In this document: positions 1 through 58,225 of the stretch, piece by piece | How positions within the stretch are numbered: position 1 is the first letter of the stretch | How the letters are laid out: every line of letters starts with the position of its first letter | IMG/VR virus record: IMGVR_UViG_3300018481_000025 | Span: 1 to 58,225 of that record | DNA length: 58,225 nt | Reading direction: 5' to 3' (one strand) | DNA from: a virus | Lineage: Duplodnaviria > Caudoviricetes | Notes under the pieces: model-generated | What the model was told of the DNA's origin: nothing | What the model saw: only the letters and a program-made list of their open reading frames with translations | Database searches by the model: none | Made by a program: the position numbers and the translations under genes

Positions 1-383
1 ACCAGTTTGCCCTCGTCGATGATGAACTCAGCGACCAGAGTGGTGTTCTCGATGTCAAACAGGTCGAGTGAGACAGCCGGGGGATTGAGGCGGAACGTCA
101 GCCGTCCGCTCTCTACTCCCGGCTTCCAATAAGGTCGAACCGTGTATTCTACGGCGAACGTCGCATGTTCCCCCATGAAGATCTGCTTCTCACGATAGAT
201 CGTGTCTTTGTCAGCTTCAATAAGTTTCCATTCAACGCCCGTTGTCCCGATATCGTTCATGCCAAACTCGGCCCGCACATGGGTGTAGCCCAGAAGGTCT
301 GGGTCACGCATCCACAGGCCGACGAACGCATCGAGGATTTGCTTGAGGTCTTGCCTTATATCCATATAAGCGCCGCCCAACAC
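1..383 (-). CDS. Hypothetical protein, runs off the window edge
   Basis: Hand-translated open frame (..AYMDIRQDLKQILDAFVGLW..IDEGKL); GGAGG at 394-398; start GTG 383 or ATG 365. Confidence 0.6.
   Translation of the reverse strand, partial: MLGGAYMDIRQDLKQILDAFVGLWMRDPDLLGYTHVRAEFGMNDIGTTGVEWKLIEADKDTIYREKQIFMGEHATFAVEYTVRPYWKPGVESGRLTFRLNPPAVSLDLFDIENTTLVAEFIIDEGKL
355..370 (-). promoter_or_regulatory. CTTATA-N4-TATAAG palindrome copy 1 (in 5' end of gene)
   Basis: cttata tcca tataag. Confidence 0.8.
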
Positions 384-390
384 ATCACAT
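379..390 (-). promoter_or_regulatory. ATGTGATGTGTT motif copy 1
   Basis: aacacatcacat on + strand; recurs at 3945, 6110, 7096. Confidence 0.55.
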
Positions 391-630
391 CATCCTCCGG
401 TGGGCCACTTCAGCAGTTTCGCTCGCCCACTTCCGCAGCTCGAAGTGCATCTCTGATGCCAGAGCCGCCTTGCTCTCGTCGCCTTCCTCGGTCGACAATA
501 GTACGGCGAACACCGCCGCTGCCCCGGTGAAGAAGACGTGCTTGAACTCGGCACGATCCTGTGCCGAGACATGCTCCTCCATCACCATGCTCTCGTACTC
601 CTTCCACATCGCCTCGATATGGTTCTTCAT
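385..630 (-). CDS. Small phage hypothetical protein
   Basis: 81-aa ORF with GGAGG RBS, coupled to neighbours. Confidence 0.75.
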   Translation of the reverse strand: MKNHIEAMWKEYESMVMEEHVSAQDRAEFKHVFFTGAAAVFAVLLSTEEGDESKAALASEMHFELRKWASETAEVAHRRMM

Positions 631-893
631 GACCCCTCCTTTGTTCCGTCGATTACCTCGATACCAGCCGAGGCGAATTGCTTCTGGATCAGCAGGAAGT
701 CAGCCTGCTGATCGCTCTTAGGTTTATAGTCACCGCGCTCGATCAGTATCAGTTGGTTGCCGTGCTTCCTGAAGGTGAGGAGGGTGCGCGGCACCCCCCA
801 CACCCCCTCGTCTGCCAACTGAGCGAAAAGATTTCGGCACCACTCGCGATGAGGATCGGGGCTGCGATGTGCGCCGTCGATCTGCTTGCTCAT
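627..893 (-). CDS. Hypothetical protein
   Basis: MSKQIDG.. start after GAGG; overlapping start/stop with neighbours. Confidence 0.7.
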   Translation of the reverse strand: MSKQIDGAHRSPDPHREWCRNLFAQLADEGVWGVPRTLLTFRKHGNQLILIERGDYKPKSDQQADFLLIQKQFASAGIEVIDGTKEGS

Positions 894-1075
894 GATTTCC
901 TCTTGAGTAAGTAGACATTGATGTTCTCTGCGGCACGCGGCTCGAACGCATTGCGGCAGAAGGGGCAAACATACATCGCCCCCTTTTCATCGAGGTTTGG
1001 CACGCCAGAGATCCACACCCCGCACGTCCTATGAGGACATAGGACCGCCTCGATCGTCTCGACTGCTGGCAGCAT
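890..1075 (-). CDS. Small Zn-ribbon-like protein
   Basis: CPHRTC and CPFC cysteine pairs. Confidence 0.55.
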   Translation of the reverse strand: MLPAVETIEAVLCPHRTCGVWISGVPNLDEKGAMYVCPFCRNAFEPRAAENINVYLLKRKS

Positions 1076-1204
1076 TTGAAGTCCCCGCATCTTTGCGCCC
1101 CACAATAGGTTTGTAGTCGTCAGCCCAGAACCCTGCGTCATTGCAGGGTGGTATGAAGATTGGCTTCGGCTTCTCACGCAGGAACAACCGCCGTAGAAAC
1201 TTCA

Positions 1205-1423
1205 TCATCGCCTTACCCCCATAGGTTCTCTGAACACTGGCATCGTATCCATCCACCAGCTCAGATGAAGTATCGACATGGCAAACGCTGTCATGAAGGT
1301 GATGATGCCCCACGCAAGCAGCTTGCGTGGGACACGATATTTTGGTCTGACCAAGCACGGCGCGGTCAGCCACATCGACAGCATGTCGATGGCCAGTAGC
1401 ATTGCCTCGGGTGTGAACGGCAT
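1205..1423 (-). CDS. Small membrane protein
   Basis: MPFTPEAM..; hydrophobic segment LLAWGIITFMTAFAMSILHL. Confidence 0.55.
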   Translation of the reverse strand: MPFTPEAMLLAIDMLSMWLTAPCLVRPKYRVPRKLLAWGIITFMTAFAMSILHLSWWMDTMPVFREPMGVRR

Positions 1424-1424
1424 A

Positions 1425-1649
1425 TCACCCCCCTGTCTTGAGCCAGCGCCCGTCCTCCTGTTTGACGTAGCGCTGCCCTCTACCCACACCCAGTCCCGTG
1501 CCGTACCTGCCGAAGCAGGTTTGGCATAAGTTCCCCCAGCCACCGAACGTGGTGGCCGCGTCGTACATCATCTTGTCGAACGGCTTGTTGCAAACGTCGC
1601 ACTCTTTCGGATCGCCTGCCCAGTATCTCAGCTTGAGCGTCTTGCTCAT
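1425..1649 (-). CDS. Small CxxC-containing protein
   Basis: CDVC and CQTC motifs. Confidence 0.7.
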   Translation of the reverse strand: MSKTLKLRYWAGDPKECDVCNKPFDKMMYDAATTFGGWGNLCQTCFGRYGTGLGVGRGQRYVKQEDGRWLKTGG

Positions 1650-1840
1650 CGACGTACACCCATTCCCATGCGTGAGTTGCGGTCGGCACGTGAGGCGATC
1701 GAGTTGATGCGGTCGATCTCACGCTGCATGGCGATCACCTGATCGGCCAGCATGATCACGGTCTGCTTCAATAGTTCGTTGGTCGGGCCCTCCTTGCGGA
1801 TGGCGTTGACCAGTGCCTGCAATCGTCGATAGTCCATCAT
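1646..1840 (-). CDS. Hypothetical protein
   Basis: 64 aa; AAGGAG RBS overlaps palindrome copy 2. Confidence 0.65.
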   Translation of the reverse strand: MMDYRRLQALVNAIRKEGPTNELLKQTVIMLADQVIAMQREIDRINSIASRADRNSRMGMGVRR

Positions 1841-2043
1841 CTTGGTCTCCTTATAGGCATATAAGTCATGCGGTTCTTCCTCCGCGTCTTGATCGGGTTG
1901 TCACGGTAGTACGGGTCGCCTTGGGCACGCTCTTGGCGACGTTCGTAAGACGAGAGCTTGTCATGCGCCCGCATGTAAGCCCGCAGCTGGTAGATAAACT
2001 CCAAGAACTCATCGTCATCGAGATCATATGGAAATCTCGCCAT
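1837..2043 (-). CDS. Hypothetical protein
   Basis: 68 aa, GGAGG RBS; C-terminal TYMPIR encoded by the palindrome. Confidence 0.65.
   Translation of the reverse strand: MARFPYDLDDDEFLEFIYQLRAYMRAHDKLSSYERRQERAQGDPYYRDNPIKTRRKNRMTYMPIRRPR
1850..1865 (-). promoter_or_regulatory. Palindrome copy 2 (intragenic, overlaps next RBS)
   Basis: cttata ggca tataag. Confidence 0.8.
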
Positions 2044-2052
2044 GTCTCCTCC

Positions 2053-2361
2053 CTAGTCCATGCGTGAGATTTGCCATGTGTCGTCGGGTGCAATGATCAT
2101 CACCCAACCATGCGGATAGAGCACGATGCGCTCGTCACGAAAGAACATCGCGCTCTTTGGTCTTAGTGGTGGGTCGCCTTTGTAGAGGAGTTCCCCCGTG
2201 ATCGTGTCGAACTCGAACCCCGGAAAGGGGTTCCAGCCGCCGATATAGTTCTCGTTGAACTGCTCGGCGGCCGGTCGTGGATCGTCATTGTCGAGAAAGG
2301 TCGGGATGATGCCCCAGTCCTCGGGCTCACCGCCCACCATGACGACAACGAGTGTTTTCAT
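2053..2361 (-). CDS. Phage hypothetical protein
   Basis: MKTLVV..GIIPTFLDNDDPRPAAEQFNENY..QISRMD; GGAGG RBS. Confidence 0.75.
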   Translation of the reverse strand: MKTLVVVMVGGEPEDWGIIPTFLDNDDPRPAAEQFNENYIGGWNPFPGFEFDTITGELLYKGDPPLRPKSAMFFRDERIVLYPHGWVMIIAPDDTWQISRMD

Positions 2362-2530
2362 AGCTGATCCTCCCTCTTGTCCGGTATGCGTTCGTCTTGG
2401 CAGATCACATCGTAGCGTGCCCGCTCGTAGGCCGAGCGAGCAAACAGCGCATCCCACGCAAACAGCACCATGAGCCACCAGCCATGACGCGGTGTCGGCT
2501 TGACGTTGAGGTCGTAGACGTCGGGCTCGT

Positions 2531-2884
2531 TCATCGGTGCCGCCTCGCCAGTTCGAGACGCGCCGGTATCACCTCCATGCTGTTGCAGTAGTTGCAGCAT
2601 CTCCCCTCGTTCACCGGCCGGGCATTGTTGCCCATGCCGTCCATACGCGTGTGGCATATCGAGCAGCTCAGCTGCTCCTGTGCCAGTCGTGGGTGGATCG
2701 GTCCGTTCAGCTTGTAGACGTCGCGCAGCCAGTTGATGCGGTTGACGATGGACTGCATCAGGCTGTCGAGCACCTGCACCTGCTGCGGACCCGTCAGCCT
2801 GTGCATGGCGTTGTGGATTGGTTGCAGGCATTCCTCCGTAATCCTGTCGAGGCGCTTCTTGCTGATCGGTCGTGGTGCTTTCAT
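2531..2884 (-). CDS. Hypothetical protein with C-terminal Zn-finger-like motif
   Basis: CSIC..GNNARPVNEGRCCNYCN. Confidence 0.7.
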   Translation of the reverse strand: MKAPRPISKKRLDRITEECLQPIHNAMHRLTGPQQVQVLDSLMQSIVNRINWLRDVYKLNGPIHPRLAQEQLSCSICHTRMDGMGNNARPVNEGRCCNYCNSMEVIPARLELARRHR

Positions 2885-3294
2885 TTGCTGTCCTTCCATG
2901 CGTAACCATATGCCTGCATGTTGACGATGCAGTTGAATTCAGGGTCGAGCCTGATGAACTTCTTGCGGATGCGCTTGATGCACGAGCGCACGTTGGTATG
3001 AAACCCGTCGTCGCCATAGCCAGCGCGGAAGCCGGGTATGCCTTTCAGTTTGTCGTAGATGGTGCGGTACTCGACATACTCGCCGCGTGCCGCCACCAAG
3101 GTGGTGATGATGCGAAGCTCGCCCATGGTCGCGCCGATGCTGACGTTGCGCCAGTAGACGGCACTCTCGGTGATGATGAGGTCGGTTTTCCTCTGCCACC
3201 GGGGGCAGCCCGAGCATGGGTTGGTGACGGGATGCGGTGGGTCGACCAGCGCAGGCAAAGCTTCGGCCATCGTTCCATTTACGTTGCTGCTCAT
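2881..3294 (-). CDS. Stand-alone OmpR/PhoB-type winged-helix DNA-binding protein (ChvI-like effector domain, no receiver)
   Basis: ELRIITTLV..YRTIYD..TNVRSCIKRIRKKF..DPEFNCIVNMQAYGYAW resembles Trans_reg_C. Confidence 0.8.
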   Translation of the reverse strand: MSSNVNGTMAEALPALVDPPHPVTNPCSGCPRWQRKTDLIITESAVYWRNVSIGATMGELRIITTLVAARGEYVEYRTIYDKLKGIPGFRAGYGDDGFHTNVRSCIKRIRKKFIRLDPEFNCIVNMQAYGYAWKDSK

Positions 3295-3335
3295 GTGGTG
3301 TTCTCCCTGCTTGAAGCTCTGAATGTACATCATGC

Positions 3336-3369
3336 AAAACCGGGGCCTTATATGAATATAAGGCCCCGG
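3336..3369 (-). terminator. Intrinsic terminator built around palindrome copy 3 (core 3347-3362)
   Basis: CCGGGGC-CTTATA-TTCA-TATAAG-GCCCCGG followed by TTTT on the minus strand. Confidence 0.7.
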
Positions 3370-3374
3370 CGATC

Positions 3375-3472
3375 AGTCCCCGCCCACCACCGTCACGTTC
3401 CCTATTAAGGCACGGTGATGGGCGGGCCCTCGGCGTTCGGATCCAATCCAACGCGCAGTTGCGCGGGGGACT
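3375..3472 (-). ncRNA. Candidate structured intergenic RNA
   Basis: Several nested or adjacent stems, including a 15-bp stem with a G-U pair that only forms on the minus strand. Confidence 0.3.
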
Positions 3473-3490
3473 TGTCTATGCGCCGAAGCT

Positions 3491-3727
3491 CTACTCGACC
3501 TTGCCGGTGGCGTATGGCCTGCGGGCGATTGACCCGAGGTCAACCGCACGCGGACCGTTCTCCATGACAAGCTTGGTATAGGCGTGAACCACTTGGACGA
3601 CGCTTGAGGCATCGACGTCGATGGTGCGGGCCCGCCATTCTTCGAGCCATGTCAGTAGTGGCCACGGCTCGTCGCTCTCGTACATGGTGCGAGCCTGTGC
3701 CCGCACCTCGGTATGACCCATTCTCAT
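3491..3727 (-). CDS. Hypothetical protein
   Basis: 78-aa ORF, GAGGAG RBS. Confidence 0.65.
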   Translation of the reverse strand: MRMGHTEVRAQARTMYESDEPWPLLTWLEEWRARTIDVDASSVVQVVHAYTKLVMENGPRAVDLGSIARRPYATGKVE

Positions 3728-3915
3728 TTGAGTACTCCTCTCTCGATGCCACGCAGGGCATCACCACTGGCCTCGTGTATATCGACCAGTTTCTCCAGCA
3801 CGCGGCCAATGTCGCGCAGGTGGTTGGCCACGCGCTCGGTGGCCAAGGTCAGCGCCGACAAGTCATCGGCGATGGAGGCAAGCGATACCTCCGGGTGTTT
3901 TATGTCTTTACCCAC
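3724..3915 (-). CDS. Small coiled-coil hypothetical protein
   Basis: GTG start after AAGGAG; heptad-like LASIADDLSAL.. Confidence 0.6.
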   Translation of the reverse strand: MGKDIKHPEVSLASIADDLSALTLATERVANHLRDIGRVLEKLVDIHEASGDALRGIERGVLK

Positions 3916-3944
3916 TGGCTTCTCCTTCATGCTGACGTCGCGAA

Positions 3945-3957
3945 AACACATCACATT
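3945..3957 (-). promoter_or_regulatory. ATGTGATGTGTT motif copy 2
   Basis: About 30 nt upstream of the GTG start at 3915. Confidence 0.55.
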
Positions 3958-3975
3958 TGATGGGGGAATGGGAGG

Positions 3976-4005
3976 GCCCGGCCTTATATGGATATAAGGC
4001 CGGGC
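3976..4005. promoter_or_regulatory. 30-bp hairpin containing palindrome copy 4 (core 3983-3998)
   Basis: gcccggc-cttata-tgga-tataag-gccgggc just after a stop codon; no U-tract. Confidence 0.75.
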
Positions 4006-4012
4006 ACTCGGG

Positions 4013-4330
4013 CTACTCATCGGCAGGAATGTTGTTCCACACGATGGGCTTCTTGTTCGACTTCGGCGTCTTGGCCTTGGTCAGCACAAGGGGCTTGACG
4101 CTCGGACCAGTAGCGTGCGCGAGCGGGCCGGGCGACAGAACCGGACGACGTGACTGCTGCGCCATGTCGATGGTGCGGCGCAGGTTGCTGGCGGCACGCT
4201 GCAATAGCAGCGTGCGCACCATCTCAGCGAGGTAGGTGTTGTTGGTGGTGTCGATGCCGTCATAGACGTCACCGATCTGCAATAGGCGAGCCTCAAGGTG
4301 GTTGAGGTCGATGTCGATGTTGATACGCAT
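4013..4330 (-). CDS. Hypothetical protein
   Basis: 105-aa ORF in the early operon. Confidence 0.65.
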   Translation of the reverse strand: MRINIDIDLNHLEARLLQIGDVYDGIDTTNNTYLAEMVRTLLLQRAASNLRRTIDMAQQSRRPVLSPGPLAHATGPSVKPLVLTKAKTPKSNKKPIVWNNIPADE

Positions 4331-4342
4331 TGGATTAGCCTT

Positions 4343-5071
4343 TCAGGTGCTGTGCTGGTGGATGATCTCCCCGGTCGGCAGACGCCAACCGAAGCAGGCG
4401 GCCTCGAACCCGCACTCGACGGCGAAGCCCCGGTCGAATGCCTGCACGAGGTAGTCACTCATGTCGTTGCCGGTGATCGGGCCCGACGCTGGCTGCTCGA
4501 TGAAGGCCAGCATTTTGGCGGGTGACGCTGTGCCCAGCACCGCCCTACCAAATCGTTCATAGATGATGATCTCACCTTGGGTGCGGTCGTGCACCTCAGG
4601 CGATTGCATCTTCTCGATGTTGTCATCGTTCAGCCACTCGACGCTGCGATCGTGCGCCTTGTCGATGGTCTCGCTGGTTACAGCGAGATTATCGGCGAGC
4701 GTTGGCTTCCCGCTGGTTACAGCGGGACTGTCGTCGGGGTCGACGATTGCCTTGATGCGTGCGATCCACTCGGCATCGAGCACGACGGCATCGAGCTTGT
4801 TGTCGATCGCTCCGCGATAGAGCAGGTCGAGCAGCTCGTATGCCTTCTGGCCGTAGTCCTCCTTGGCCATGTGCATCTCGTCGTGATAGCAGAACATCAG
4901 GTGCAACTCCTCTCCCCGGATGACCCGCTGCTCGTTGTAGGTGCTGCCATAGAGGAAGATCTCACCTTCATCCATGTTGGCGATTGTCTCGATGATCTTG
5001 TCATACTGCTCAGCCTTGGCCGCCTGCACGATCTGATCGTCGGACGGGTCGCTGTTGTCACGCTCAGTCAT
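4343..5071 (-). CDS. Acidic hypothetical protein
   Basis: 242 aa, D/E-rich, GAGGAGG RBS. Confidence 0.75.
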   Translation of the reverse strand: MTERDNSDPSDDQIVQAAKAEQYDKIIETIANMDEGEIFLYGSTYNEQRVIRGEELHLMFCYHDEMHMAKEDYGQKAYELLDLLYRGAIDNKLDAVVLDAEWIARIKAIVDPDDSPAVTSGKPTLADNLAVTSETIDKAHDRSVEWLNDDNIEKMQSPEVHDRTQGEIIIYERFGRAVLGTASPAKMLAFIEQPASGPITGNDMSDYLVQAFDRGFAVECGFEAACFGWRLPTGEIIHQHST

Positions 5072-5085
5072 TGGTCATGCCCTCC

Positions 5086-5403
5086 TCAGGCATCGTTGGT
5101 CAGTTTGAGTTGGTTGGTCTGCCAGTCGTCCAGCATGTCGAGCCATCCCGAGGTTTCGTTGATGACGCGATGCAGCTGGATGGTTGTCTCAGCGTTGATG
5201 ATGCGCACCATGTACTCCTCCCACTTGTTGCGGGCTTTGGTACTGGCACCAATGCTGAACTCGTAGGTGGCATCGGTGAGATAGCTCACTGCTGCCATCT
5301 TGTTGGGTAAGAGGTCCCGACGCACATGCTTATGCGTCAGGCCCATCTTCGCCACCTCCTTCTGGAGGTTGCGAAGCCGTATGATTGTCAGGCTCGTTGT
5401 CAT
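5086..5403 (-). CDS. Hypothetical protein
   Basis: GGAGGAG RBS before MTTSL.. Confidence 0.6.
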   Translation of the reverse strand: MTTSLTIIRLRNLQKEVAKMGLTHKHVRRDLLPNKMAAVSYLTDATYEFSIGASTKARNKWEEYMVRIINAETTIQLHRVINETSGWLDMLDDWQTNQLKLTNDA

Positions 5404-5632
5404 CTCTGCATTGCTCCTCCATTTGCTCAATCATCATGAACATTGCCTCGGCACTGCGCTCGTCACCGATGCAGGCAGCGCACAAGTTGAATGGCGAGGT
5501 GCGCAATCTTGTACGCACCTCGGTCGGCAGGTCGTCATAGCAGTGCATGGTCTCGCGTCCTCTGACGGAGGCGTAGCACAGCAGCTGCCGCTTGATGCGG
5601 TTGAAGCGCCTTATAGTCATATAAGGTTTCAT
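5330..5632 (-). CDS. Hypothetical protein
   Basis: 100 aa; N-terminal PYMTIR encoded by palindrome copy 5. Confidence 0.55.
   Translation of the reverse strand: MKPYMTIRRFNRIKRQLLCYASVRGRETMHCYDDLPTEVRTRLRTSPFNLCAACIGDERSAEAMFMMIEQMEEQCRDDNEPDNHTASQPPEGGGEDGPDA
5610..5625 (-). promoter_or_regulatory. Palindrome copy 5 (intragenic)
   Basis: cttata gtca tataag. Confidence 0.8.
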
Positions 5633-5641
5633 GACTGCGCC

Positions 5642-6082
5642 TCATCCTTCGGTCCGCTTGAACAGCATGTCGACCGCACTGGCCGACATGACTTGCTTGG
5701 TCTCACTCTGGGCATGGGCGAATGCACAAAGACATGCCCATGATCTTGCGTGAGCGATCGTCCTCTTGTTCTTGAGCACGATCAGACGCGCCAGCGCCGT
5801 CTGCAGCGCCCTTACGCCATCTATGTCGGTGCGTCTGCCCAACACGATGAACGCCCGCAGGTCTTTCGATATGTCGGGGTTGTCGTTGCCCGATCCTTCT
5901 TTCATTGCCTGCATCACGGCGGGGGCATCGTCTGGCTCCAATAGTTGGTCGTCGTCCTGTGCACGGGCGCATAGGAACGTAGCCAGTACAAAGCGACCGA
6001 TTGGTCCGCGCCCATGCTCGCGGCCCATCTGGCGCACGAATGCGAGAACGCTCTCCAGTTCAAACTCTCGGCTGGATACCAT
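5642..6082 (-). CDS. Hypothetical protein
   Basis: MVSSREFE.. after GGGGAG RBS. Confidence 0.7.
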   Translation of the reverse strand: MVSSREFELESVLAFVRQMGREHGRGPIGRFVLATFLCARAQDDDQLLEPDDAPAVMQAMKEGSGNDNPDISKDLRAFIVLGRRTDIDGVRALQTALARLIVLKNKRTIAHARSWACLCAFAHAQSETKQVMSASAVDMLFKRTEG

Positions 6083-6109
6083 TGGCGAACTCCCCTGCCT
6101 GCGCCGCAA

Positions 6110-6122
6110 AACACATCACATT
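6110..6122 (-). promoter_or_regulatory. ATGTGATGTGTT motif copy 3
   Basis: About 28 nt upstream of the ATG at 6082. Confidence 0.55.
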
Positions 6123-6176
6123 GGCGAGCGGCGGCGCAGGCATAGCCCGTCCGCCAATGTACTTTGAGGTACTTTC

Positions 6177-6449
6177 TCATTGAACAAGACGCAGGTGTGG
6201 CGCACCGAATTTGGTTTCCATCTGCTTGTCGAACAGGGTCATGCCCTCCTCGGCACTCAGCATGGTGTAGCCAAATCGTTCAGCCGATATCGTAGCCGCA
6301 CGGATGCTGGGCCAGCCGCCGCTCAGCAGCATGAATGCACCACTGGGTGATTGTACAACGAGCATGTACATACCGAGCAGGTTTGGGGTCCACGCAGGAT
6401 GATCGCTATCCTCGGGGTATGGGATGCAGAAAGCTTTGTTGTTTGGCAT
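6177..6449 (-). CDS. Hypothetical protein
   Basis: 90 aa, GGAG RBS. Confidence 0.7.
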   Translation of the reverse strand: MPNNKAFCIPYPEDSDHPAWTPNLLGMYMLVVQSPSGAFMLLSGGWPSIRAATISAERFGYTMLSAEEGMTLFDKQMETKFGAPHLRLVQ

Positions 6450-6461
6450 GTTGTACTCCGT

Positions 6462-6701
6462 TTAGTCGAAAGGCCACTTTGGTATGCGGCTGTTCCACCG
6501 CACTGCGTATGGCTTGCCGTAGCCACGTTTTATCAGATGCTTTGCTGCCCAATAGGCAGCACCGTCATGGGTTTCCTCCGTCGCTATTCGATGGATAGTC
6601 ATTTGTGAAACCTGAAACTTTTTCGCGATACTTTTCTTCGTCTCTCCTTTCCAGATACGAATGACAATCTCGATGGCATCGTCGTCACTGAGCTTTCCCA
6701 T
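6462..6701 (-). CDS. Small helix-turn-helix DNA-binding protein
   Basis: KLSDDDAIEI..GETKKSIAKKFQVSQMTIHRI; AGGAGG RBS. Confidence 0.75.
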   Translation of the reverse strand: MGKLSDDDAIEIVIRIWKGETKKSIAKKFQVSQMTIHRIATEETHDGAAYWAAKHLIKRGYGKPYAVRWNSRIPKWPFD

Positions 6702-6794
6702 TGTACCTCCTTGCTGGCTTGGCTATTACGGGCGCTAATGCGGGGAAGCCCGCCGCATTTGATGGAACTAATGTCAAGTCGATAAGTACTTGAT

Positions 6795-6810
6795 CTTATA
6801 GGCATATAAG
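6795..6810 (-). promoter_or_regulatory. Palindrome copy 6
   Basis: cttata ggca tataag. Confidence 0.8.
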
Positions 6811-7095
6811 GCGTCGTGTACAGTGGATAGATTTAAATGCGTCGGGCTGCGCGGCACAGGTGTGTTCTTAAGGGGGATAGTTACTTTGGGATAGCATTAG
6901 TTACTTATACTCACTATGTAATCTCTTAAGCCATCCCCCTATATATCCCGTATTTCCGTATTACATTTATTATTAGGGGGAAAATGCCTTATTTCATTAC
7001 ACTTTCTGCATGTACATGTTAATACGGCGAACCGACGCATTAGCGCCGCATTTAGCATTTGCCGTCCACCATCCGCCGCCATGCCTCAGACGACG

Positions 7096-7108
7096 AACAC
7101 ATCACATT
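7096..7108 (-). promoter_or_regulatory. ATGTGATGTGTT motif copy 4
   Basis: aacacatcacatt. Confidence 0.55.
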
Positions 7109-7146
7109 GCCCGTCCGGGCGAGAAAGTTTCGACTGGACGCGCCGC

Positions 7147-7162
7147 CTTATAGGCATATAAG
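7147..7162 (-). promoter_or_regulatory. Palindrome copy 7
   Basis: gccttata ggca tataaggc. Confidence 0.8.
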
Positions 7163-7180
7163 GCAGGAGCCGGACGCACG

Positions 7181-7258
7181 AAAATGCCCGCGCGAGCGGG
7201 CGCGGGCAGAAAGTTTTGATTGAACGCACGAAAATCCCCCGCGCTTGCGCGCGGGGGA
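7181..7258 (-). terminator. Two tandem intrinsic terminators
   Basis: GC hairpins at 7185-7208 and 7235-7258 (GCAA loop), each followed by TTTTCGTGCGT on the minus strand. Confidence 0.8.
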
Positions 7259-7271
7259 AGTTTCCGTTTGA

Positions 7272-8147
7272 CTACGCCGTGCCGACGCCGTTGCTGCCAT
7301 CGGCAGCGGGGGCCAGCAGCGCGGCGAACTTGGCGTTCGCCTCGACGTTGCGCTGGGCAGCGGTCTTACCCTTGCCCTTGCCCTTCGTGCCCTTCTTGGG
7401 CTTGGCCGCATCTTCGACGGCCTTGCGGGCCTTGAAGTAGGCGGCAGCGGCGACGCCGTAGGCTTCGACCGCCCTCTTTGCCTCGATCGCCAACTTGGCG
7501 AGCGCGGGGTCATCTTTGCACACGGCGAGGAAATCCTTTGCCGTGCCGATCTTGCCGATTGCGTTGACGAGAACAACGCTCGCGGCCTTCAGTTCCGATG
7601 ACGTGGTGCTGTTGCGCCGCGCCGTCGCCTTCTTCTTCGCGTAGTCGGCCAGCTCCTTATCGGTCGGAGCGGTCTTGTCGAACTCATCCATGAGCGCATT
7701 TGCGAGCGCACCCATGTTGGGCATCGACATCATGTAGCTCTCGCCGGGCTGCTTCTGCTCGGCGATCCATCGCGCGACCCGCTTACGGTCGTCGATTTCC
7801 TTCCAGTTGATGAACGCGCCGAGGTTGCCGAGCTTAACCAATGCGTTGCCGTATTGATCTTCGCCCTTCAACTTGCCGTTCTCATCCGTGCCGGGACGCT
7901 TGCGGTCGCCGACGTAGAACACCGGCACGAACTCCTTTTCCCACACGGGGCGGGCGTCGAACTTCTCCTCCCCGCGCACGGTCGCCGCGATGCCCGCGCC
8001 GACCATCTTGATGGCCAGCGTCCGCAGGATGCTGCCATCCGACGGCTTGCTCGCCAGCTCGCGAACGTCCGCGCGGAATTGTTCCGCCGACATTGCGATC
8101 ACGTTGTCCAGTTCGTCGCCTTCCACCTTGACTACCTTCGCGGCCAT
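7272..8147 (-). CDS. 291-aa protein with Lys/Ala-rich C-terminal tail, monocistronic
   Basis: AGGAGG RBS, long clean ORF, KPKKGTKGKGKGK tail. Confidence 0.85.
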   Translation of the reverse strand: MAAKVVKVEGDELDNVIAMSAEQFRADVRELASKPSDGSILRTLAIKMVGAGIAATVRGEEKFDARPVWEKEFVPVFYVGDRKRPGTDENGKLKGEDQYGNALVKLGNLGAFINWKEIDDRKRVARWIAEQKQPGESYMMSMPNMGALANALMDEFDKTAPTDKELADYAKKKATARRNSTTSSELKAASVVLVNAIGKIGTAKDFLAVCKDDPALAKLAIEAKRAVEAYGVAAAAYFKARKAVEDAAKPKKGTKGKGKGKTAAQRNVEANAKFAALLAPAADGSNGVGTA

Positions 8148-8167
8148 AACGGCCTCCTATCGTTTGG

Positions 8168-8183
8168 CTTATATCCATATAAG
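8168..8183 (-). promoter_or_regulatory. Palindrome copy 8 (just upstream of RBS)
   Basis: ggcttata tcca tataagcc. Confidence 0.8.
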
Positions 8184-8257
8184 CCGGGTTAAAGGGCGGC
8201 TTGTTCCCGCCCCATACTCTATGTGAAACGAAACAGGCCGCAGGGCTTGGCTCGTTC

Positions 8258-8273
8258 CTTATAGGCATATAAG
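8258..8273 (-). promoter_or_regulatory. Palindrome copy 9
   Basis: ccttata ggca tataagg. Confidence 0.8.
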
Positions 8274-8349
8274 GCCGCGAACCCACGGGGGAGATGGACA
8301 GACCGGCCGCCCCCATGCCCGCGCTTTTAGCATCGAAAAAATCTAGGAG

Positions 8350-8378
8350 TTGAAAAATACAAGTTTCCCTCTTAACAT
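8350..8378 (+). promoter_or_regulatory. Sigma70-like promoter giving a probable leaderless HNH transcript
   Basis: TTGAAA-17 bp-TAACAT, with ATG 6 nt after the -10. Confidence 0.5.
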
Positions 8379-8384
8379 GGCTTC

Positions 8385-8867
8385 ATGGAAACTTGGAAAC
8401 CTATCAGAGGCTACCCCTATTCAGTGAGCGATCAAGGGAGGGTCCGAAATGACCGAACTGGTAGGATTTTAAAACCCAGTCCAAACACGGGTGGTTATCC
8501 TCACGTCATTCTTCACAACAAGGGCGACTATTGGGGGGCCCCAATTCACACACTGGTTCTGAAAACGTTTGTGGGTCCTCGGCCTCCGGGCAAAGAGTGC
8601 CGCCACCTCGATAGACAAAAGAGGAACAATCGACTAAACAACCTCTGTTGGGGGACGCGCCATGAGAACCGCATGGATCAGCGTCGCCACGGCACGGACA
8701 TGGCAGGTGAAAGAAACGGTCGGTCTGTGCTTACGGAGCAACAGGCTCGGAAGATCAAGCAGCTCATTCCGGTCTATGGGGTACGGCCCCTAGCGCGTCT
8801 TCTCGGATTGCCACGACATCTGGTGCACAACATTCACATTGGAATTTCTTGGAAACATCTTACTTAA
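8385..8867 (+). CDS. NUMOD4-HNH homing endonuclease
   Basis: ETWKPIRGYPYSVSDQGRVRN (NUMOD4); CRHLD..NNRLNNLCWGTRHEN (HNH); C-terminal HTH. Confidence 0.92.
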   Translation: METWKPIRGYPYSVSDQGRVRNDRTGRILKPSPNTGGYPHVILHNKGDYWGAPIHTLVLKTFVGPRPPGKECRHLDRQKRNNRLNNLCWGTRHENRMDQRRHGTDMAGERNGRSVLTEQQARKIKQLIPVYGVRPLARLLGLPRHLVHNIHIGISWKHLT

Positions 8868-8873
8868 CGTTTA

Positions 8874-8889
8874 CGTTTCATGTGAAACA
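8874..8889. promoter_or_regulatory. parS-like site
   Basis: CGTTTCATGTGAAACA versus consensus TGTTTCACGTGAAACA (14/16), intergenic. Confidence 0.55.
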
Positions 8890-8913
8890 GTGGAGGCTTA
8901 GATCGCGTACGAT

Positions 8914-9384
8914 GTGCCCTTGCGCAGTGACCCTGCGCCTCTCCCTCTGAAACCCTCGGTCCTGCTCTTGGTCAACAAACGCCGCCGAGCGGTGTACGTG
9001 TCCTACACGACGAACGCTCGTGGTCGGGCGGCGGTGCTGGCTTCGATGATCCGTCACCGCGCCAAGACCAAGCGTAACCACCTGCGCGACATGCCGGACG
9101 GAACCATCGGCGAATTCGCCCTGCTGGCGGTCGATGTCGACCTCGCGCCGAGGAAAGCGGCTGACCGCATCGAAAAGTACCAGAAGAAGTTTTTGCGCGA
9201 CGGCTACCGTCTGTTCGGCGGGCCGCGTTCAGCGGTTCCCCTCGTTGCGCTCAACGGCCGTCGCATGACCTTGGTCGAGGCGATTGCCGAGAGCAAAACC
9301 AAGACCGCCTATCAGACGGTCTACCGTCGCATCCAGCGTGGCTGGCCAATCAAGCAGGCTCTCGACATGGAGGAGAGGGGATGA
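8914..9384 (+). CDS. Degenerate GIY-YIG-like protein with C-terminal DNA-binding module
   Basis: SVLLLVN..VYVSYTTNARGR; LNGRRMTLVEA..YQTVYRRIQRGWPIKQAL. Confidence 0.55.
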   Translation: MPLRSDPAPLPLKPSVLLLVNKRRRAVYVSYTTNARGRAAVLASMIRHRAKTKRNHLRDMPDGTIGEFALLAVDVDLAPRKAADRIEKYQKKFLRDGYRLFGGPRSAVPLVALNGRRMTLVEAIAESKTKTAYQTVYRRIQRGWPIKQALDMEERG

Positions 9385-9581
9385 ACCGAGGTGGCAACAG
9401 CGACCTGCACGACATTGCCGTTGAACTGAAGATGGAAACTGGCAAGGCATGGTTGGTTTCCGACGGCATGCATGAAGCATGGCTGCCGAAGTCTCAATGT
9501 GAACTGGAAAAAGTGCGCGATAAGCATCTCTGGATGCTGACTGCGCCGGAATGGCTGCTGCACGACAAGGGGTTAATCTGA
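9381..9581 (+). CDS. Small phage protein
   Basis: ETGKAWLVSDG..WLPKSQ..PEWL..KGLI. Confidence 0.75.
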   Translation: MNRGGNSDLHDIAVELKMETGKAWLVSDGMHEAWLPKSQCELEKVRDKHLWMLTAPEWLLHDKGLI

Positions 9582-9781
9582 TGACCGAACCACTGCTCCA
9601 ATTTTTCGCCTACGCTCACCTGCCCGACCATCTGCAGCAGGTGTCGATACCGTTTTCCGATCTGGCGTCGATCATCGTCAGCACCCTGCCGCGCAACCCC
9701 GAGCGAACCACGGCCTTGCGCAAGCTGCTCGAAGCCAAGGACTGCGCCGTGCGCGCCGTACTGTGGAAGGACCCGTCATGA
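9581..9781 (+). CDS. Small helical-hairpin protein, possibly Acb2/Tad1-like
   Basis: LQFFAYAHLPDHLQ..PERTTALRKLLEAKDCAVRA; TGATG coupling. Confidence 0.65.
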   Translation: MTEPLLQFFAYAHLPDHLQQVSIPFSDLASIIVSTLPRNPERTTALRKLLEAKDCAVRAVLWKDPS

Positions 9782-9928
9782 CCGAGAAAGAACTGGTTGT
9801 CGTCAGCAACATGCTGGGGCTGATGCGCCATATGCGCGATCACTTCGGCTACGACTACCCGCGCTGGCAGCTGCTCGACAGCGTGATCGAGGACGCCGAG
9901 CTGACCTTCCCCAAGGAATGGACCATCC

Positions 9929-10231
9929 ATGATGCGCAAACACCTGACCATACCTGAATGCCGGGGCATGCTCTTGGTCATTGCCCGTGAGCTTTGGCGG
10001 CAAACCCTCGACGATCAGGCAGCGGCCCGGCGCATCCGTGCCATCATCACTCACATGCATCGGCGCAAGGCGCACAAAGGGCGGCGCACCGCACCGCCGA
10101 CCTACACCGTCAAACAGAAAATCCTCAATTACAAGAAAACCAACCCCCACCTCAGCAATCAGGAAATAGCCATTGCGCTCAAGGTGTCTTCCGGGCGGGT
10201 GTCGGAAGTGCTACATGGCAAGAGGCGGTAG
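9929..10231 (+). CDS. HTH DNA-binding protein
   Basis: NPHLSNQEIAIALKVSSGRVSEVLHG. Confidence 0.75.
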   Translation: MMRKHLTIPECRGMLLVIARELWRQTLDDQAAARRIRAIITHMHRRKAHKGRRTAPPTYTVKQKILNYKKTNPHLSNQEIAIALKVSSGRVSEVLHGKRR

Positions 10232-10268
10232 GTTCTCTCTGCCGTCATCCCCTCTACAGGAGAACGCC

Positions 10269-10955
10269 ATGTCTGATCCGACTGCCAGCCAGCTGCCCGC
10301 AGCGCCTGCCGAGCCAGCGCCGCCGTCGTTCGTCGCTCCGTCCGGTGGTGCCGGTCAGGGTCTCGATGCCGAGCAACAGGCGGGCCGACAGGCCGCCGAG
10401 GCCAACGCCAAAAATCAGGAAGAGGCGCGTGATCGGCGTTCGCGTGAAACCCTCAATGCACGCGATATCGCCTCACGCCGTGAAGCCGCCAGTGATGAGG
10501 ATGCCGCCAAGCGGGTCGATGCCGTGCGCGGCATGGTCAAGGATCGCCTGCCGCCACCGGGGCCCGGCCTGCCCGAGATTGATCAGGTGGCAATCATCGC
10601 CACGATGGACCCCAACAACCCGGTGCTCAACCCCGACATGAGCGAGATGGGGCGCACCCGCAATCTGCCAGCCGGTGCCCGTGTGCCCGCGCCAGTCCTC
10701 CCTCAGGACACCGTGCAGACCCAGTTTGCATCGAAGCCGCCGACCGAGGAGCATGCCAAGGAAGGCGCGGAGGTGGCTAAGGGACTGGACGTCTATCCAC
10801 CGCCCGGCAGCCAGCCGACGGTTGAGCTGACGCCCGAGGAGGAGAAGCAGCAGGGTCGCCTTGGCGGTCCGCAGCCCACCCAGTATCCGGCCGATCCGCT
10901 GGCAGCGCCGCAGCAGCCCTACGATCCGCGCTATCCGCAGGGAGGCCCGCGCTAA
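10269..10955 (+). CDS. Pro/Gln/Ala-rich hypothetical protein
   Basis: AGGAG RBS, low-complexity ORF. Confidence 0.7.
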   Translation: MSDPTASQLPAAPAEPAPPSFVAPSGGAGQGLDAEQQAGRQAAEANAKNQEEARDRRSRETLNARDIASRREAASDEDAAKRVDAVRGMVKDRLPPPGPGLPEIDQVAIIATMDPNNPVLNPDMSEMGRTRNLPAGARVPAPVLPQDTVQTQFASKPPTEEHAKEGAEVAKGLDVYPPPGSQPTVELTPEEEKQQGRLGGPQPTQYPADPLAAPQQPYDPRYPQGGPR

Positions 10956-11326
10956 TGGCCGATACCGAGCAACAGCAGGCGCAGGAGCTTTACGACAAGC
11001 TCAAGCCCGAGGCGCAGGCGGTCTACATCGACCACATCGTGTCGCGCACGCCGCCCCAGCTGCAGGACGAGATGAAGGCGATCGCGCAGGATGATCTGGG
11101 CGGTGCCGAGCCTGATCCGACGGTCGCTATGGTGACGAATGGTGCCAGCGTCGTCGTCAATGACAGCCTCGGTGCTGCCGCACCGGGATCGCCCGGCACG
11201 GCGGCCGTCGCCGCCGGATCGCTTACTGCTGTCACGTTGGGCCCGGTTGCCCTGCGGCAAGGCCAGAGCCAAGGCCCCGCTTCGCCAGCGGGCGTGCGCA
11301 CTGGCACGATCAACCCGAAACGCTAA
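10955..11326 (+). CDS. Hypothetical protein
   Basis: TAATG coupling, GGAGG RBS. Confidence 0.7.
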   Translation: MADTEQQQAQELYDKLKPEAQAVYIDHIVSRTPPQLQDEMKAIAQDDLGGAEPDPTVAMVTNGASVVVNDSLGAAAPGSPGTAAVAAGSLTAVTLGPVALRQGQSQGPASPAGVRTGTINPKR

Positions 11327-11373
11327 ACACGAGGCTGCGGCCTTCCCATCCGCTTACCCCCCTCGTGCCTGCT

Positions 11374-11399
11374 CCACCCGGTTGCCCACAACCGGGTGG
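11374..11399. terminator. Hairpin between convergent genes
   Basis: ccacccggttg-ccca-caaccgggtgg. Confidence 0.5.
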
Positions 11400-11408
11400 G
11401 GCTCCCAT

Positions 11409-12863
11409 CTAAGTCCATCCACCTGCACTGGGAGCCGGTCGACGATGGGTCTGCGTCGCCATCTCACGCTGCCGCGTCACCCGGCGAGCGATCGTTGTAG
11501 CCGTGTTGCCGCTCGCCCCCTGACACAAATACTGGTGCGCGTCGGCTATATGGGACCAGCGGTTCTTGTCGGGGATCGGCTGGCTTTCCCCGATCGTGTT
11601 GTACAGGAACCGGTAGCCGCCGTTGAGCGCGCCGACCAAAGTCGGGCACTTCGACCGGTTGATCAGCATGGCGGCGGTGCCGCCCCGGCTCTCGGTCAGG
11701 AACCGTTCGACCGCATTGAGACGGGGCTGCAGACGGTTGCTCGGTGCGGGAATGGCCATGAAGCCAAACGAGCGGATAACGTCATACGAGGTAAGTTCGT
11801 CGTGGTTCGACTTCGACATTCCTGACGGGTCGAAAATGATGCAGGCCGGGCAGCCGACGTAGGACCGGCCGCCTAAAACCTGTCGGAGACGGGGGAGCTG
11901 AAGTTTGAGCCCAATGTCGTCGGCGGGAACCTCCTCGTGCACCAGTAGGCGAGACATGCTGTCAATCTGGCCGAGTAGCGCCCACGGGTCACGACCAAGG
12001 TCGAGGCCGATGAGAATAGGGGCACCGGGGATGACAAGGAGTTCGTCACGGCAATGAAACCCTATAAAAAACATCCCACTGTACACCGCCGCGCCGCTGG
12101 GATCAGGACCGAATTCTGCCATTACATAACGCTTGACCCACGCCGGGTTCGTACTCGTACTAAGCCGCAGATAGTATTCTCGCCCCTTCGCCAAGCGATC
12201 TGGATGATCAATCGGAAGTTTCAGGGTGTCCGGGGTCTGCAGCAGCCAGTTAAGATTTTCAGCCTCGTCGGAGAGCCCTGACGGCTGGACAAACACTTGC
12301 CACTCCGGTGGCGGCGTGCGCACCGCCACCTCCCACGGTGTGCCCTCGGTCGGCATGTTGCTGTCCAGCACCATGCCGTACCAGCTCGCCCCGCCGTCGG
12401 CCGAGGACGGGTAACGGCCACAGCGACCGGCAATCGCCACCATCAGGTCGAAGTCGATCTCGATCGCCTCTGAGACGAACGCGCCTGTCAGGTTCATCGA
12501 CAGGATGCGCTTCTGGTCCTCCGGCGTTTCCAGCGGCAGCAGGATCCATTCGGATACCACGTCGCCGAACTTGAAGTGGACGGTGCTCTCGGAAACCTTC
12601 CAGTCGCACAACGGACCAAACCACTGGATGACGTCTTTCAGCACGGTGTTTTTTAATTGGCTCAACGTCTGGCGCAGCAGGGCGAACCGGGTGCGCCGCA
12701 CGCCGTCCATGCCGGGTCGCTGCTCGCAGGCGCGGCGCACCAGCTCGAATAATACTGTTGTCGTTTTGCCGCTGCCCAAGGGGCCTAAAATCATGCGGTA
12801 GAACGCGTCGCTCATCATGAACTGCGCGCCGGTCGGCGGCGGCGTGAAGGTGATCTCGATCAT
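11409..12863 (-). CDS. terL: Terminase large subunit
   Basis: Walker A GPLGSGKT; R.T..QLK; nuclease motifs IGLDLG and DKNRWSHIADAHQY. Confidence 0.92.
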   Translation of the reverse strand: MIEITFTPPPTGAQFMMSDAFYRMILGPLGSGKTTTVLFELVRRACEQRPGMDGVRRTRFALLRQTLSQLKNTVLKDVIQWFGPLCDWKVSESTVHFKFGDVVSEWILLPLETPEDQKRILSMNLTGAFVSEAIEIDFDLMVAIAGRCGRYPSSADGGASWYGMVLDSNMPTEGTPWEVAVRTPPPEWQVFVQPSGLSDEAENLNWLLQTPDTLKLPIDHPDRLAKGREYYLRLSTSTNPAWVKRYVMAEFGPDPSGAAVYSGMFFIGFHCRDELLVIPGAPILIGLDLGRDPWALLGQIDSMSRLLVHEEVPADDIGLKLQLPRLRQVLGGRSYVGCPACIIFDPSGMSKSNHDELTSYDVIRSFGFMAIPAPSNRLQPRLNAVERFLTESRGGTAAMLINRSKCPTLVGALNGGYRFLYNTIGESQPIPDKNRWSHIADAHQYLCQGASGNTATTIARRVTRQREMATQTHRRPAPSAGGWT

Positions 12864-13348
12864 GGCTGCTCACTGACGTCGAGCGCCTGTTGGTCGATTA
12901 CGCTGTCCTTGTCGAACTGAAGCTTCTGGCCGCCGATCAGGATGTTGATCGTCACCCGGCCCGACCCATCATCTTGTGTCATGGCGTTCTCGCCGAGCTG
13001 GCCGAGCTTGGCCAAGAACTGCAATGCCTGCACTCGTGCCGCGCCGGGAATGTCGGGGTTCTGGATGATCTGAATGGCATCGACCATCAGCTCCTCGACG
13101 GCGGCGACGGCCTTGATGGCGACCCGCTCGCGCATGTTGCTCTTGGTCGAGGCCGCCCACAGCGACGCCTCCTCGACCATGCGGGTCTGAAAAATCGGGT
13201 TGTCCTTGATGCGGTCGAACTGCTCGGCGTCGACCCCGAGCTTCTCCAAAGTGAGTTCCAGCGGGCGCAAATCACGGGCGATTTCTCGCGCCAAACGGGA
13301 AATATCCACTTCCGTGATCTCGCGCTGGCGGGTAATGCTCAGCGGCAT
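12860..13348 (-). CDS. Probable terminase small subunit
   Basis: Helical 162-aa protein coupled upstream of terL, with C-terminal beta segment VTINIL. Confidence 0.65.
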   Translation of the reverse strand: MPLSITRQREITEVDISRLAREIARDLRPLELTLEKLGVDAEQFDRIKDNPIFQTRMVEEASLWAASTKSNMRERVAIKAVAAVEELMVDAIQIIQNPDIPGAARVQALQFLAKLGQLGENAMTQDDGSGRVTINILIGGQKLQFDKDSVIDQQALDVSEQP

Positions 13349-13400
13349 TTCAGCCCTCCTTGTGGGGTTTCTTCGGGAAAGCTACTATCCTTTGTGAAAA

Positions 13401-15647
13401 ATGGCACGAGGTGCCAGTCGCGTTGACGACAACGCGATAGGGAAACCATCCATGCCGCCACCGTTCGAGCCCGCGCCCGAGCCGCCGACCGTGCCCATGC
13501 AGGGCCGGTTTCCAGCGTCACTACGGGTCGTCACTAATGACGGCATCGACGCAATGGAGGCCCAAGCAGCGGCCGATCAGATCGCCAACGAACAGGCAGC
13601 CAGTACCCCGTACACCGGTCTCATCGGCTACATCCGCAACGAATGGGACATGATGCGCCGACACCGTGACACGGTGGTCGGCTGGACCGAGCGACTGCTC
13701 GGCGCGCTCAGAACTTTCAACGGCGTCTACGATCCCCAGAAGCTAATGGAGATCAAGAGGTTCGGCGGGTCTGAGGTGTACGCCCGGCTTGTCGCAGCCA
13801 AATGCCGGGGCGCGTCGTCGTTACTCCGCGACGTCTATCTCGGGGCTGACCGGGCTTGGGGTCTGGAACCGGAGGCGGATCCTCCGGTTCCGCCTGAAAT
13901 CGAGCAGTCGATCCAGCAGCTGATGCAGAGCGAACTCGCGGAGGCGCAGTCGATCGGCATGCAGATCGGCCCGCAGCAAATCAGAGAACGCATGTGGGCG
14001 CTGATGGCCAAGGCGCGCACAGCGGCCAAAAAGACCAGCGAGGACAAGACCAGCCTCGCTGAGGACAAGCTCGACGAGTTGTTGACCGAGGGGAACTTTT
14101 ACGGGGCGCTGTCAGACATTCTGGTCGACGTCCCGCTTTTCCCGTACGCCGTGCTTAAAGGTCCATCGGTCCGCATGGTGTTCGAAGTCGACTGGTCGAC
14201 CGGGCGTCCCGCCATGCGACGCAAACCGAAGCTGTGGTGGGAACGGATCTCGCCATTCGATATCTACTGGACCCCCGGCGCGGCTGATATTGAAGACGCT
14301 GCCATCATAGAGCGGACACGGCTCACGCGAAACGATCTCAACGATCTTCTCGACGTCGAAGGCTACGATCACGCAGCCATCAGGACCGTGCTCGACCAGT
14401 ATGGTCGCGGTGGTATCTCCAGCGAATGGGACATGGCCGAGAGCCCGCGCGCAACGCTTGAGAGCCGCGAGGATCCTTGGTTTAACCAGAGCCATATGAT
14501 CTCCTGCCTCCAGTACACTGGAAATGTTCAGGGACGCACACTGCTCGATCACGGCTTTACCGCCAACGACATTCCCGACCCACTACGCGATTACGCCATC
14601 GAGGCGTGGCTGATCGGCCAGTACCTCATCAAGGTGCAGCTCAGCGTCAGTCCGCGCCGCCGTCACAAGTACTACATGACGAGCTGGGAGAAGGTGCCGG
14701 GCACTCCGCTCGGAAACGCAATTCCTGATCAGATCTCCGATCTGCAGGAGGTTTGCAATGCCACTCTTCGATCCTTGGTCAACAACGTCTCGATCGCGTC
14801 GGGACCGCAGGTCGTGGTCAACGATGATCGTCTGGCTGGCCTTGAGACGGGAGAAGACCTCTATCCGTGGAAGCGCTGGCACGTCACCAATCCGCTGCTC
14901 ACCAGCTCTTCGGAAAAGCCTGTCGAATTTTTCAACCCGCAATCGAACGCCAACGAATTGCTGACCGTGTTCAAGGCGTTCTACGACTTGTCGGATGATG
15001 TCTCGGCCATCCCTAGATACTTGTCCGGCAACTCGCCCGGAGGCGGTGCAGGGCGGACTGCCTCCGGGCTTGCCATGCTGATGGGCAACGCCAGCAAGAT
15101 CCTGCAAACCGTATGTCATAACATTGACCGCGACATGATGAGCCCGGCGCTCACCAACCTGATGGATCTGGTGCTGCTCACCGACCAGACAGGGATGCTG
15201 CAGGGCACCGAGAGCGTGACCCCCAAGGGGGTCGCGGTGGCGATGCAGCGCGAGACCATGCGGGCGCGTCAGCTCGAATTCCTGCAGCTCACCGCCAATC
15301 CGATCGACATGGCGATCATGGGTCCCAAAGGACGGGCAGCGGTGCTGCGCAACGTCAGCAACACGATCGGCATGCCGGGCGAGGAGATCGTGCCGTCGGC
15401 CGAGGAGATCCAGCAGCAACAGCAGCAGGCAATGCTCAACGCCGAGGCTCAGGGCAAGGCTGGAGCGGCACAAGATCCGCCGGAGGCCGAGGAGAAGGGT
15501 GGCGGCCAGAGGCCACCGGGCGGGCCGCCTAAGCCCGCTGGTGGGCCCGGTGGCGGCAACCCGCAGCAGCAGCCTGCGCCGGGCGGCGAGAGCACCAAGG
15601 CGCAGGCACCGCGTCAATCGCTGTTCCTGCAACGTCCCCGAGGTTGA
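13401..15647 (+). CDS. Portal protein
   Basis: 748 aa; ERISPFDIYWTP, CNATLRSLVNN..ASGPQV, G.RTASGLAMLM motifs; upstream of scaffold and capsid. Confidence 0.88.
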   Translation: MARGASRVDDNAIGKPSMPPPFEPAPEPPTVPMQGRFPASLRVVTNDGIDAMEAQAAADQIANEQAASTPYTGLIGYIRNEWDMMRRHRDTVVGWTERLLGALRTFNGVYDPQKLMEIKRFGGSEVYARLVAAKCRGASSLLRDVYLGADRAWGLEPEADPPVPPEIEQSIQQLMQSELAEAQSIGMQIGPQQIRERMWALMAKARTAAKKTSEDKTSLAEDKLDELLTEGNFYGALSDILVDVPLFPYAVLKGPSVRMVFEVDWSTGRPAMRRKPKLWWERISPFDIYWTPGAADIEDAAIIERTRLTRNDLNDLLDVEGYDHAAIRTVLDQYGRGGISSEWDMAESPRATLESREDPWFNQSHMISCLQYTGNVQGRTLLDHGFTANDIPDPLRDYAIEAWLIGQYLIKVQLSVSPRRRHKYYMTSWEKVPGTPLGNAIPDQISDLQEVCNATLRSLVNNVSIASGPQVVVNDDRLAGLETGEDLYPWKRWHVTNPLLTSSSEKPVEFFNPQSNANELLTVFKAFYDLSDDVSAIPRYLSGNSPGGGAGRTASGLAMLMGNASKILQTVCHNIDRDMMSPALTNLMDLVLLTDQTGMLQGTESVTPKGVAVAMQRETMRARQLEFLQLTANPIDMAIMGPKGRAAVLRNVSNTIGMPGEEIVPSAEEIQQQQQQAMLNAEAQGKAGAAQDPPEAEEKGGGQRPPGGPPKPAGGPGGGNPQQQPAPGGESTKAQAPRQSLFLQRPRG

Positions 15648-15691
15648 TTTTTTATTAGCTTTATCTTGGTCTGAAACAGAAGGAGAACATC

Positions 15692-16015
15692 ATGGCGACA
15701 GGCAATCGGGCCCCGTTCCTGAGCGGCGGCACTCATTCGATGGCTCCGGCGCGCGGCGTCGGCGCACAGAAGCCCGGCGTAGCATCACAGGAAGGGTCGA
15801 GCGCCATCAGCTCCAGTCAGGAGCCACAGGCCGGACCGTCCAGCGCCGGGTTCTATTCCAGCGGCACGACCAACAAGGACCATGCCGGTACCCAGACACC
15901 GGGCATCTCAGGGTCCAAGAAGTCGAGCAACACCAAGTGGGCCGAGGGCGGCAAGCACGCGATGTTCAGCAATCGCGGTTCCAGCCCGTGCAAGCCCGGC
16001 CAAAGCGGGTGCTGA
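15692..16015 (+). CDS. Small Gly/Ser-rich virion-associated protein
   Basis: AAGGAG RBS; FLSGG and WAEGG motifs. Confidence 0.65.
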   Translation: MATGNRAPFLSGGTHSMAPARGVGAQKPGVASQEGSSAISSSQEPQAGPSSAGFYSSGTTNKDHAGTQTPGISGSKKSSNTKWAEGGKHAMFSNRGSSPCKPGQSGC

Positions 16016-16016
16016 C

Positions 16017-16265
16017 GTGGTAGGCTTCAAGAAGAAACAGCCAATGTCGGCGGCCATGCGGCCGGGCGGCTTTGGCACCGTGCCACCGGTCAAGCCGACC
16101 GGGCAGGTGAAGTCGGTTGGCAAGTTCGACCTCGGATCGCTCAAGGGGCCGAAGGATGCCATCAACCCCGGCAGCTCGACCAAGATCGGCAAAGGCGTGT
16201 CTGCACCGAAGGCTCCGTCGCCGCCCAAAGCGCCCAAGCCTCCGGGGATGCCGAGGTTCAAATGA
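16017..16265 (+). CDS. Small basic Pro/Lys-rich protein
   Basis: GTG start, coupled to neighbours. Confidence 0.55.
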   Translation: MVGFKKKQPMSAAMRPGGFGTVPPVKPTGQVKSVGKFDLGSLKGPKDAINPGSSTKIGKGVSAPKAPSPPKAPKPPGMPRFK

Positions 16266-16498
16266 AGTTCGGGTCCAAGCGCATCAACCCCGGTACCGGT
16301 CGGCTGGTGACGAACCGTGGCAAGGGCGACAAGCTGCTGCCGTCACCAGCTGCGGTTCATAAGCTGGCTCATGGCAATCCGTCTGAGCGGTCGTTCCAGA
16401 GCTATGCCAAGCACACGCCCAGCGGTCGTAATGCCCCATTCGACTACCAGACCATCATCGACATGGGGACGCTGGGGGCGGGCGTCCGTGGCAAGTAA
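16262..16498 (+). CDS. Small basic protein
   Basis: ATGA coupling. Confidence 0.6.
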   Translation: MKFGSKRINPGTGRLVTNRGKGDKLLPSPAAVHKLAHGNPSERSFQSYAKHTPSGRNAPFDYQTIIDMGTLGAGVRGK

Positions 16499-16757
16499 TC
16501 CACTGGCTGAGATCGTCATGGCGGCCAGCCAGATGAAGGCTGCTGCGCCCAACCATTTTCAGACGCTGTGTGAAGCTTTTCGTGCCTATGAAGTGCAGAC
16601 CATTCTCGAACTCGGCGCGGCTGATGGCAACGACATCTACCGTGCCCAAGGTAAATTGAAAACGGTGCAGCAGCTGCGCAAGCACCTCTATGAGTGCTAC
16701 GAGCTGCGCGACACCTACACCCGGAGAGACCAAAATGCCCGATCCAGTGCCTCCTAA
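16488..16757 (+). CDS. Small helical head-module protein
   Basis: GTG start; ..IYRAQGK.. typical of small genes between portal and scaffold. Confidence 0.65.
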   Translation: MASNPLAEIVMAASQMKAAAPNHFQTLCEAFRAYEVQTILELGAADGNDIYRAQGKLKTVQQLRKHLYECYELRDTYTRRDQNARSSAS

Positions 16758-17835
16758 CCAGCAAGTGCCGTCCAATGGTGTCGACCCGAATGTTACGTTA
16801 CCGCCAGAGGTCCGCGCCAGCATCGCACGCGGTAACGATGCTCATGCTGCGCACTATGCGCCTCAACCGAACGGGGCTCCGCCTGCGCCGCCGAACGGTG
16901 CGCAGGCCGAGTTACCGCTACAGCAGCCTGAGCTTCCAGAAACGAACCCTGATGGCTCGGTTAACTGGGAGAACCGGTTCCGCGCACTGAAGGGTCGCTA
17001 CGACGCCGACAGCAGGCGGTGGGGTGAGACCCAGCAGCAGTACGACACGCGCATGCGCGAGCTGACCAACGAGCGTGAGCGCCTGATGCGCGGACCGTTG
17101 CCCGGCGAGAATGTCGACGAGCCGCCAGTCCTGATCTCGGAGAAGGAGAAAGCCGACTACGGCGAGGATCTGATCGAGATCATGAAGCGGGCTGCCGTCG
17201 AGGCGGTCATGCCGATGTTGAAGCCGATCGCGACGACGGTCGGTCAGATGCAGGCACGGGTCGAAACGACTGAGACCGAGAGTGGTCGACAGTTCCTCAG
17301 CCGCATGCATAGTTCAATGGACAGCATGGTGCCGGGGTGGAACGACCTGAACAAGGATCCGAATTTCATTGCGTGGACCAAACGGCAGGACGTATATTCC
17401 GGCCTCAACCGGCAAGAGCTACTTCAGAAGGCGTGGTACGCAGGCGATAGCAACCGTGTCGCTGCCTTCTTTCAGGGGTACCTTGCAGAGGAGGCTGCCA
17501 CGGACCCGGCAGCGTTCGCAGCGCGCCAGCAGGCGTACGGAGGACAGGGAGGACACGCCGCAGGGCCTGCTTCTCCTACCCCCCAAGCCCCTGCCCGAGT
17601 GACGCTCGAACAGCTGGCGGCTCCCGGCAGAGCCCGAGCGGCGACGACAGTCCCCGCAGGCAAGCCCGTCTGGACAGCTGACGGCATCAGCCAATTCTAC
17701 ATGGACTGTGCCCAAGGCAAGTTCCGAGGACGGGATGCTGAGCGCGTCGCGACTGAGGCCGACCTGATGTCGGCGCAGCGCGAAGGACGCATTGTCGTCA
17801 ACCCTCGCACGGCGACCACGCTGACGGGCCATTGA
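16735..17835 (+). CDS. Capsid scaffolding protein
   Basis: WENRFRALKGRY coiled coil; VPGWNDLNKDPNFIAW; AQREGRI; directly before capsid. Confidence 0.8.
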   Translation: MPDPVPPNQQVPSNGVDPNVTLPPEVRASIARGNDAHAAHYAPQPNGAPPAPPNGAQAELPLQQPELPETNPDGSVNWENRFRALKGRYDADSRRWGETQQQYDTRMRELTNERERLMRGPLPGENVDEPPVLISEKEKADYGEDLIEIMKRAAVEAVMPMLKPIATTVGQMQARVETTETESGRQFLSRMHSSMDSMVPGWNDLNKDPNFIAWTKRQDVYSGLNRQELLQKAWYAGDSNRVAAFFQGYLAEEAATDPAAFAARQQAYGGQGGHAAGPASPTPQAPARVTLEQLAAPGRARAATTVPAGKPVWTADGISQFYMDCAQGKFRGRDAERVATEADLMSAQREGRIVVNPRTATTLTGH

Positions 17836-17845
17836 TAAATATCAA

Positions 17846-17872
17846 GGCTCCTGCGGGGTAGCCGCAGGAGCC
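17846..17872 (+). promoter_or_regulatory. Hairpin sequestering the major capsid RBS
   Basis: ggctcctgcgg-ggtag-ccgcAGGAGcc, then ATG at 17877. Confidence 0.6.
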
Positions 17873-17876
17873 TCCC

Positions 17877-18887
17877 ATGGCCGTCTATCCTCTCGCTGGA
17901 TCAGGCACCACGCCTGCCATCTATCCTTCCGGTTCACTAACCCCTAGCCCGGCTTACTCGCATACCGTCATCCCCGAGATCTGGTCGGGGAAGTTGCTGG
18001 AGAAGTTTTACGCCAGCACAGTGCTGGCAGCGATCAGCAACACGGCGTACGAGGGCGAGATCAAGAACCAAGGCGACACGGTTCATATCCGCACCAAGCC
18101 AACTATCACGATCAACGACTACCTCGCCGACGGTGGTATCGTTGTCGAGCGGCCGTCGTCCAACATCATCGACCTCGTGATCAACAAGGGTAAGTACTTC
18201 GCCACCATCCTCGACGACGTGATGGAGGTGCAGTCCGACCTCAACCTGCTCGGCATCTGGTCGGATGACGCCAGCCAGCAGATGAAGATCAAGATCGACC
18301 AAGACGTCCTGCTCGGCCTGCTCGGTCAGGCTGATGCCTCCAACCGGGGGGCGACCGCAGGCAAGATCTCGGCGGCAATTAACCTCGGCGTCACCGGCAC
18401 ACCGCTTACCGTCTCGTCTGTTACCGGCACGCCTGCCGGTGCGGTCTCGGTGCTCGACGTGCTGCTGCGCATGGGACAGGCGCTCGACGAGCAGAACATT
18501 CCTGAAGAGGGACGCTGGGCAATCATCCCAACGTGGGCAGCGACCAAGATCAAGCAGTCGGAACTGCGGCAGGCGTATTTGTCGGGCGACAGCGTGTCGA
18601 TGCTGCGCAACGGCCGCCTCGGCATGGTCGACCGCTTTACCATCTACGTGTCCAACCTTCTCCCGAAAGGTGTGGTCACGGGACCCCCGGCACTGGCGGC
18701 AGGCGAGTGGGTGATCTATGCGGGACATCCGCACGGTCTCACTTTCGCGTCTCAAGTCTCGAAGGTCGAGACGCTGCGCTCCGAACACACCTTCGGCCAG
18801 ATCCTGCGCGGCTTGCAGGTCTACGGCTACAAGGTGATCGACGGAGTTGCGATCACGCAAGCGATCGTCACGCCAGCAGCGGGCTAG
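17877..18887 (+). CDS. Major capsid protein
   Basis: IPEIWSGKLLEKFY..YEGEIKNQGDTVHIR..RGLQVYGYKV (P22-coat-like HK97 fold). Confidence 0.93.
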   Translation: MAVYPLAGSGTTPAIYPSGSLTPSPAYSHTVIPEIWSGKLLEKFYASTVLAAISNTAYEGEIKNQGDTVHIRTKPTITINDYLADGGIVVERPSSNIIDLVINKGKYFATILDDVMEVQSDLNLLGIWSDDASQQMKIKIDQDVLLGLLGQADASNRGATAGKISAAINLGVTGTPLTVSSVTGTPAGAVSVLDVLLRMGQALDEQNIPEEGRWAIIPTWAATKIKQSELRQAYLSGDSVSMLRNGRLGMVDRFTIYVSNLLPKGVVTGPPALAAGEWVIYAGHPHGLTFASQVSKVETLRSEHTFGQILRGLQVYGYKVIDGVAITQAIVTPAAG

Positions 18888-18895
18888 CTCCCAGT

Positions 18896-18940
18896 ACGAC
18901 CCGCCTTATATGCCTATAAGGCGGGTCGTTCTTTCCTCTT
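18896..18940 (+). terminator. Post-capsid terminator built around palindrome copy 10 (core 18905-18920)
   Basis: acgacccgc-cttata-tgcc-tataag-gcgggtcgt followed by tctttcctctt. Confidence 0.75.
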
Positions 18941-18954
18941 AACCGGGGGCTGGG

Positions 18955-20892
18955 ATGGCCGCTTGGACGGATAGTCCTGAAGCGCCAGCATCGCCGACCG
19001 TCGGTGATGGCTGGCACAACACGACCAACGACCGACGGTATGTCTGGACGAGTGATGCGCGTGGCATGGGCGCATGGTTCCAGATACCGCGACGTCCAGT
19101 CTCCGTTCCTCCTGCACCCCCTATCCCATCGGTCTACAAGGCGGTTGCGCTGAGCGATGCGCCAACTGTCACCAACGACACACCCAAGCACACGTTGAGC
19201 GATGTGCCGCCGCCCACCCCATCGGTGGGCGATTTCTGGTGGGATACAACACGCGGCTTTCTGTTCACTTGGTACGACGACGGCAGCACCTTGCAGTGGG
19301 TGGTGTCTAACCCCGGTCAGGGTGGTGAAGTTGGTCCGCCCGGTCAGACCGGCGACAAGGGCGATACCGGTGAGACGGGACCGCAGGGAGAGCCGGGCGA
19401 GGTTGGTCCGCAGGGTCCGCCGGGTCAGGTGGGTCCGATCGGACCGCAGGGTCCGCAAGGTGAGCAGGGTATTCAAGGTGAGACTGGCGCTGCCAGTACT
19501 GTGCCGGGTCCTGTTGGTCCGATGGGACCACAAGGCGAGCAGGGCATTCAGGGTGAGACGGGTGCGCAGGGACCGCAGGGCATTCAAGGGCCGCAAGGTA
19601 TTCAAGGCGCAACGGGCGCAACGGGCGCAACGGGTGCTGACAGCACGGTGCCGGGGCCACAAGGTCCGCAGGGCATTCAAGGTGAGGCGGGTGTGCAAGG
19701 CCCGGTTGGACCGCAGGGTCCGCAGGGTGCAGCAGGCACCGGCATCAATTTCAAAGGCGAGGTGCCAACCGAGGCTAACCTGCCGGTGGCAGGCAACGCG
19801 CAGGGTGATGCCTACCTCACCAGCGATACCGACGAGCTGTTTGTCTGGGACGCTGCGACAGGAACGTGGGTCAGCGGCGGCAGTATCCAAGGTCCGCAGG
19901 GTGTGCAGGGGCCGCAAGGCATTCAGGGACCGCAGGGCATTCAGGGACCGACGGGAGCAACGGGTCCGGCGGGGGCTGACAGCACGGTACCGGGACCGCA
20001 GGGTCCGCAAGGCGTCAAAGGCGATACCGGCGCTCAGGGCATTCAGGGACCGCAGGGTGTCAAAGGTGACACGGGTGCAACGGGTGCCACGGGGCCGACG
20101 GGTCCGATGGGCACGACGTTCACCGGCCCGACGCCGCCACCAGACCCAACTCCCGGTCAGCTGTGGTACTGGACCGAGGCTACGACCGGCGGCGGCTGTC
20201 TGTTCATCTGGTACAACGATGGCACGTCGAGCCAATGGGTCCCTGCGGTCGCGCAGCCAGCAGCCAACGCGATCCCGGCTGGCGTGATCAACGACTTCGC
20301 GGGAGCAAACGCGCCGACTGGCTGGTTGATGGCCAATGGTCAAGCAGTCAGCCGGACAGCGTTCGCCGCGTTGTTCAATGTCATCGGCGTGAACTACGGC
20401 CCCGGCGATGGCACGACGACGTTCAACGTGCCTGATCTCTGCGGCCGTGTGACGGCTGGTCTCGACAACATGGGCGGCATCACCGCCAAGGGACGGTGGG
20501 CGGCTGCGCTTACCTTGGGCTACGTGGCGGGCACGGAGACTGTCACGCTCGACGCCAACACGATGCCGGTGCACACCCACGGTATCAGCGATCCGACGCA
20601 CGTCCATGCCATTGCCGATCCGGGCCACAGCCATGGCATTGGCGACCCGACCCATCAGCACTGGATTGAAGGCTACAACAATGGTTGCGGTTGCACGGGC
20701 GGCGGCGCAACACAGTGGACGGGTGGTGCGTACACGGGCCTTGCGGGAACTGGTATCTGGACCGGCGGCGCGGGGACCGGCGTCTACAACGATTACCGTT
20801 ACACGGGGGTCACTGCTGCCAACGCAGGCGGCGGGTTGGCGCATGCCAACGTGCAGCCAACGATGGCGCTGAATAAAATCATTAAAACTTAG
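18955..20892 (+). CDS. Collagen-like tail fibre with tail-collar domain
   Basis: Long Gly-X-Y runs; [44 protein letters not shown] collar; [10 protein letters not shown] repeats. Confidence 0.9.
19315..20110 (+). repeat. Collagen Gly-X-Y coding repeats
   Basis: [12 protein letters not shown] and [14 protein letters not shown] repeats, interrupted by one globular segment. Confidence 0.9.
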
Positions 20893-20901
20893 GAGAGATC
20901 A

Positions 20902-21219
20902 ATGTCGGAAACTGTCAGCTACGTCGTCACTGGCTTCTTGAATGAAGCACTTATCGTCAAGTTTATGCTGGGTGATGCAAACGAGGTTTTGAGTTTTAAG
21001 TATGACGGGTTGCGACCGATCAAGGAGTTCCTCGACGAGCAAGCGATGTGGGTGATGCCGACGCTGCGGCAGAAGGTGCGGCAAGCTCCAGTCGATCTGA
21101 TGACGCTTGTTGGTGTTGCTGGGTCGGTTGTCGTCCCTGATTTGCCTGCACCGCCGCCTCCGCCGCAGGCGCAGTTCTTCCACGAGCATCCTGATCCTGC
21201 CCAAGTGACCAAGCGATAA
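20902..21219 (+). CDS. Hypothetical protein, possible fibre chaperone
   Basis: AGGAG RBS; follows fibre gene. Confidence 0.6.
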   Translation: MSETVSYVVTGFLNEALIVKFMLGDANEVLSFKYDGLRPIKEFLDEQAMWVMPTLRQKVRQAPVDLMTLVGVAGSVVVPDLPAPPPPPQAQFFHEHPDPAQVTKR

Positions 21220-21863
21220 TGGCCACTCTCGACTTCCCCACCGCGCCAACCATTGGCCAGTACTACGTTGCTGGCAACGGTGTGACGTACCAATGGAACG
21301 GCACCATGTGGCTGCCGGTCGGGGGGACGACTGGGCTTTACATCGGGCTGACGCCGCCACCGTCGCCGGGCGCGGGCCAGCTGTGGTTCAACCCCGAGCA
21401 TGCGCGGCTCTACGTCTACTACAACGACGGCAACACGACGCAGTGGGTGCCGAGCGCGCCGATACCGGGGACGCAGGCGATACCGGCGGTGACGATGCCC
21501 GGTGCTGATCCGGGCTGCAAGACGACGTTGCTCGCGGGGCAGACATCTCTGGCGACTACTTGGACGAACCTCATCTCCACGGGGACAATAGGTCTTGCCA
21601 ATCAAAAATGGAAAATCAGTGCGTTCATCGCCATCAACAACAATCCTGCAAACTGGTCTTACATCGAAGTCATCGACGGCGCTGGTGGGACGTGGATGAA
21701 CGCTGCGGTTTACAATTCGGTAAACGGTGCGACGGCTAACGCTTTCATGGAGCGTATCATCGTGATGACCGCGCCGATGGCTTTCACGTTGCGCGCCTAC
21801 GCTCCTACTGCGGCGACTGCCCAAAGTGGGGCGACTGGGCTTACGGCGGAGAGGCTCACCTGA
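21219..21863 (+). CDS. Fibre/receptor-binding protein with modules A and B
   Basis: LDFPTAPTIGQ..YQWNGTMW; GQLWFN..LYVYYNDGNTTQWV. Confidence 0.75.
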   Translation: MATLDFPTAPTIGQYYVAGNGVTYQWNGTMWLPVGGTTGLYIGLTPPPSPGAGQLWFNPEHARLYVYYNDGNTTQWVPSAPIPGTQAIPAVTMPGADPGCKTTLLAGQTSLATTWTNLISTGTIGLANQKWKISAFIAINNNPANWSYIEVIDGAGGTWMNAAVYNSVNGATANAFMERIIVMTAPMAFTLRAYAPTAATAQSGATGLTAERLT

Positions 21864-22618
21864 TGGCCGCCATCGACTTCCCCGCCTCACCCGCGCTCGA
21901 TCAGGTGTTCAACGCGTCTAACGGTTCGACGTATCAGTGGAATGGGACGGTATGGATACCGACCGGCGTCTCGGGCTCGCAGATTGTCATGGGCGATACG
22001 CCGCCAGCCACCCCCAATCCCGGCCAGCTGTGGTTCAACTCGGCGCTCGGTCAGTTGTTCATCTGGTACAGCGACGGTACGTCGAGCCAGTGGGTGCCAA
22101 CCAACCCGGTGCCAGTCGCGGCAGGCGGCGGCATCATCCGCGAGGTGATCGTGACGACGCCGCAGCCGACGATTGATCTTTTCAGTCTCGGCGTGAAGTC
22201 GGTGAAGTTGATGTTCAAGCTACAGCCAGTAACGAACGGCGGCGATCTTCTGTTGCGCCATGCCAACGGGACGACGCCGATCACGACAGCGACCTACGCT
22301 AATCTGCTCATGTACAATATCCATACGAGCCCGACACCCCCCAGCGGACTTTTTTCCAACGCCGCTACGGGGTATCTCCTCGCCAACCTCGTCAGCAACA
22401 ACGCACAGCATTGGGTTTCGGGAGAGATTTGTTTTCCCGATCTTACCGGAAGGCAACAGGGCACCGCCTCGGTCGGCTTCTGGCAGACCGTATTTCTTAA
22501 TTTTCAAGGCCAGCTTGTAGGGGACATCGCGGGTAGCGGGTTCAACGGTCTTCAATTTGTTCTCACTGCGGGAAACTTCGCAGTGGGCAGTTTCGTCCGC
22601 GTCATTGGATGGCCGTGA
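21863..22618 (+). CDS. Fibre/receptor-binding protein with modules A and B
   Basis: IDFPASPALDQ..YQWNGTVW; [20 protein letters not shown]. Confidence 0.75.
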   Translation: MAAIDFPASPALDQVFNASNGSTYQWNGTVWIPTGVSGSQIVMGDTPPATPNPGQLWFNSALGQLFIWYSDGTSSQWVPTNPVPVAAGGGIIREVIVTTPQPTIDLFSLGVKSVKLMFKLQPVTNGGDLLLRHANGTTPITTATYANLLMYNIHTSPTPPSGLFSNAATGYLLANLVSNNAQHWVSGEICFPDLTGRQQGTASVGFWQTVFLNFQGQLVGDIAGSGFNGLQFVLTAGNFAVGSFVRVIGWP

Positions 22619-23667
22619 TGATCAACTTCCCCAACACTCCCACCATCGGCGACGTCTACTACGCACCCAGCAGCGGCGTCAGCTATCGCTGGGACGGTAC
22701 GCTGTGGCTAGGCTATCCCAGCGCAGGGCCGGGCTACGGACCGAGTGGCGATTTTTGTGCCAACATTTATCAGGGAGGAACTGCGACACCGACAGCTTTG
22801 TCCCTGCTGACGACTATGCCCGTGACGTCTGGCAATGCAGGCAACTGGTACAACCCTGCTACGGGTCGTTACCAGCCGCCGCCCGGTCGCTATTACATCA
22901 TGGGGACGACATGCATCTATGCGACGACCAGCGCTGTGCATCACGACCTCTATCTTAAAAAGAACGGTGCCTACGTCCTCTACGCCGGGGACACTATCGG
23001 TGCGAACGCTTGGTATACCGATCCGCAGGTAGCTGGGGTCTTTGATTGTAACGGCTCGGATTACTTCGAGCTGTGGGCTTGCTCGCGGGGCGCGTCAGGG
23101 ACGTGGCAGAACATCACCTTCCTCGCCTTCCCCATTTCGGGGGCGAAGGGACCACCGGGTGACAAGGGCGCACCGGGTGTAACTGGCGGCCAGTTGCTGG
23201 CCGAGCAAGTAGCCACGGTCAATACAGCAGCCTTTAACCTGACGAACTTGGGCGGAGCGAAAACGGTCGAGATTGGCTTCGTCATGATGTCGTCGGCGGC
23301 TGATGACGGCATTCGTATGCGCGTGCTGAGTGGCGGGACACCGCTCGGGAGCGGCTACGCCATGCGGCGGACGTATATTTCTAGCGCTAGCGCGCCGGGT
23401 GGAGACGCTAATTCTCTTGCGTACTTTGACCTTGGTGCGGGTAACGCCAACACCGCGACCTATCCGACGATGGGCAAAATCTCGATCATGAACATGGGCG
23501 CACCGCTGGGCCTGCGTGCAATGGCGCAATACTGGTACACCGGACCCACTACCAACTACACGTTCAATGCTTCGTTTAATGGGCCGGTTGGAGATGGCAT
23601 CCAATTGTATTGGGGGACTGGGCAGATTGCACCAAATAGCCTCGCCCGTGCGATTGGTTGGACATAG
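22609..23667 (+). CDS. Fibre protein with module A, C1q-like domain and C-terminal beta domain
   Basis: INFPNTPTIGD..YRWDGTLW; YNPATGRYQPPPGRYYI..LKKNG. Confidence 0.75.
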   Translation: MAVMINFPNTPTIGDVYYAPSSGVSYRWDGTLWLGYPSAGPGYGPSGDFCANIYQGGTATPTALSLLTTMPVTSGNAGNWYNPATGRYQPPPGRYYIMGTTCIYATTSAVHHDLYLKKNGAYVLYAGDTIGANAWYTDPQVAGVFDCNGSDYFELWACSRGASGTWQNITFLAFPISGAKGPPGDKGAPGVTGGQLLAEQVATVNTAAFNLTNLGGAKTVEIGFVMMSSAADDGIRMRVLSGGTPLGSGYAMRRTYISSASAPGGDANSLAYFDLGAGNANTATYPTMGKISIMNMGAPLGLRAMAQYWYTGPTTNYTFNASFNGPVGDGIQLYWGTGQIAPNSLARAIGWT

Positions 23668-23685
23668 GGGGGATCGGTATGACCC

Positions 23686-23919
23686 GTGAAGGAACCCTTC
23701 GACCCAATACGAGCGAGCTTCTACCTGATTGCGTCGATCCTCGGTGTGCAATGTGTCGTGGCGCTGGCTGGGCTGGCTGCCTGCATCTACTGGAGCGGGG
23801 CAGTGGTGGAGGGCAAGTGGAGCTGCGAGAACATCAATTCAACGCTCAACCAGCTGCTGACTGGCGCACTCGCAGCCGCCCTCGCCTTCGCTGCCGGGTT
23901 CACGCGGAAGGATAAGTGA
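23686..23919 (+). CDS. Small two-TM membrane protein (holin candidate)
   Basis: Two hydrophobic segments, basic C-terminus. Confidence 0.55.
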
Positions 23920-24353
23920 TGCAATTTGAAATTCCCAGTGTACCTCTCGTCGGTCAGTTCTTCACCGGACCGAACAACACGGTTTATCGCTGGAGCGGCT
24001 TCGCATGGGAGACGGTCGACTGGCGTACGGCGGGACGGACGCCAACGATCACGATGGCACCGACCCCACCCGACCTGCCGATCCCCGGCGACATGTGGTT
24101 CAACACCGAGAAGGGCTACCTGTACCTCTGGTACGACGACGGCTCGACCACGCAGTGGGTCGTGGCTAATCCCGGCCGTGGTACGATCGAGGGACCGCCG
24201 GGACAAACAGGGCCACCGGGCCCGATCGGTCCAGTCGGCCCTGTCGGACCGGAGGGTCCAATTGGACCCGTTGGACCACCGGGACCAGAGGGCGCACAAG
24301 GGCCAGAGGGACCGCAGGGACCGCCGGGTGAACCCGCAGGGTTTAGGAGCTAG
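23916..24353 (+). CDS. Short collagen-tailed protein with modules A and B
   Basis: [16 protein letters not shown]; [25 protein letters not shown]; Gly-X-Y tail. Confidence 0.75.
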
Positions 24354-24355
24354 CC

Positions 24356-24832
24356 ATGGCTGAGATGGACTTCCCGCCACTTCCCGTAATCGGGCAGCAC
24401 TACACAGCTCCGTCGGGCATCGTCTATCAGTTCGATGGCTACGGCTGGGTCATCGGCTTCTACGACACCGATGATGATGCCCTCTATACGCTGGGCGACC
24501 TGCTCGATCAGATCCGCATCCTGTTGCAGGACACTGACACGTCGGGCAGCGAGTACCGCTACTCCACCGGCTCGCTCGTGCTCAACATCAATCAGGGTCT
24601 GCTGGAGATGTACCGCATCCGCCCGGACATATTTCTCGAACTCAAATTCAAAGTGCCAACTTACAGCGACGCTCAGCTCGACACGGCACTGGCTATCGAG
24701 CCGCAGCATGTCCCGGCGCTGGTCTACTACGCCGTCGGTATGGCTCAGCTGCGCGATGACGAAGGTACGCAGGACCAGCGTGCCAGTGCGTTCCTGACCA
24801 AGTTTGTCTCCATGCTGGCGTCTCTCGCCTGA
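24356..24832 (+). CDS. Head-tail adaptor-like protein with N-terminal module A
   Basis: MDFPPLPVIGQ..YQFDGYGW; then IRILLQD..YRYS..INQGLLEMYRIRPD..ALVYY. Confidence 0.7.
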   Translation: MAEMDFPPLPVIGQHYTAPSGIVYQFDGYGWVIGFYDTDDDALYTLGDLLDQIRILLQDTDTSGSEYRYSTGSLVLNINQGLLEMYRIRPDIFLELKFKVPTYSDAQLDTALAIEPQHVPALVYYAVGMAQLRDDEGTQDQRASAFLTKFVSMLASLA

Positions 24833-24840
24833 GGTGATCC

Positions 24841-25512
24841 ATGCCCGGACCTTTTGATCGCATCTTCGCCGACGTTCGCAAAGACCTCCCTAGCGTGGTC
24901 GATGCCACTTTGCGGCAAGAGCTGTTCCGGGTGATGGACGACTTCACCCAGCACACCAACATCTGGCAGGAGCATGTGGCTTTCGAAGTCGTACCGCATG
25001 TGACGACCTACAAGGTGACGATGGCAACCGGCAAGCCGAACCGGCTGATGACCGTCTACGACGACAACGGACCGTATTTTGGACCGTTGATTTATCCAGC
25101 ACCTCCCCGTGACAGCCTTCCGCCCAACCCGACATTCTGGCCCGGCGGTCCGGTGACGATGCGCGTGCCCGGCACCTTGCAGCTGCCGAGAGACAGGAAC
25201 ATGAGCGCGGTCTGGTGGGCAGTGATTGCCAAGCGCACGGCAGAGCCGCTCGATGCTGACAAGTATCCGGTGATCGACGAGTGGATCGTCGACAAGTACG
25301 CCGACACGATCGGTCGCGGTGTGCTCGCCCGCCTGTTGGCCGAGCCACAGAAACCCTACTCCAACCCGATGCTCGCTGCGATGAACCAGAAGGCGTACAT
25401 CAGTGGTCGGTCAGAAGCTCGCGTCAACGACAGCCACGCCAACATCTTCGACGGCGCGAACTGGCGCTTCCCGCAGTCGTTCGCGACGGTCAATAGAAAG
25501 GGCTTCACCTAA
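24841..25512 (+). CDS. Tail adaptor/tube-like structural protein
   Basis: DFTQHTNIW..YADTIGRGVLARLLAEPQKPYSNP; gene position. Confidence 0.65.
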   Translation: MPGPFDRIFADVRKDLPSVVDATLRQELFRVMDDFTQHTNIWQEHVAFEVVPHVTTYKVTMATGKPNRLMTVYDDNGPYFGPLIYPAPPRDSLPPNPTFWPGGPVTMRVPGTLQLPRDRNMSAVWWAVIAKRTAEPLDADKYPVIDEWIVDKYADTIGRGVLARLLAEPQKPYSNPMLAAMNQKAYISGRSEARVNDSHANIFDGANWRFPQSFATVNRKGFT

Positions 25513-26249
25513 TGGCCTACTGGATCCGACATAAGTTCGTCACGGCCAAGGGCGATGGCACTAACACGACCTTGGTCAAGCCGTCGAACTGGAACGAGGA
25601 CCACGACATCTGGATGGACGAGGGGACGGTCATCGGTCGCCCTCCCGGTTCAGGTCCGGGGCCGGGGCAGGAGATACCGATCTCTGCTTTGTTCCCGGCG
25701 GGCATGGTTACACCATATGCTGGTTCTACCGCCCCGGCAGGTTGGTTGTTGTGTGCAGGCCAATCACTCCTGCGCGCCGACTATCCAAACCTGTTTGCGG
25801 CGATTGGTGGGACCTATGGTGCAGTAGATGCGACGCACTTCAGTCTTCCCGACATGCGTGGACGCACCGCTGTTGGTGTCGATCCCGGCACGGGTCGTAT
25901 CGGTGCTTACGTCGCTGGCGCACTGGGTAGTTCAGGCGGTCAGGAGAGCGAGCAGCAATACTGCGACGTCACTGTTGGCGGCACGATGTACGGCTATACC
26001 CAAGGGTCGATCAGCGTGAACGTCGCTATGAATACCCACAACGAAAGTTCCGGTGTCGGCGGACTTCAGTTCGGCGGCAGCGGTTACGCGGCGCAAACCC
26101 ATTACCATTACATGGATGGCTGGTTTAACACTCAAGGCGCGCTCCGAACGTACGTCAACGAAGGCAATATGACTGGCGGTGGCTGGACGCGACTGGCGTC
26201 GAACATGCAGCCATCACTCGTGCTGAATTACATCATCAAGGTGTCGTAG
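25512..26249 (+). CDS. Second tail-collar fibre protein
   Basis: PAGMVTPYAGSTAPAGWLLCAGQ..YPNLFAAIGGTYG..LPDMRGR..NMQPSLVLNYIIK. Confidence 0.88.
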   Translation: MAYWIRHKFVTAKGDGTNTTLVKPSNWNEDHDIWMDEGTVIGRPPGSGPGPGQEIPISALFPAGMVTPYAGSTAPAGWLLCAGQSLLRADYPNLFAAIGGTYGAVDATHFSLPDMRGRTAVGVDPGTGRIGAYVAGALGSSGGQESEQQYCDVTVGGTMYGYTQGSISVNVAMNTHNESSGVGGLQFGGSGYAAQTHYHYMDGWFNTQGALRTYVNEGNMTGGGWTRLASNMQPSLVLNYIIKVS

Positions 26250-26257
26250 GAGGTCAT

Positions 26258-26497
26258 ATGGAACCCGAACTCTCTGAACAGACCAAGCTTGAACAGGAAG
26301 TCGGCCGCAAGACGGCCGCTGCAAATGCTGCGGCGTTGGTCGCCGCTGAACAGATGCGCGCTGCCGAGGCGGCCGGTCCGCCAGAGGTGGACGAGGCACA
26401 GAAGGCGGTGGATGAGGCCAAGCCGTTGCCTGTCGAGGAGCGCGAGCCGGTGTTCCCTGTGGCGGGTCGGAAGGCCAAGAACGATGGTCGCACTTAA
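26258..26497 (+). CDS. Hypothetical protein
   Basis: GGAGG RBS; Ala/Glu-rich. Confidence 0.6.
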   Translation: MEPELSEQTKLEQEVGRKTAAANAAALVAAEQMRAAEAAGPPEVDEAQKAVDEAKPLPVEEREPVFPVAGRKAKNDGRT

Positions 26498-28247
26498 GTT
26501 TGAAAAGTTCGGCGGTCAGATCCCGGCGATCGACAGCTTGCTGCTGCCGATCGAGAACTCGTCGTACGCCGAAAATGCCTTTCTGCAGGCAGGTCGGCTT
26601 GAGCCGCTGGCCGCCGACATTCCGATCCACACCTTGGCGAACTCGGAAGCGCGCTATGCCTTCCGCGTTCCCATCACGTCGCCCGCCATCGACAACCTCG
26701 TCGACAGCTACTGGCTGGAATTCGAGGACGCCAACACGACCGTCGTTCGCAGTCCGGTGACGGACCTTCTGGACGGCGGTCGGTTCTATTGGGCGAATGG
26801 CGCGGGGATACCGGGGTACACGACCAAGGAGCGGATTGAGGCAGCCCTGCCGCCTCTGCTGCTTGGCGTGCCTCGGCCAGAGGTGGCACCCGGTGTGACG
26901 GTATCGGGCGGGACGACACCGACCGGTACACGGGCTTACGTCTATACATGGGTGACGGTCTCACTGGAGGAAGGTCAGCCCAGTCCGCCGACTGTAGCGA
27001 CCGGCAATCTGAATGGGACGTGGACGATTACGATGACGGCACCGACCGTCGAGGAGACTAACAACCGAACGCTCACCTACACGCGTATTTACCGTACCGA
27101 GGTCGGACCAGCAGGCGAGGTCGGGTTCTTCTTCGTTGCGCAAATCCCGATCGCGACGCTGAGCTATCCCGACAACATGTCGAGCGACATTGTGGCGAAC
27201 AGCGAGCAGATGATGAGCGAAGACTGGTCGATGCCACCTGCGCTCGTTGGTCTGGTGTCGATGCCAAACGGCATGATTGCCGGATGGAAAGATAACGAGG
27301 TGTGGTTCTGCGAGCCGTACCGGCCGCATGCATGGCCTGCCAAGTACACGATCAACGTCGAGTTCCCCATCGTCGGCTTGGGCACGATCGACCAGAACGT
27401 GATGATCCTGACGTCAGGTCAGCCCTACGTCGCTACCGGAATTCACCCCGAGATCATGGCTATGCGGCAGGTGCAGCCGGTTGAGCCGTGCACGGCGCAG
27501 GGCTCCATCGTGAGTACGCCGCAGGGAGTACTCTATACAAGCTACAACGGCCTAATCCTGATCGGACCGGGTGGCGGCAGGAACCTGACGTTTGACATCA
27601 TCCGCAAGGATGAGTGGCTGCGGCTGGTCAACCTGAACACGCTGCACGCCACCTACTTCATGAACGGCTATTACACCTACTCAGGTGCGGTCGAGGGCGT
27701 GTTCCAAGAAGATGCGTTCCAGCTGTTCGACGATCCTGCCACGGCGGGCGTTGATGATAGCGCTTATCAGTCCAGCAACTTCCTCGGCACGATGATCGGC
27801 GCGCATATCAACCTGACCAATGAACGGCTTGGGTTCATGACGCTGCGCACTGACAGCCCGACCTACAATGTCATGCTGGACAGCTGGACCGGTGAGACCT
27901 TCGTCATCCGGGCAGGCAAAGTATTCCATGTTGACCGCCGCCAGTACGTCCCCCGCCAGAGCTATCTATGGCAGTCCAAGGTCATACAAACGAACTGGCA
28001 AGAGAACTTTGCCGCTGTTAAGGTCTTCTTCTCCCCGCCCCTCGGACAGCCAGCGTCCGAGCCTACGTACTTTCGCTACTACGTTGATAAACGCCTGCGG
28101 TACACGCGTCCGATCACAAAGTCGGGCGAGCAGTTCCGCCTGCCGTCGGGGTTCAAATCTAACTTAGTGATGTTCGAGCTATCGGGCCAGCTCATGATCC
28201 ACAACATGCAGGTCGCCACGTCGGCCCGCGAATTGAGGGGTGTCTGA
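26484..28247 (+). CDS. Tail nozzle / tubular-B-like protein
   Basis: FGGQIP..; RAYVYTWV..EEGQPSP; RIYRT; FCEPYRPHAWP; FRLPSGF. Confidence 0.75.
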   Translation: MVALKFEKFGGQIPAIDSLLLPIENSSYAENAFLQAGRLEPLAADIPIHTLANSEARYAFRVPITSPAIDNLVDSYWLEFEDANTTVVRSPVTDLLDGGRFYWANGAGIPGYTTKERIEAALPPLLLGVPRPEVAPGVTVSGGTTPTGTRAYVYTWVTVSLEEGQPSPPTVATGNLNGTWTITMTAPTVEETNNRTLTYTRIYRTEVGPAGEVGFFFVAQIPIATLSYPDNMSSDIVANSEQMMSEDWSMPPALVGLVSMPNGMIAGWKDNEVWFCEPYRPHAWPAKYTINVEFPIVGLGTIDQNVMILTSGQPYVATGIHPEIMAMRQVQPVEPCTAQGSIVSTPQGVLYTSYNGLILIGPGGGRNLTFDIIRKDEWLRLVNLNTLHATYFMNGYYTYSGAVEGVFQEDAFQLFDDPATAGVDDSAYQSSNFLGTMIGAHINLTNERLGFMTLRTDSPTYNVMLDSWTGETFVIRAGKVFHVDRRQYVPRQSYLWQSKVIQTNWQENFAAVKVFFSPPLGQPASEPTYFRYYVDKRLRYTRPITKSGEQFRLPSGFKSNLVMFELSGQLMIHNMQVATSARELRGV

Positions 28248-28450
28248 TGTCAACCCAAGTTCCGGTCATGCAGACGTCGGTCCCGACGCCTAACGAGGAT
28301 CCTGCATCGCTTGTCCAGTCGGTGCTCGCTATCAAGCAAACCCTAGAACACGACCACGGTTTCGCGCTGGGCAAGTCGCGGCGGCCGCTGACAGCGGCAG
28401 GCATTGCCGTCAACGCGGCGATCAGCGCTGTCACCAAGACCTTGCCGTAG
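28247..28450 (+). CDS. Small tail-associated protein
   Basis: TGATG coupling. Confidence 0.55.
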   Translation: MSTQVPVMQTSVPTPNEDPASLVQSVLAIKQTLEHDHGFALGKSRRPLTAAGIAVNAAISAVTKTLP

Positions 28451-28459
28451 GAGACGACC

Positions 28460-30445
28460 ATGGCGGTGAGCAACTATGCTTCTGGTCCCGACGACAGCTA
28501 TAGCGGTGGCAGTCAAACGGAAGGTCCGCTCGACCTTAGCAAATACATCTCGGGCGTTACTGATCGCGCTTATAAGAATTGGGGTCGCGCCGAAGATCAA
28601 TATCAGTGGGCGAAGGATCAGTATGCCAAAGACCGGGGCATTACCGATCAGGTAACGCAGCGGGCGCTCGATACTCAAGCGAAGATGGGGGGTTGGGCCG
28701 ACGAAGACCGGGCGTTCTGGACGGGCACCTATAAGCCCGCGATGGAACAGCAGATGGCGTACGCTCGCGAGTACACCACGCCGGGGCGGATGGACGCCAA
28801 CCGTGGTGCTGCTATGGCGGGCAGCAATCTGGCGTTCGACAGCGCTGCTGACATGGCCAAGCGCAATCTATCGAGCTACGGCGTTGACCCATCGTCCGGT
28901 CGATATGCTGGGCTCGATGCTGGGCTGGCGGCCAAGCGCGCTGCCGGTGCAGCGGCAGCGGGCACCAAGTCAGACCGCGACACCGAGATGTTGGGACAGG
29001 AGTACCTCGATCGGGCTATCCGAACGGGTGCGTCGCTGCCGGGACAGGCTGGCAATTTTGAAGGCATCGGCATGGCGGCTGGCAATCAGGCGGTGAACGC
29101 CGGACTGGCGACGACTGCCTCAGGTGCTAACACCATGGGAAGGCCGACTGACTGGGCTGGCCTCGGCAACGACATGTACAAAGAATGGTCGCGGGCGGCA
29201 CAGGCGCAGACCCAAGCTGGCTTGCAAGGCCAAGAATTGGAGCTGAAGCGTAAGGAGGCTGAAGGCAAAGAGAGCAGCGGTATGGGTGCGGCGCTCGGTG
29301 CCGGTATGGGCATTCTCGGCAAGCTCGGCAGCTCATACATGTCCGGCGGCATGGGCGGCATGATGGGCGGGGGCGGCGGCATGATGGGTGGCGGCAGCGG
29401 CATGACCTTCGAGAGAGGCGGCGTTGTGCCCAAGCAAAAGCGCATCAAGAAATTCTTCAGTGGCGGCTTCTCTGGGTTCTCTGCGCCCGACATCCAGCCG
29501 ATCGACTGGGGCGGTGGACAGGCGTTCGACCCATACGATCCGGGCGCGTCGCTGTGGGGCGCGTTCGACAACGACAATCCTGAGCTTGAGGACAACGAAG
29601 GCGAGGGCATCGGCCGGGGTGTCGGCGGTCAGGTCGGCGGCATGGTCGGCCAGATCTGGGGACCGATCGGTCAGATGGCTGGCCGCGAGATCGGTCAGAA
29701 AGTCGGCGGTGGTGTCGGCGCTGCGGTGCAGGGCGACTGGGGTGGGGCAGCGGAAAGCCTCGTCGAGGGCACGCCGTTCGACATGTTCTTCCGGGCTGGT
29801 GGCGCGGTGCCTGAGATCGAGGAAACAAAAGATCGCAACATTCGCCGTGGCTATCGTCCCGGCGTAAGGGACAAGGCGGCCAAGTTCCGCACCATGCCGC
29901 AAGACACCACCATGCAGGATAGGTTCGAGAGGCCCGACAGCGACACCAACGTAGAAGGTCAGGACGAGCCTAATTGGGTGCCTAACTACGGCGACGATCC
30001 CGCTGGCGAATACGAAGAAGGCGGCCGGGTCCGTCAGATCGGTCGCGAGGTGTGGGGCGATCAGATCGTGCCTGCCTACGCTGAAGGCGGCGAGGTCGAA
30101 GACGATATGGTCGACACGCCTGATGATGAAGGCTTGATGCCTGAAGGCGAGATGCCCGAAGACGAGATGGGTATGGGGCCGCCGCCCCAAGAGGCCAACG
30201 TTGTACCACCGGAGGCGTCACCGTCGGGCGGTGAAGAGACTGACGATGTGCACGCGTTGCTGAACGAGGGCGAGTTCGTCATCCCTAAGAAGGTGGTGAA
30301 CTGGCACGGCGAGAAGTTTTTCCAGAAGCTGATCGAGAAAGCCTACAACGAGATGGCGGGGCCGAAGACGGCTGAGCCAGAAGAAGGTCCGCCAATGCAG
30401 GCGATGGCGATCTCGCCGCCGTCCTTCCAAAGCGCCGGGGGTTGA
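28460..30445 (+). CDS. Internal virion / DNA-ejection protein
   Basis: RNLSSYGVDPSSGRY; Gly-rich hydrophobic stretches; DDVHALLNEGEFVIP; repeated [FY]xxGG. Confidence 0.7.
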   Translation: MAVSNYASGPDDSYSGGSQTEGPLDLSKYISGVTDRAYKNWGRAEDQYQWAKDQYAKDRGITDQVTQRALDTQAKMGGWADEDRAFWTGTYKPAMEQQMAYAREYTTPGRMDANRGAAMAGSNLAFDSAADMAKRNLSSYGVDPSSGRYAGLDAGLAAKRAAGAAAAGTKSDRDTEMLGQEYLDRAIRTGASLPGQAGNFEGIGMAAGNQAVNAGLATTASGANTMGRPTDWAGLGNDMYKEWSRAAQAQTQAGLQGQELELKRKEAEGKESSGMGAALGAGMGILGKLGSSYMSGGMGGMMGGGGGMMGGGSGMTFERGGVVPKQKRIKKFFSGGFSGFSAPDIQPIDWGGGQAFDPYDPGASLWGAFDNDNPELEDNEGEGIGRGVGGQVGGMVGQIWGPIGQMAGREIGQKVGGGVGAAVQGDWGGAAESLVEGTPFDMFFRAGGAVPEIEETKDRNIRRGYRPGVRDKAAKFRTMPQDTTMQDRFERPDSDTNVEGQDEPNWVPNYGDDPAGEYEEGGRVRQIGREVWGDQIVPAYAEGGEVEDDMVDTPDDEGLMPEGEMPEDEMGMGPPPQEANVVPPEASPSGGEETDDVHALLNEGEFVIPKKVVNWHGEKFFQKLIEKAYNEMAGPKTAEPEEGPPMQAMAISPPSFQSAGG

Positions 30446-30446
30446 G

Positions 30447-32855
30447 ATGGCACTCAGGAACGAAGTCTTCGACGCGATTGCGGCATACAAGGCACTCGAC
30501 AATCCGCAGGATAAATACGCTGAGGAGATGTACAAGAAACAGCGACGGTCCAACCGGCGCGACGACGAGGTTGATCGGGCTGCACAAAGAGAAATAGACG
30601 AGGAGAACCGGCGACGCGCTGCTGGCCTGCCGCCGGTGCAGACCATCGCTTCAACGGGGACGCCCGGCACGAACTCTCCTGAGCAGCCGTCATTCGGTAG
30701 CGTGATGGAGCAGGGTGCGCTGAACACGCAGTCGCCGCAGTTTAAGTTTCGTCGTGGTGGTCGTGTCGGCCGCTACGATCGTGGTGGTCCCGCTACTTAT
30801 GGCGGAAGTCCTGATCCTGCCGAACTCCTGCACGATGAAGCAGAGGGTCGGCCAAACCAGCGATACGATCCGCTCGCGGCCAATGTAAACCGTACGACAG
30901 CTGCTCCCGATTTTGCCGACCAGAACGACGCGATCGTGCAGCAGCTACTGAAGGACGATCCTGCAGGGACGCCAGCGAGCATCAGCCGTGGCTTGCCGAA
31001 GCAAGAGCAGGCACTCGATCCCGGCCTGCAATACCAGACTGAAGCGAAGCAGATGGCGGCGCAGCAGTTCGCCAACGTTCCAGCAGACACGATGCCACCG
31101 CTGCCTGACGTGAACAGGAACCTAAAGGGGCCGCCAGAGAAGCGGACGTCGATGATCGGCCGTGCACTTGCGCCGATTGCACGGCGCGCGGGTGCAGTTG
31201 GCGGTGAAGTGCTGGGCGACCTCACAAGGTCCGACCTGAACCCGACGGGCTACAAATCGCACCTTTACGGCACGGGTGATCCAGACAACGCCTTCCCGAA
31301 CTACAACGACGACCCTGAACTTTACCAGCGCATCATCCGCCAGCGCGAGATGGACCGAGTGCGTATGGGTCCAATGACGGCGGCGGGACCAACAGAGAAG
31401 GCTGAACGTGAAGCAGCTCTTGAGCAGCTGAGGACTGAGGGGGACCGGCCAGTACCTCCTCCGCAACCTGCGCCACCTGCAGGACCGCCTGCCTACCAGC
31501 AGCCCTATACGGGCCTGCGTAACGAGCCAGCGCAGCCACCCGGACCGGCTGCGCCACCGCCCGCGCCGCCCGCGCCACCGGCTGCAGCTCCCGCAGCACC
31601 GGGCGCACCAGCTCGACCGGGCGCACCCCCCGCGCCGCCGTCTACCCAAGCGCCACCGGGCGCACCAAAGCCCGCTCCACCCCCACCCGCACCGAGGCCC
31701 CCAGCCGATCCAAGGGCACTCGACTATCGGGCGTTCGACGAACGGGCTACCCCGCCGGTGCCGGGAACTCCGGGGTACCCCGCCAAGCCAGTAACACCGG
31801 GGCCTGCCGTCACGGCTGGTGGTGCTCGTTCGGCGAATGCAGGCGGGCAGGGTTCCAGCGGACCGGGAGGAGGCAACGCTACACAGCCCGCGCCGCCGCC
31901 CGGTGCAGCCAGCGCGAACGCACCCTCGACTGCACTCAAGACGAACGCGCCTAGAGGGTCGCTGGGCGACCAGAGCCGCACGGCAGCGTTCGACCCGACC
32001 GGTAAGACGGTGCCGGGCGACCTCACCGACCCACGCAATATCGGTGCGGTCGACCAAGCCGGTGTCGACATTCGCGGCACGGGCGTGTCACCGGCCGATC
32101 TGCGGACGACGATTAACGGTGCGATGTCAGTTGCACCGGCCAACGGTGCGAACGTTGCTGGCAACGGCGCGGTGCAGCGTGACACCTACCGGTCGTTCGT
32201 CGCGGCACACAATCAGGGTGGCAAGCTCACAGCCGGTCAGGCGCTGCTGGTCGGCATGGTTGGGCGGTACAAGGCATTGCTGTCGCAGGGTCGTCAGCAG
32301 GAAGCGGCACAGATGGCGTGGGGCCTCATTCAGGCAGCCAACATCGAGGCAGCATCCTACGGCAAGGTAGCGATGGACCAGCTGCGGGCGGGTGATCCGA
32401 GAGCGGTGCAGAGCCTCGCCAACGGTGCTGACCATCTGCCGGATGGTAGAGACCATCGTGCCAGCGCTGACGGTCGGTTCATCGAGACGTACGATGAGAA
32501 TGGCAAGCTGGTCGGCCGTGTAGCGATGGACGGCAAGATGGCACTTCAACTGGCCATGGGCTTGGCCAACGGCAGCCTAATGTGGGACGCACTGCAGCAG
32601 ACTGTCGCCAGCATGAAGACGCCCGACAAGAACGCCGAGGGCCGAGCACTCGACAACGAGTACAAGCGCCTGAGGATTGCCAAGATGATGCAGCCGAACG
32701 TCGGGCGCGGTGCCAAGGTGGCACCGGCCAAGAGTGAGAGAGCGTCAGCCTTGGATGCCAAGCTGGGCATCCAGCCGCCGCCGTCGACACCGCCGCCGAT
32801 CTATCAGGGTAGTAACAGCGACGATACTTGGCCTTCTGTGAGAGATCAGGACTAA
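30447..32855 (+). CDS. Pro-rich internal virion / ejection protein
   Basis: 802-aa ORF between ejection-type genes. Confidence 0.7.
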   Translation: MALRNEVFDAIAAYKALDNPQDKYAEEMYKKQRRSNRRDDEVDRAAQREIDEENRRRAAGLPPVQTIASTGTPGTNSPEQPSFGSVMEQGALNTQSPQFKFRRGGRVGRYDRGGPATYGGSPDPAELLHDEAEGRPNQRYDPLAANVNRTTAAPDFADQNDAIVQQLLKDDPAGTPASISRGLPKQEQALDPGLQYQTEAKQMAAQQFANVPADTMPPLPDVNRNLKGPPEKRTSMIGRALAPIARRAGAVGGEVLGDLTRSDLNPTGYKSHLYGTGDPDNAFPNYNDDPELYQRIIRQREMDRVRMGPMTAAGPTEKAEREAALEQLRTEGDRPVPPPQPAPPAGPPAYQQPYTGLRNEPAQPPGPAAPPPAPPAPPAAAPAAPGAPARPGAPPAPPSTQAPPGAPKPAPPPPAPRPPADPRALDYRAFDERATPPVPGTPGYPAKPVTPGPAVTAGGARSANAGGQGSSGPGGGNATQPAPPPGAASANAPSTALKTNAPRGSLGDQSRTAAFDPTGKTVPGDLTDPRNIGAVDQAGVDIRGTGVSPADLRTTINGAMSVAPANGANVAGNGAVQRDTYRSFVAAHNQGGKLTAGQALLVGMVGRYKALLSQGRQQEAAQMAWGLIQAANIEAASYGKVAMDQLRAGDPRAVQSLANGADHLPDGRDHRASADGRFIETYDENGKLVGRVAMDGKMALQLAMGLANGSLMWDALQQTVASMKTPDKNAEGRALDNEYKRLRIAKMMQPNVGRGAKVAPAKSERASALDAKLGIQPPPSTPPPIYQGSNSDDTWPSVRDQD

Positions 32856-34057
32856 TGGCTGACACGGCGTTTGATCCGAACCCACCACCTCAGATCACGC
32901 AAGGTCCCGGCGGCGAACGCTTGGTGTGGGACGGACGTGACTGGGTGCAGAGCGCCGTCGGTGCTGACACGGCGGCTCCTGCGGCTGGACCACCACCTGC
33001 ACCAGCGCCGACGTCCGCGCCGCCGCAACAGAACATTCAGTTCTTCCGGCAGGGTCAGCAGGAACCGATCGTCGTCCATCAGGGCGATGCGCAGTCCGAT
33101 GCACAGGGTGTTCAGACGAGACTGCCGCCACCGCCACCTCGGCCCGCGTATACGATCGACTTCGACGACCAAGCTGACTACGTACTGTCCCAGCAAAATG
33201 AATGGCAAGCCTACGACAAGAACGTGCTGTCGCATAAGACCGGCCGAGCCCAGCCCCTCCGTGTGACGGAGCAAGAGCATCCTGAATGGGGCAACTGGCA
33301 GTCGATTTTGGATGACTGGAATAAGCTCGATAAGCGCGAGCAGACGTCCGGCCGCCGGTACGCCATGGAGAAGCTGTACAATCGGATCCAGAGCGACACG
33401 AAGCGGGCAGAGGCAGAACTGCGGGAGAAGCGGCGGCAGGAGGCACATGGTCTGGATGCACCGCGCTTGACCCAAGAGGCCCGCGATAAGATCGGCACCT
33501 TGATGAGCGGCTACGTTGATCAGGAGTTCAACAAGACGAATGATGTGGCGACCCGACACTCTGACCCAGAGAAGAAGCGGCAGGCCGACTTCGAGCTGAA
33601 GACATCGCCGCTGACGACGATGAAGTACAAGGACCGCGACGGTAAGGAGAACCTCAATCCGTTGCGCGACGTGGTGACGTCAATCTCTCAACTGAATGAT
33701 GGCGTGTCGAACGATGCCATCGTGCGCTATACGCTGGGCATCGGTTCACCGGTCGGGTTCGACAAAGAGGGCAGACCGCTGCCGGGCATGAACGAAGTTG
33801 GTGGTCGGTACATCCGAGGCAAAGGTGCAACCAACTATAGGCCGCTCGGTCGTGACGCAGCCGACAATATAATCATTCGTATGGACGACGGTCAGGAACT
33901 GCGCATCCCACCGCAGGCCATGCGTCTTTTAGGCAAGGCGCGCGAGCAGGGTTACGAGAACGCCAAGCGGTGGATGGAAGACGACAAGAAGGCCCGTGAG
34001 CATAAGGGTCTTGGCACGCGCTTGCTGGAGCGGATCATTCCGCCGAAAGGCTTCTGA
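32855..34057 (+). CDS. Internal virion protein
   Basis: MADTAF.. start coupled by TAATG. Confidence 0.7.
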   Translation: MADTAFDPNPPPQITQGPGGERLVWDGRDWVQSAVGADTAAPAAGPPPAPAPTSAPPQQNIQFFRQGQQEPIVVHQGDAQSDAQGVQTRLPPPPPRPAYTIDFDDQADYVLSQQNEWQAYDKNVLSHKTGRAQPLRVTEQEHPEWGNWQSILDDWNKLDKREQTSGRRYAMEKLYNRIQSDTKRAEAELREKRRQEAHGLDAPRLTQEARDKIGTLMSGYVDQEFNKTNDVATRHSDPEKKRQADFELKTSPLTTMKYKDRDGKENLNPLRDVVTSISQLNDGVSNDAIVRYTLGIGSPVGFDKEGRPLPGMNEVGGRYIRGKGATNYRPLGRDAADNIIIRMDDGQELRIPPQAMRLLGKAREQGYENAKRWMEDDKKAREHKGLGTRLLERIIPPKGF

Positions 34058-37000
34058 TGCGCAACAGGTTTGGCACGGCGCAGTATCTTTCGGGTGAGGT
34101 CTATCGCGACCCCAACCAGCCAGAAGAACCCAACAAGGATAGCCGCACGTGGACCGAGACGGCGATCGACACGGCGTCCGATTTCCTCGGTGCGGCTGCT
34201 ACCATCCCGCGTACGATCACGCATGCGATGCGTGCGGGCACTGCCTACCTGCCGGAGAAGACAGCGATACCGGGAACGCCGGGGGAAATCAGCGAGGTGC
34301 CCATCCCCGGTCAGGACGTGTTCGGAACGCCCGCTTCAGGTGTGATGCGCGATATCGACGTCGGCATGGGCGAGGTCGAGAAGAATATCAGAGACTGGCA
34401 GTCACCCTACAGTAAGGAGCTTGCTAAAGCATCTGTGCTGCCGGGCTACGGTGAGCGTAGCTTCTGGGATACGCCCTTCGCTTCAACTGGAAAGTTCCTC
34501 GCTGGCAGCGCCCCCTATGCAATACTTGCTCTAGCAACAGGCGGCGGCAGCCTCGTTGCGCAAGGCACAGGCGTAGCTGCTCAGGGCGTGTTTGGCCAAG
34601 CTGAAGGCTGGAACCAGCTGCAGGATTACACCGACCAGACACCGAGGGAGAAGCTCCTCAAAGACAGCCCGGTGTTTGAGGAGTACCTCCGGCAATACCC
34701 CGGCGATGAGAAGGCAGCCCGGCAGGCGCTGTACAACGATACGGTTGACCTCAAAGCGCAGTTCGCCAGCGGTATTGCTAATGCTGCCGAGTTCGGTGCG
34801 CTGCTCGACGGTCTTAACAAGTCGAAGCGCAGCCTCGCCCTCGGCATGGCGCGCTTCATTCCCGTCGTCGGTAAGTTCCTTCCTGCACGCGTTGGCAGAG
34901 CTGTCGGTGGTACGCTCGAAGGTGGGGTGTCAGGTTTTGCTGAAGGTGCAACCGACGCCTACATTTCGGAGCTGGCCAAGGTCCGCACCGGCGAGCAGGA
35001 AGCGATCAACGTCAGCGAGATCCCGAAGGGTGGCTGGCAGGGTGCTGGGTTCGGTCCGGGTGTGGGTGCATGGCATGCGATCGCACCGAGCCCGGTCAAG
35101 GAGTGGGACAAGGGCATCCTTCAGACGCTGGGCAGTCAGATCAACGGCGGCACGACACAGCAGCAACCGGCACCGGGACAAGGGACGCCGCCTGCTGGTG
35201 GGCCGGGTGCACCGCCACCGGGCGGACCCGCAGGAGCGCCCGGCGCTATGCCGCCGGGCGGACCGGGTGCTGCACCACCGGGCGGACCGACGCCGGGTGG
35301 TGGGCCGACACGTCGGCGCGGTCCGGTCACTGACGTCGAGGATACGTCAGGCCAGCCAACGGCACCGCTGGTAGTACCCGGCCGTCAAATTCGGCCTGAA
35401 GAACTTGGGGTCGAAACGGGACAACAGGCAGCGGCACCACTCGATCGCGCACCACCGATGCCGGACGACTTCGTGCCGGAGGGTGATCCTGCCTATCAGT
35501 TCACGACCGGCAAGGGGTCGCGGTACTGGCACTTCGACGACAACACGACGGTGCGCAACAAGGCTCCTCGGCCCGAGCATCCCGGCGACCAAGGGTTCAA
35601 GGCCAAGTCAGAGACGACGTTCTACGCCAACGAGGACCATCTCAACCAGATGGGCTCGCTGATGCAGGCGACGTCCACCTTCGGCAAGGTGATGGCGCAG
35701 CACCCGAGGACTGGCCAGTGGGGTGTGATGTACACCAGCGGTCCCAGCAAGGGTAAGTGGGAACGCCGCACGATGGGTACGGTGTCGACCGAGCCTCAGG
35801 TCGGCCTGTATCCGGTCGAGACTTGGAACCGAGGCAAGCGCTTCCACTTTGGCAATGCGATCACTGAGGTGAAGCCGCTGCGAGCGGCTGCACCGGCTGC
35901 TGCTGCGGGCGCTGCTGCCCCCGCCACCCCTACAGCGCCTGCGGCGGCAGCCCCTGCACAGCCTTATATGGATATAAGCTCGCAGGAAGTTGGTCCGCCG
36001 ACCCAGCCCGCTGGACCGGCAACGTGGGCAGCAGGTGACTTCCAGTACGACGTTGAGGTTACGCCTGCTCCACCGGAGCAGGGCCCTGACGGTCGCATGT
36101 ACCAGCAGGTGCTGCATGAGGGTCAGGCTCAATGGGTGCCTGCCGATGAGCTGACAGCACGCGCCGACAGATCACGCTCGGAGAGCCCGGAGGTCGAGAA
36201 GGCCCGGCGTGCCTTCGAGCAGCACGAAGGGCGGGCGTCGGCGCAGCAGATGCGTCAGGCGGCGTGGCAGCAGGAAAGCGACCGGCTCTACAACGCTTGG
36301 AAAGAAGCGGAGATGGAGGAGCGGCGCGAAGGCGCTGGCCTGCCCCGCAAGTCGCCGGTCGCGCCGAGGAGCGTGTCGGCCAAGGCGCTGACCAAGGATC
36401 AGATCCTCAAGATCCGTGCCGGTATGGCGGTGCTTGACCCTGACACCCGCCGTGCTTTCGCAACTAACCTGCACCGCAGGCAGAGCGCGACGCAAGACGT
36501 CGACCGCCACAGCATCCCCGAGTGGATGAGCGCAGAGGGCGGACCGCTCACCGACAAGCAGTATGCAGCGCTCGCCAATGCGCTCGACAATAACCCGGAT
36601 CAGACGATCGAGCTGATCGGGCAGCGGCCGTTCGAGACGACCCGTGAAGGTGTGCAGGAGCACTACACGCAGCGCGTCGCCGAGAGGAAAGAGGCAGAGG
36701 CAGAGGAAGCACAGCAAGCAGAGGAGGCTACGCAGCGCGCGAGAGGTGAGCGGCGGCCCAGTGCCGACGTCACCATACCAGACCTTAAGCGCCCGCCCCG
36801 GCGAGTGACGGCCGAACTCAATACCGAGATGCAGGCGCTTGAGGCGTCGCTGCGCGGCTATCAGGTCAACCGCAAGCAACAGACGCCGCAGCGCTGGCGC
36901 GCTCTACGCCGCCGGGCCGAGCTGATTGACCGTGAACTGCAAGCCCAAGGTTTCCAACCACGCTTCGTCAACTGGCTGGGCCCGGCACCTGCCGAGACGG

Positions 37001-40000
37001 TGCGGGCAGCTGGCATCACCGGGCCATCGCTGGCGGCGCGCGAGCAAAAGCAGGCGTTTGAGAAGACCAAGCGACGGCTACGGCGACCGAAGACGTCGGT
37101 CAGTGAACGGGTGCTGCAGCGTCGGCGGAACAACCTTGCCAACGACATTGCCGCGTTCAATGAAAAGCTTGGTACGCTGTCTGATCCGAAAACCGGCACG
37201 TTGCACTTACGGCGACCGGCGGCACGAGCCGAGCGGCAGGCGCTGCTCGACCGCATTCAGAAGCTGGGCGATCCCGACAACATCATGTCTCGTGCCTTGC
37301 TTGACCTAAAGCCGGTCGCAACGCCGACGGAACGGTTCAATCAAATTACCAACCAACTGGAGGCGATGGGGCACCTGTCGTCGTTGGAGTTTGTGCGCTC
37401 CCCGCAGGTCTATGATTTGCTGACCGAGATGCAGACAATCAATGCGGAGCGCGAAAGGACGAGCCGTCAGCCGCTCCCCGTTCCGGCTTGGCTGCAGAAG
37501 AAGATCAGGACGGGTCAGGCTCGGGCCCGCCTGCCGAAGCCGGTCAATGAAAATATCCAGCGTCGTTACGAAACGGCCCGCAGCTGGTACATGCAGCGCA
37601 TGTCGCGGGAGTGGCAGGAGGTTATTCAAGATAACGCTCCTACTCCGGTCTACGACTTCCCGCGCCCCGGTGGTGAGGAAGCGCAGCTGCCTGAAGGCAC
37701 CAAGCTATCTGAGTTTACACCTGCCGGGTTCCGACGCGTCCATGATGTGCGGTGGGATCCAGAAGAGAAAGCGTGGGTACCTAAGGGAGAAGGTCGTTGG
37801 CAGGCCAAGGGTGATTGGGCAGGCAGGGTTGCCAACATTCCCCGGCATCAGGGTGAAGTGACAACCGAGACGGCTGAGCCGCAGGCGCGTAAGTGGCAGG
37901 CCAAGCCGCAGATTTGGGATCCGAAAAGGGAAGTCTGGCGGGACATGTACCCGCGCGAGTTTGACATGCGCAGGCAGCTGCTCGACGTCAAGCCGCTTCC
38001 GCTGGCGGATGCAGAGCAGCGAGCGGCCGAGGAAAGGTACGCGCAGGCATATCTCGCACGGCGTGAGGCGGCAGCACGGCAGCGTGCCATCGAGGGTAAG
38101 CCACCGCTTGTCGGCAAGGAGAAGCTGCCGACCCTGCAGGAGATGATCGAGAAGTTCCGTAAGGGTCGCTACAAGCGGAGCCGCAGCCAGCAGGCCACCG
38201 ACCTCAAGGCGGACTACTATGTAGACCGAGAACTCGAATACAGGAATTCCATCTGGACGCAGCTGAAGCGCAGCTTCGGCGGCCCGGAGAAAATGCAGGC
38301 GTTCCTGATGGAGTTGATGGCAGTCAGCGCACGGCGGTTCCCAGCGCAGCCAGAGGAGCTACGGCACCGTGCCGTCGCCGAGAAGGGCCGCCAGCTCGCC
38401 ATCCCGATGACGCCTGAAGAAGCCGTCAACATCGAGCTGTACGGCACACCTGCTCAGATGAAGGAAGCGGAGCAGCTGGCGCTTAAGAAAAGTGAGCGGA
38501 ATGTTTTCACGATCAGGCAGGCGCAACAGGCCCGCCCCGAAACAGTGGCAGAGCGTGAAGCCCGTGAGCTGGCTGAGTTTACCGGGGAAGCCAAGCGTGC
38601 TCGTGCAACGGCAGCACCGAAAGTCAGCCAATTTGTATTGAACAAATATCATGAGGAGGTGGACGCCTACTACGTAGCCAAGGAAAAGCAGTATGCCATG
38701 ACGCGGCGGCTGCAGAAGTTCCTCGACGATGCGATTGCCCGCACGCAGAAGGACATCCTTAGCTTTACGAAAAAGAACAACATCACGGCAGGTAGAGGCC
38801 AAGGATCTATCAATTGGCTGCTGCCTGAGCCCAAGCGAGAGAGGCGTGAGATCCCCGGCCTTGCCCAGATGACGAAAGAGGAGGCAGAGGTAGCGATTGC
38901 CGCGTCGATCATGGAGGTGATGAACAAGAAGCAGTACGCGGTCGGCGTCAATAACCCACGCTTCGACTGGTACAACATTGCCACCGACATGCTCAAGTTG
39001 TCGGAGACATTGCGCCACGCATTGGCGGGTGCCGCTCCGGCGTTCGATGCAAAGCTGAAAATCCGTGACCAGTTCACCGGCGAAGACGTCACACGGTTTG
39101 GCACGGGGGTGTTGCCGCAAGACATAGCCCGTCGCTATCTGGTACCGCTCAGTGCCACCCGCACATCGTCCGGTCTGCTGGCCGACTACCTGCTCGACCT
39201 GCACGCGATGGCCAACCTCGACTTGGATACGATCCGCTACGGTCGCAAGCTGCGGTCGGAGGCGACGACGGATCGCTACACCGAGGCAGGCATCCTCGCT
39301 GGTGTCGAGGGCGAGCTGGCACAGGAACGGCTCGACGAACTCATTGCCCGCCAGTCCGACCTGCCCGAGCAGCTGCTGCTCGGTGGGTCGAAGGCAATGA
39401 CGACCAAGGAAAAACCCGACGATCAGGTCGTCCAGAATATCTACGAGCAGCAGCTCAAGGACCAGCAGGAGGAGCGTGAGCGCCTGAAGAAGCGCGGTGA
39501 CAACCGCACCTTGGATGAGATCCGTCAGGAGCAGGCAGAGGCGCTGGCCAAGGAGTTCCCGTTATCTAACACGGCGGTTGGCGGCGTAGCTCCTCGACGG
39601 CCGTTCACTGGCGTCGCGCGCAAGACCGAAATGAACAGGCCGACCCGTGTGCTGACGGATGCGCAGTATGCCAAGTACGGACGACGGGTGGGCATCGGTG
39701 ATGTCGTCACGCCTGCGATGGAGACGACCAAGGGCGACTATATGATCGACCCCAAGGGTCGTATTTACCTGCTGAAGGATAGTCACCCAGCGACCTTCAC
39801 CGCGATGGATCGTGAGGCAGGCTACGACGTCGACAACGAAGAAAGCCTCTATACGACCGGCGACAATCCGTTAGTGCGGGTGTCGTCGTTTACCTATCAT
39901 CCCGACGCAGATGATCCGGCAGGCACTGACTACAATCATTCAGTCAACGTCGAAGCCTACAAAGGCGGCGTAACGCGTGCACAGAAGACTACCATCGACC

Positions 40001-43000
40001 GCATTCGGGCGGCAGCCAAGGAAGCTGCCCGTGAAGGTTGGAACGTCAACCATACTGAGGAAGTAACCACCGACTACGGCGGCAACTACTACGTTAACAT
40101 GGATGCCGTCACTATTACGGATGAGCCCTACCGGGGAATGCCGCTCGATGGCGACATAAGCAACATCGAGGTCGTCGATGGTCGTGGCTTGCCGATCAAT
40201 CGCCTGCGGCCTCGGCCACCGAGTGTACGACGTGGCCGCGACGAGTACGGCGTCGACCGTTGGAACCCGTCTCGCGAATACGAGGTGATGGACGAGGCGT
40301 ATAACGAACTCGCCGCACCGGGTGAGCCATCGCACCCGCTGATCTCGACACCTGAGACGACCCGCGATGCCCTCGAACGGCTGAGCGATATGGTGAACAC
40401 GGGCGAGGTCGGGAACCTGCCGAAGCAGTATATCTCACCACGCCTGCTCGACCAGCTCGCTACCATCACCAGCGGCACCAGCCTCTACCACGCGCCGTAC
40501 GATGCCGTGAGCAACGTCGGCAACACCGGACCCGGATACTACGATATCAGCACCGACCGCATCAGCGTGTCGTCTGACGTCCACCCGGAACTCTACGCCC
40601 AGACCGTTCTGCATGAGGTTGGCCACGCTGCCACCAATGCACTGCTGACAAGCGATGTGCGGTTCGGCGAGACGATGCGTGACCTTCTGGTCAAGGCGGT
40701 GACTAAGGCAGGTGATGATGGTGTCAACCTCAACCGGTTGCCCGACCATCTCTACGGCCTGACAGGCGTCCACGAGATCATCCCCGAGATGATGGCGAAC
40801 CAGCGGTTCCGTGACTTCCTGCAGACGGTGCCGTCAGGAGAGCATCCGGTTATTACTGGTGCGAAGAACGTCGCCAACGCCATCTACCGCGCCATCCTCG
40901 ACGCTTTCCGTCGCGTGATGGGTACGTACAATGGGAAGACTGCCCTCGACATTCTGTTCTATGACCAGTCGACGGTGCTCGGCAAAGCCGACCGCATGGT
41001 GCAGAACAAGCTCAAGAAAATGGAGCGCACTGGCCGTCCTGCCTACTCGCCGGTCGACGTTCAGCAACGGCAGTTCCGGCCGGGCATCGAGGTGCCGGGG
41101 TCGAACCGTCTTTACCTCGGTGCCGGAGCCAAGGCGTTCGCCGCCGACATGGCTGAAGGCTTTGGCCGAGCAGGCAGCCGCATGGGCTACCACCTGCAGT
41201 CGGCCGTCAAAGGCGACAAGGTACGGGCGCGCGGTCTGGATTGGATGACCACCTCCGACATGACGCAGATTGGCTCGGAGGAATTCCGTCGTCTGTCGGA
41301 GAATGCGTTCGAGACGATGGAGAAAATCTTCGCGCTGGGCAACGAGCTGCGTGACAAGGACCGCAAGGAACTGAAGGCGATCGCTGACATCTACAACGGC
41401 TGGAGCAAGGAAGCCCGGCAGGACGTTGCGGCATTCTCGATCGACCTCACCATGCATGGTGCCTTCACGGGTGAAGTCGTGCGCGGCCGGTGGACCCCCT
41501 ACTCGCTGATCCACAGCAAGAACCGGCATGTCGACCCGACCAGCATCGCATGGGAGCAGGTCGTCCAAGAACACAAGAAGATGCAGGACCGCCACGTCGA
41601 CCTGCGGCAGCTGCCAAAGTTCGATGAGTTCCTCGATCGCATCCTGAAGTTCGGCGAGCAGCACGAGGAGCAGATCCGCAAGGCCCGCCTGCGCGATCTG
41701 ATCAAGTTCTCCAGCTTCATCCCCGACAACATCGTCGAAGGCACGCCCGAGCATGCACGGCTGGTCGATGCGCTGGAGCGGCTGATCAGCCTTGAACCCC
41801 GACGTGACGTCAACGGCAACATCATCGGCATGAACTTGGCGTATATCCAGCGCAAGCTCAGCCCTGCCGACGTTGCGCTCATCCAGCAGCATGTCGACCT
41901 GACCGATGAAGTGACCAAGGAGCTGATGCGGGACCTGCACAAGGTGCCCGACATTCAGAAGCTGCAGGGTCCGTATCTGCCGCTGACCCGGCAAGGTGAC
42001 TGGGCGCTGTCGGGTGAGTTCACCCTGCCTGCCGCACCCAACGGCTTCCAGCTGCACGGTGACGTCAACCGCCTGACCGGTGCGCCGATCGACGAAGGCA
42101 AGGTGGCGTTCCGCACCAAGGATGAGGCCAAGGCGTACGTCAAGAAGGTGACGGAGGAGCTGGGCATCACCCAGACTGACGGCGGCGAAGTCTGGATCGA
42201 CATGGACAGCGGCCAACGTCCAAGGGTGCGCGGCTTGAAGCCGCCGAGGAAGAAGCAGGCGACGCGCGACCCGACCAAGAAGGCAGCACGGGCTGGTGAA
42301 AACCTCGAAGCAGAAAATCTGGCGCTGGCGACCGACAAGCAGATCCAAGACCTGATCGACCAAGGCGCGAACATCCAGAAGGTCTACTGGGTGCAGTTCC
42401 AGCGCAAAGTACTGACGATGCACGCCAACGAGTACGAGGCGCAGCAGGCATACGAGGGATGGCGGCGGCCGGTGAAGGAGGGCGGGCGGGGCATGACCGA
42501 GGCCCAGCTCAAGCTCACCGAGCCCAAGGACGTGCTGCAGTACGACGCCCGGCAGAACGAGCAGTACGTCTCGACGGCGATGCAGAAGCTGATCAACCAC
42601 ATGCGCCAGTCGCCTGCCTACAAACGGCTCGACGCGGCAGCGCAGTCAGCACTGACCCGTGTGATGACGTTGGCATCGGAGACTTACGCCATGCGGCGCG
42701 GCGTCAAGCAGCGCTACCTGCCGCGCGGCTACGTCGAAGGTGCATCGCATAACATCCTGCAGTCGCTCGACGACTACTCGGCGATGGCGACGCACTACGA
42801 GGCAAAGGTCGAGCACGCCAGCGAGCTGGCTAACACCACACGGGCACAGAAGGAGTACATCACCAGCCGTCCATACGAGAGCGGCGACCGCAACACGCTG
42901 GCTCATCAGCGTGTCTACAACGCCATGCAAAAGCGCATTCACGCGCCCAAGCAGAACCCGCGCGACACGATGCTGAACCGCAACGTCGACCGGGCACTGC

Positions 43001-44637
43001 GCTGGACCATGCTCGATAAGCTGCCAAGCATCGGCTACTTCACCGCCAACGCCACACAGGCATGGGCGGTAGCCGCGCCGCTGATGATGGGTCGACACAG
43101 CCCGCTGCGCGTCGCCTCGACGATGTGGCAGATGTACAAGATCTTCGGCCTCACCAAGATGCTGAGAAACGCAGGCCATGATCTGGCGCAGGCCATCAAG
43201 CGCGGTGAGAACAAGGTCGACTACCTCGTCGAGATGACCAACGCGGTCAATGCGTCGAAGCTGTCGCCGGAGCGTAAGGCTGGCCTGATCGCTATGCTGG
43301 AGAAAGGTGCCAAGCGCGGTGCGTTCGACCGCAGCGGCAGCATCGAGTATCAGGGCGGCTTCGCCGACAATCCCAACATGGTCGACCGTGCTGCCGACTG
43401 GGCACAGGGCGTCTTCCAAGGCGTCAACAGCTCGATCGAGGCGATGAACCGGTTCGTCACCTTGGCGACTGCCTACTCGCTGGAGGCTGACAAGGGCACG
43501 GCCCACGACGAAGCGTCGCGTTACGCCTTCCGCATTACGCACAATTCGAACGGACAGTACGCCAACTACAACGCACCGGAACGGTTCAATACCGGACCGA
43601 TCGCCCGCATGCTGTTCCAGTTCAAGAAGTTCCCCCAGATGCTGGCGATGAACTACATCCGGGGAGCACAGGGTGTGATCGGACTGGTGCGTGGTGAGCG
43701 CACGGCGGAGAACATCGAGCGGGCCCGGCAGCTGGCGGCACTGCTGGCGGTGCAGTTCCTGCTGGCCGGTGCGCTCGGTATGCCGACCGAGCTGTTCGCC
43801 ATCCCGATCAACACGCTGCACTTCTTGGGCTTCATCAAGTACAACACCAACGATATCTCCGCTGGCTTCCGCCAGTGGGCCGCCGACAAGTTCGGTGTGA
43901 CCGGCGGCGTCGCCGTTTCGCACGGTATGCTCGATGCTCTGACCGGCCTCAGCATCTCGTCCCGCCTCAGCCAGTCATCGGTGCTGACGTCGGGTGCGGC
44001 ACGCACAACCAAGCCGCAGGATATCAACGGCATGCTCGGAGCGTTCTTCTTCGGTGCCACCGCCAGCACCGGCATCGAGCTGGCGCAGGCGTCGCAGCAT
44101 CTCAATCAGGGGATCACGGCGCTGAGCCAAGGTGCGGACGACGTGGCCGTCCATCAGTTCATGAAGTTCGGCGAGAAGGTCGTGCTGTTCCGCACCTTCG
44201 CTGACGTCATGGCGGCGTCCAATGGTTTGACCCAAGAAGGCATGCGTGGTCCGTCCGGTCGTCAGCGGCAGGAGACCTACGGACCCTTCGAGTTCCTCGC
44301 CCGTGTTGCCGGGTTCCGGCCGCTGCGTGAGGCGGAGAGTGTCGAGGGTGCGATGGCGATCCGCAGCGCCACCGACCGCATCAAGGCCGAGCGCAAGGCA
44401 TTCAGCGATAACTGGGCGCGCTCGACGTCAGCCCAGCAGCAACAGATGTGGCCGACCATTCAGGAATGGAACAAAGGTAGACCGCCGGAACATCAGCTGA
44501 CCCGCAGCGAGCTGCTGAGGGCAGAGGCGACGCGGCTCAAGGCGGAGAAGCAGCCGCTCAAGGATCTCGGGCTGGCGACCGACCGGCAGATGCGGCCGTT
44601 CCTGCCGATGGCCAAGGCGTACGCGACAGGAGGTTAA
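34057..44637 (+). CDS. Giant (3526 aa) polyvalent/ejection protein with zincin-like HExxH and PLxRFG-like domains
   Basis: VLHEVGH (HEVGH at 40612-40626) plus downstream HEIIPEMMANQRF; YLPLTRQGDW (about 41974-42003); LFQFKKFP C-terminal region. Confidence 0.85.
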   Translation: MRNRFGTAQYLSGEVYRDPNQPEEPNKDSRTWTETAIDTASDFLGAAATIPRTITHAMRAGTAYLPEKTAIPGTPGEISEVPIPGQDVFGTPASGVMRDIDVGMGEVEKNIRDWQSPYSKELAKASVLPGYGERSFWDTPFASTGKFLAGSAPYAILALATGGGSLVAQGTGVAAQGVFGQAEGWNQLQDYTDQTPREKLLKDSPVFEEYLRQYPGDEKAARQALYNDTVDLKAQFASGIANAAEFGALLDGLNKSKRSLALGMARFIPVVGKFLPARVGRAVGGTLEGGVSGFAEGATDAYISELAKVRTGEQEAINVSEIPKGGWQGAGFGPGVGAWHAIAPSPVKEWDKGILQTLGSQINGGTTQQQPAPGQGTPPAGGPGAPPPGGPAGAPGAMPPGGPGAAPPGGPTPGGGPTRRRGPVTDVEDTSGQPTAPLVVPGRQIRPEELGVETGQQAAAPLDRAPPMPDDFVPEGDPAYQFTTGKGSRYWHFDDNTTVRNKAPRPEHPGDQGFKAKSETTFYANEDHLNQMGSLMQATSTFGKVMAQHPRTGQWGVMYTSGPSKGKWERRTMGTVSTEPQVGLYPVETWNRGKRFHFGNAITEVKPLRAAAPAAAAGAAAPATPTAPAAAAPAQPYMDISSQEVGPPTQPAGPATWAAGDFQYDVEVTPAPPEQGPDGRMYQQVLHEGQAQWVPADELTARADRSRSESPEVEKARRAFEQHEGRASAQQMRQAAWQQESDRLYNAWKEAEMEERREGAGLPRKSPVAPRSVSAKALTKDQILKIRAGMAVLDPDTRRAFATNLHRRQSATQDVDRHSIPEWMSAEGGPLTDKQYAALANALDNNPDQTIELIGQRPFETTREGVQEHYTQRVAERKEAEAEEAQQAEEATQRARGERRPSADVTIPDLKRPPRRVTAELNTEMQALEASLRGYQVNRKQQTPQRWRALRRRAELIDRELQAQGFQPRFVNWLGPAPAETVRAAGITGPSLAAREQKQAFEKTKRRLRRPKTSVSERVLQRRRNNLANDIAAFNEKLGTLSDPKTGTLHLRRPAARAERQALLDRIQKLGDPDNIMSRALLDLKPVATPTERFNQITNQLEAMGHLSSLEFVRSPQVYDLLTEMQTINAERERTSRQPLPVPAWLQKKIRTGQARARLPKPVNENIQRRYETARSWYMQRMSREWQEVIQDNAPTPVYDFPRPGGEEAQLPEGTKLSEFTPAGFRRVHDVRWDPEEKAWVPKGEGRWQAKGDWAGRVANIPRHQGEVTTETAEPQARKWQAKPQIWDPKREVWRDMYPREFDMRRQLLDVKPLPLADAEQRAAEERYAQAYLARREAAARQRAIEGKPPLVGKEKLPTLQEMIEKFRKGRYKRSRSQQATDLKADYYVDRELEYRNSIWTQLKRSFGGPEKMQAFLMELMAVSARRFPAQPEELRHRAVAEKGRQLAIPMTPEEAVNIELYGTPAQMKEAEQLALKKSERNVFTIRQAQQARPETVAEREARELAEFTGEAKRARATAAPKVSQFVLNKYHEEVDAYYVAKEKQYAMTRRLQKFLDDAIARTQKDILSFTKKNNITAGRGQGSINWLLPEPKRERREIPGLAQMTKEEAEVAIAASIMEVMNKKQYAVGVNNPRFDWYNIATDMLKLSETLRHALAGAAPAFDAKLKIRDQFTGEDVTRFGTGVLPQDIARRYLVPLSATRTSSGLLADYLLDLHAMANLDLDTIRYGRKLRSEATTDRYTEAGILAGVEGELAQERLDELIARQSDLPEQLLLGGSKAMTTKEKPDDQVVQNIYEQQLKDQQEERERLKKRGDNRTLDEIRQEQAEALAKEFPLSNTAVGGVAPRRPFTGVARKTEMNRPTRVLTDAQYAKYGRRVGIGDVVTPAMETTKGDYMIDPKGRIYLLKDSHPATFTAMDREAGYDVDNEESLYTTGDNPLVRVSSFTYHPDADDPAGTDYNHSVNVEAYKGGVTRAQKTTIDRIRAAAKEAAREGWNVNHTEEVTTDYGGNYYVNMDAVTITDEPYRGMPLDGDISNIEVVDGRGLPINRLRPRPPSVRRGRDEYGVDRWNPSREYEVMDEAYNELAAPGEPSHPLISTPETTRDALERLSDMVNTGEVGNLPKQYISPRLLDQLATITSGTSLYHAPYDAVSNVGNTGPGYYDISTDRISVSSDVHPELYAQTVLHEVGHAATNALLTSDVRFGETMRDLLVKAVTKAGDDGVNLNRLPDHLYGLTGVHEIIPEMMANQRFRDFLQTVPSGEHPVITGAKNVANAIYRAILDAFRRVMGTYNGKTALDILFYDQSTVLGKADRMVQNKLKKMERTGRPAYSPVDVQQRQFRPGIEVPGSNRLYLGAGAKAFAADMAEGFGRAGSRMGYHLQSAVKGDKVRARGLDWMTTSDMTQIGSEEFRRLSENAFETMEKIFALGNELRDKDRKELKAIADIYNGWSKEARQDVAAFSIDLTMHGAFTGEVVRGRWTPYSLIHSKNRHVDPTSIAWEQVVQEHKKMQDRHVDLRQLPKFDEFLDRILKFGEQHEEQIRKARLRDLIKFSSFIPDNIVEGTPEHARLVDALERLISLEPRRDVNGNIIGMNLAYIQRKLSPADVALIQQHVDLTDEVTKELMRDLHKVPDIQKLQGPYLPLTRQGDWALSGEFTLPAAPNGFQLHGDVNRLTGAPIDEGKVAFRTKDEAKAYVKKVTEELGITQTDGGEVWIDMDSGQRPRVRGLKPPRKKQATRDPTKKAARAGENLEAENLALATDKQIQDLIDQGANIQKVYWVQFQRKVLTMHANEYEAQQAYEGWRRPVKEGGRGMTEAQLKLTEPKDVLQYDARQNEQYVSTAMQKLINHMRQSPAYKRLDAAAQSALTRVMTLASETYAMRRGVKQRYLPRGYVEGASHNILQSLDDYSAMATHYEAKVEHASELANTTRAQKEYITSRPYESGDRNTLAHQRVYNAMQKRIHAPKQNPRDTMLNRNVDRALRWTMLDKLPSIGYFTANATQAWAVAAPLMMGRHSPLRVASTMWQMYKIFGLTKMLRNAGHDLAQAIKRGENKVDYLVEMTNAVNASKLSPERKAGLIAMLEKGAKRGAFDRSGSIEYQGGFADNPNMVDRAADWAQGVFQGVNSSIEAMNRFVTLATAYSLEADKGTAHDEASRYAFRITHNSNGQYANYNAPERFNTGPIARMLFQFKKFPQMLAMNYIRGAQGVIGLVRGERTAENIERARQLAALLAVQFLLAGALGMPTELFAIPINTLHFLGFIKYNTNDISAGFRQWAADKFGVTGGVAVSHGMLDALTGLSISSRLSQSSVLTSGAARTTKPQDINGMLGAFFFGATASTGIELAQASQHLNQGITALSQGADDVAVHQFMKFGEKVVLFRTFADVMAASNGLTQEGMRGPSGRQRQETYGPFEFLARVAGFRPLREAESVEGAMAIRSATDRIKAERKAFSDNWARSTSAQQQQMWPTIQEWNKGRPPEHQLTRSELLRAEATRLKAEKQPLKDLGLATDRQMRPFLPMAKAYATGG
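35963..35978 (+). promoter_or_regulatory. Palindrome copy 11 (inside giant gene)
   Basis: cttata tgga tataag encoding PYMDIS in an Ala/Pro linker. Confidence 0.75.
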
Positions 44638-44638
44638 T

Positions 44639-44812
44639 GTGGACGACGCCAAGATCAGGAGGCTGGTCGACGACCCGGACAACGGCCGCTGGAAGACCGT
44701 GAAGGGGCGGCGGATGTTCACGCCGAACATGGGCATCTTCGACAAAATCCAGCCCATGGAACTTGCCAAGTACTTCGACGGCAGCGAGAAAGAACTTCTC
44801 AATATGCCGTAG
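44639..44812 (+). CDS. Small hypothetical protein (57 aa)
   Basis: Hand-translated; GGAGG then GTG; DDAKIRRLVDDPDNGRWK.. Confidence 0.5.
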   Translation: MDDAKIRRLVDDPDNGRWKTVKGRRMFTPNMGIFDKIQPMELAKYFDGSEKELLNMP

Positions 44813-44828
44813 CTTATATGCATATAAG
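44813..44828 (+). promoter_or_regulatory. Palindrome copy 12 (overlaps RBS AAGGAG)
   Basis: cttata tgca tataag gag cgcgcc ATG. Confidence 0.8.
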
Positions 44829-44837
44829 GAGCGCGCC

Positions 44838-44996
44838 ATGAAGGTCGTGAAAGCCAAGCCCAAGAACAACATCGTGTCGGCGGCCAAGCCGATGCCCAGC
44901 ATCACCGAGAAGGAAGACAATGATAAGGGCTCGGTCAGCTTTCGCGGGCCGGGGGTCAACGTCAAGACGACCAAGAGCTACAAGAAGGGGAAGTGA
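44838..44996 (+). CDS. Small Lys-rich protein
   Basis: MKVVKAKPK..YKKGK. Confidence 0.6.
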   Translation: MKVVKAKPKNNIVSAAKPMPSITEKEDNDKGSVSFRGPGVNVKTTKSYKKGK

Positions 44997-44997
44997 C

Positions 44998-45720
44998 ATG
45001 GCCCAGCAAAACAAAACTTTCGGCGAGACGCTGGCCGAGCAGTCGGGTGGTAGGCCACGTCAAACACGGGAAGAGTTCCTCGCTGACCCCGAGACCCAGC
45101 GCATCATGAAAGAGGCGCAGGATGCGGTCATGCAGGGCTATCAGTACAAGACGGATGACAGCCTGCGCGCTGACCCGACAGACAAGCCACGAGCGGGGCC
45201 ACCGGCTGCACGAGGACCGGCACCACCGCTGAACCAGCCGCCGATCGCCCCGCCCTCGACACCGGGTCAACCCATCGTGCGCGGCAAGGGCGCGCGTCCC
45301 GGCATGCCGCGTGCCGGTGGCGGGAGGGGCGGACCCGTCCATCCGATCATGCCGCAGATGCGGCCGAGTATGCCCAACCCGGATGCCCCCACTAACCCGC
45401 TCGGGCTCAGTCCCAACAGTCCGTTCAAGTATGAAAGCGGCGGTGCGGTGAAGAAGTCGTCGTCCCCCAGAGGCGGTGCGAAAGGTAAGGACGGCAGAGA
45501 AGCGGTCGCCGGTCTTCTTAGCGATTACTTGGGAGACCGGCTGATGAGAAGGTATAGGGAGGAAGCCGCTATAGACGCGCAGTTACGGCCTGTCAGTGCC
45601 GGGCCGTCACCATCGGTATCGGGCGTCCCGATGTACGCTAAGGGCGGCAGGGTTTCCGACTTCGGCTTCGCCAAAGGCGGCGGCACCAACTACGGCAAGG
45701 ATTACCGCAAGGGGAAGTGA
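44998..45720 (+). CDS. Pro/Gly-rich protein with [FY]xxGG motifs
   Basis: YESGGAV, YAKGGRV, FAKGG. Confidence 0.65.
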   Translation: MAQQNKTFGETLAEQSGGRPRQTREEFLADPETQRIMKEAQDAVMQGYQYKTDDSLRADPTDKPRAGPPAARGPAPPLNQPPIAPPSTPGQPIVRGKGARPGMPRAGGGRGGPVHPIMPQMRPSMPNPDAPTNPLGLSPNSPFKYESGGAVKKSSSPRGGAKGKDGREAVAGLLSDYLGDRLMRRYREEAAIDAQLRPVSAGPSPSVSGVPMYAKGGRVSDFGFAKGGGTNYGKDYRKGK

Positions 45721-45721
45721 C

Positions 45722-46255
45722 ATGGCGACCTATCGCGGCGGCGAGGCACCGGATTACGAAGGCTTCCAAGAGCACCTCGGCAAGCAGGGTACGCCCGGCC
45801 TAGAGAACATCGAGGAGGAGCTGAACCTGTGGCCCGAGGCAGGCACCGACCGTACCCGACGCCCCGGCGAGAAGGGCTACATGAAGGAGCAGCACATCGC
45901 TGGCTCGCCGACGCCCCGGATTAGGGGCAACCTGCCAGAGCCTGTAGGTGTAGACCGTGACGAAAGCCAAGGTCGTGAACTCCCGCAGCGACCCATGGAA
46001 TGGTACGAGCGGTCTCAGCCAAAGGGTACAAGCGCTGCAGGCAATTACGCACCCAATCCATGGGGGCCTTATCCCAAGCCGCCACCCGGCATATCAGCCG
46101 GGCGCGGCATGACCGACGCCGAGCTGGCCGAACTTCACCGAACCAACCCAGAGTATTACGGCGACCCAAAGGAGCAGTTTCAGCATGGCGGCATGGTCGA
46201 GCAGCCCAGCTGCAAGCACGGGTCGTCAACCGTTGTCACATGCAGGAGCAAGTGA
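45722..46255 (+). CDS. Hypothetical protein with FQHGGMV motif
   Basis: MATYRGG.. start 1 nt after the previous stop. Confidence 0.65.
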   Translation: MATYRGGEAPDYEGFQEHLGKQGTPGLENIEEELNLWPEAGTDRTRRPGEKGYMKEQHIAGSPTPRIRGNLPEPVGVDRDESQGRELPQRPMEWYERSQPKGTSAAGNYAPNPWGPYPKPPPGISAGRGMTDAELAELHRTNPEYYGDPKEQFQHGGMVEQPSCKHGSSTVVTCRSK

Positions 46256-46413
46256 TGCCGCTGAAAAAGGGAACTTCCCAGAAGGTCGTCTCGCAGAACA
46301 TCCGTACCGAGGTCGCGCATGGCAAGCCGCAAAAACAGGCCGTTGCCATTGCGATGGAGACCGCTCGGCGTAGCGGGGGCGGCACCGCTACTAAGCTGAA
46401 GAAAGCCAAGTAG
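46255..46413 (+). CDS. Small basic protein (DUF6496-like)
   Basis: MPLKKGTSQKVVSQNI..GKPQKQAVAIAM. Confidence 0.75.
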   Translation: MPLKKGTSQKVVSQNIRTEVAHGKPQKQAVAIAMETARRSGGGTATKLKKAK

Positions 46414-46415
46414 AA

Positions 46416-46667
46416 ATGGCCGCCCCCTCTGGCCGCGTCTACGACGCCTACGACCTAGCCTACTCGCGCCGCCCCGAGGTAAAGAAGAAACATGCCGAGC
46501 GTGTAAAAGCACGCCGCTGGATGATAAAGCGCTATGGCAAGGCAGCACTTGCTGGTAAAGACATCGACCACATCAGGTCGCTGAAGGCGGGGGGCACCAC
46601 GACAATGGGCAACATCCGCCCCCGCGACATCAGTGAGAACCGTGCAGACAAAACCTATTACAATTAG
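46416..46667 (+). CDS. Small HNH-type nuclease
   Basis: GKDIDHIRSLKAGG..GNIR..SENRA. Confidence 0.75.
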   Translation: MAAPSGRVYDAYDLAYSRRPEVKKKHAERVKARRWMIKRYGKAALAGKDIDHIRSLKAGGTTTMGNIRPRDISENRADKTYYN

Positions 46668-46675
46668 GAGACAGC

Positions 46676-46825
46676 ATGGCGATCTTCAAAAAGGATGAAC
46701 CGGAGCAGAAGCTCCCCCCACCCCGCAGCCAATGGCCGAACCTCGAACAGCCGATCCGTGACACCACGCACGGCCATCCCGGCCTGCCACCCAAGGACTA
46801 CAAGGCACCGAAGGAGCGTCGATGA
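46676..46825 (+). CDS. Small hypothetical protein (49 aa)
   Basis: AGGAG RBS; hand-translated MAIFKKDEPEQ.. Confidence 0.5.
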   Translation: MAIFKKDEPEQKLPPPRSQWPNLEQPIRDTTHGHPGLPPKDYKAPKERR

Positions 46826-48012
46826 CCCCTCCGTATCGGATGATCGACCAAGCTACCGGTGAGACTGCCACCGGACCTAATGGGGAGGCGTGGGAGTACA
46901 TCGACGTTCCCCCCGGACATAAAATGGAACTTTTCGATACCACAGCGACCGACGGATCGCCGTGGCCTCGCGTATCCCCCAGTGAGATCGTGCGACCGGG
47001 CGAGACGCCTCCGATCGAGCCACCGATCGAACCGCCGATCGAGCCGCCCATTATTCCACCCGTCATCCCGCCAACAGGTGCAGGCATGGACTATCCGACC
47101 AATGAGCAGCAGCTGAACGAGTGCCTCCAGATGTACGCGGCGTCGACCTACGTCGGCGTGCTTGACCCGAGGGTCAACATCGAGACCACCTCGCCGATCG
47201 TGCTACAGGCACCGGGCTCGGGCGTGCCGTGGGGTGTAAACGGCAACTATGCGAAGATCACTTACCGAGGATCGGGCGATGACCTACTTAGGATCGAAGG
47301 GACTAATGGCGTTAACAATCGAGGTCTCACCATCCGCAATCTCGTCCTCGATGGTGGTGACGGCGGTAACATGTCGGGTGGCGGCGCTGCCGCCTGCCTG
47401 CGCGTCACTGCTCCCTTGGGAGACAACGGACCCATTTACCGTTTCGGCATCATGGACGTCTTCACCAGCGGATCAGTCAACGGACTGATCCTCGAAGGCG
47501 GCGTCTATGAAGGTGAGCTTCGAGGATTGTACTGCGAGAACCACACGGGCGATGGCATCATCCTGCGCCACCTTCCTGCGTCGGACGTGGCTAAGGGGCC
47601 CATCGTTAGCAACGTTCTGATGTGGCACATCAACTCCTCCCGCAACTACGGCGCGGGTCTCCGCACGGTGTATTCCGTATACCTCTTCGGCGGCAGCTTC
47701 ATCCTCAACGGTGGTGGGGGTGTCGTCGCTCCCGATGGTATTCGCGGCGCGTGGGGCTGTAATGGCGAGAATACGGGCGGTGAGAAGCAGTGTGTGTTCG
47801 ACGTGCCGTCAAATGGATATGGTTCGGTGATCGTCGGCGGCGAGGCGTCGAGCGACGGCGCTACGCACTGCCGCAAGTGGAACGGCAGCGACTGGGAGAG
47901 CGTTGGCAAGCCACTGCTCTATTACATTGCCTGCGATGACAACGTGATCCAGCAGGCCAACCACGTCAGCTACTATGGTGGTGGCGACAACCCGATGCGT
48001 GTGAAAGCATAA
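46822..48012 (+). CDS. Right-handed beta-helix (pectin-lyase-like) protein, possible depolymerase
   Basis: LTIRNLVLDG, NGLILEG, DGIIL, GAGL repeats; PPIE repeat linker. Confidence 0.6.
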   Translation: MTPPYRMIDQATGETATGPNGEAWEYIDVPPGHKMELFDTTATDGSPWPRVSPSEIVRPGETPPIEPPIEPPIEPPIIPPVIPPTGAGMDYPTNEQQLNECLQMYAASTYVGVLDPRVNIETTSPIVLQAPGSGVPWGVNGNYAKITYRGSGDDLLRIEGTNGVNNRGLTIRNLVLDGGDGGNMSGGGAAACLRVTAPLGDNGPIYRFGIMDVFTSGSVNGLILEGGVYEGELRGLYCENHTGDGIILRHLPASDVAKGPIVSNVLMWHINSSRNYGAGLRTVYSVYLFGGSFILNGGGGVVAPDGIRGAWGCNGENTGGEKQCVFDVPSNGYGSVIVGGEASSDGATHCRKWNGSDWESVGKPLLYYIACDDNVIQQANHVSYYGGGDNPMRVKA

Positions 48013-48040
48013 ACCCCAAACCTGAAAGGAACGTACCCAT

Positions 48041-48577
48041 ATGCTTGCTTACATCCGTGCCGTCGGAACCGACGGCCTCTACGTTGTCCAGCCAGTCGAC
48101 CCGGTTGATCCCGGCTTTGGTCATCCGGGTGGCGGTGTTGATCCCGGCTACGGTCAGGGTCGTCCGGGCGGTCGTCCCGATCAGGGCTTGCCGGGCGGAC
48201 GTCCGGGCATCCCGAGCAACGAGCTGCCTGATACGCCGCCGCCCAACCTCGCACCGGGCTGGACGCTCGTACTGATCCGGCATGACGGCCAGTGGCAGTA
48301 CGCTGCCATCGCGCCGGGCTCGCCGCCGCCGCGTCCGCTGCCGAACCCGCCGGAGCATGTCGGCGGTCGTCCGCCGGGACAGGGCATGCCGGATCGTCCT
48401 GATCAGGGCCTGCCGTCGGGACCGGGCCGCCCTGACAACACCTTGCCGGGTCAGCCGGGTGGGCCGACCTACCCGTCGGGTGGACCGGTGCCGCCGATGG
48501 TTGGTGGTGGTCCGATGCCAACGCCTCCTCCGATGCCGGGTCAGCCGCTGCCGCCTACGGCAGAGCCCAAGCGCTAA
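48041..48577 (+). CDS. Pro/Gly-rich repetitive protein
   Basis: PVDPGFG, RPDQGLP, PSNELP, PDNTLP repeats. Confidence 0.7.
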   Translation: MLAYIRAVGTDGLYVVQPVDPVDPGFGHPGGGVDPGYGQGRPGGRPDQGLPGGRPGIPSNELPDTPPPNLAPGWTLVLIRHDGQWQYAAIAPGSPPPRPLPNPPEHVGGRPPGQGMPDRPDQGLPSGPGRPDNTLPGQPGGPTYPSGGPVPPMVGGGPMPTPPPMPGQPLPPTAEPKR

Positions 48578-48620
48578 AACAAAGAACCCCCAAATCAAAA
48601 ATTTGGGGGTTCATTTTTTT
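48578..48620. terminator. Terminator between convergent late and replication modules, possibly bidirectional
   Basis: gaacccccaaat-caaaa-atttgggggttc followed by a T7 run; A-rich on the left. Confidence 0.8.
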
Positions 48621-48625
48621 AAGTT

Positions 48626-48751
48626 TTATCTATTTGACATCCTTATATCCATATAAGGTTCACGGATCTGGGCCATCAGCGGGCTCTCGCCCTCATCGCT
48701 CTCGGTGATCTCAGCATGCACCTTGCGCAGCCGTTCCACAATGTCGGTCAT
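48626..48751 (-). CDS. Short MTDIVERLRK protein, possibly truncated
   Basis: 41 aa, hand-translated; runs through palindrome copy 13. Confidence 0.4.
   Translation of the reverse strand: MTDIVERLRKVHAEITESDEGESPLMAQIREPYMDIRMSNR
48642..48657 (-). promoter_or_regulatory. Palindrome copy 13
   Basis: ccttata tcca tataagg. Confidence 0.8.
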
Positions 48752-48947
48752 GGCTTGCGGTCCCCGAGTGCGCGACGCAGAACATCAGGGAACTCATCTA
48801 TCGTTCGCTCATAATTATCCACCAGCTTCCGCAGCCGTTCGATCTCGTCGGCGGCTTCATCGAGAAGCGGGCCGGTCACCATCTTTTGGTTGTCGATGTG
48901 CCATCCAGCCTGCTTGCGCAGCCGTTCCACGATGTCGGTCATGGCTT
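48722..48947. repeat. 35-bp direct repeat (48722-48756 and 48913-48947)
   Basis: cttgcgcagccgttccac(a/g)atgtcggtcatggctt, 1 mismatch. Confidence 0.85.
48748..48942 (-). CDS. Small phage protein (DIVERLR..EAADEIERLR type)
   Basis: Characteristic motif. Confidence 0.7.
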   Translation of the reverse strand: MTDIVERLRKQAGWHIDNQKMVTGPLLDEAADEIERLRKLVDNYERTIDEFPDVLRRALGDRKP

Positions 48948-49114
48948 TACCGGCCCTCACGGTGCTCGACTTCGTTGACGGCCTCGACCAGCTTGCGCAT
49001 TTCGGTGAAGTTCTCACCTTGGCAGATGCCGCCTTCACCCGTGCGCATGATGACGTAGGTCACTTCACCGGTATGGGTGACGAAGCGTTCCAGTCGGTAG
49101 GGATAGTCATACAT
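48947..49114 (-). CDS. Small hypothetical protein (55 aa)
   Basis: AGGAG RBS; hand-translated MYDYPYRLERF.. Confidence 0.5.
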   Translation of the reverse strand: MYDYPYRLERFVTHTGEVTYVIMRTGEGGICQGENFTEMRKLVEAVNEVEHREGR

Positions 49115-52067
49115 CGGTCTCTCCTGTCAGTCGTAGAGGTTCATTGCACGCCAGACTGAGATCGAATTCCAAGACGATCTCCTTGGCCCCGGTAAACTGC
49201 TCCCCGCAACCACCGCCGATCGTGCGCTGGTTCTTCGAATTGCGGATGCAGTAATGATGTTGGAGCAGCGTCGCTCTCATCTGCTCGTAGCTCCAGCGAT
49301 CGTGGGAATACGCCTTCAGCTTAGCCTCGCTGACCCACAACAGCTGCTCCTTGATGGCATAGCGGGCGACAAACTCGTTGACGCCGAAGATGTACTGGCT
49401 GTTGTGAACCATCATCTTCCCCGGATTGCCCTTCTTGGGCATGGCGTCGGTGATGATGCGGTTGCGGATTTTATCGTTGAGGAACTGACCAATACGGTAA
49501 AGCTGAGTTGCCGGGTCGTCGGCATCGACGTTCATATCCTTCACGACGACGCGCTGGTTGCGGTAAATCTCCAGCAGCTTCCGTTTCATCGCAACAATAT
49601 CAAAGTCCACCAGCTCCAGCGCCTTGGCCAGCCGTGCACCGACAAGGATTGTCGTAATGGCAGCGAGCCAGTAGCGTTCATCGTGTTGGTAGTTACCGAT
49701 CTCGATGCGCAGTTCTTTCATCACGTCGAGCACCAACTGCTTGAGGCCCTCATGTTTCATGCCCAGCACTGCGCAATAGACCACGGCGGCTACGCCAAAG
49801 TTGCTGTCGAGCAAGTGCTTACCGACGGCAACCTCCTCCGGCATCGCATTCTGACCGAGGTTGGGCATGGGGATTTCCAGCACGCGTGCTGCCTGTGCGT
49901 TGGTGTCCCGTCCGCTGGACGACTGCACCAGCGACATGTTGGCGGCGCTGACCATGATAGTGCAGCACTCGCCACGGGCCTGCTGCGTGCCTCTCTGGGT
50001 AAGACGATCCCGGCCGCTACCTGACGAGGCGTCGAGGATCAGCTTGGCGAAGTTACGGCCTCGAACACCTCGATCTTCCTCGGTCAGCATCTCATCAACG
50101 TAGAGCGGCAGGTTGTTCAGGTCGGTCATTTTCTGATTGATCGAGTTGAGCGTGGTGTTCTGCACGCGTGCCTTACGCTTGCTCCATACCGACTGAGCAA
50201 TCTCGATCGCTGCCGACTTCCCCTTACCTGAGCCCGACGATCGGGCGTGAACGACGAGCCCGTCGACCATCGTGAAGATGACCAGCGGCGCGGCGAACGC
50301 TGTAGCGATCAGGATCTCGACCTCGGTGTAGCCCTTGCCGATCAGAGGACCGATCGCCTTCTTCCAGTTGTCGAGGGTGCCCACCGGTGCATCAGGCTGA
50401 TGCCCCGGCATGCGATGTGCGCCCGCCTGATCGAACGTGTGGCCACACGCAGCGAACCCGGTGATCTGGCCGGGCGTGGGCATGATCCAGCCGTTCTTGT
50501 TCTGTTGGAATACCAGCCTGCTCTGCTGGATCGTCGTTGCCCAGTCCATGCACGTTTCCATCGCTAGTTTGGGGTTCTTGCTGGTCAGCAGCCGGTTGCC
50601 CGTGACCTTGAGAAATTCCTTCTGGTTCTGGATGATGCCAATGGGAATTTCAGCGTGCGTACGACCGCCGACGTCACTGGTACGGCTATCGAAGTCGACC
50701 CGCAGGTGAGCGTCACCTGCCACCGAGATCACCTGCACGTCGTAGATCGGCACGGTGAAGGCTCGCTTGCCGTCCTCGTTTGAGACGATGTAGCCGTCGT
50801 CATCACGGTGGATCTTCTCGGTACGGAAGATGATCGGCGTGTCCACGCCGTCGGCGTAGGTCGTGGCGCTGCCGTTGACCTTGCTGCGGACAGCGAAGTG
50901 GATCGGCGACTTGCCCTTGCCGTAGTGCGGGCAGGCTTTGCACACCTCGGCTGCTTCCGGCCCGGTCTGCTCGAACGTCGTGCAGTGCGGCCAGCCCAGC
51001 GCCTCGACCTTATCGAACTTGTCGTCGGCGTCGGCCTCGTCGTAGTCGGAGTGCTTGAAGCTCAGCCAGTGGAAGGCGTCGCGGCCGTCCTGCAGGTAGT
51101 GGCAGAGCTTGGCGTGGACGTACCAAAGCGGCTCGTGATCTGTCGCCCCGCCCTCGCTGAGGCTGCGGCGCACCAGCGGGCACTCCCCCGCCACCAGCTC
51201 GACCGAGGTTGCTTCACGGGACTGTTCAAGGTCAGCCTGTGCCCGGTCCGCCTCCTGCGGGTCGACCGGCGGCATGTTCTTGGGTGGTGGGCCGAGGTGG
51301 CTGAGGTCGATGCCGTTACCGTTCGGCCGTCGATATTCTGCTCGAACAGGGGAATAGTTTTGTAAAGCTGTGACCACCGCCTCGGCTGTCATGGTGGTGC
51401 CAAGGTCTAAGACCCTGCACTCCGCTAGGTTATTGGGGTCCTTGCGGTTGAAGCTGGTCGGCATCCGCAGGATGCGCACCGGGTCGGTGGTGACACCCCA
51501 GTCCGCCTTGAGGCCGTGGGCCTGCGCCGCCGCCACCAATCTCCGCGCAAGATTGTTGCGCAATTCCGGTACCACCGGCTGGTCGAAGGCGATGTAGGCA
51601 TGGATGCCCGTGCCAGTACTGACGATTGGGCCGGGCAGGAGCCCGATCTGTGCGCAAAACGGCAGCCAAGCGGCCAAAGCTTGGCGCTGGGAGGAATAGC
51701 GGTCTGGCTTGACGTCGAGGTCAAGGACCAGAGATTTGTACCAGACGGGCTTTATGCCCTTCCTGAGCGCTCGCAAATATCTGACGCTGTGCTCACGATC
51801 ATAGTCGTTGACCGCTGCGCAGCAGAAAAAGACCTCAGCCTCTATGCGGTTAAGGTAGTCGACGAAGCTCTGTGCTTCGGCCGGGCCCTCGGGTCCGGCG
51901 AAGGCGCGGCCTCCACCCCGGAACGGGGTGGCGATCGTCCCGCCAAAGGCATGGACGTTCACATAGCTGTCAGGCGGATCGGCTAGGCTCCACGCCACGA
52001 CCCGGTGCAGGAATGCCTGCACAGGATCGGGCGTGAAGGTGCCGCCACCAAACGGTGACGTCGCCAT
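49107..52067 (-). CDS. Primase-helicase (AEP-type primase plus DUF927-like helicase)
   Basis: VLDLDVK, VSTGTGIHAY, RILRMP (AEP); Cys cluster C..CKACPH; Walker A SGSGKGKS, Walker B LYVDE. Confidence 0.85.
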   Translation of the reverse strand: MATSPFGGGTFTPDPVQAFLHRVVAWSLADPPDSYVNVHAFGGTIATPFRGGGRAFAGPEGPAEAQSFVDYLNRIEAEVFFCCAAVNDYDREHSVRYLRALRKGIKPVWYKSLVLDLDVKPDRYSSQRQALAAWLPFCAQIGLLPGPIVSTGTGIHAYIAFDQPVVPELRNNLARRLVAAAQAHGLKADWGVTTDPVRILRMPTSFNRKDPNNLAECRVLDLGTTMTAEAVVTALQNYSPVRAEYRRPNGNGIDLSHLGPPPKNMPPVDPQEADRAQADLEQSREATSVELVAGECPLVRRSLSEGGATDHEPLWYVHAKLCHYLQDGRDAFHWLSFKHSDYDEADADDKFDKVEALGWPHCTTFEQTGPEAAEVCKACPHYGKGKSPIHFAVRSKVNGSATTYADGVDTPIIFRTEKIHRDDDGYIVSNEDGKRAFTVPIYDVQVISVAGDAHLRVDFDSRTSDVGGRTHAEIPIGIIQNQKEFLKVTGNRLLTSKNPKLAMETCMDWATTIQQSRLVFQQNKNGWIMPTPGQITGFAACGHTFDQAGAHRMPGHQPDAPVGTLDNWKKAIGPLIGKGYTEVEILIATAFAAPLVIFTMVDGLVVHARSSGSGKGKSAAIEIAQSVWSKRKARVQNTTLNSINQKMTDLNNLPLYVDEMLTEEDRGVRGRNFAKLILDASSGSGRDRLTQRGTQQARGECCTIMVSAANMSLVQSSSGRDTNAQAARVLEIPMPNLGQNAMPEEVAVGKHLLDSNFGVAAVVYCAVLGMKHEGLKQLVLDVMKELRIEIGNYQHDERYWLAAITTILVGARLAKALELVDFDIVAMKRKLLEIYRNQRVVVKDMNVDADDPATQLYRIGQFLNDKIRNRIITDAMPKKGNPGKMMVHNSQYIFGVNEFVARYAIKEQLLWVSEAKLKAYSHDRWSYEQMRATLLQHHYCIRNSKNQRTIGGGCGEQFTGAKEIVLEFDLSLACNEPLRLTGETDV

Positions 52068-52088
52068 AGAGTGCCCCCCGGTTAGTGG

Positions 52089-53387
52089 TTAGGGCTTCAG
52101 CAGCTTGTCGATCCGATCGTCGAGATCGGGCGGCGTGTCTCCGTCGTCATCGGACTGGTCGTCGGGGGGTACCGACGGCTGGCCCAGTTGCTGGGTGAAA
52201 GGGGTCGCCTGCGCCGGAGGGGTCGGCGCAGGCGGCGTGACCGCTACCGACGGCTGGTTGCCGTTCGGCGTGACGGGGGAAGACCGTCTACGGCCACGCG
52301 TAGGCTTGCCGCTGGCGGCTGCCAGCTCCGCCTCAAGGCGGGCGATCTTCTGCTCCGCCGTCTCAGCGGCAGCCTCCGGTGGGGGCTGAACGTTGGCTGC
52401 GGGCTGAGGCTGTTGCGTGTAAACGGGCGGTGCGGCTGGTGGCACGGCTGCACCGTTCGTCCCCGGCGGCGGAGCGGGGTTGAACGCCGTTTGCTGGACC
52501 ATCGCAGCGTGGTGCTGCTGCGTTGGCGTCTGCGGTGGCGGGAAGGGCACCACCTGTGCCGTCACCGGACGCTCGGCCGGGTCAGCCTGACCGGGATCAG
52601 CCGTCACCTCGACCAGCTCCTCGGACAGGATCCGATCGACGATCTCGTGGGTCTGCCAGTTCAGCACTTCCTGCATCTGATAGTCGTCGAGCACGCCGAC
52701 CGGGGTGAAGATGAGCTTGGGGAAGGCCGCCTGCGGGTCGAACGACAGGCGCATGCGCAGCGCGAAATAGTTGTAACCCTGCATGTGCAGCTGGTTCTCC
52801 AGCTCGGACAGGCCAGCGAACGAGGACGGCGGCAGCTTCAGTAGCATCGGGCCACCAAAGCCCTCGTTGCGAATGTCATCGGCAGGCACGATGGCCAGCC
52901 GCTTGCTGTCGGCGCACGCCTTGGCGTTGCGGCCGTCGTCCATCTGGCGCGAGCCGAAGGCGTCCCACTTGCAGCCCCGGCAGGTCTCGTTCTGCCGCTT
53001 GGGGGCAGCCGGGTCAGGCCGTATGCCGTTGGTCGACCAGCAATCGGGCTGACGGAAGTCACCCTCCTTGTACTTGTCGAGATAGAACGTCTTGCTGATC
53101 GCCGTGGCCGACTTGACGATGATCACATCGACGGTCGGGATCGCGCCGAGGATGGCACCGTTGGCGTCGCGCGCCAGCAGCTGCTGGGTCTTGCCACGGT
53201 ACCGGAGACCCCACGTCTTGCCTTTGAAGGTCATCACGGCGAACGACGCCTTGATGCCAGCGGCGAGTGCCCGTGGATCGACGATCGAGTGCTGGACCAA
53301 TTGTGACTGCTGACCGAGACCGGCGATCAGCTGAGCAAGGTTACGCGGTGCTTGGTTGGGGTTGTACGGGGTCGGTGGTTGGCTCAT
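52089..53387 (-). CDS. Putative ssDNA-binding/annealing protein
   Basis: PDCWSTNG..CRGC..GS..KACADSKRLA; acidic C-terminus; replication context. Confidence 0.6.
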   Translation of the reverse strand: MSQPPTPYNPNQAPRNLAQLIAGLGQQSQLVQHSIVDPRALAAGIKASFAVMTFKGKTWGLRYRGKTQQLLARDANGAILGAIPTVDVIIVKSATAISKTFYLDKYKEGDFRQPDCWSTNGIRPDPAAPKRQNETCRGCKWDAFGSRQMDDGRNAKACADSKRLAIVPADDIRNEGFGGPMLLKLPPSSFAGLSELENQLHMQGYNYFALRMRLSFDPQAAFPKLIFTPVGVLDDYQMQEVLNWQTHEIVDRILSEELVEVTADPGQADPAERPVTAQVVPFPPPQTPTQQHHAAMVQQTAFNPAPPPGTNGAAVPPAAPPVYTQQPQPAANVQPPPEAAAETAEQKIARLEAELAAASGKPTRGRRRSSPVTPNGNQPSVAVTPPAPTPPAQATPFTQQLGQPSVPPDDQSDDDGDTPPDLDDRIDKLLKP

Positions 53388-53389
53388 GA

Positions 53390-53842
53390 CTACTCCTTCT
53401 CTCCGGGGCTACGAAAGCGAACGGCAGTAAAGGTCGAGGCGTTGACGCCGGGTGGCGGTGAACCGTTACCGACGGCTTCGATGAACTCAAAAACGGCACG
53501 GGGGTTGGCTTTCCAATCGACAAGCTCGAACATGCCTGTCTCTTCCACGAACTGGCGGAAGGCACCACGATCTTGGATCGTGGCCCGAGGTGTGGTGGAT
53601 TGGTATGCAGTTCCGCTGGGCGTGGCGACGCTATCAATGCCAGCATCCTGCATGTGCTTCATCAACTGGGCTTCGATCTCGCCCATGATGGTAGTGTAGG
53701 GACGCAGCTCGTCCTTGTGGCGTGCTTCCATCTCACGCTTGCGGTCACGCAGCTTGACGTACTGGCCGATCAGCTTGTCGACGTCCAGCAGCGGCGCTTT
53801 GCTCGCCGAGGTACTCTCGGCGGCACGATCAGTTCTATTCAT
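53390..53842 (-). CDS. Phage replication-module protein
   Basis: YVKLRD coiled coil; GTAY; PPPGVN. Confidence 0.7.
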   Translation of the reverse strand: MNRTDRAAESTSASKAPLLDVDKLIGQYVKLRDRKREMEARHKDELRPYTTIMGEIEAQLMKHMQDAGIDSVATPSGTAYQSTTPRATIQDRGAFRQFVEETGMFELVDWKANPRAVFEFIEAVGNGSPPPGVNASTFTAVRFRSPGEKE

Positions 53843-53865
53843 TTGACGTCTCCTGTATTGCTAAC

Positions 53866-55386
53866 CTAATCCCACGATGCGTCTTCAAGCAAGTGGAGAA
53901 AGCTATCTTGTTGGAGCAGCCGATCGGTCAGCAGTTTGTAGACCTGCCGCTCGATCGGCGTGCTCGATAGGTGAATGAAAAGCTGTTTGTGTTTTTGCCC
54001 TACGCGCCTGATGCGCGCGTTGCATTGGTCGTACGTCTCGGCCGAGAGGGGAGGGCCGAACCATACAACGGTGTCAGCAGCCGTCAGTGTGAGACCGTGG
54101 CTGATGCACTTCGGGTAGACCACGAGCGGTGAGGGATCGCTGGTGTTCTGGAATGAGTTGAAGATGATGTTGCGTGCCTTGGGTGACGTACCCCCATGGA
54201 TTAGATGCGGGGTGTATTCTTTTGCACATAGGTAATCGTAGACACCCTGCAGGGCATGCAGATAATTGACGAACACAATGACCTTGCCCGTGGCGGCATC
54301 TATGATGTCGGCCAGCGCCTGCAGTCGTGCCTCGCCACCGAGATCGTGCTCTACCCTGTTCTTGCCGTAGACCCAGCCTGCCGACACCTGCAGCAGCTTG
54401 TTCATCAGCACACCGGCATTCGCCGCCGTCACTTCCCCGGCAGCGATCTTGGCCAAGGCGTACTTGCGCAGCATGTCGTAGGTCTTCTGCTGGTCAGGGC
54501 TCAGCGCCGTCTGCATCGGTGGCGGCACCACCGCCTCGGGCAGCTCGGTGATATCGTCGAGGGTGTAGCGCACCGAGGGCTGGAAGTAGTTGAACGCACG
54601 CTCGATCGCACCGGGCTTGTTCACCCACTTCCACTGCGTCAGGCGATACATCAGTTCATCACGCAGGTGGGTGAAGTGCTTGGGCACCCGTGCTGGAGTG
54701 ATCAGCTTGATCTGATTGTAGATGTCGGTGACGTAGTTGGGCATCGGTGCCCCGGTCATGCCCCACACCGCTGGCTTGTTGGCGACAACCTTGGCGGCGA
54801 TCTTGGTACGCAGGGTGTTGTTGCGGTAGACCGCAAGCTCGTCGAGGATGATGACGTCTATGTCGGCGCGGTCGACAATCTCCTTGGCGACGATGCGCAG
54901 GCCATCATGATTGATGATGTAGACGTCAACATCATCGGCCAATAGTTCGCGCCGCTTCGCAGCGGTGCCGTGCAGCACGCGCGACGTCAGGTGCGGAGCA
55001 GCCTTCAATATTTCAGCCTGCCATGTGAACGACATGGTGGAGAGCGGGCAGACTACCAGCAGCTTGTTCACCAGCCCGAGCTTCTTCAGGTAGTCGAACG
55101 ACCACAGCCCGCATCGTGTCTTGCCGGTGCCCATGCTGTTGAGTACGTACGATCTTGGGTTCTCCGTCATGCTCTCGCAGGTCAGCACCTGAATGTCGAA
55201 CGGCTTGCCGCCATTCCAGTCGTAGGTGGTACGGATTGAGGGCGGTACGTTATAGCCCATCGCGCGCAGCGGGATGGTGGTGCGCGGCGTGTGCTCCAGC
55301 ACCAGCTTGCCGTCGACCGGCAACACCTCAGGGAAGATCGCTTTCAGGCCCTCCGTAGCATCGACGGTCAAGGATCCAACGTTCAT
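53866..55386 (-). CDS. SNF2-family (SF2) helicase
   Basis: MGTGKT, ILDE, MTGAP, HGLTLTAA, QCNARIRRVGQ. Confidence 0.9.
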   Translation of the reverse strand: MNVGSLTVDATEGLKAIFPEVLPVDGKLVLEHTPRTTIPLRAMGYNVPPSIRTTYDWNGGKPFDIQVLTCESMTENPRSYVLNSMGTGKTRCGLWSFDYLKKLGLVNKLLVVCPLSTMSFTWQAEILKAAPHLTSRVLHGTAAKRRELLADDVDVYIINHDGLRIVAKEIVDRADIDVIILDELAVYRNNTLRTKIAAKVVANKPAVWGMTGAPMPNYVTDIYNQIKLITPARVPKHFTHLRDELMYRLTQWKWVNKPGAIERAFNYFQPSVRYTLDDITELPEAVVPPPMQTALSPDQQKTYDMLRKYALAKIAAGEVTAANAGVLMNKLLQVSAGWVYGKNRVEHDLGGEARLQALADIIDAATGKVIVFVNYLHALQGVYDYLCAKEYTPHLIHGGTSPKARNIIFNSFQNTSDPSPLVVYPKCISHGLTLTAADTVVWFGPPLSAETYDQCNARIRRVGQKHKQLFIHLSSTPIERQVYKLLTDRLLQQDSFLHLLEDASWD

Positions 55387-55696
55387 GGCGCTTCACCCAA
55401 TCCTTGAATGCCTGCAAGCCTACGGCCCCGGAGATGATGAACACCGTGGCCCCTGAATAATACATGTTGCGGCAGGTCAGTCGCTGCTGTGGTGTCAGCC
55501 ACTCTCCCGGCGCTTTCGTCTCGATCGCTACGAAGTGCCCGGCAAGGCAGAGAGTATAGTCCAGTGAGTTGCGCTTGCCGTAGCCAGTCGGTACGAACAT
55601 CGAAGTGTACATTTCGAAGCCGTGTATGTCAAGGTATTTCGCCAGTTCCTCAAGGTAAGAGGAAACTAATTTCTTTACCCGACCTTCTGGCGTCAT
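55328..55696 (-). CDS. VRR-NUC nuclease
   Basis: TPEGRVK..GYG..LDY..FVAIETKAPG..TPQQ. Confidence 0.85.
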   Translation of the reverse strand: MTPEGRVKKLVSSYLEELAKYLDIHGFEMYTSMFVPTGYGKRNSLDYTLCLAGHFVAIETKAPGEWLTPQQRLTCRNMYYSGATVFIISGAVGLQAFKDWVKRHERWILDRRCYGGPESDLP

Positions 55697-55755
55697 TAGA
55701 TCGGCCCCGTTGAAAAATTGGCGGTTGTCGGAATACAGTTTTATCTACTTAACGC

Positions 55756-55771
55756 CTTATAGGCATATAAG
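55756..55771 (-). promoter_or_regulatory. Palindrome copy 14
   Basis: gccttata ggca tataaggc directly after a stop codon. Confidence 0.8.
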
Positions 55772-55772
55772 G

Positions 55773-55964
55773 CTATTGCTCGCCCCGCATTGTCTTTCGA
55801 CCATGTAGCAATGCGTCATGCACGATCCAACGAATGATCTCAGCAGCTTTCGCAGGGTCGGGGTGTTCCTCGCCCATATAATTTTCGACGGCTTCCAGCG
55901 CTGCCATAAGACGCACTACCGTCTTGAGCAACCCGCTTTCCGTCCAGTACGAACCGCTATCCAT
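55773..55964 (-). CDS. Hypothetical protein
   Basis: 63-aa ORF in operon. Confidence 0.55.
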   Translation of the reverse strand: MDSGSYWTESGLLKTVVRLMAALEAVENYMGEEHPDPAKAAEIIRWIVHDALLHGRKTMRGEQ

Positions 55965-56685
55965 TTAGTCCTTTCCCGTGGTACTCGCACGCCGTCACAC
56001 CACAGTGCCGCTTGCACAAGCCGGACGGACGGGGCGGAAAGTGGTCATTGACGACTGCACGATTGAGCACCCCGGCAATCTCGTACATCTGCGGGGCGAA
56101 TTCGCGCAGATCCTCCCGCAGCATGTCGAACGCGGTCGAGGTGTCCTCGTTCAGGTAGACGTATTTGCTGGTGACGTTCCGTACCTGCGGGAAGTGCAGG
56201 AAGATCAGCAAGGCGGTGAGGCGCAGCTGGAAGTTGGGCGGTAGCAGGGCGTATCGGGCATCGGGCTCCTTGCCGGTTTTCCAGTCGATGCTGAGCGCGT
56301 GCTCGCCGTTCACCACCAGCATGTCGGCCTGTGATCGCAGCCAAACCTTCTTCTTGCGATCGAAGTACTCGCAAGGCTCCAGCCCGAACGTGCAGGCCAT
56401 CTTGTATTCGGCGAATACCCGGTCGCCGGGCTGCCGCTCCGGCACCCACTTGGCGTAGTGCTTGGGGATCGCCGTGCCGTTCTCGATGAAGTCGGCCATC
56501 GCCTTATGCACGCGGAACCCTTCCCGCATGTTCTCATTCTCGGGTTCCTTGATGATCTTGGCGATCTCGTAGGCGTGGAACTTACGCGGGCAATTGTAGA
56601 ACTTGTCAGCCTGCGAGAACGACCAGTGCCGTCGTTCGACGATCGGCCGACCGGTGCTATCCGTGCGCGTTAGAGTGTTGTCCAT
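55957..56685 (-). CDS. PD-(D/E)XK (Cas4-like) exonuclease
   Basis: WSFS..CPRK; ADML..IDWKTGK; QLRL; PSGLCKRHCGVTACEY. Confidence 0.88.
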   Translation of the reverse strand: MDNTLTRTDSTGRPIVERRHWSFSQADKFYNCPRKFHAYEIAKIIKEPENENMREGFRVHKAMADFIENGTAIPKHYAKWVPERQPGDRVFAEYKMACTFGLEPCEYFDRKKKVWLRSQADMLVVNGEHALSIDWKTGKEPDARYALLPPNFQLRLTALLIFLHFPQVRNVTSKYVYLNEDTSTAFDMLREDLREFAPQMYEIAGVLNRAVVNDHFPPRPSGLCKRHCGVTACEYHGKGLNG

Positions 56686-56881
56686 TGGATACCTGCCGCA
56701 TCGTGTGTTCGGCGTTCTTCTCGGCGTGGAAACTGGTGAAGTCGGAAACCGAGATCAGGATACGCCCGCTCGGTCTATGTCGCCATCTGTAGTGGCTCTT
56801 TGTTGTCTCGCCGACAAACTCAAAATCGTACCTCGCAGCCATCTCCTTCAGCGTTCTCAGTACTTTGGATTTGCGGGCCAT
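56657..56881 (-). CDS. HicA-like small protein
   Basis: KSHYRWRHRPSGRILISVSD..AEKN pattern. Confidence 0.5.
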   Translation of the reverse strand: MARKSKVLRTLKEMAARYDFEFVGETTKSHYRWRHRPSGRILISVSDFTSFHAEKNAEHTMRQVSNGQHSNAHG

Positions 56882-56927
56882 GGTTCCTCCTATCTACTAG
56901 ATATGGTATCAAATGGGAACTTTCAAG

Positions 56928-57212
56928 TCACGCCTTATGCGTGAGCTGATCCTGCCGAACAGGCTCGACAATCTGCCAGTCATCGGACAGCAGGTCGGCA
57001 TGACTGCTGCAGTAGGGCATCAGGCCGTCATACTCGGTCTTGATCCACAACGACGGCTCAACGCGATAGCCGCCGCCATACTTGTGTGGCACCTGCATCC
57101 CAGCGTCGGGCACCATGAAGAGCCAGATCTTGTCAGGCCAGCTATTGCGCCTGACATTCTTGCCCAGCTTCAGATTGAACAAGGCGTCTTCAAAACTAAT
57201 TGGCTTAGGCAT
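56928..57212 (-). CDS. tad2: Tad2-like (DUF2829) anti-Thoeris sponge protein
   Basis: FEDAL..LKLGKNVRRNSW..IKT..PY.SSHADLLSDDWQIV. Confidence 0.8.
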   Translation of the reverse strand: MPKPISFEDALFNLKLGKNVRRNSWPDKIWLFMVPDAGMQVPHKYGGGYRVEPSLWIKTEYDGLMPYCSSHADLLSDDWQIVEPVRQDQLTHKA

Positions 57213-57369
57213 GAATAGCTCCGAGATTACCCGTCAGCCACAGGATCAGCAGGATGATGAGGACGAGGCCGACGACGCCCCCCAACCCGTTGTAGCCGTA
57301 CCTGCCGTAGCCCCAGTAGCCGCCACCGAACAGCACAAGCAAAAGCAAGATGATAATGATCAGGGTCAT
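57205..57369 (-). CDS. DUF3309-like small two-TM membrane protein
   Basis: Hand-translated MTLIIIILLLLVLFGGGYWGYGRYGYNGLGGVVGLVLIILLILWLTGNL..; GGAGG RBS. Confidence 0.75.
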   Translation of the reverse strand: MTLIIIILLLLVLFGGGYWGYGRYGYNGLGGVVGLVLIILLILWLTGNLGAIHA

Positions 57370-57378
57370 TGCAACCTC

Positions 57379-57816
57379 CTAGAGGGCGAAGCACTCATTA
57401 CGCGGTTCACCTTCACAGAGCCCAACATGGACCCAGTGTGCACCTCCACCCGTCTCGTCGATCAGCTGATCAATTTCGAGATCGGCAAGGTGAGGCGTGA
57501 CGGCAATGCAGATGTCAGTCGGCGTGCCGTAGTCGGGAATGACGATATCGGCCGCCAACCCATACCGATGGGCGCTGTCAGCGACCCCGCCCACCTCCTC
57601 GTTTAGTGCTTCGCAGCGGTAGCCGGAGTTCACGATCACGGGGTAGCTGCCACACAGTACGCGGATTTCCTCCAACACATCACATAGGCGCTTGAGATTG
57701 GCCTCGATCTCGGGCGGCGGCGTGTTGTCGATGCCGCAGGCATTGGCGGTATCGGAGTGGCACATCTCGGCCAAGGTGAAATGCTCAGTGAGATACCCCT
57801 CGGGCAGCTCGCTCAT
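57379..57816 (-). CDS. Peptidase M15 family endolysin
   Basis: LTEHFTLAEM..SGYRC..LN..VGG..SAH..GLAADI..WVHVG. Confidence 0.88.
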   Translation of the reverse strand: MSELPEGYLTEHFTLAEMCHSDTANACGIDNTPPPEIEANLKRLCDVLEEIRVLCGSYPVIVNSGYRCEALNEEVGGVADSAHRYGLAADIVIPDYGTPTDICIAVTPHLADLEIDQLIDETGGGAHWVHVGLCEGEPRNECFAL

Positions 57817-57982
57817 GGGCTTGCTCCTCTTTGATATGGTCAAGGGCACGCTGGGCTTCGTCGAGGACATACATGGCCTCGGCGAACATCTTGCCCTTCT
57901 GCTTCTCACGCGCAAAATTGACCGCCGCCTGAGCCATGCGGGCGTGTTTTTCGAGGGCGCGGATCAGAAGGCCGTAGTTCAT
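57785..57982 (-). CDS. Small helical hypothetical protein
   Basis: 65-aa ORF. Confidence 0.5.
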   Translation of the reverse strand: MNYGLLIRALEKHARMAQAAVNFAREKQKGKMFAEAMYVLDEAQRALDHIKEEQAHERAARGVSH

Positions 57983-57991
57983 GGCGGAACG

Positions 57992-58028
57992 AAAAAATGG
58001 GCCGCCTTATATGAATATAAGGCGGCCC
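57992..58028 (-). terminator. Terminator built around palindrome copy 15 (core 58006-58021)
   Basis: GGGCCGC-CTTATA-TTCA-TATAAG-GCGGCCC then ATTTTTT on the minus strand. Confidence 0.75.
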
Positions 58029-58103
58029 GAAACGACGGTTGCTGCGTTACAGGAGATGGGCAACCGCCCCCTCTACGTTGCTCGTACATAAGATAATTCT
58101 GGC

Positions 58104-58225
58104 TCACTTACAATCCCCGTAGCGCTGTCCGACACCGCTCTCGACGTCGAGCGGCAGGTCGGATGCCCATGATGGTGGGCGTCGCATCTCCAGCTCCACC
58201 CACATCTTGGCGTGTTCTATATTTG
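58104..58225 (-). CDS. C-terminus of family A DNA polymerase (partial)
   Basis: Hand-translated ..EMRRPPSWASDLPLDVESGVGQRYGDCK*. Confidence 0.75.
   Translation of the reverse strand, partial: NIEHAKMWVELEMRRPPSWASDLPLDVESGVGQRYGDCK

What the first reader, a model, noticed from the sequence alone, without database searches (positions are those of the whole stretch)
355..58021. Genome-wide network of 15 oriented palindromes CTTATA-N4-TATAAG (stoperator-like system)
Seen: exact 6+6 arms start at 355, 1850, 3347, 3983, 5610, 6795, 7147, 8168, 8258, 18905, 35963, 44813, 48642, 55756 and 58006 in an otherwise GC-rich genome. Nine copies lie in the first 8.3 kb. Read in the local direction of transcription, the spacers are TGGA, TGCC, TTCA, TCCA, TGAC, TGCC, TGCC, TGGA, TGCC, TGCC, TGGA, TGCA, TGGA, TGCC, TTCA, so 12 of 15 read CTTATATG. 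All seven TGCC/TGAC copies follow transcription. Known: mycobacteriophage L5/Bxb1 stoperators are multi-copy, transcription-oriented repressor sites. Inference: one phage protein binds these sites as a roadblock, operator or genome organiser, or they act as RNA/ssDNA hairpins. Candidate binders are the HTH at 6462-6701, the HTH at 9929-10231, the 291-aa protein at 7272-8147 and the wHTH at 2881-3294. No integrase is visible here, so this may not be lysogeny control.
Basis: partly seen in the sequence, partly recalled or inferred. Interest (0 to 1): 0.88.

Follow-up and report, generated by a model that had tools for sequence, protein, structure and literature searches.

The report
Phage's private 16-bp palindrome sites
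An uncultured soil-type phage carries 15 identical copies of one short mirror-symmetric DNA word, mostly between its early genes, and each related phage has a different word in the same places, so it is most likely the docking site of a phage protein that has not been identified.

Summary
There are 15 exact CTTATA-N4-TATAAG sites at the stated coordinates, none expected by chance and no degenerate copies. The window is a whole, roughly 96% complete podovirus-like genome.

Six related phage records lack this word, but each has 6-13 copies of its own 15-16 bp palindrome. In 15 relatives a phage-specific palindrome follows the same conserved box beside the first early gene, and 11 have a second copy just before that gene's ribosome site.

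The 16-mer is self-contained, with no flanking motif. As an RNA hairpin it is almost unstable, at -1.2 to -1.4 kcal/mol. Four copies form the tip of long GC-clamped stems, and three of those have T tails.

My best reading (about 0.5) is that these are binding sites of an unidentified, fast-evolving two-fold symmetric phage protein that gates early transcription. This works like stoperators or the Cluster O repeats, but it is not a stoperator-family member: the sites are symmetric, and I found no repressor or integrase. I could not name the binder, and the conserved HTH-like protein at 8914-9384 is rejected.

This scan has already reported the same kind of private palindrome in other phage lineages.

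The parts
355..370 (-). Palindrome copy, sense spacer TGGA. It lies 14 nt after the stop of ORF 385-630 and over the start region of the next ORF.
1850..1865 (-). Palindrome copy (TGCC). A TGA stop lies directly before it, and TATAAGGAG runs into the ribosome site of gene 1646-1840, whose ATG is 9 nt after the site.
3347..3362 (-). Palindrome copy (TTCA) at the tip of a 14-bp GC-clamped stem (-26.1 kcal/mol) followed by TTTT. The ATG of gene 2881-3333 is 13 nt after the site.
3983..3998 (-). Palindrome copy (TCCA) at the tip of a GC-clamped stem (-28.6 kcal/mol) with no T run.
5610..5625 (-). Palindrome copy (TGAC) over codons 3-8 of ORF 5330-5632, just after gene 5642-6109.
6795..6810 (-). 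Palindrome copy (TGCC) at the downstream edge of the low-GC non-coding region, upstream of the HTH gene 6462-6701.
7147..7162 (-). Palindrome copy (TGCC) just after the two tandem terminators that close the first early gene. The local fold is -16.2 kcal/mol.
8168..8183 (-). Control-region copy 2 (TGGA), 20 nt upstream of the ATG of the first early gene and 10 nt before its GGAGG.
8258..8273 (-). Control-region copy 1 (TGCC), 9 nt downstream of the family-conserved box.
8283..8300 (-). Family-conserved box TGTCCATCTCCCCCGTGG that precedes copy 1 in 15 related phages. Its function is unknown.
8210..8228 (-). Single-copy conserved central element between the two control-region copies. It may be part of the early promoter.
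7272..8147 (-). First early gene ('F', 291 aa). It is fast-evolving and all-helical, and is bracketed by palindromes. It is a candidate binder, but unproven.
7185..7258 (-). Two tandem terminator-like hairpins that close the first early gene.
18905..18920 (+). Palindrome copy (TGCC) at the tip of the hairpin after the major capsid gene (-26.7 kcal/mol), with a T-rich tail.
35963..35978 (+). Palindrome copy (TGGA) inside the 3526-aa ORF, read as Y-M-D-I-S.
44813..44828 (+). Palindrome copy (TGCA, fully symmetric) directly after a TAG stop, with TATAAGGAG before the next ATG.
48642..48657 (-). Palindrome copy (TGGA) at the convergence point, 30 bp from the bidirectional terminator at 48584-48612.
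55756..55771 (-). Palindrome copy (TGCC) in the 260-nt gap between the nuclease gene and the gene before the helicase. G001 has its own palindrome between the same two genes.
58006..58021 (-). Palindrome copy (TTCA) at the tip of a 13-bp stem followed by ATTTTTT. The terminator scan flagged it.
6462..6701 (-). 79-aa HTH protein (Pfam HTH_7, E = 1.6e-5), the first gene after copy 6795. It is a candidate binder, but unproven.

Best explanation
The 15 palindromes are copies of one private recognition word. They are most likely bound as double-stranded DNA by a two-fold symmetric protein that the phage itself encodes and that changes specificity quickly between related phages. Two copies bracket the control region of the first early gene. 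Most of the others sit in the very short gaps between early and replication genes of the leftward transcription block. Four have been built into the tips of strong hairpins, three of them terminator-like. Inferred mechanism: the bound protein shuts or gates host RNA polymerase at the early control region and acts as a roadblock or insulator at gene junctions. One protein would then switch the whole early programme, and closely related phages would not cross-regulate. Shown here: the sites, their enrichment and placement, their replacement by other palindromes in relatives, the lack of any flanking motif, and the weakness of the bare RNA hairpin. Inferred: that a protein binds, that it binds DNA rather than RNA, and that the effect is repression or roadblock. 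The binder is not identified.
For: (1) 15 exact copies against 0 expected, with no degenerate copies. This fits strict sequence-specific recognition. (2) Five related records (portal 72-81% identical) have 0 copies even at 2 mismatches. Six related records carry their own word instead: G001 has 10 copies of TTGACA-N3-TGTCAA, G002 has 13 of TTAACA-N3-TGTTAA, G003 has 6 of TTGACA-N3-TGTCAA, G004 has 13 of CGAACT-N4-AGTTCG, and G006 has 12 of TTGACA-N3-TGTCAA. Shuffles of G001-G004 gave a mean of 0-0.005 copies; G006 was not shuffled, and its control (the pattern read backwards) found 0. (3) In all 15 distinct relatives a phage-specific palindrome follows the same conserved box. 11 have a second copy just before the ribosome site of the first early gene, 3 have one copy only, and 1 contig ends too soon. 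Seven different word types were seen. (4) At the hairpin after the capsid gene the flanks are alignable but the tip differs. The window and G001 each carry their own word there. (5) Across the +-40 nt flanks, information content rises only in the two positions next to the word in the window and in G004. Further out only scattered single positions reach the same level, in G004 and G002. So the word is self-contained and symmetric, with no partner at a fixed distance. (6) The 16-mer alone folds at only -1.2 to -1.4 kcal/mol as RNA, so selection acts on sequence rather than on hairpin strength. (7) 12 of 15 copies lie in the leftward early/replication block (p = 1.2e-4). In G006, 10 of 12 lie in one 24-kb stretch. 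In G004, 7 of 13 sit 8-28 nt before an ATG that has a ribosome site. (8) Half-site centres lie 9-10 bp apart, about one helical turn. I read this directly from the sequences.
Against: No binder was found. No protein family that is both conserved in the relatives and recognisably DNA-binding varies with the word. The conserved HTH-like protein 8914-9384 keeps a nearly invariant helix across 12 phages with six word types. The two conserved early families, F and S, are all-helical with no match to known DNA-binding folds. Word length differs between relatives (15, 16 and 18 bp). That is unusual for orthologous dimeric binders and is easier to explain with hairpins or non-orthologous binders. Four copies sit in long hairpin stems, which suggests RNA or single-strand function. 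G004's capsid-gene terminator carries a palindrome that is not G004's own word. A sense-strand bias (11 of 14, p = 0.029) is not expected for a perfectly symmetric DNA site. There are no expression or binding data of any kind.
Confidence: 0.5

Rival explanations
1. The word acts as an RNA or single-stranded DNA hairpin recognised by a phage-encoded RNA-binding protein or nuclease. That factor could be a translational repressor sitting next to ribosome sites, an mRNA processing or stabilising factor, or a modulator of termination. The protein would supply the stability that the weak stem lacks.
For: Copies sit between a stop codon and the next ribosome site, so they would be transcribed in polycistronic mRNA. 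Four copies form the tips of -25 to -29 kcal/mol stems, three with T tails on the sense strand. There is a sense-strand bias of 11 of 14. Word length varies between relatives (15-18 bp), as stem lengths can. The capsid-gene terminator tip carries the phage's own word in the window and in G001.
Against: The bare hairpin is only -1.2 to -1.4 kcal/mol, and 10 of 15 copies have little or no clamp. The loop or centre is the most variable part, and there are no G-U or compensatory variants: the arms are simply invariant. Most G004 copies are perfectly symmetric, with no strand information. Control-region copy 1 lies beside a conserved box upstream of the likely promoter region and may not be in the early transcript (the transcription start is unknown). 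No RNA-binding or RNase domain was found in the ORFs scanned.
Confidence: 0.2
2. The word is a promoter element: a -10-like AT-rich core, TG-N-CTATAA when read with transcription. It would be used by host RNA polymerase, perhaps redirected by a phage-specific sigma-like or appropriator protein, so that each copy starts a transcript.
For: TATAAG and CTATAA resemble -10 hexamers, and TG lies on the sense strand in 11 of 14 informative copies. All the relatives' words have AT-rich centres. Copies lie shortly upstream of genes. The copy number per genome (10-15 in the complete relatives) is like that of phage-specific promoters (recalled, T7 group).
Against: There is no -35 or other partner at a fixed distance. 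At 1850 and 44813 the ribosome site overlaps the end of the word and the ATG is 9 nt away, leaving no room for a start site before it. Copy 5610 lies inside the 5' codons of its gene. Perfect palindromes would fire in both directions. No RNA polymerase was found: the 3526-aa protein has no Pfam or PDB sequence hit and none of the catalytic motifs I searched by pattern. The only sigma-like signal is a weak Sigma70_r4 hit (E = 0.0039) in the 79-aa HTH protein at 6462-6701. Type-A relatives use TTGACA, a -35-like word, which is inconsistent with a common -10 role.
Confidence: 0.12
3. The copies are junction repeats that spread and are homogenised by recombination. They would be cassette boundaries in the hypervariable early region, like the repeated promoter/stem-loop cassettes of T4-type phages, or a small selfish palindromic element. 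No dedicated regulator would be involved.
For: The early region is highly mosaic: most of its ORFs have no homologue in the 5 relatives compared. Copies mark gene boundaries. Identical copies with no degenerate ones fit recent homogenisation.
Against: 16 bp is short for homologous exchange. The flanks share nothing beyond 1-2 nt, unlike longer cassette repeats. Copies at fixed functional places in many relatives, namely the two flanking the control element and the one at the capsid terminator tip, argue for a selected function. I found no transposase-like or HUH gene. One HNH homing endonuclease is present, but it is unique to this phage.
Confidence: 0.08
4. The sites are bound by a host global regulator that the phage exploits, for example a CtrA-type box in alphaproteobacterial hosts.
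For: The G002 word TTAACA-N3-TGTTAA equals TTAA-N7-TTAA, the CtrA box (consensus recalled). A paper on CtrA sites in alphaproteobacterial phages exists (PMC9437464; I saw only the search listing and the start of its abstract). The nearest cultured relatives infect Rhizobium.
Against: Seven quite different words occur in closely related phages. The window's word does not fit the CtrA box. The 14-base pattern gave only single-site loci in the GTDB genome rows listed, although that scan was row-capped.
Confidence: 0.05

Closest known systems
17-bp palindromic repeats of Cluster O mycobacteriophages (TGTTCGG-N3-CCGAACA; PMC4351075, passages read)
   Same: Both are a strict dyad with a free centre, present in many copies through a phage genome and denser towards one end. 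Both are mostly intergenic with some copies in coding DNA. In both cases there is no integrase or lysogeny, and the function is unknown.
   Different: As the figure legends I read describe them, the five Cluster O phages mapped carry the same repeat, whereas here each relative has a different word. Here two copies bracket a conserved control element and four form hairpin tips. The host group and the virion type also differ (a podovirus-like phage whose nearest cultured relatives infect Rhizobium).
Stoperators and operators of Cluster A mycobacteriophages (L5 gp71 and relatives; PMC6550527, passages read)
   Same: Both have many copies in short intergenic gaps across the genome and a lineage-specific motif that diverges with the phage. 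In both, some sites lie at the early promoter and most lie away from promoters. A roadblock is a plausible mode of action here too.
   Different: Stoperators are asymmetric 13-mers, almost all in one orientation, bound by a known immunity repressor of temperate phages. Here the sites are symmetric 16-mers with only a modest strand bias, and I found no repressor homologue, integrase or partition genes.
Conserved inverted repeats (CIRs) of Streptomyces phage phiC31, bound by its repressor (recalled: Ingham et al. 1994 and Wilson et al. 1995; not found in the library)
   Same: Both are highly conserved palindromic operators of about 17 bp, repeated in intergenic regions of the early genes.
   Different: phiC31 is temperate and its binder is known.
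KorB OB operators of IncP-1 plasmids (recalled, not checked)
   Same: One dimeric protein binds about a dozen identical palindromes dispersed over a mobile genome, at promoters and far from them.
   Different: KorB is a ParB homologue, and no ParB-like protein was found here. That system is on a plasmid, not a phage.
Intrinsic (rho-independent) terminators
   Same: Copies 3347, 18905 and 58006 have long GC-clamped stems followed by T-rich tails on the sense strand.
   Different: The other 12 copies lack this combination: 3983 has a long stem but no T tail, and the rest have no strong stem. The conserved part is the weak AT-rich tip, not the clamp.

Membership tests
Cluster A mycobacteriophage stoperator system | Asymmetric 13-bp site | tested here: not met
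   The sites are 6+6 exact inverted arms with an N4 centre. 8 of 15 extend to 7+7.
Cluster A mycobacteriophage stoperator system | Sites predominantly in one orientation relative to transcription | tested here: inconclusive
   Only the spacer can give an orientation. 11 of 14 informative copies have TG on the sense strand (p = 0.029). Two direction calls are ambiguous.
Cluster A mycobacteriophage stoperator system | Cognate immunity repressor and temperate life style (integrase or parABS) | tested here: inconclusive
   There was no integrase, ParA/B or repressor-family hit that reached a curated cut-off in about 50 window ORFs scanned against Pfam, PHROGs or both. Many small ORFs have no hit at all, so absence is not shown.
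Cluster A mycobacteriophage stoperator system | Many copies in short intergenic gaps, with a motif that diverges with lineage | tested here: met
   There are 15 copies. By my own ORF model 11 are intergenic, 3 lie on gene ends and 1 is inside a gene. Relatives carry other words.
Cluster O-type palindromic repeats | Strict dyad with a free centre, in many dispersed copies, in a phage without lysogeny genes | tested here: met
   The lysogeny point rests on the negative domain scans listed above.
Cluster O-type palindromic repeats | Same repeat shared by all members of the phage cluster | tested here: not met
   0 of 5 related records hold the window's word at up to 2 mismatches.
Intrinsic terminators | GC-rich stem followed by a T run on the sense strand | tested here: not met
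   Only 3 of 15 copies meet this (3347, 18905, 58006). 3983 has a stem but no T run, and the bare word folds at -1.2 to -1.4 kcal/mol.
N4-type hairpin promoters for a virion RNA polymerase | A virion RNA polymerase gene | tested here: inconclusive
   The 3526-aa virion-module protein has no Pfam hit, no PDB sequence hit and none of the polymerase motifs I searched by pattern. Its structure was not predicted.
N4-type hairpin promoters for a virion RNA polymerase | A few copies at the early end, with a conserved loop that gives direction | tested here: not met
   There are 15 copies spread over the genome, and the centre or loop is the most variable part.
Sigma-70-type or phage-polymerase-type promoter | Asymmetric element with partner boxes at fixed distance | tested here: not met
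   No partner motif appears at a fixed distance in the +-40 nt flanks of the copies in the window, G004 or G002. Information content rises only in the two positions next to the word, plus scattered single positions in G004 and G002.
parS/ParB or KorB/OB-type dispersed palindromes | A ParB/KorB-family protein encoded by the element | tested here: inconclusive
   No such hit in the domain scans. Unannotated ORFs remain.

The most novel reading that the evidence does not exclude
This phage family runs a re-codable private address system. A protein of a so-far unknown fold reads the phage's own palindrome. The two fast-evolving all-helical early families, F (7272-8147) and S (5642-6109 and its 250-aa relatives), are the positional candidates. 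Through the same word this protein would control the early switch, the gene junctions and the read-through of key terminators. Specificity would be re-written wholesale between sister phages, so that co-infecting relatives cannot regulate each other. Together with the similar cases this scan has found in other phage lineages, that would point to a widespread, undescribed class of phage regulators.
Probability: 0.25. Interest if true: 0.75.

Novelty: new member of a known kind. Interest (0 to 1): 0.55.

Why it matters
If a phage protein reads these sites, one short word controls most of the early programme of an uncultured phage lineage whose nearest cultured relatives infect Rhizobium. The relatives then offer a natural series of re-coded word and reader pairs. 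At least seven words were seen here in otherwise alignable control regions. That makes two questions directly testable: how phages change regulatory specificity at a dozen sites at once, and whether this isolates co-infecting relatives from each other. The orthogonal palindrome and binder pairs could also serve as parts for synthetic gene control. Limits: the binder is unknown, the phage is uncultured, and the general phenomenon is already known from Cluster O mycobacteriophages and has been seen repeatedly in this scan.

Tried and rejected
**Close annotated relatives.** A megablast of 25 kb against the phage collection found nothing. A tblastn search with the first 1000 aa of the giant protein gave one weak hit.

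**The same word elsewhere.** The exact 16-mer with the TGCC spacer occurs only as single copies in 17 IMG/VR stretches. The 14-base pattern CCTTATA-N4-TATAAGG gave only single-site loci among the rows listed for IMG/VR and for GTDB genomes.

**Virion RNA polymerase idea.** The giant protein has no Pfam hit, no PDB sequence hit, one PHROG of unknown function, and none of the polymerase motifs I searched by pattern. Its structure was not predicted, so the idea is weakened, not excluded.

**Binder search.**
- The conserved HTH-like protein 8914-9384 is rejected as the specificity factor. Its helix is nearly invariant in all 12 sequences that cover it, across six word types.
- The primase-helicase is about 40% identical to its relatives along most of its length, apart from a less conserved stretch around alignment columns 400-600. 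It has no hypervariable end.
- F: AlphaFold mean pLDDT 73.7. The best Foldseek E-value was 0.32 and the best VIA Z was 7.4, on generic helical bundles.
- S: pLDDT 83.0. The best Foldseek E-value was 0.97, and the protein atlas gave nothing above 0.80.
- F against S by profile comparison gave E = 0.011 and probability 3.8%, too weak to call them paralogues.
- F has only 1 homologue (44% identity) in the 5.8-billion-protein search.

**Central control-region element as a repeated T7-like promoter.** It is single-copy in each of 5 genomes at up to 5 mismatches, so I rejected this idea.

**Canonical TTGACA-N16-19-TATAAT-like promoters.** There are only 0-2 per genome, and they are not tied to the palindromes.

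**Relay mini-ORF idea.** The ATG inside the word opens a 7-codon ORF ending in an ATGA overlap at only 2 of the 12 copies that have an ATG. I rejected it as a general rule.

**'All intragenic copies use one frame.'** This is true for the 4 copies that touch ORFs, but only 2 frames are open, so it is not significant.

**Other checks.** Rfam and tRNA scans found nothing. Among sequencing runs there was no RNA holder listed, and only small DNA shares (0.05-0.10) that I did not lay. The literature search for phiC31 conserved inverted repeats found nothing usable, so that comparison is recalled. The supplementary figures of PMC6550527 on stoperator orientation may bear on the membership rows.

Full report
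**1. What the window is**

The 58,225-base window is a whole virus record, linear and estimated 96% complete. Family scans identify these genes:

| Coordinates | Strand | Product |
|---|---|---|
| 13401-15647 | + | portal/adaptor |
| 17877-18887 | + | major capsid protein |
| 18955-20892 | + | tail fibre |
| 26289-28247, 28460-30445 | + | internal virion proteins |
| 11409-12863 | - | large terminase |
| 49107-52067 | - | primase-helicase |
| 53866-55386 | - | helicase |
| 55957-56685 | - | PD-(D/E)XK nuclease |
| 57379-57915 | - | M15 endolysin |
| 34057-44637 | + | 3526-aa protein, no known domain |

- Small early genes and the replication genes are read leftward, at 8147-1 and 58225-48700.
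- The virion genes are read rightward from about 8385.
- The divergence point is 8148-8384 and the convergence point is about 48.6 kb.
- The nearest cultured phages are Rhizobium phages of the RHph_TM27A group, with 55% portal identity.

**2. The observation**

None is expected by chance (200 shuffles).
- Allowing 2 mismatches adds nothing.
- 15 of the genome's 17 CTTATA hexamers are in these sites, and only the N4 spacing occurs.
- Nine copies lie in the first 8.3 kb (p = 5e-5). 12 of 15 lie in the leftward block, which is 31% of the genome (p = 1.2e-4).
- By my own heuristic ORF model, 11 copies are intergenic. Three touch gene ends (355, 1850, 5610) and one lies inside the giant gene (35963).
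- Typical placement is right after a stop codon and 9-35 nt before the next start. Two clear cases are TGA-word-GAG...ATG at 1850 and TAG-word-GAG...ATG at 44813.
- The spacer bias is real but modest. 11 of 14 informative copies have TG on the sense strand (p = 0.029), and all 7 TGCC/TGAC copies follow transcription.

**3. The key new result: every relative has its own word**

- A portal search found related IMG/VR records at 72-83% identity.
- The five largest hold 0 copies of the window's word, even at 2 mismatches.
- A blind count of all 6+6 palindromes showed that each has a different over-represented one. The table below gives the exact-pattern counts against shuffles, with positions and contexts. 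G006 was searched separately, against the reversed pattern only.

| Record | Size | Private palindrome | Copies | Expected |
|---|---|---|---|---|
| G001 | 65.7 kb | TTGACA-N3-TGTCAA | 10 | 0 (shuffle mean) |
| G002 | 61.5 kb | TTAACA-N3-TGTTAA | 13 | 0 (shuffle mean) |
| G003 | 38.5 kb | TTGACA-N3-TGTCAA | 6 | 0.005 (shuffle mean) |
| G004 | 26 kb | CGAACT-N4-AGTTCG | 13 | 0.005 (shuffle mean) |
| G006 | 61.6 kb, terminal repeats, complete | TTGACA-N3-TGTCAA | 12 | not shuffled; reversed-pattern control found 0 |

- G005, a 19-kb virion-gene fragment, shows none.
- In G006, 10 of the 12 copies lie between 7.7 and 31.5 kb.
- In G004, 7 of 13 copies sit 8-28 nt before an ATG with a ribosome site.

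**4. Conserved architecture at the control region**

I aligned the conserved first gene of the late side (8914-9384) and used that alignment (A1) to fetch more relatives from IMG/VR and metagenomes. In 15 distinct phages the layout is the same:

1. A conserved box, TGTCCATCTCCCCCGTGG or a close variant.
2. After 3-16 nt (64 nt in one case), a phage-specific palindrome.
3. A single-copy conserved central element.
4. A small GC hairpin whose sequence differs between phages.
5. In 11 of the 15, a second copy of the same palindrome.
6. The ribosome site and ATG of the first early gene.

Three phages have only one copy, and one contig ends too early to tell.

The words seen are:
- CTTATA-N4-TATAAG (the window)
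- the TTGACA-N3-TGTCAA group
- the TTAACA-N3/N4-TGTTAA group
- CGAACTTTAAAGTTCG
- TTGACCTTTAAAGGTCAA
- GTGAGTTTTAAAACTCAC
- GGAGTTTCGAAACTCC

The flanks stay alignable while the word is replaced.

The hairpin after the capsid gene shows the same thing. The window and G001 carry their own word at its tip. G005 carries TTAACATTAATGTTAA there. G002 and G003 have plain GC hairpins. G004 carries a TTGAC-type palindrome that is not its own early word. The G004 case is an exception that I cannot explain.

**5. What kind of element is it?**

- *It is self-contained.* In the +-40 nt flanks, information content rises only in the two positions next to the word, in the window (15 copies) and in G004 (11 copies). 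Further out only scattered single positions reach that level, in G004 and G002 (13 copies). This argues against an asymmetric promoter with partner boxes.
- *It is weak as RNA.* The 16-mer folds at only -1.2 to -1.4 kcal/mol. Copies 3347, 3983, 18905 and 58006 sit in GC-clamped stems of -25 to -29 kcal/mol, and 7147 folds at -16.2. Sense-strand T tails follow 3347, 18905 and 58006, and the terminator scan flagged 58006. Selection therefore acts on the sequence of the arms, not on hairpin strength. Some copies have been built into real hairpins.
- *No polymerase.* I found no phage RNA polymerase.
- *Geometry.* Invariant arms with a free, AT-rich centre and half-sites about one helical turn apart form the classic shape of an operator for a dimeric protein. 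That last link is inference from general knowledge.

**6. Who binds?**

I could not tell.

- The conserved HTH-like protein 8914-9384 keeps a nearly invariant putative recognition helix in all 12 phages that cover it (six word types), so it cannot set the specificity.
- The first early gene, F (7272-8147 in the window), is present at the same position in all relatives but is extremely divergent. Pairwise identities range from 25% to 59%, many pairs are undetectable, and there is one homologue in the 5.8-billion-protein search.
- Its model is all-helical and matches no solved DNA-binding fold. A fast-evolving first-injected gene could equally be an anti-defence protein.
- The second conserved early family, S (5642-6109, truncated in the window), is also all-helical without a match.
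- Recognisable DNA-binding domains in the window are listed below.

| Coordinates | Pfam family | E-value | Against the curated cut-off |
|---|---|---|---|
| 6462-6701 | HTH_7 | 1.6e-5 | above |
| 2881-3333 | Trans_reg_C | 2e-4 | below |
| 9929-10231 | HTH_24 | 7.5e-4 | below |

- In the 5 relatives compared, the 6462-6701 protein has no detectable homologue. The other two have one only in G004.
- The differing word lengths (15, 16 and 18 bp) may mean that different phages use non-orthologous binders. This is speculation.

**7. Comparison with what is known**

- *Stoperators of Cluster A mycobacteriophages.* These are asymmetric 13-mers oriented with transcription and bound by the immunity repressor of temperate phages (PMC6550527, passages read). 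The system here may work in a similar way, but it fails the defining features of asymmetry and of a known repressor.
- *Cluster O repeats.* The closest described parallel is the 17-bp palindromic repeat of Cluster O mycobacteriophages. It is dispersed, mostly intergenic, found in phages with no lysogeny, and its function is unknown (PMC4351075, passages read).
- *Recalled only.* The conserved inverted repeats of phiC31 and the KorB operators are recalled parallels that I could not check.
- *Earlier notes of this scan.* They describe the same kind of private palindrome, different in each relative, in T5-like, T4-like, Chi-like and other phages. The phenomenon is therefore recurrent, and this is a further member in a new lineage.

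**8. Verdict**

My best estimates are:

| Reading | Estimate |
|---|---|
| DNA-level operator or roadblock | 0.5 |
| RNA/hairpin-level recognition | 0.2 |
| Promoter element | 0.12 |
| Recombination junction | 0.08 |
| Host factor | 0.05 |

Noticed in passing
G001-G004 (loci L040-L051) and MN988461 (L053/L054); window whole: Relatives carry a second, different repeat class. It is a 15-16 nt hairpin of the form TAAC-YYCC-GG-RRGTTA in G001-G004, and TTACC-N5/6-GGTAA in Rhizobium phage RHph_TM27A. It joins a TAA stop, an anti-Shine-Dalgarno arm and the Shine-Dalgarno arm directly before an ATG. Counts are 12 in G001, about 41 in G002, 19 in G003, 7 in G004 and 34 in TM27A. The window has 0. It looks like a translational-coupling or ribosome-site-masking device that this one phage has lost.
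   Followed up: partly
window 8283-8300 and 8194-8228: A box (TGTCCATCTCCCCCGTGG) and a single-copy central element are conserved in 15 related phages between the late and early genes. A small GC hairpin follows, and its arms differ between phages. Their function is unknown. They may be the early promoter and leader.
   Followed up: partly
window 6702-7271: A 570-nt non-coding stretch of low GC (0.50 against 0.61) follows the first early gene. It is bounded by two palindrome copies. Relatives have 0.5-1.1 kb gaps at the same place. G004's gap holds at least 7 GGATTAG-like short repeats and G001's holds three 42-bp tandem repeats. This is a candidate replication origin or non-coding RNA region.
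   Followed up: partly
window 8385-8867: An HNH + NUMOD4 homing endonuclease gene (Pfam E = 7e-13 and 2e-10) sits between the late promoter-like site and the conserved gene 8914-9384. It has no homologue in the 5 relatives, so it is probably a recent mobile insertion.
   Followed up: partly
window 56928-57212: A 94-aa protein matches the Thoeris anti-defence Tad2-like domain (PF11195, E = 7.9e-14, above the cut-off).
   Followed up: no
window 48600-48641 and 55715-55755: The copies at 48642 and 55756 share about 45 nt of similar upstream sequence (A-tract, then agttttatcta, then a TTGACA/TTAACG box) on the + strand. This resembles the late-promoter region of relatives and a stretch of G002 near 21366. 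It could be an antisense promoter or an origin-associated element.
   Followed up: no
window 34057-44637: A 3526-aa ORF in the virion module has no Pfam hit, no PDB sequence hit, and only a PHROG of unknown function at its C-terminus. It is about 30% identical over about 1480 aa to proteins of G001 and G002.
   Followed up: partly
window 8874-8889: The sequence TGTTTCACATGAAACG lies between the HNH gene and gene 8914-9384. It is close to the bacterial parS consensus as I recall it, and another first-reader note also flags it.
   Followed up: no
   Followed up: no
G001, locus L042:11220-11621 (-): The relative G001 encodes a protein with a superinfection-immunity domain (PF14373, E = 5.6e-15) among its early genes.
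   Followed up: no
window 7272-8147 and 5642-6109: The two conserved early families F and S may be remote paralogues. A profile-profile comparison aligned 134 columns at E = 0.011, but with a probability of only 3.8%. S is truncated in the window, at 155 aa against about 250 aa in relatives.
   Followed up: partly
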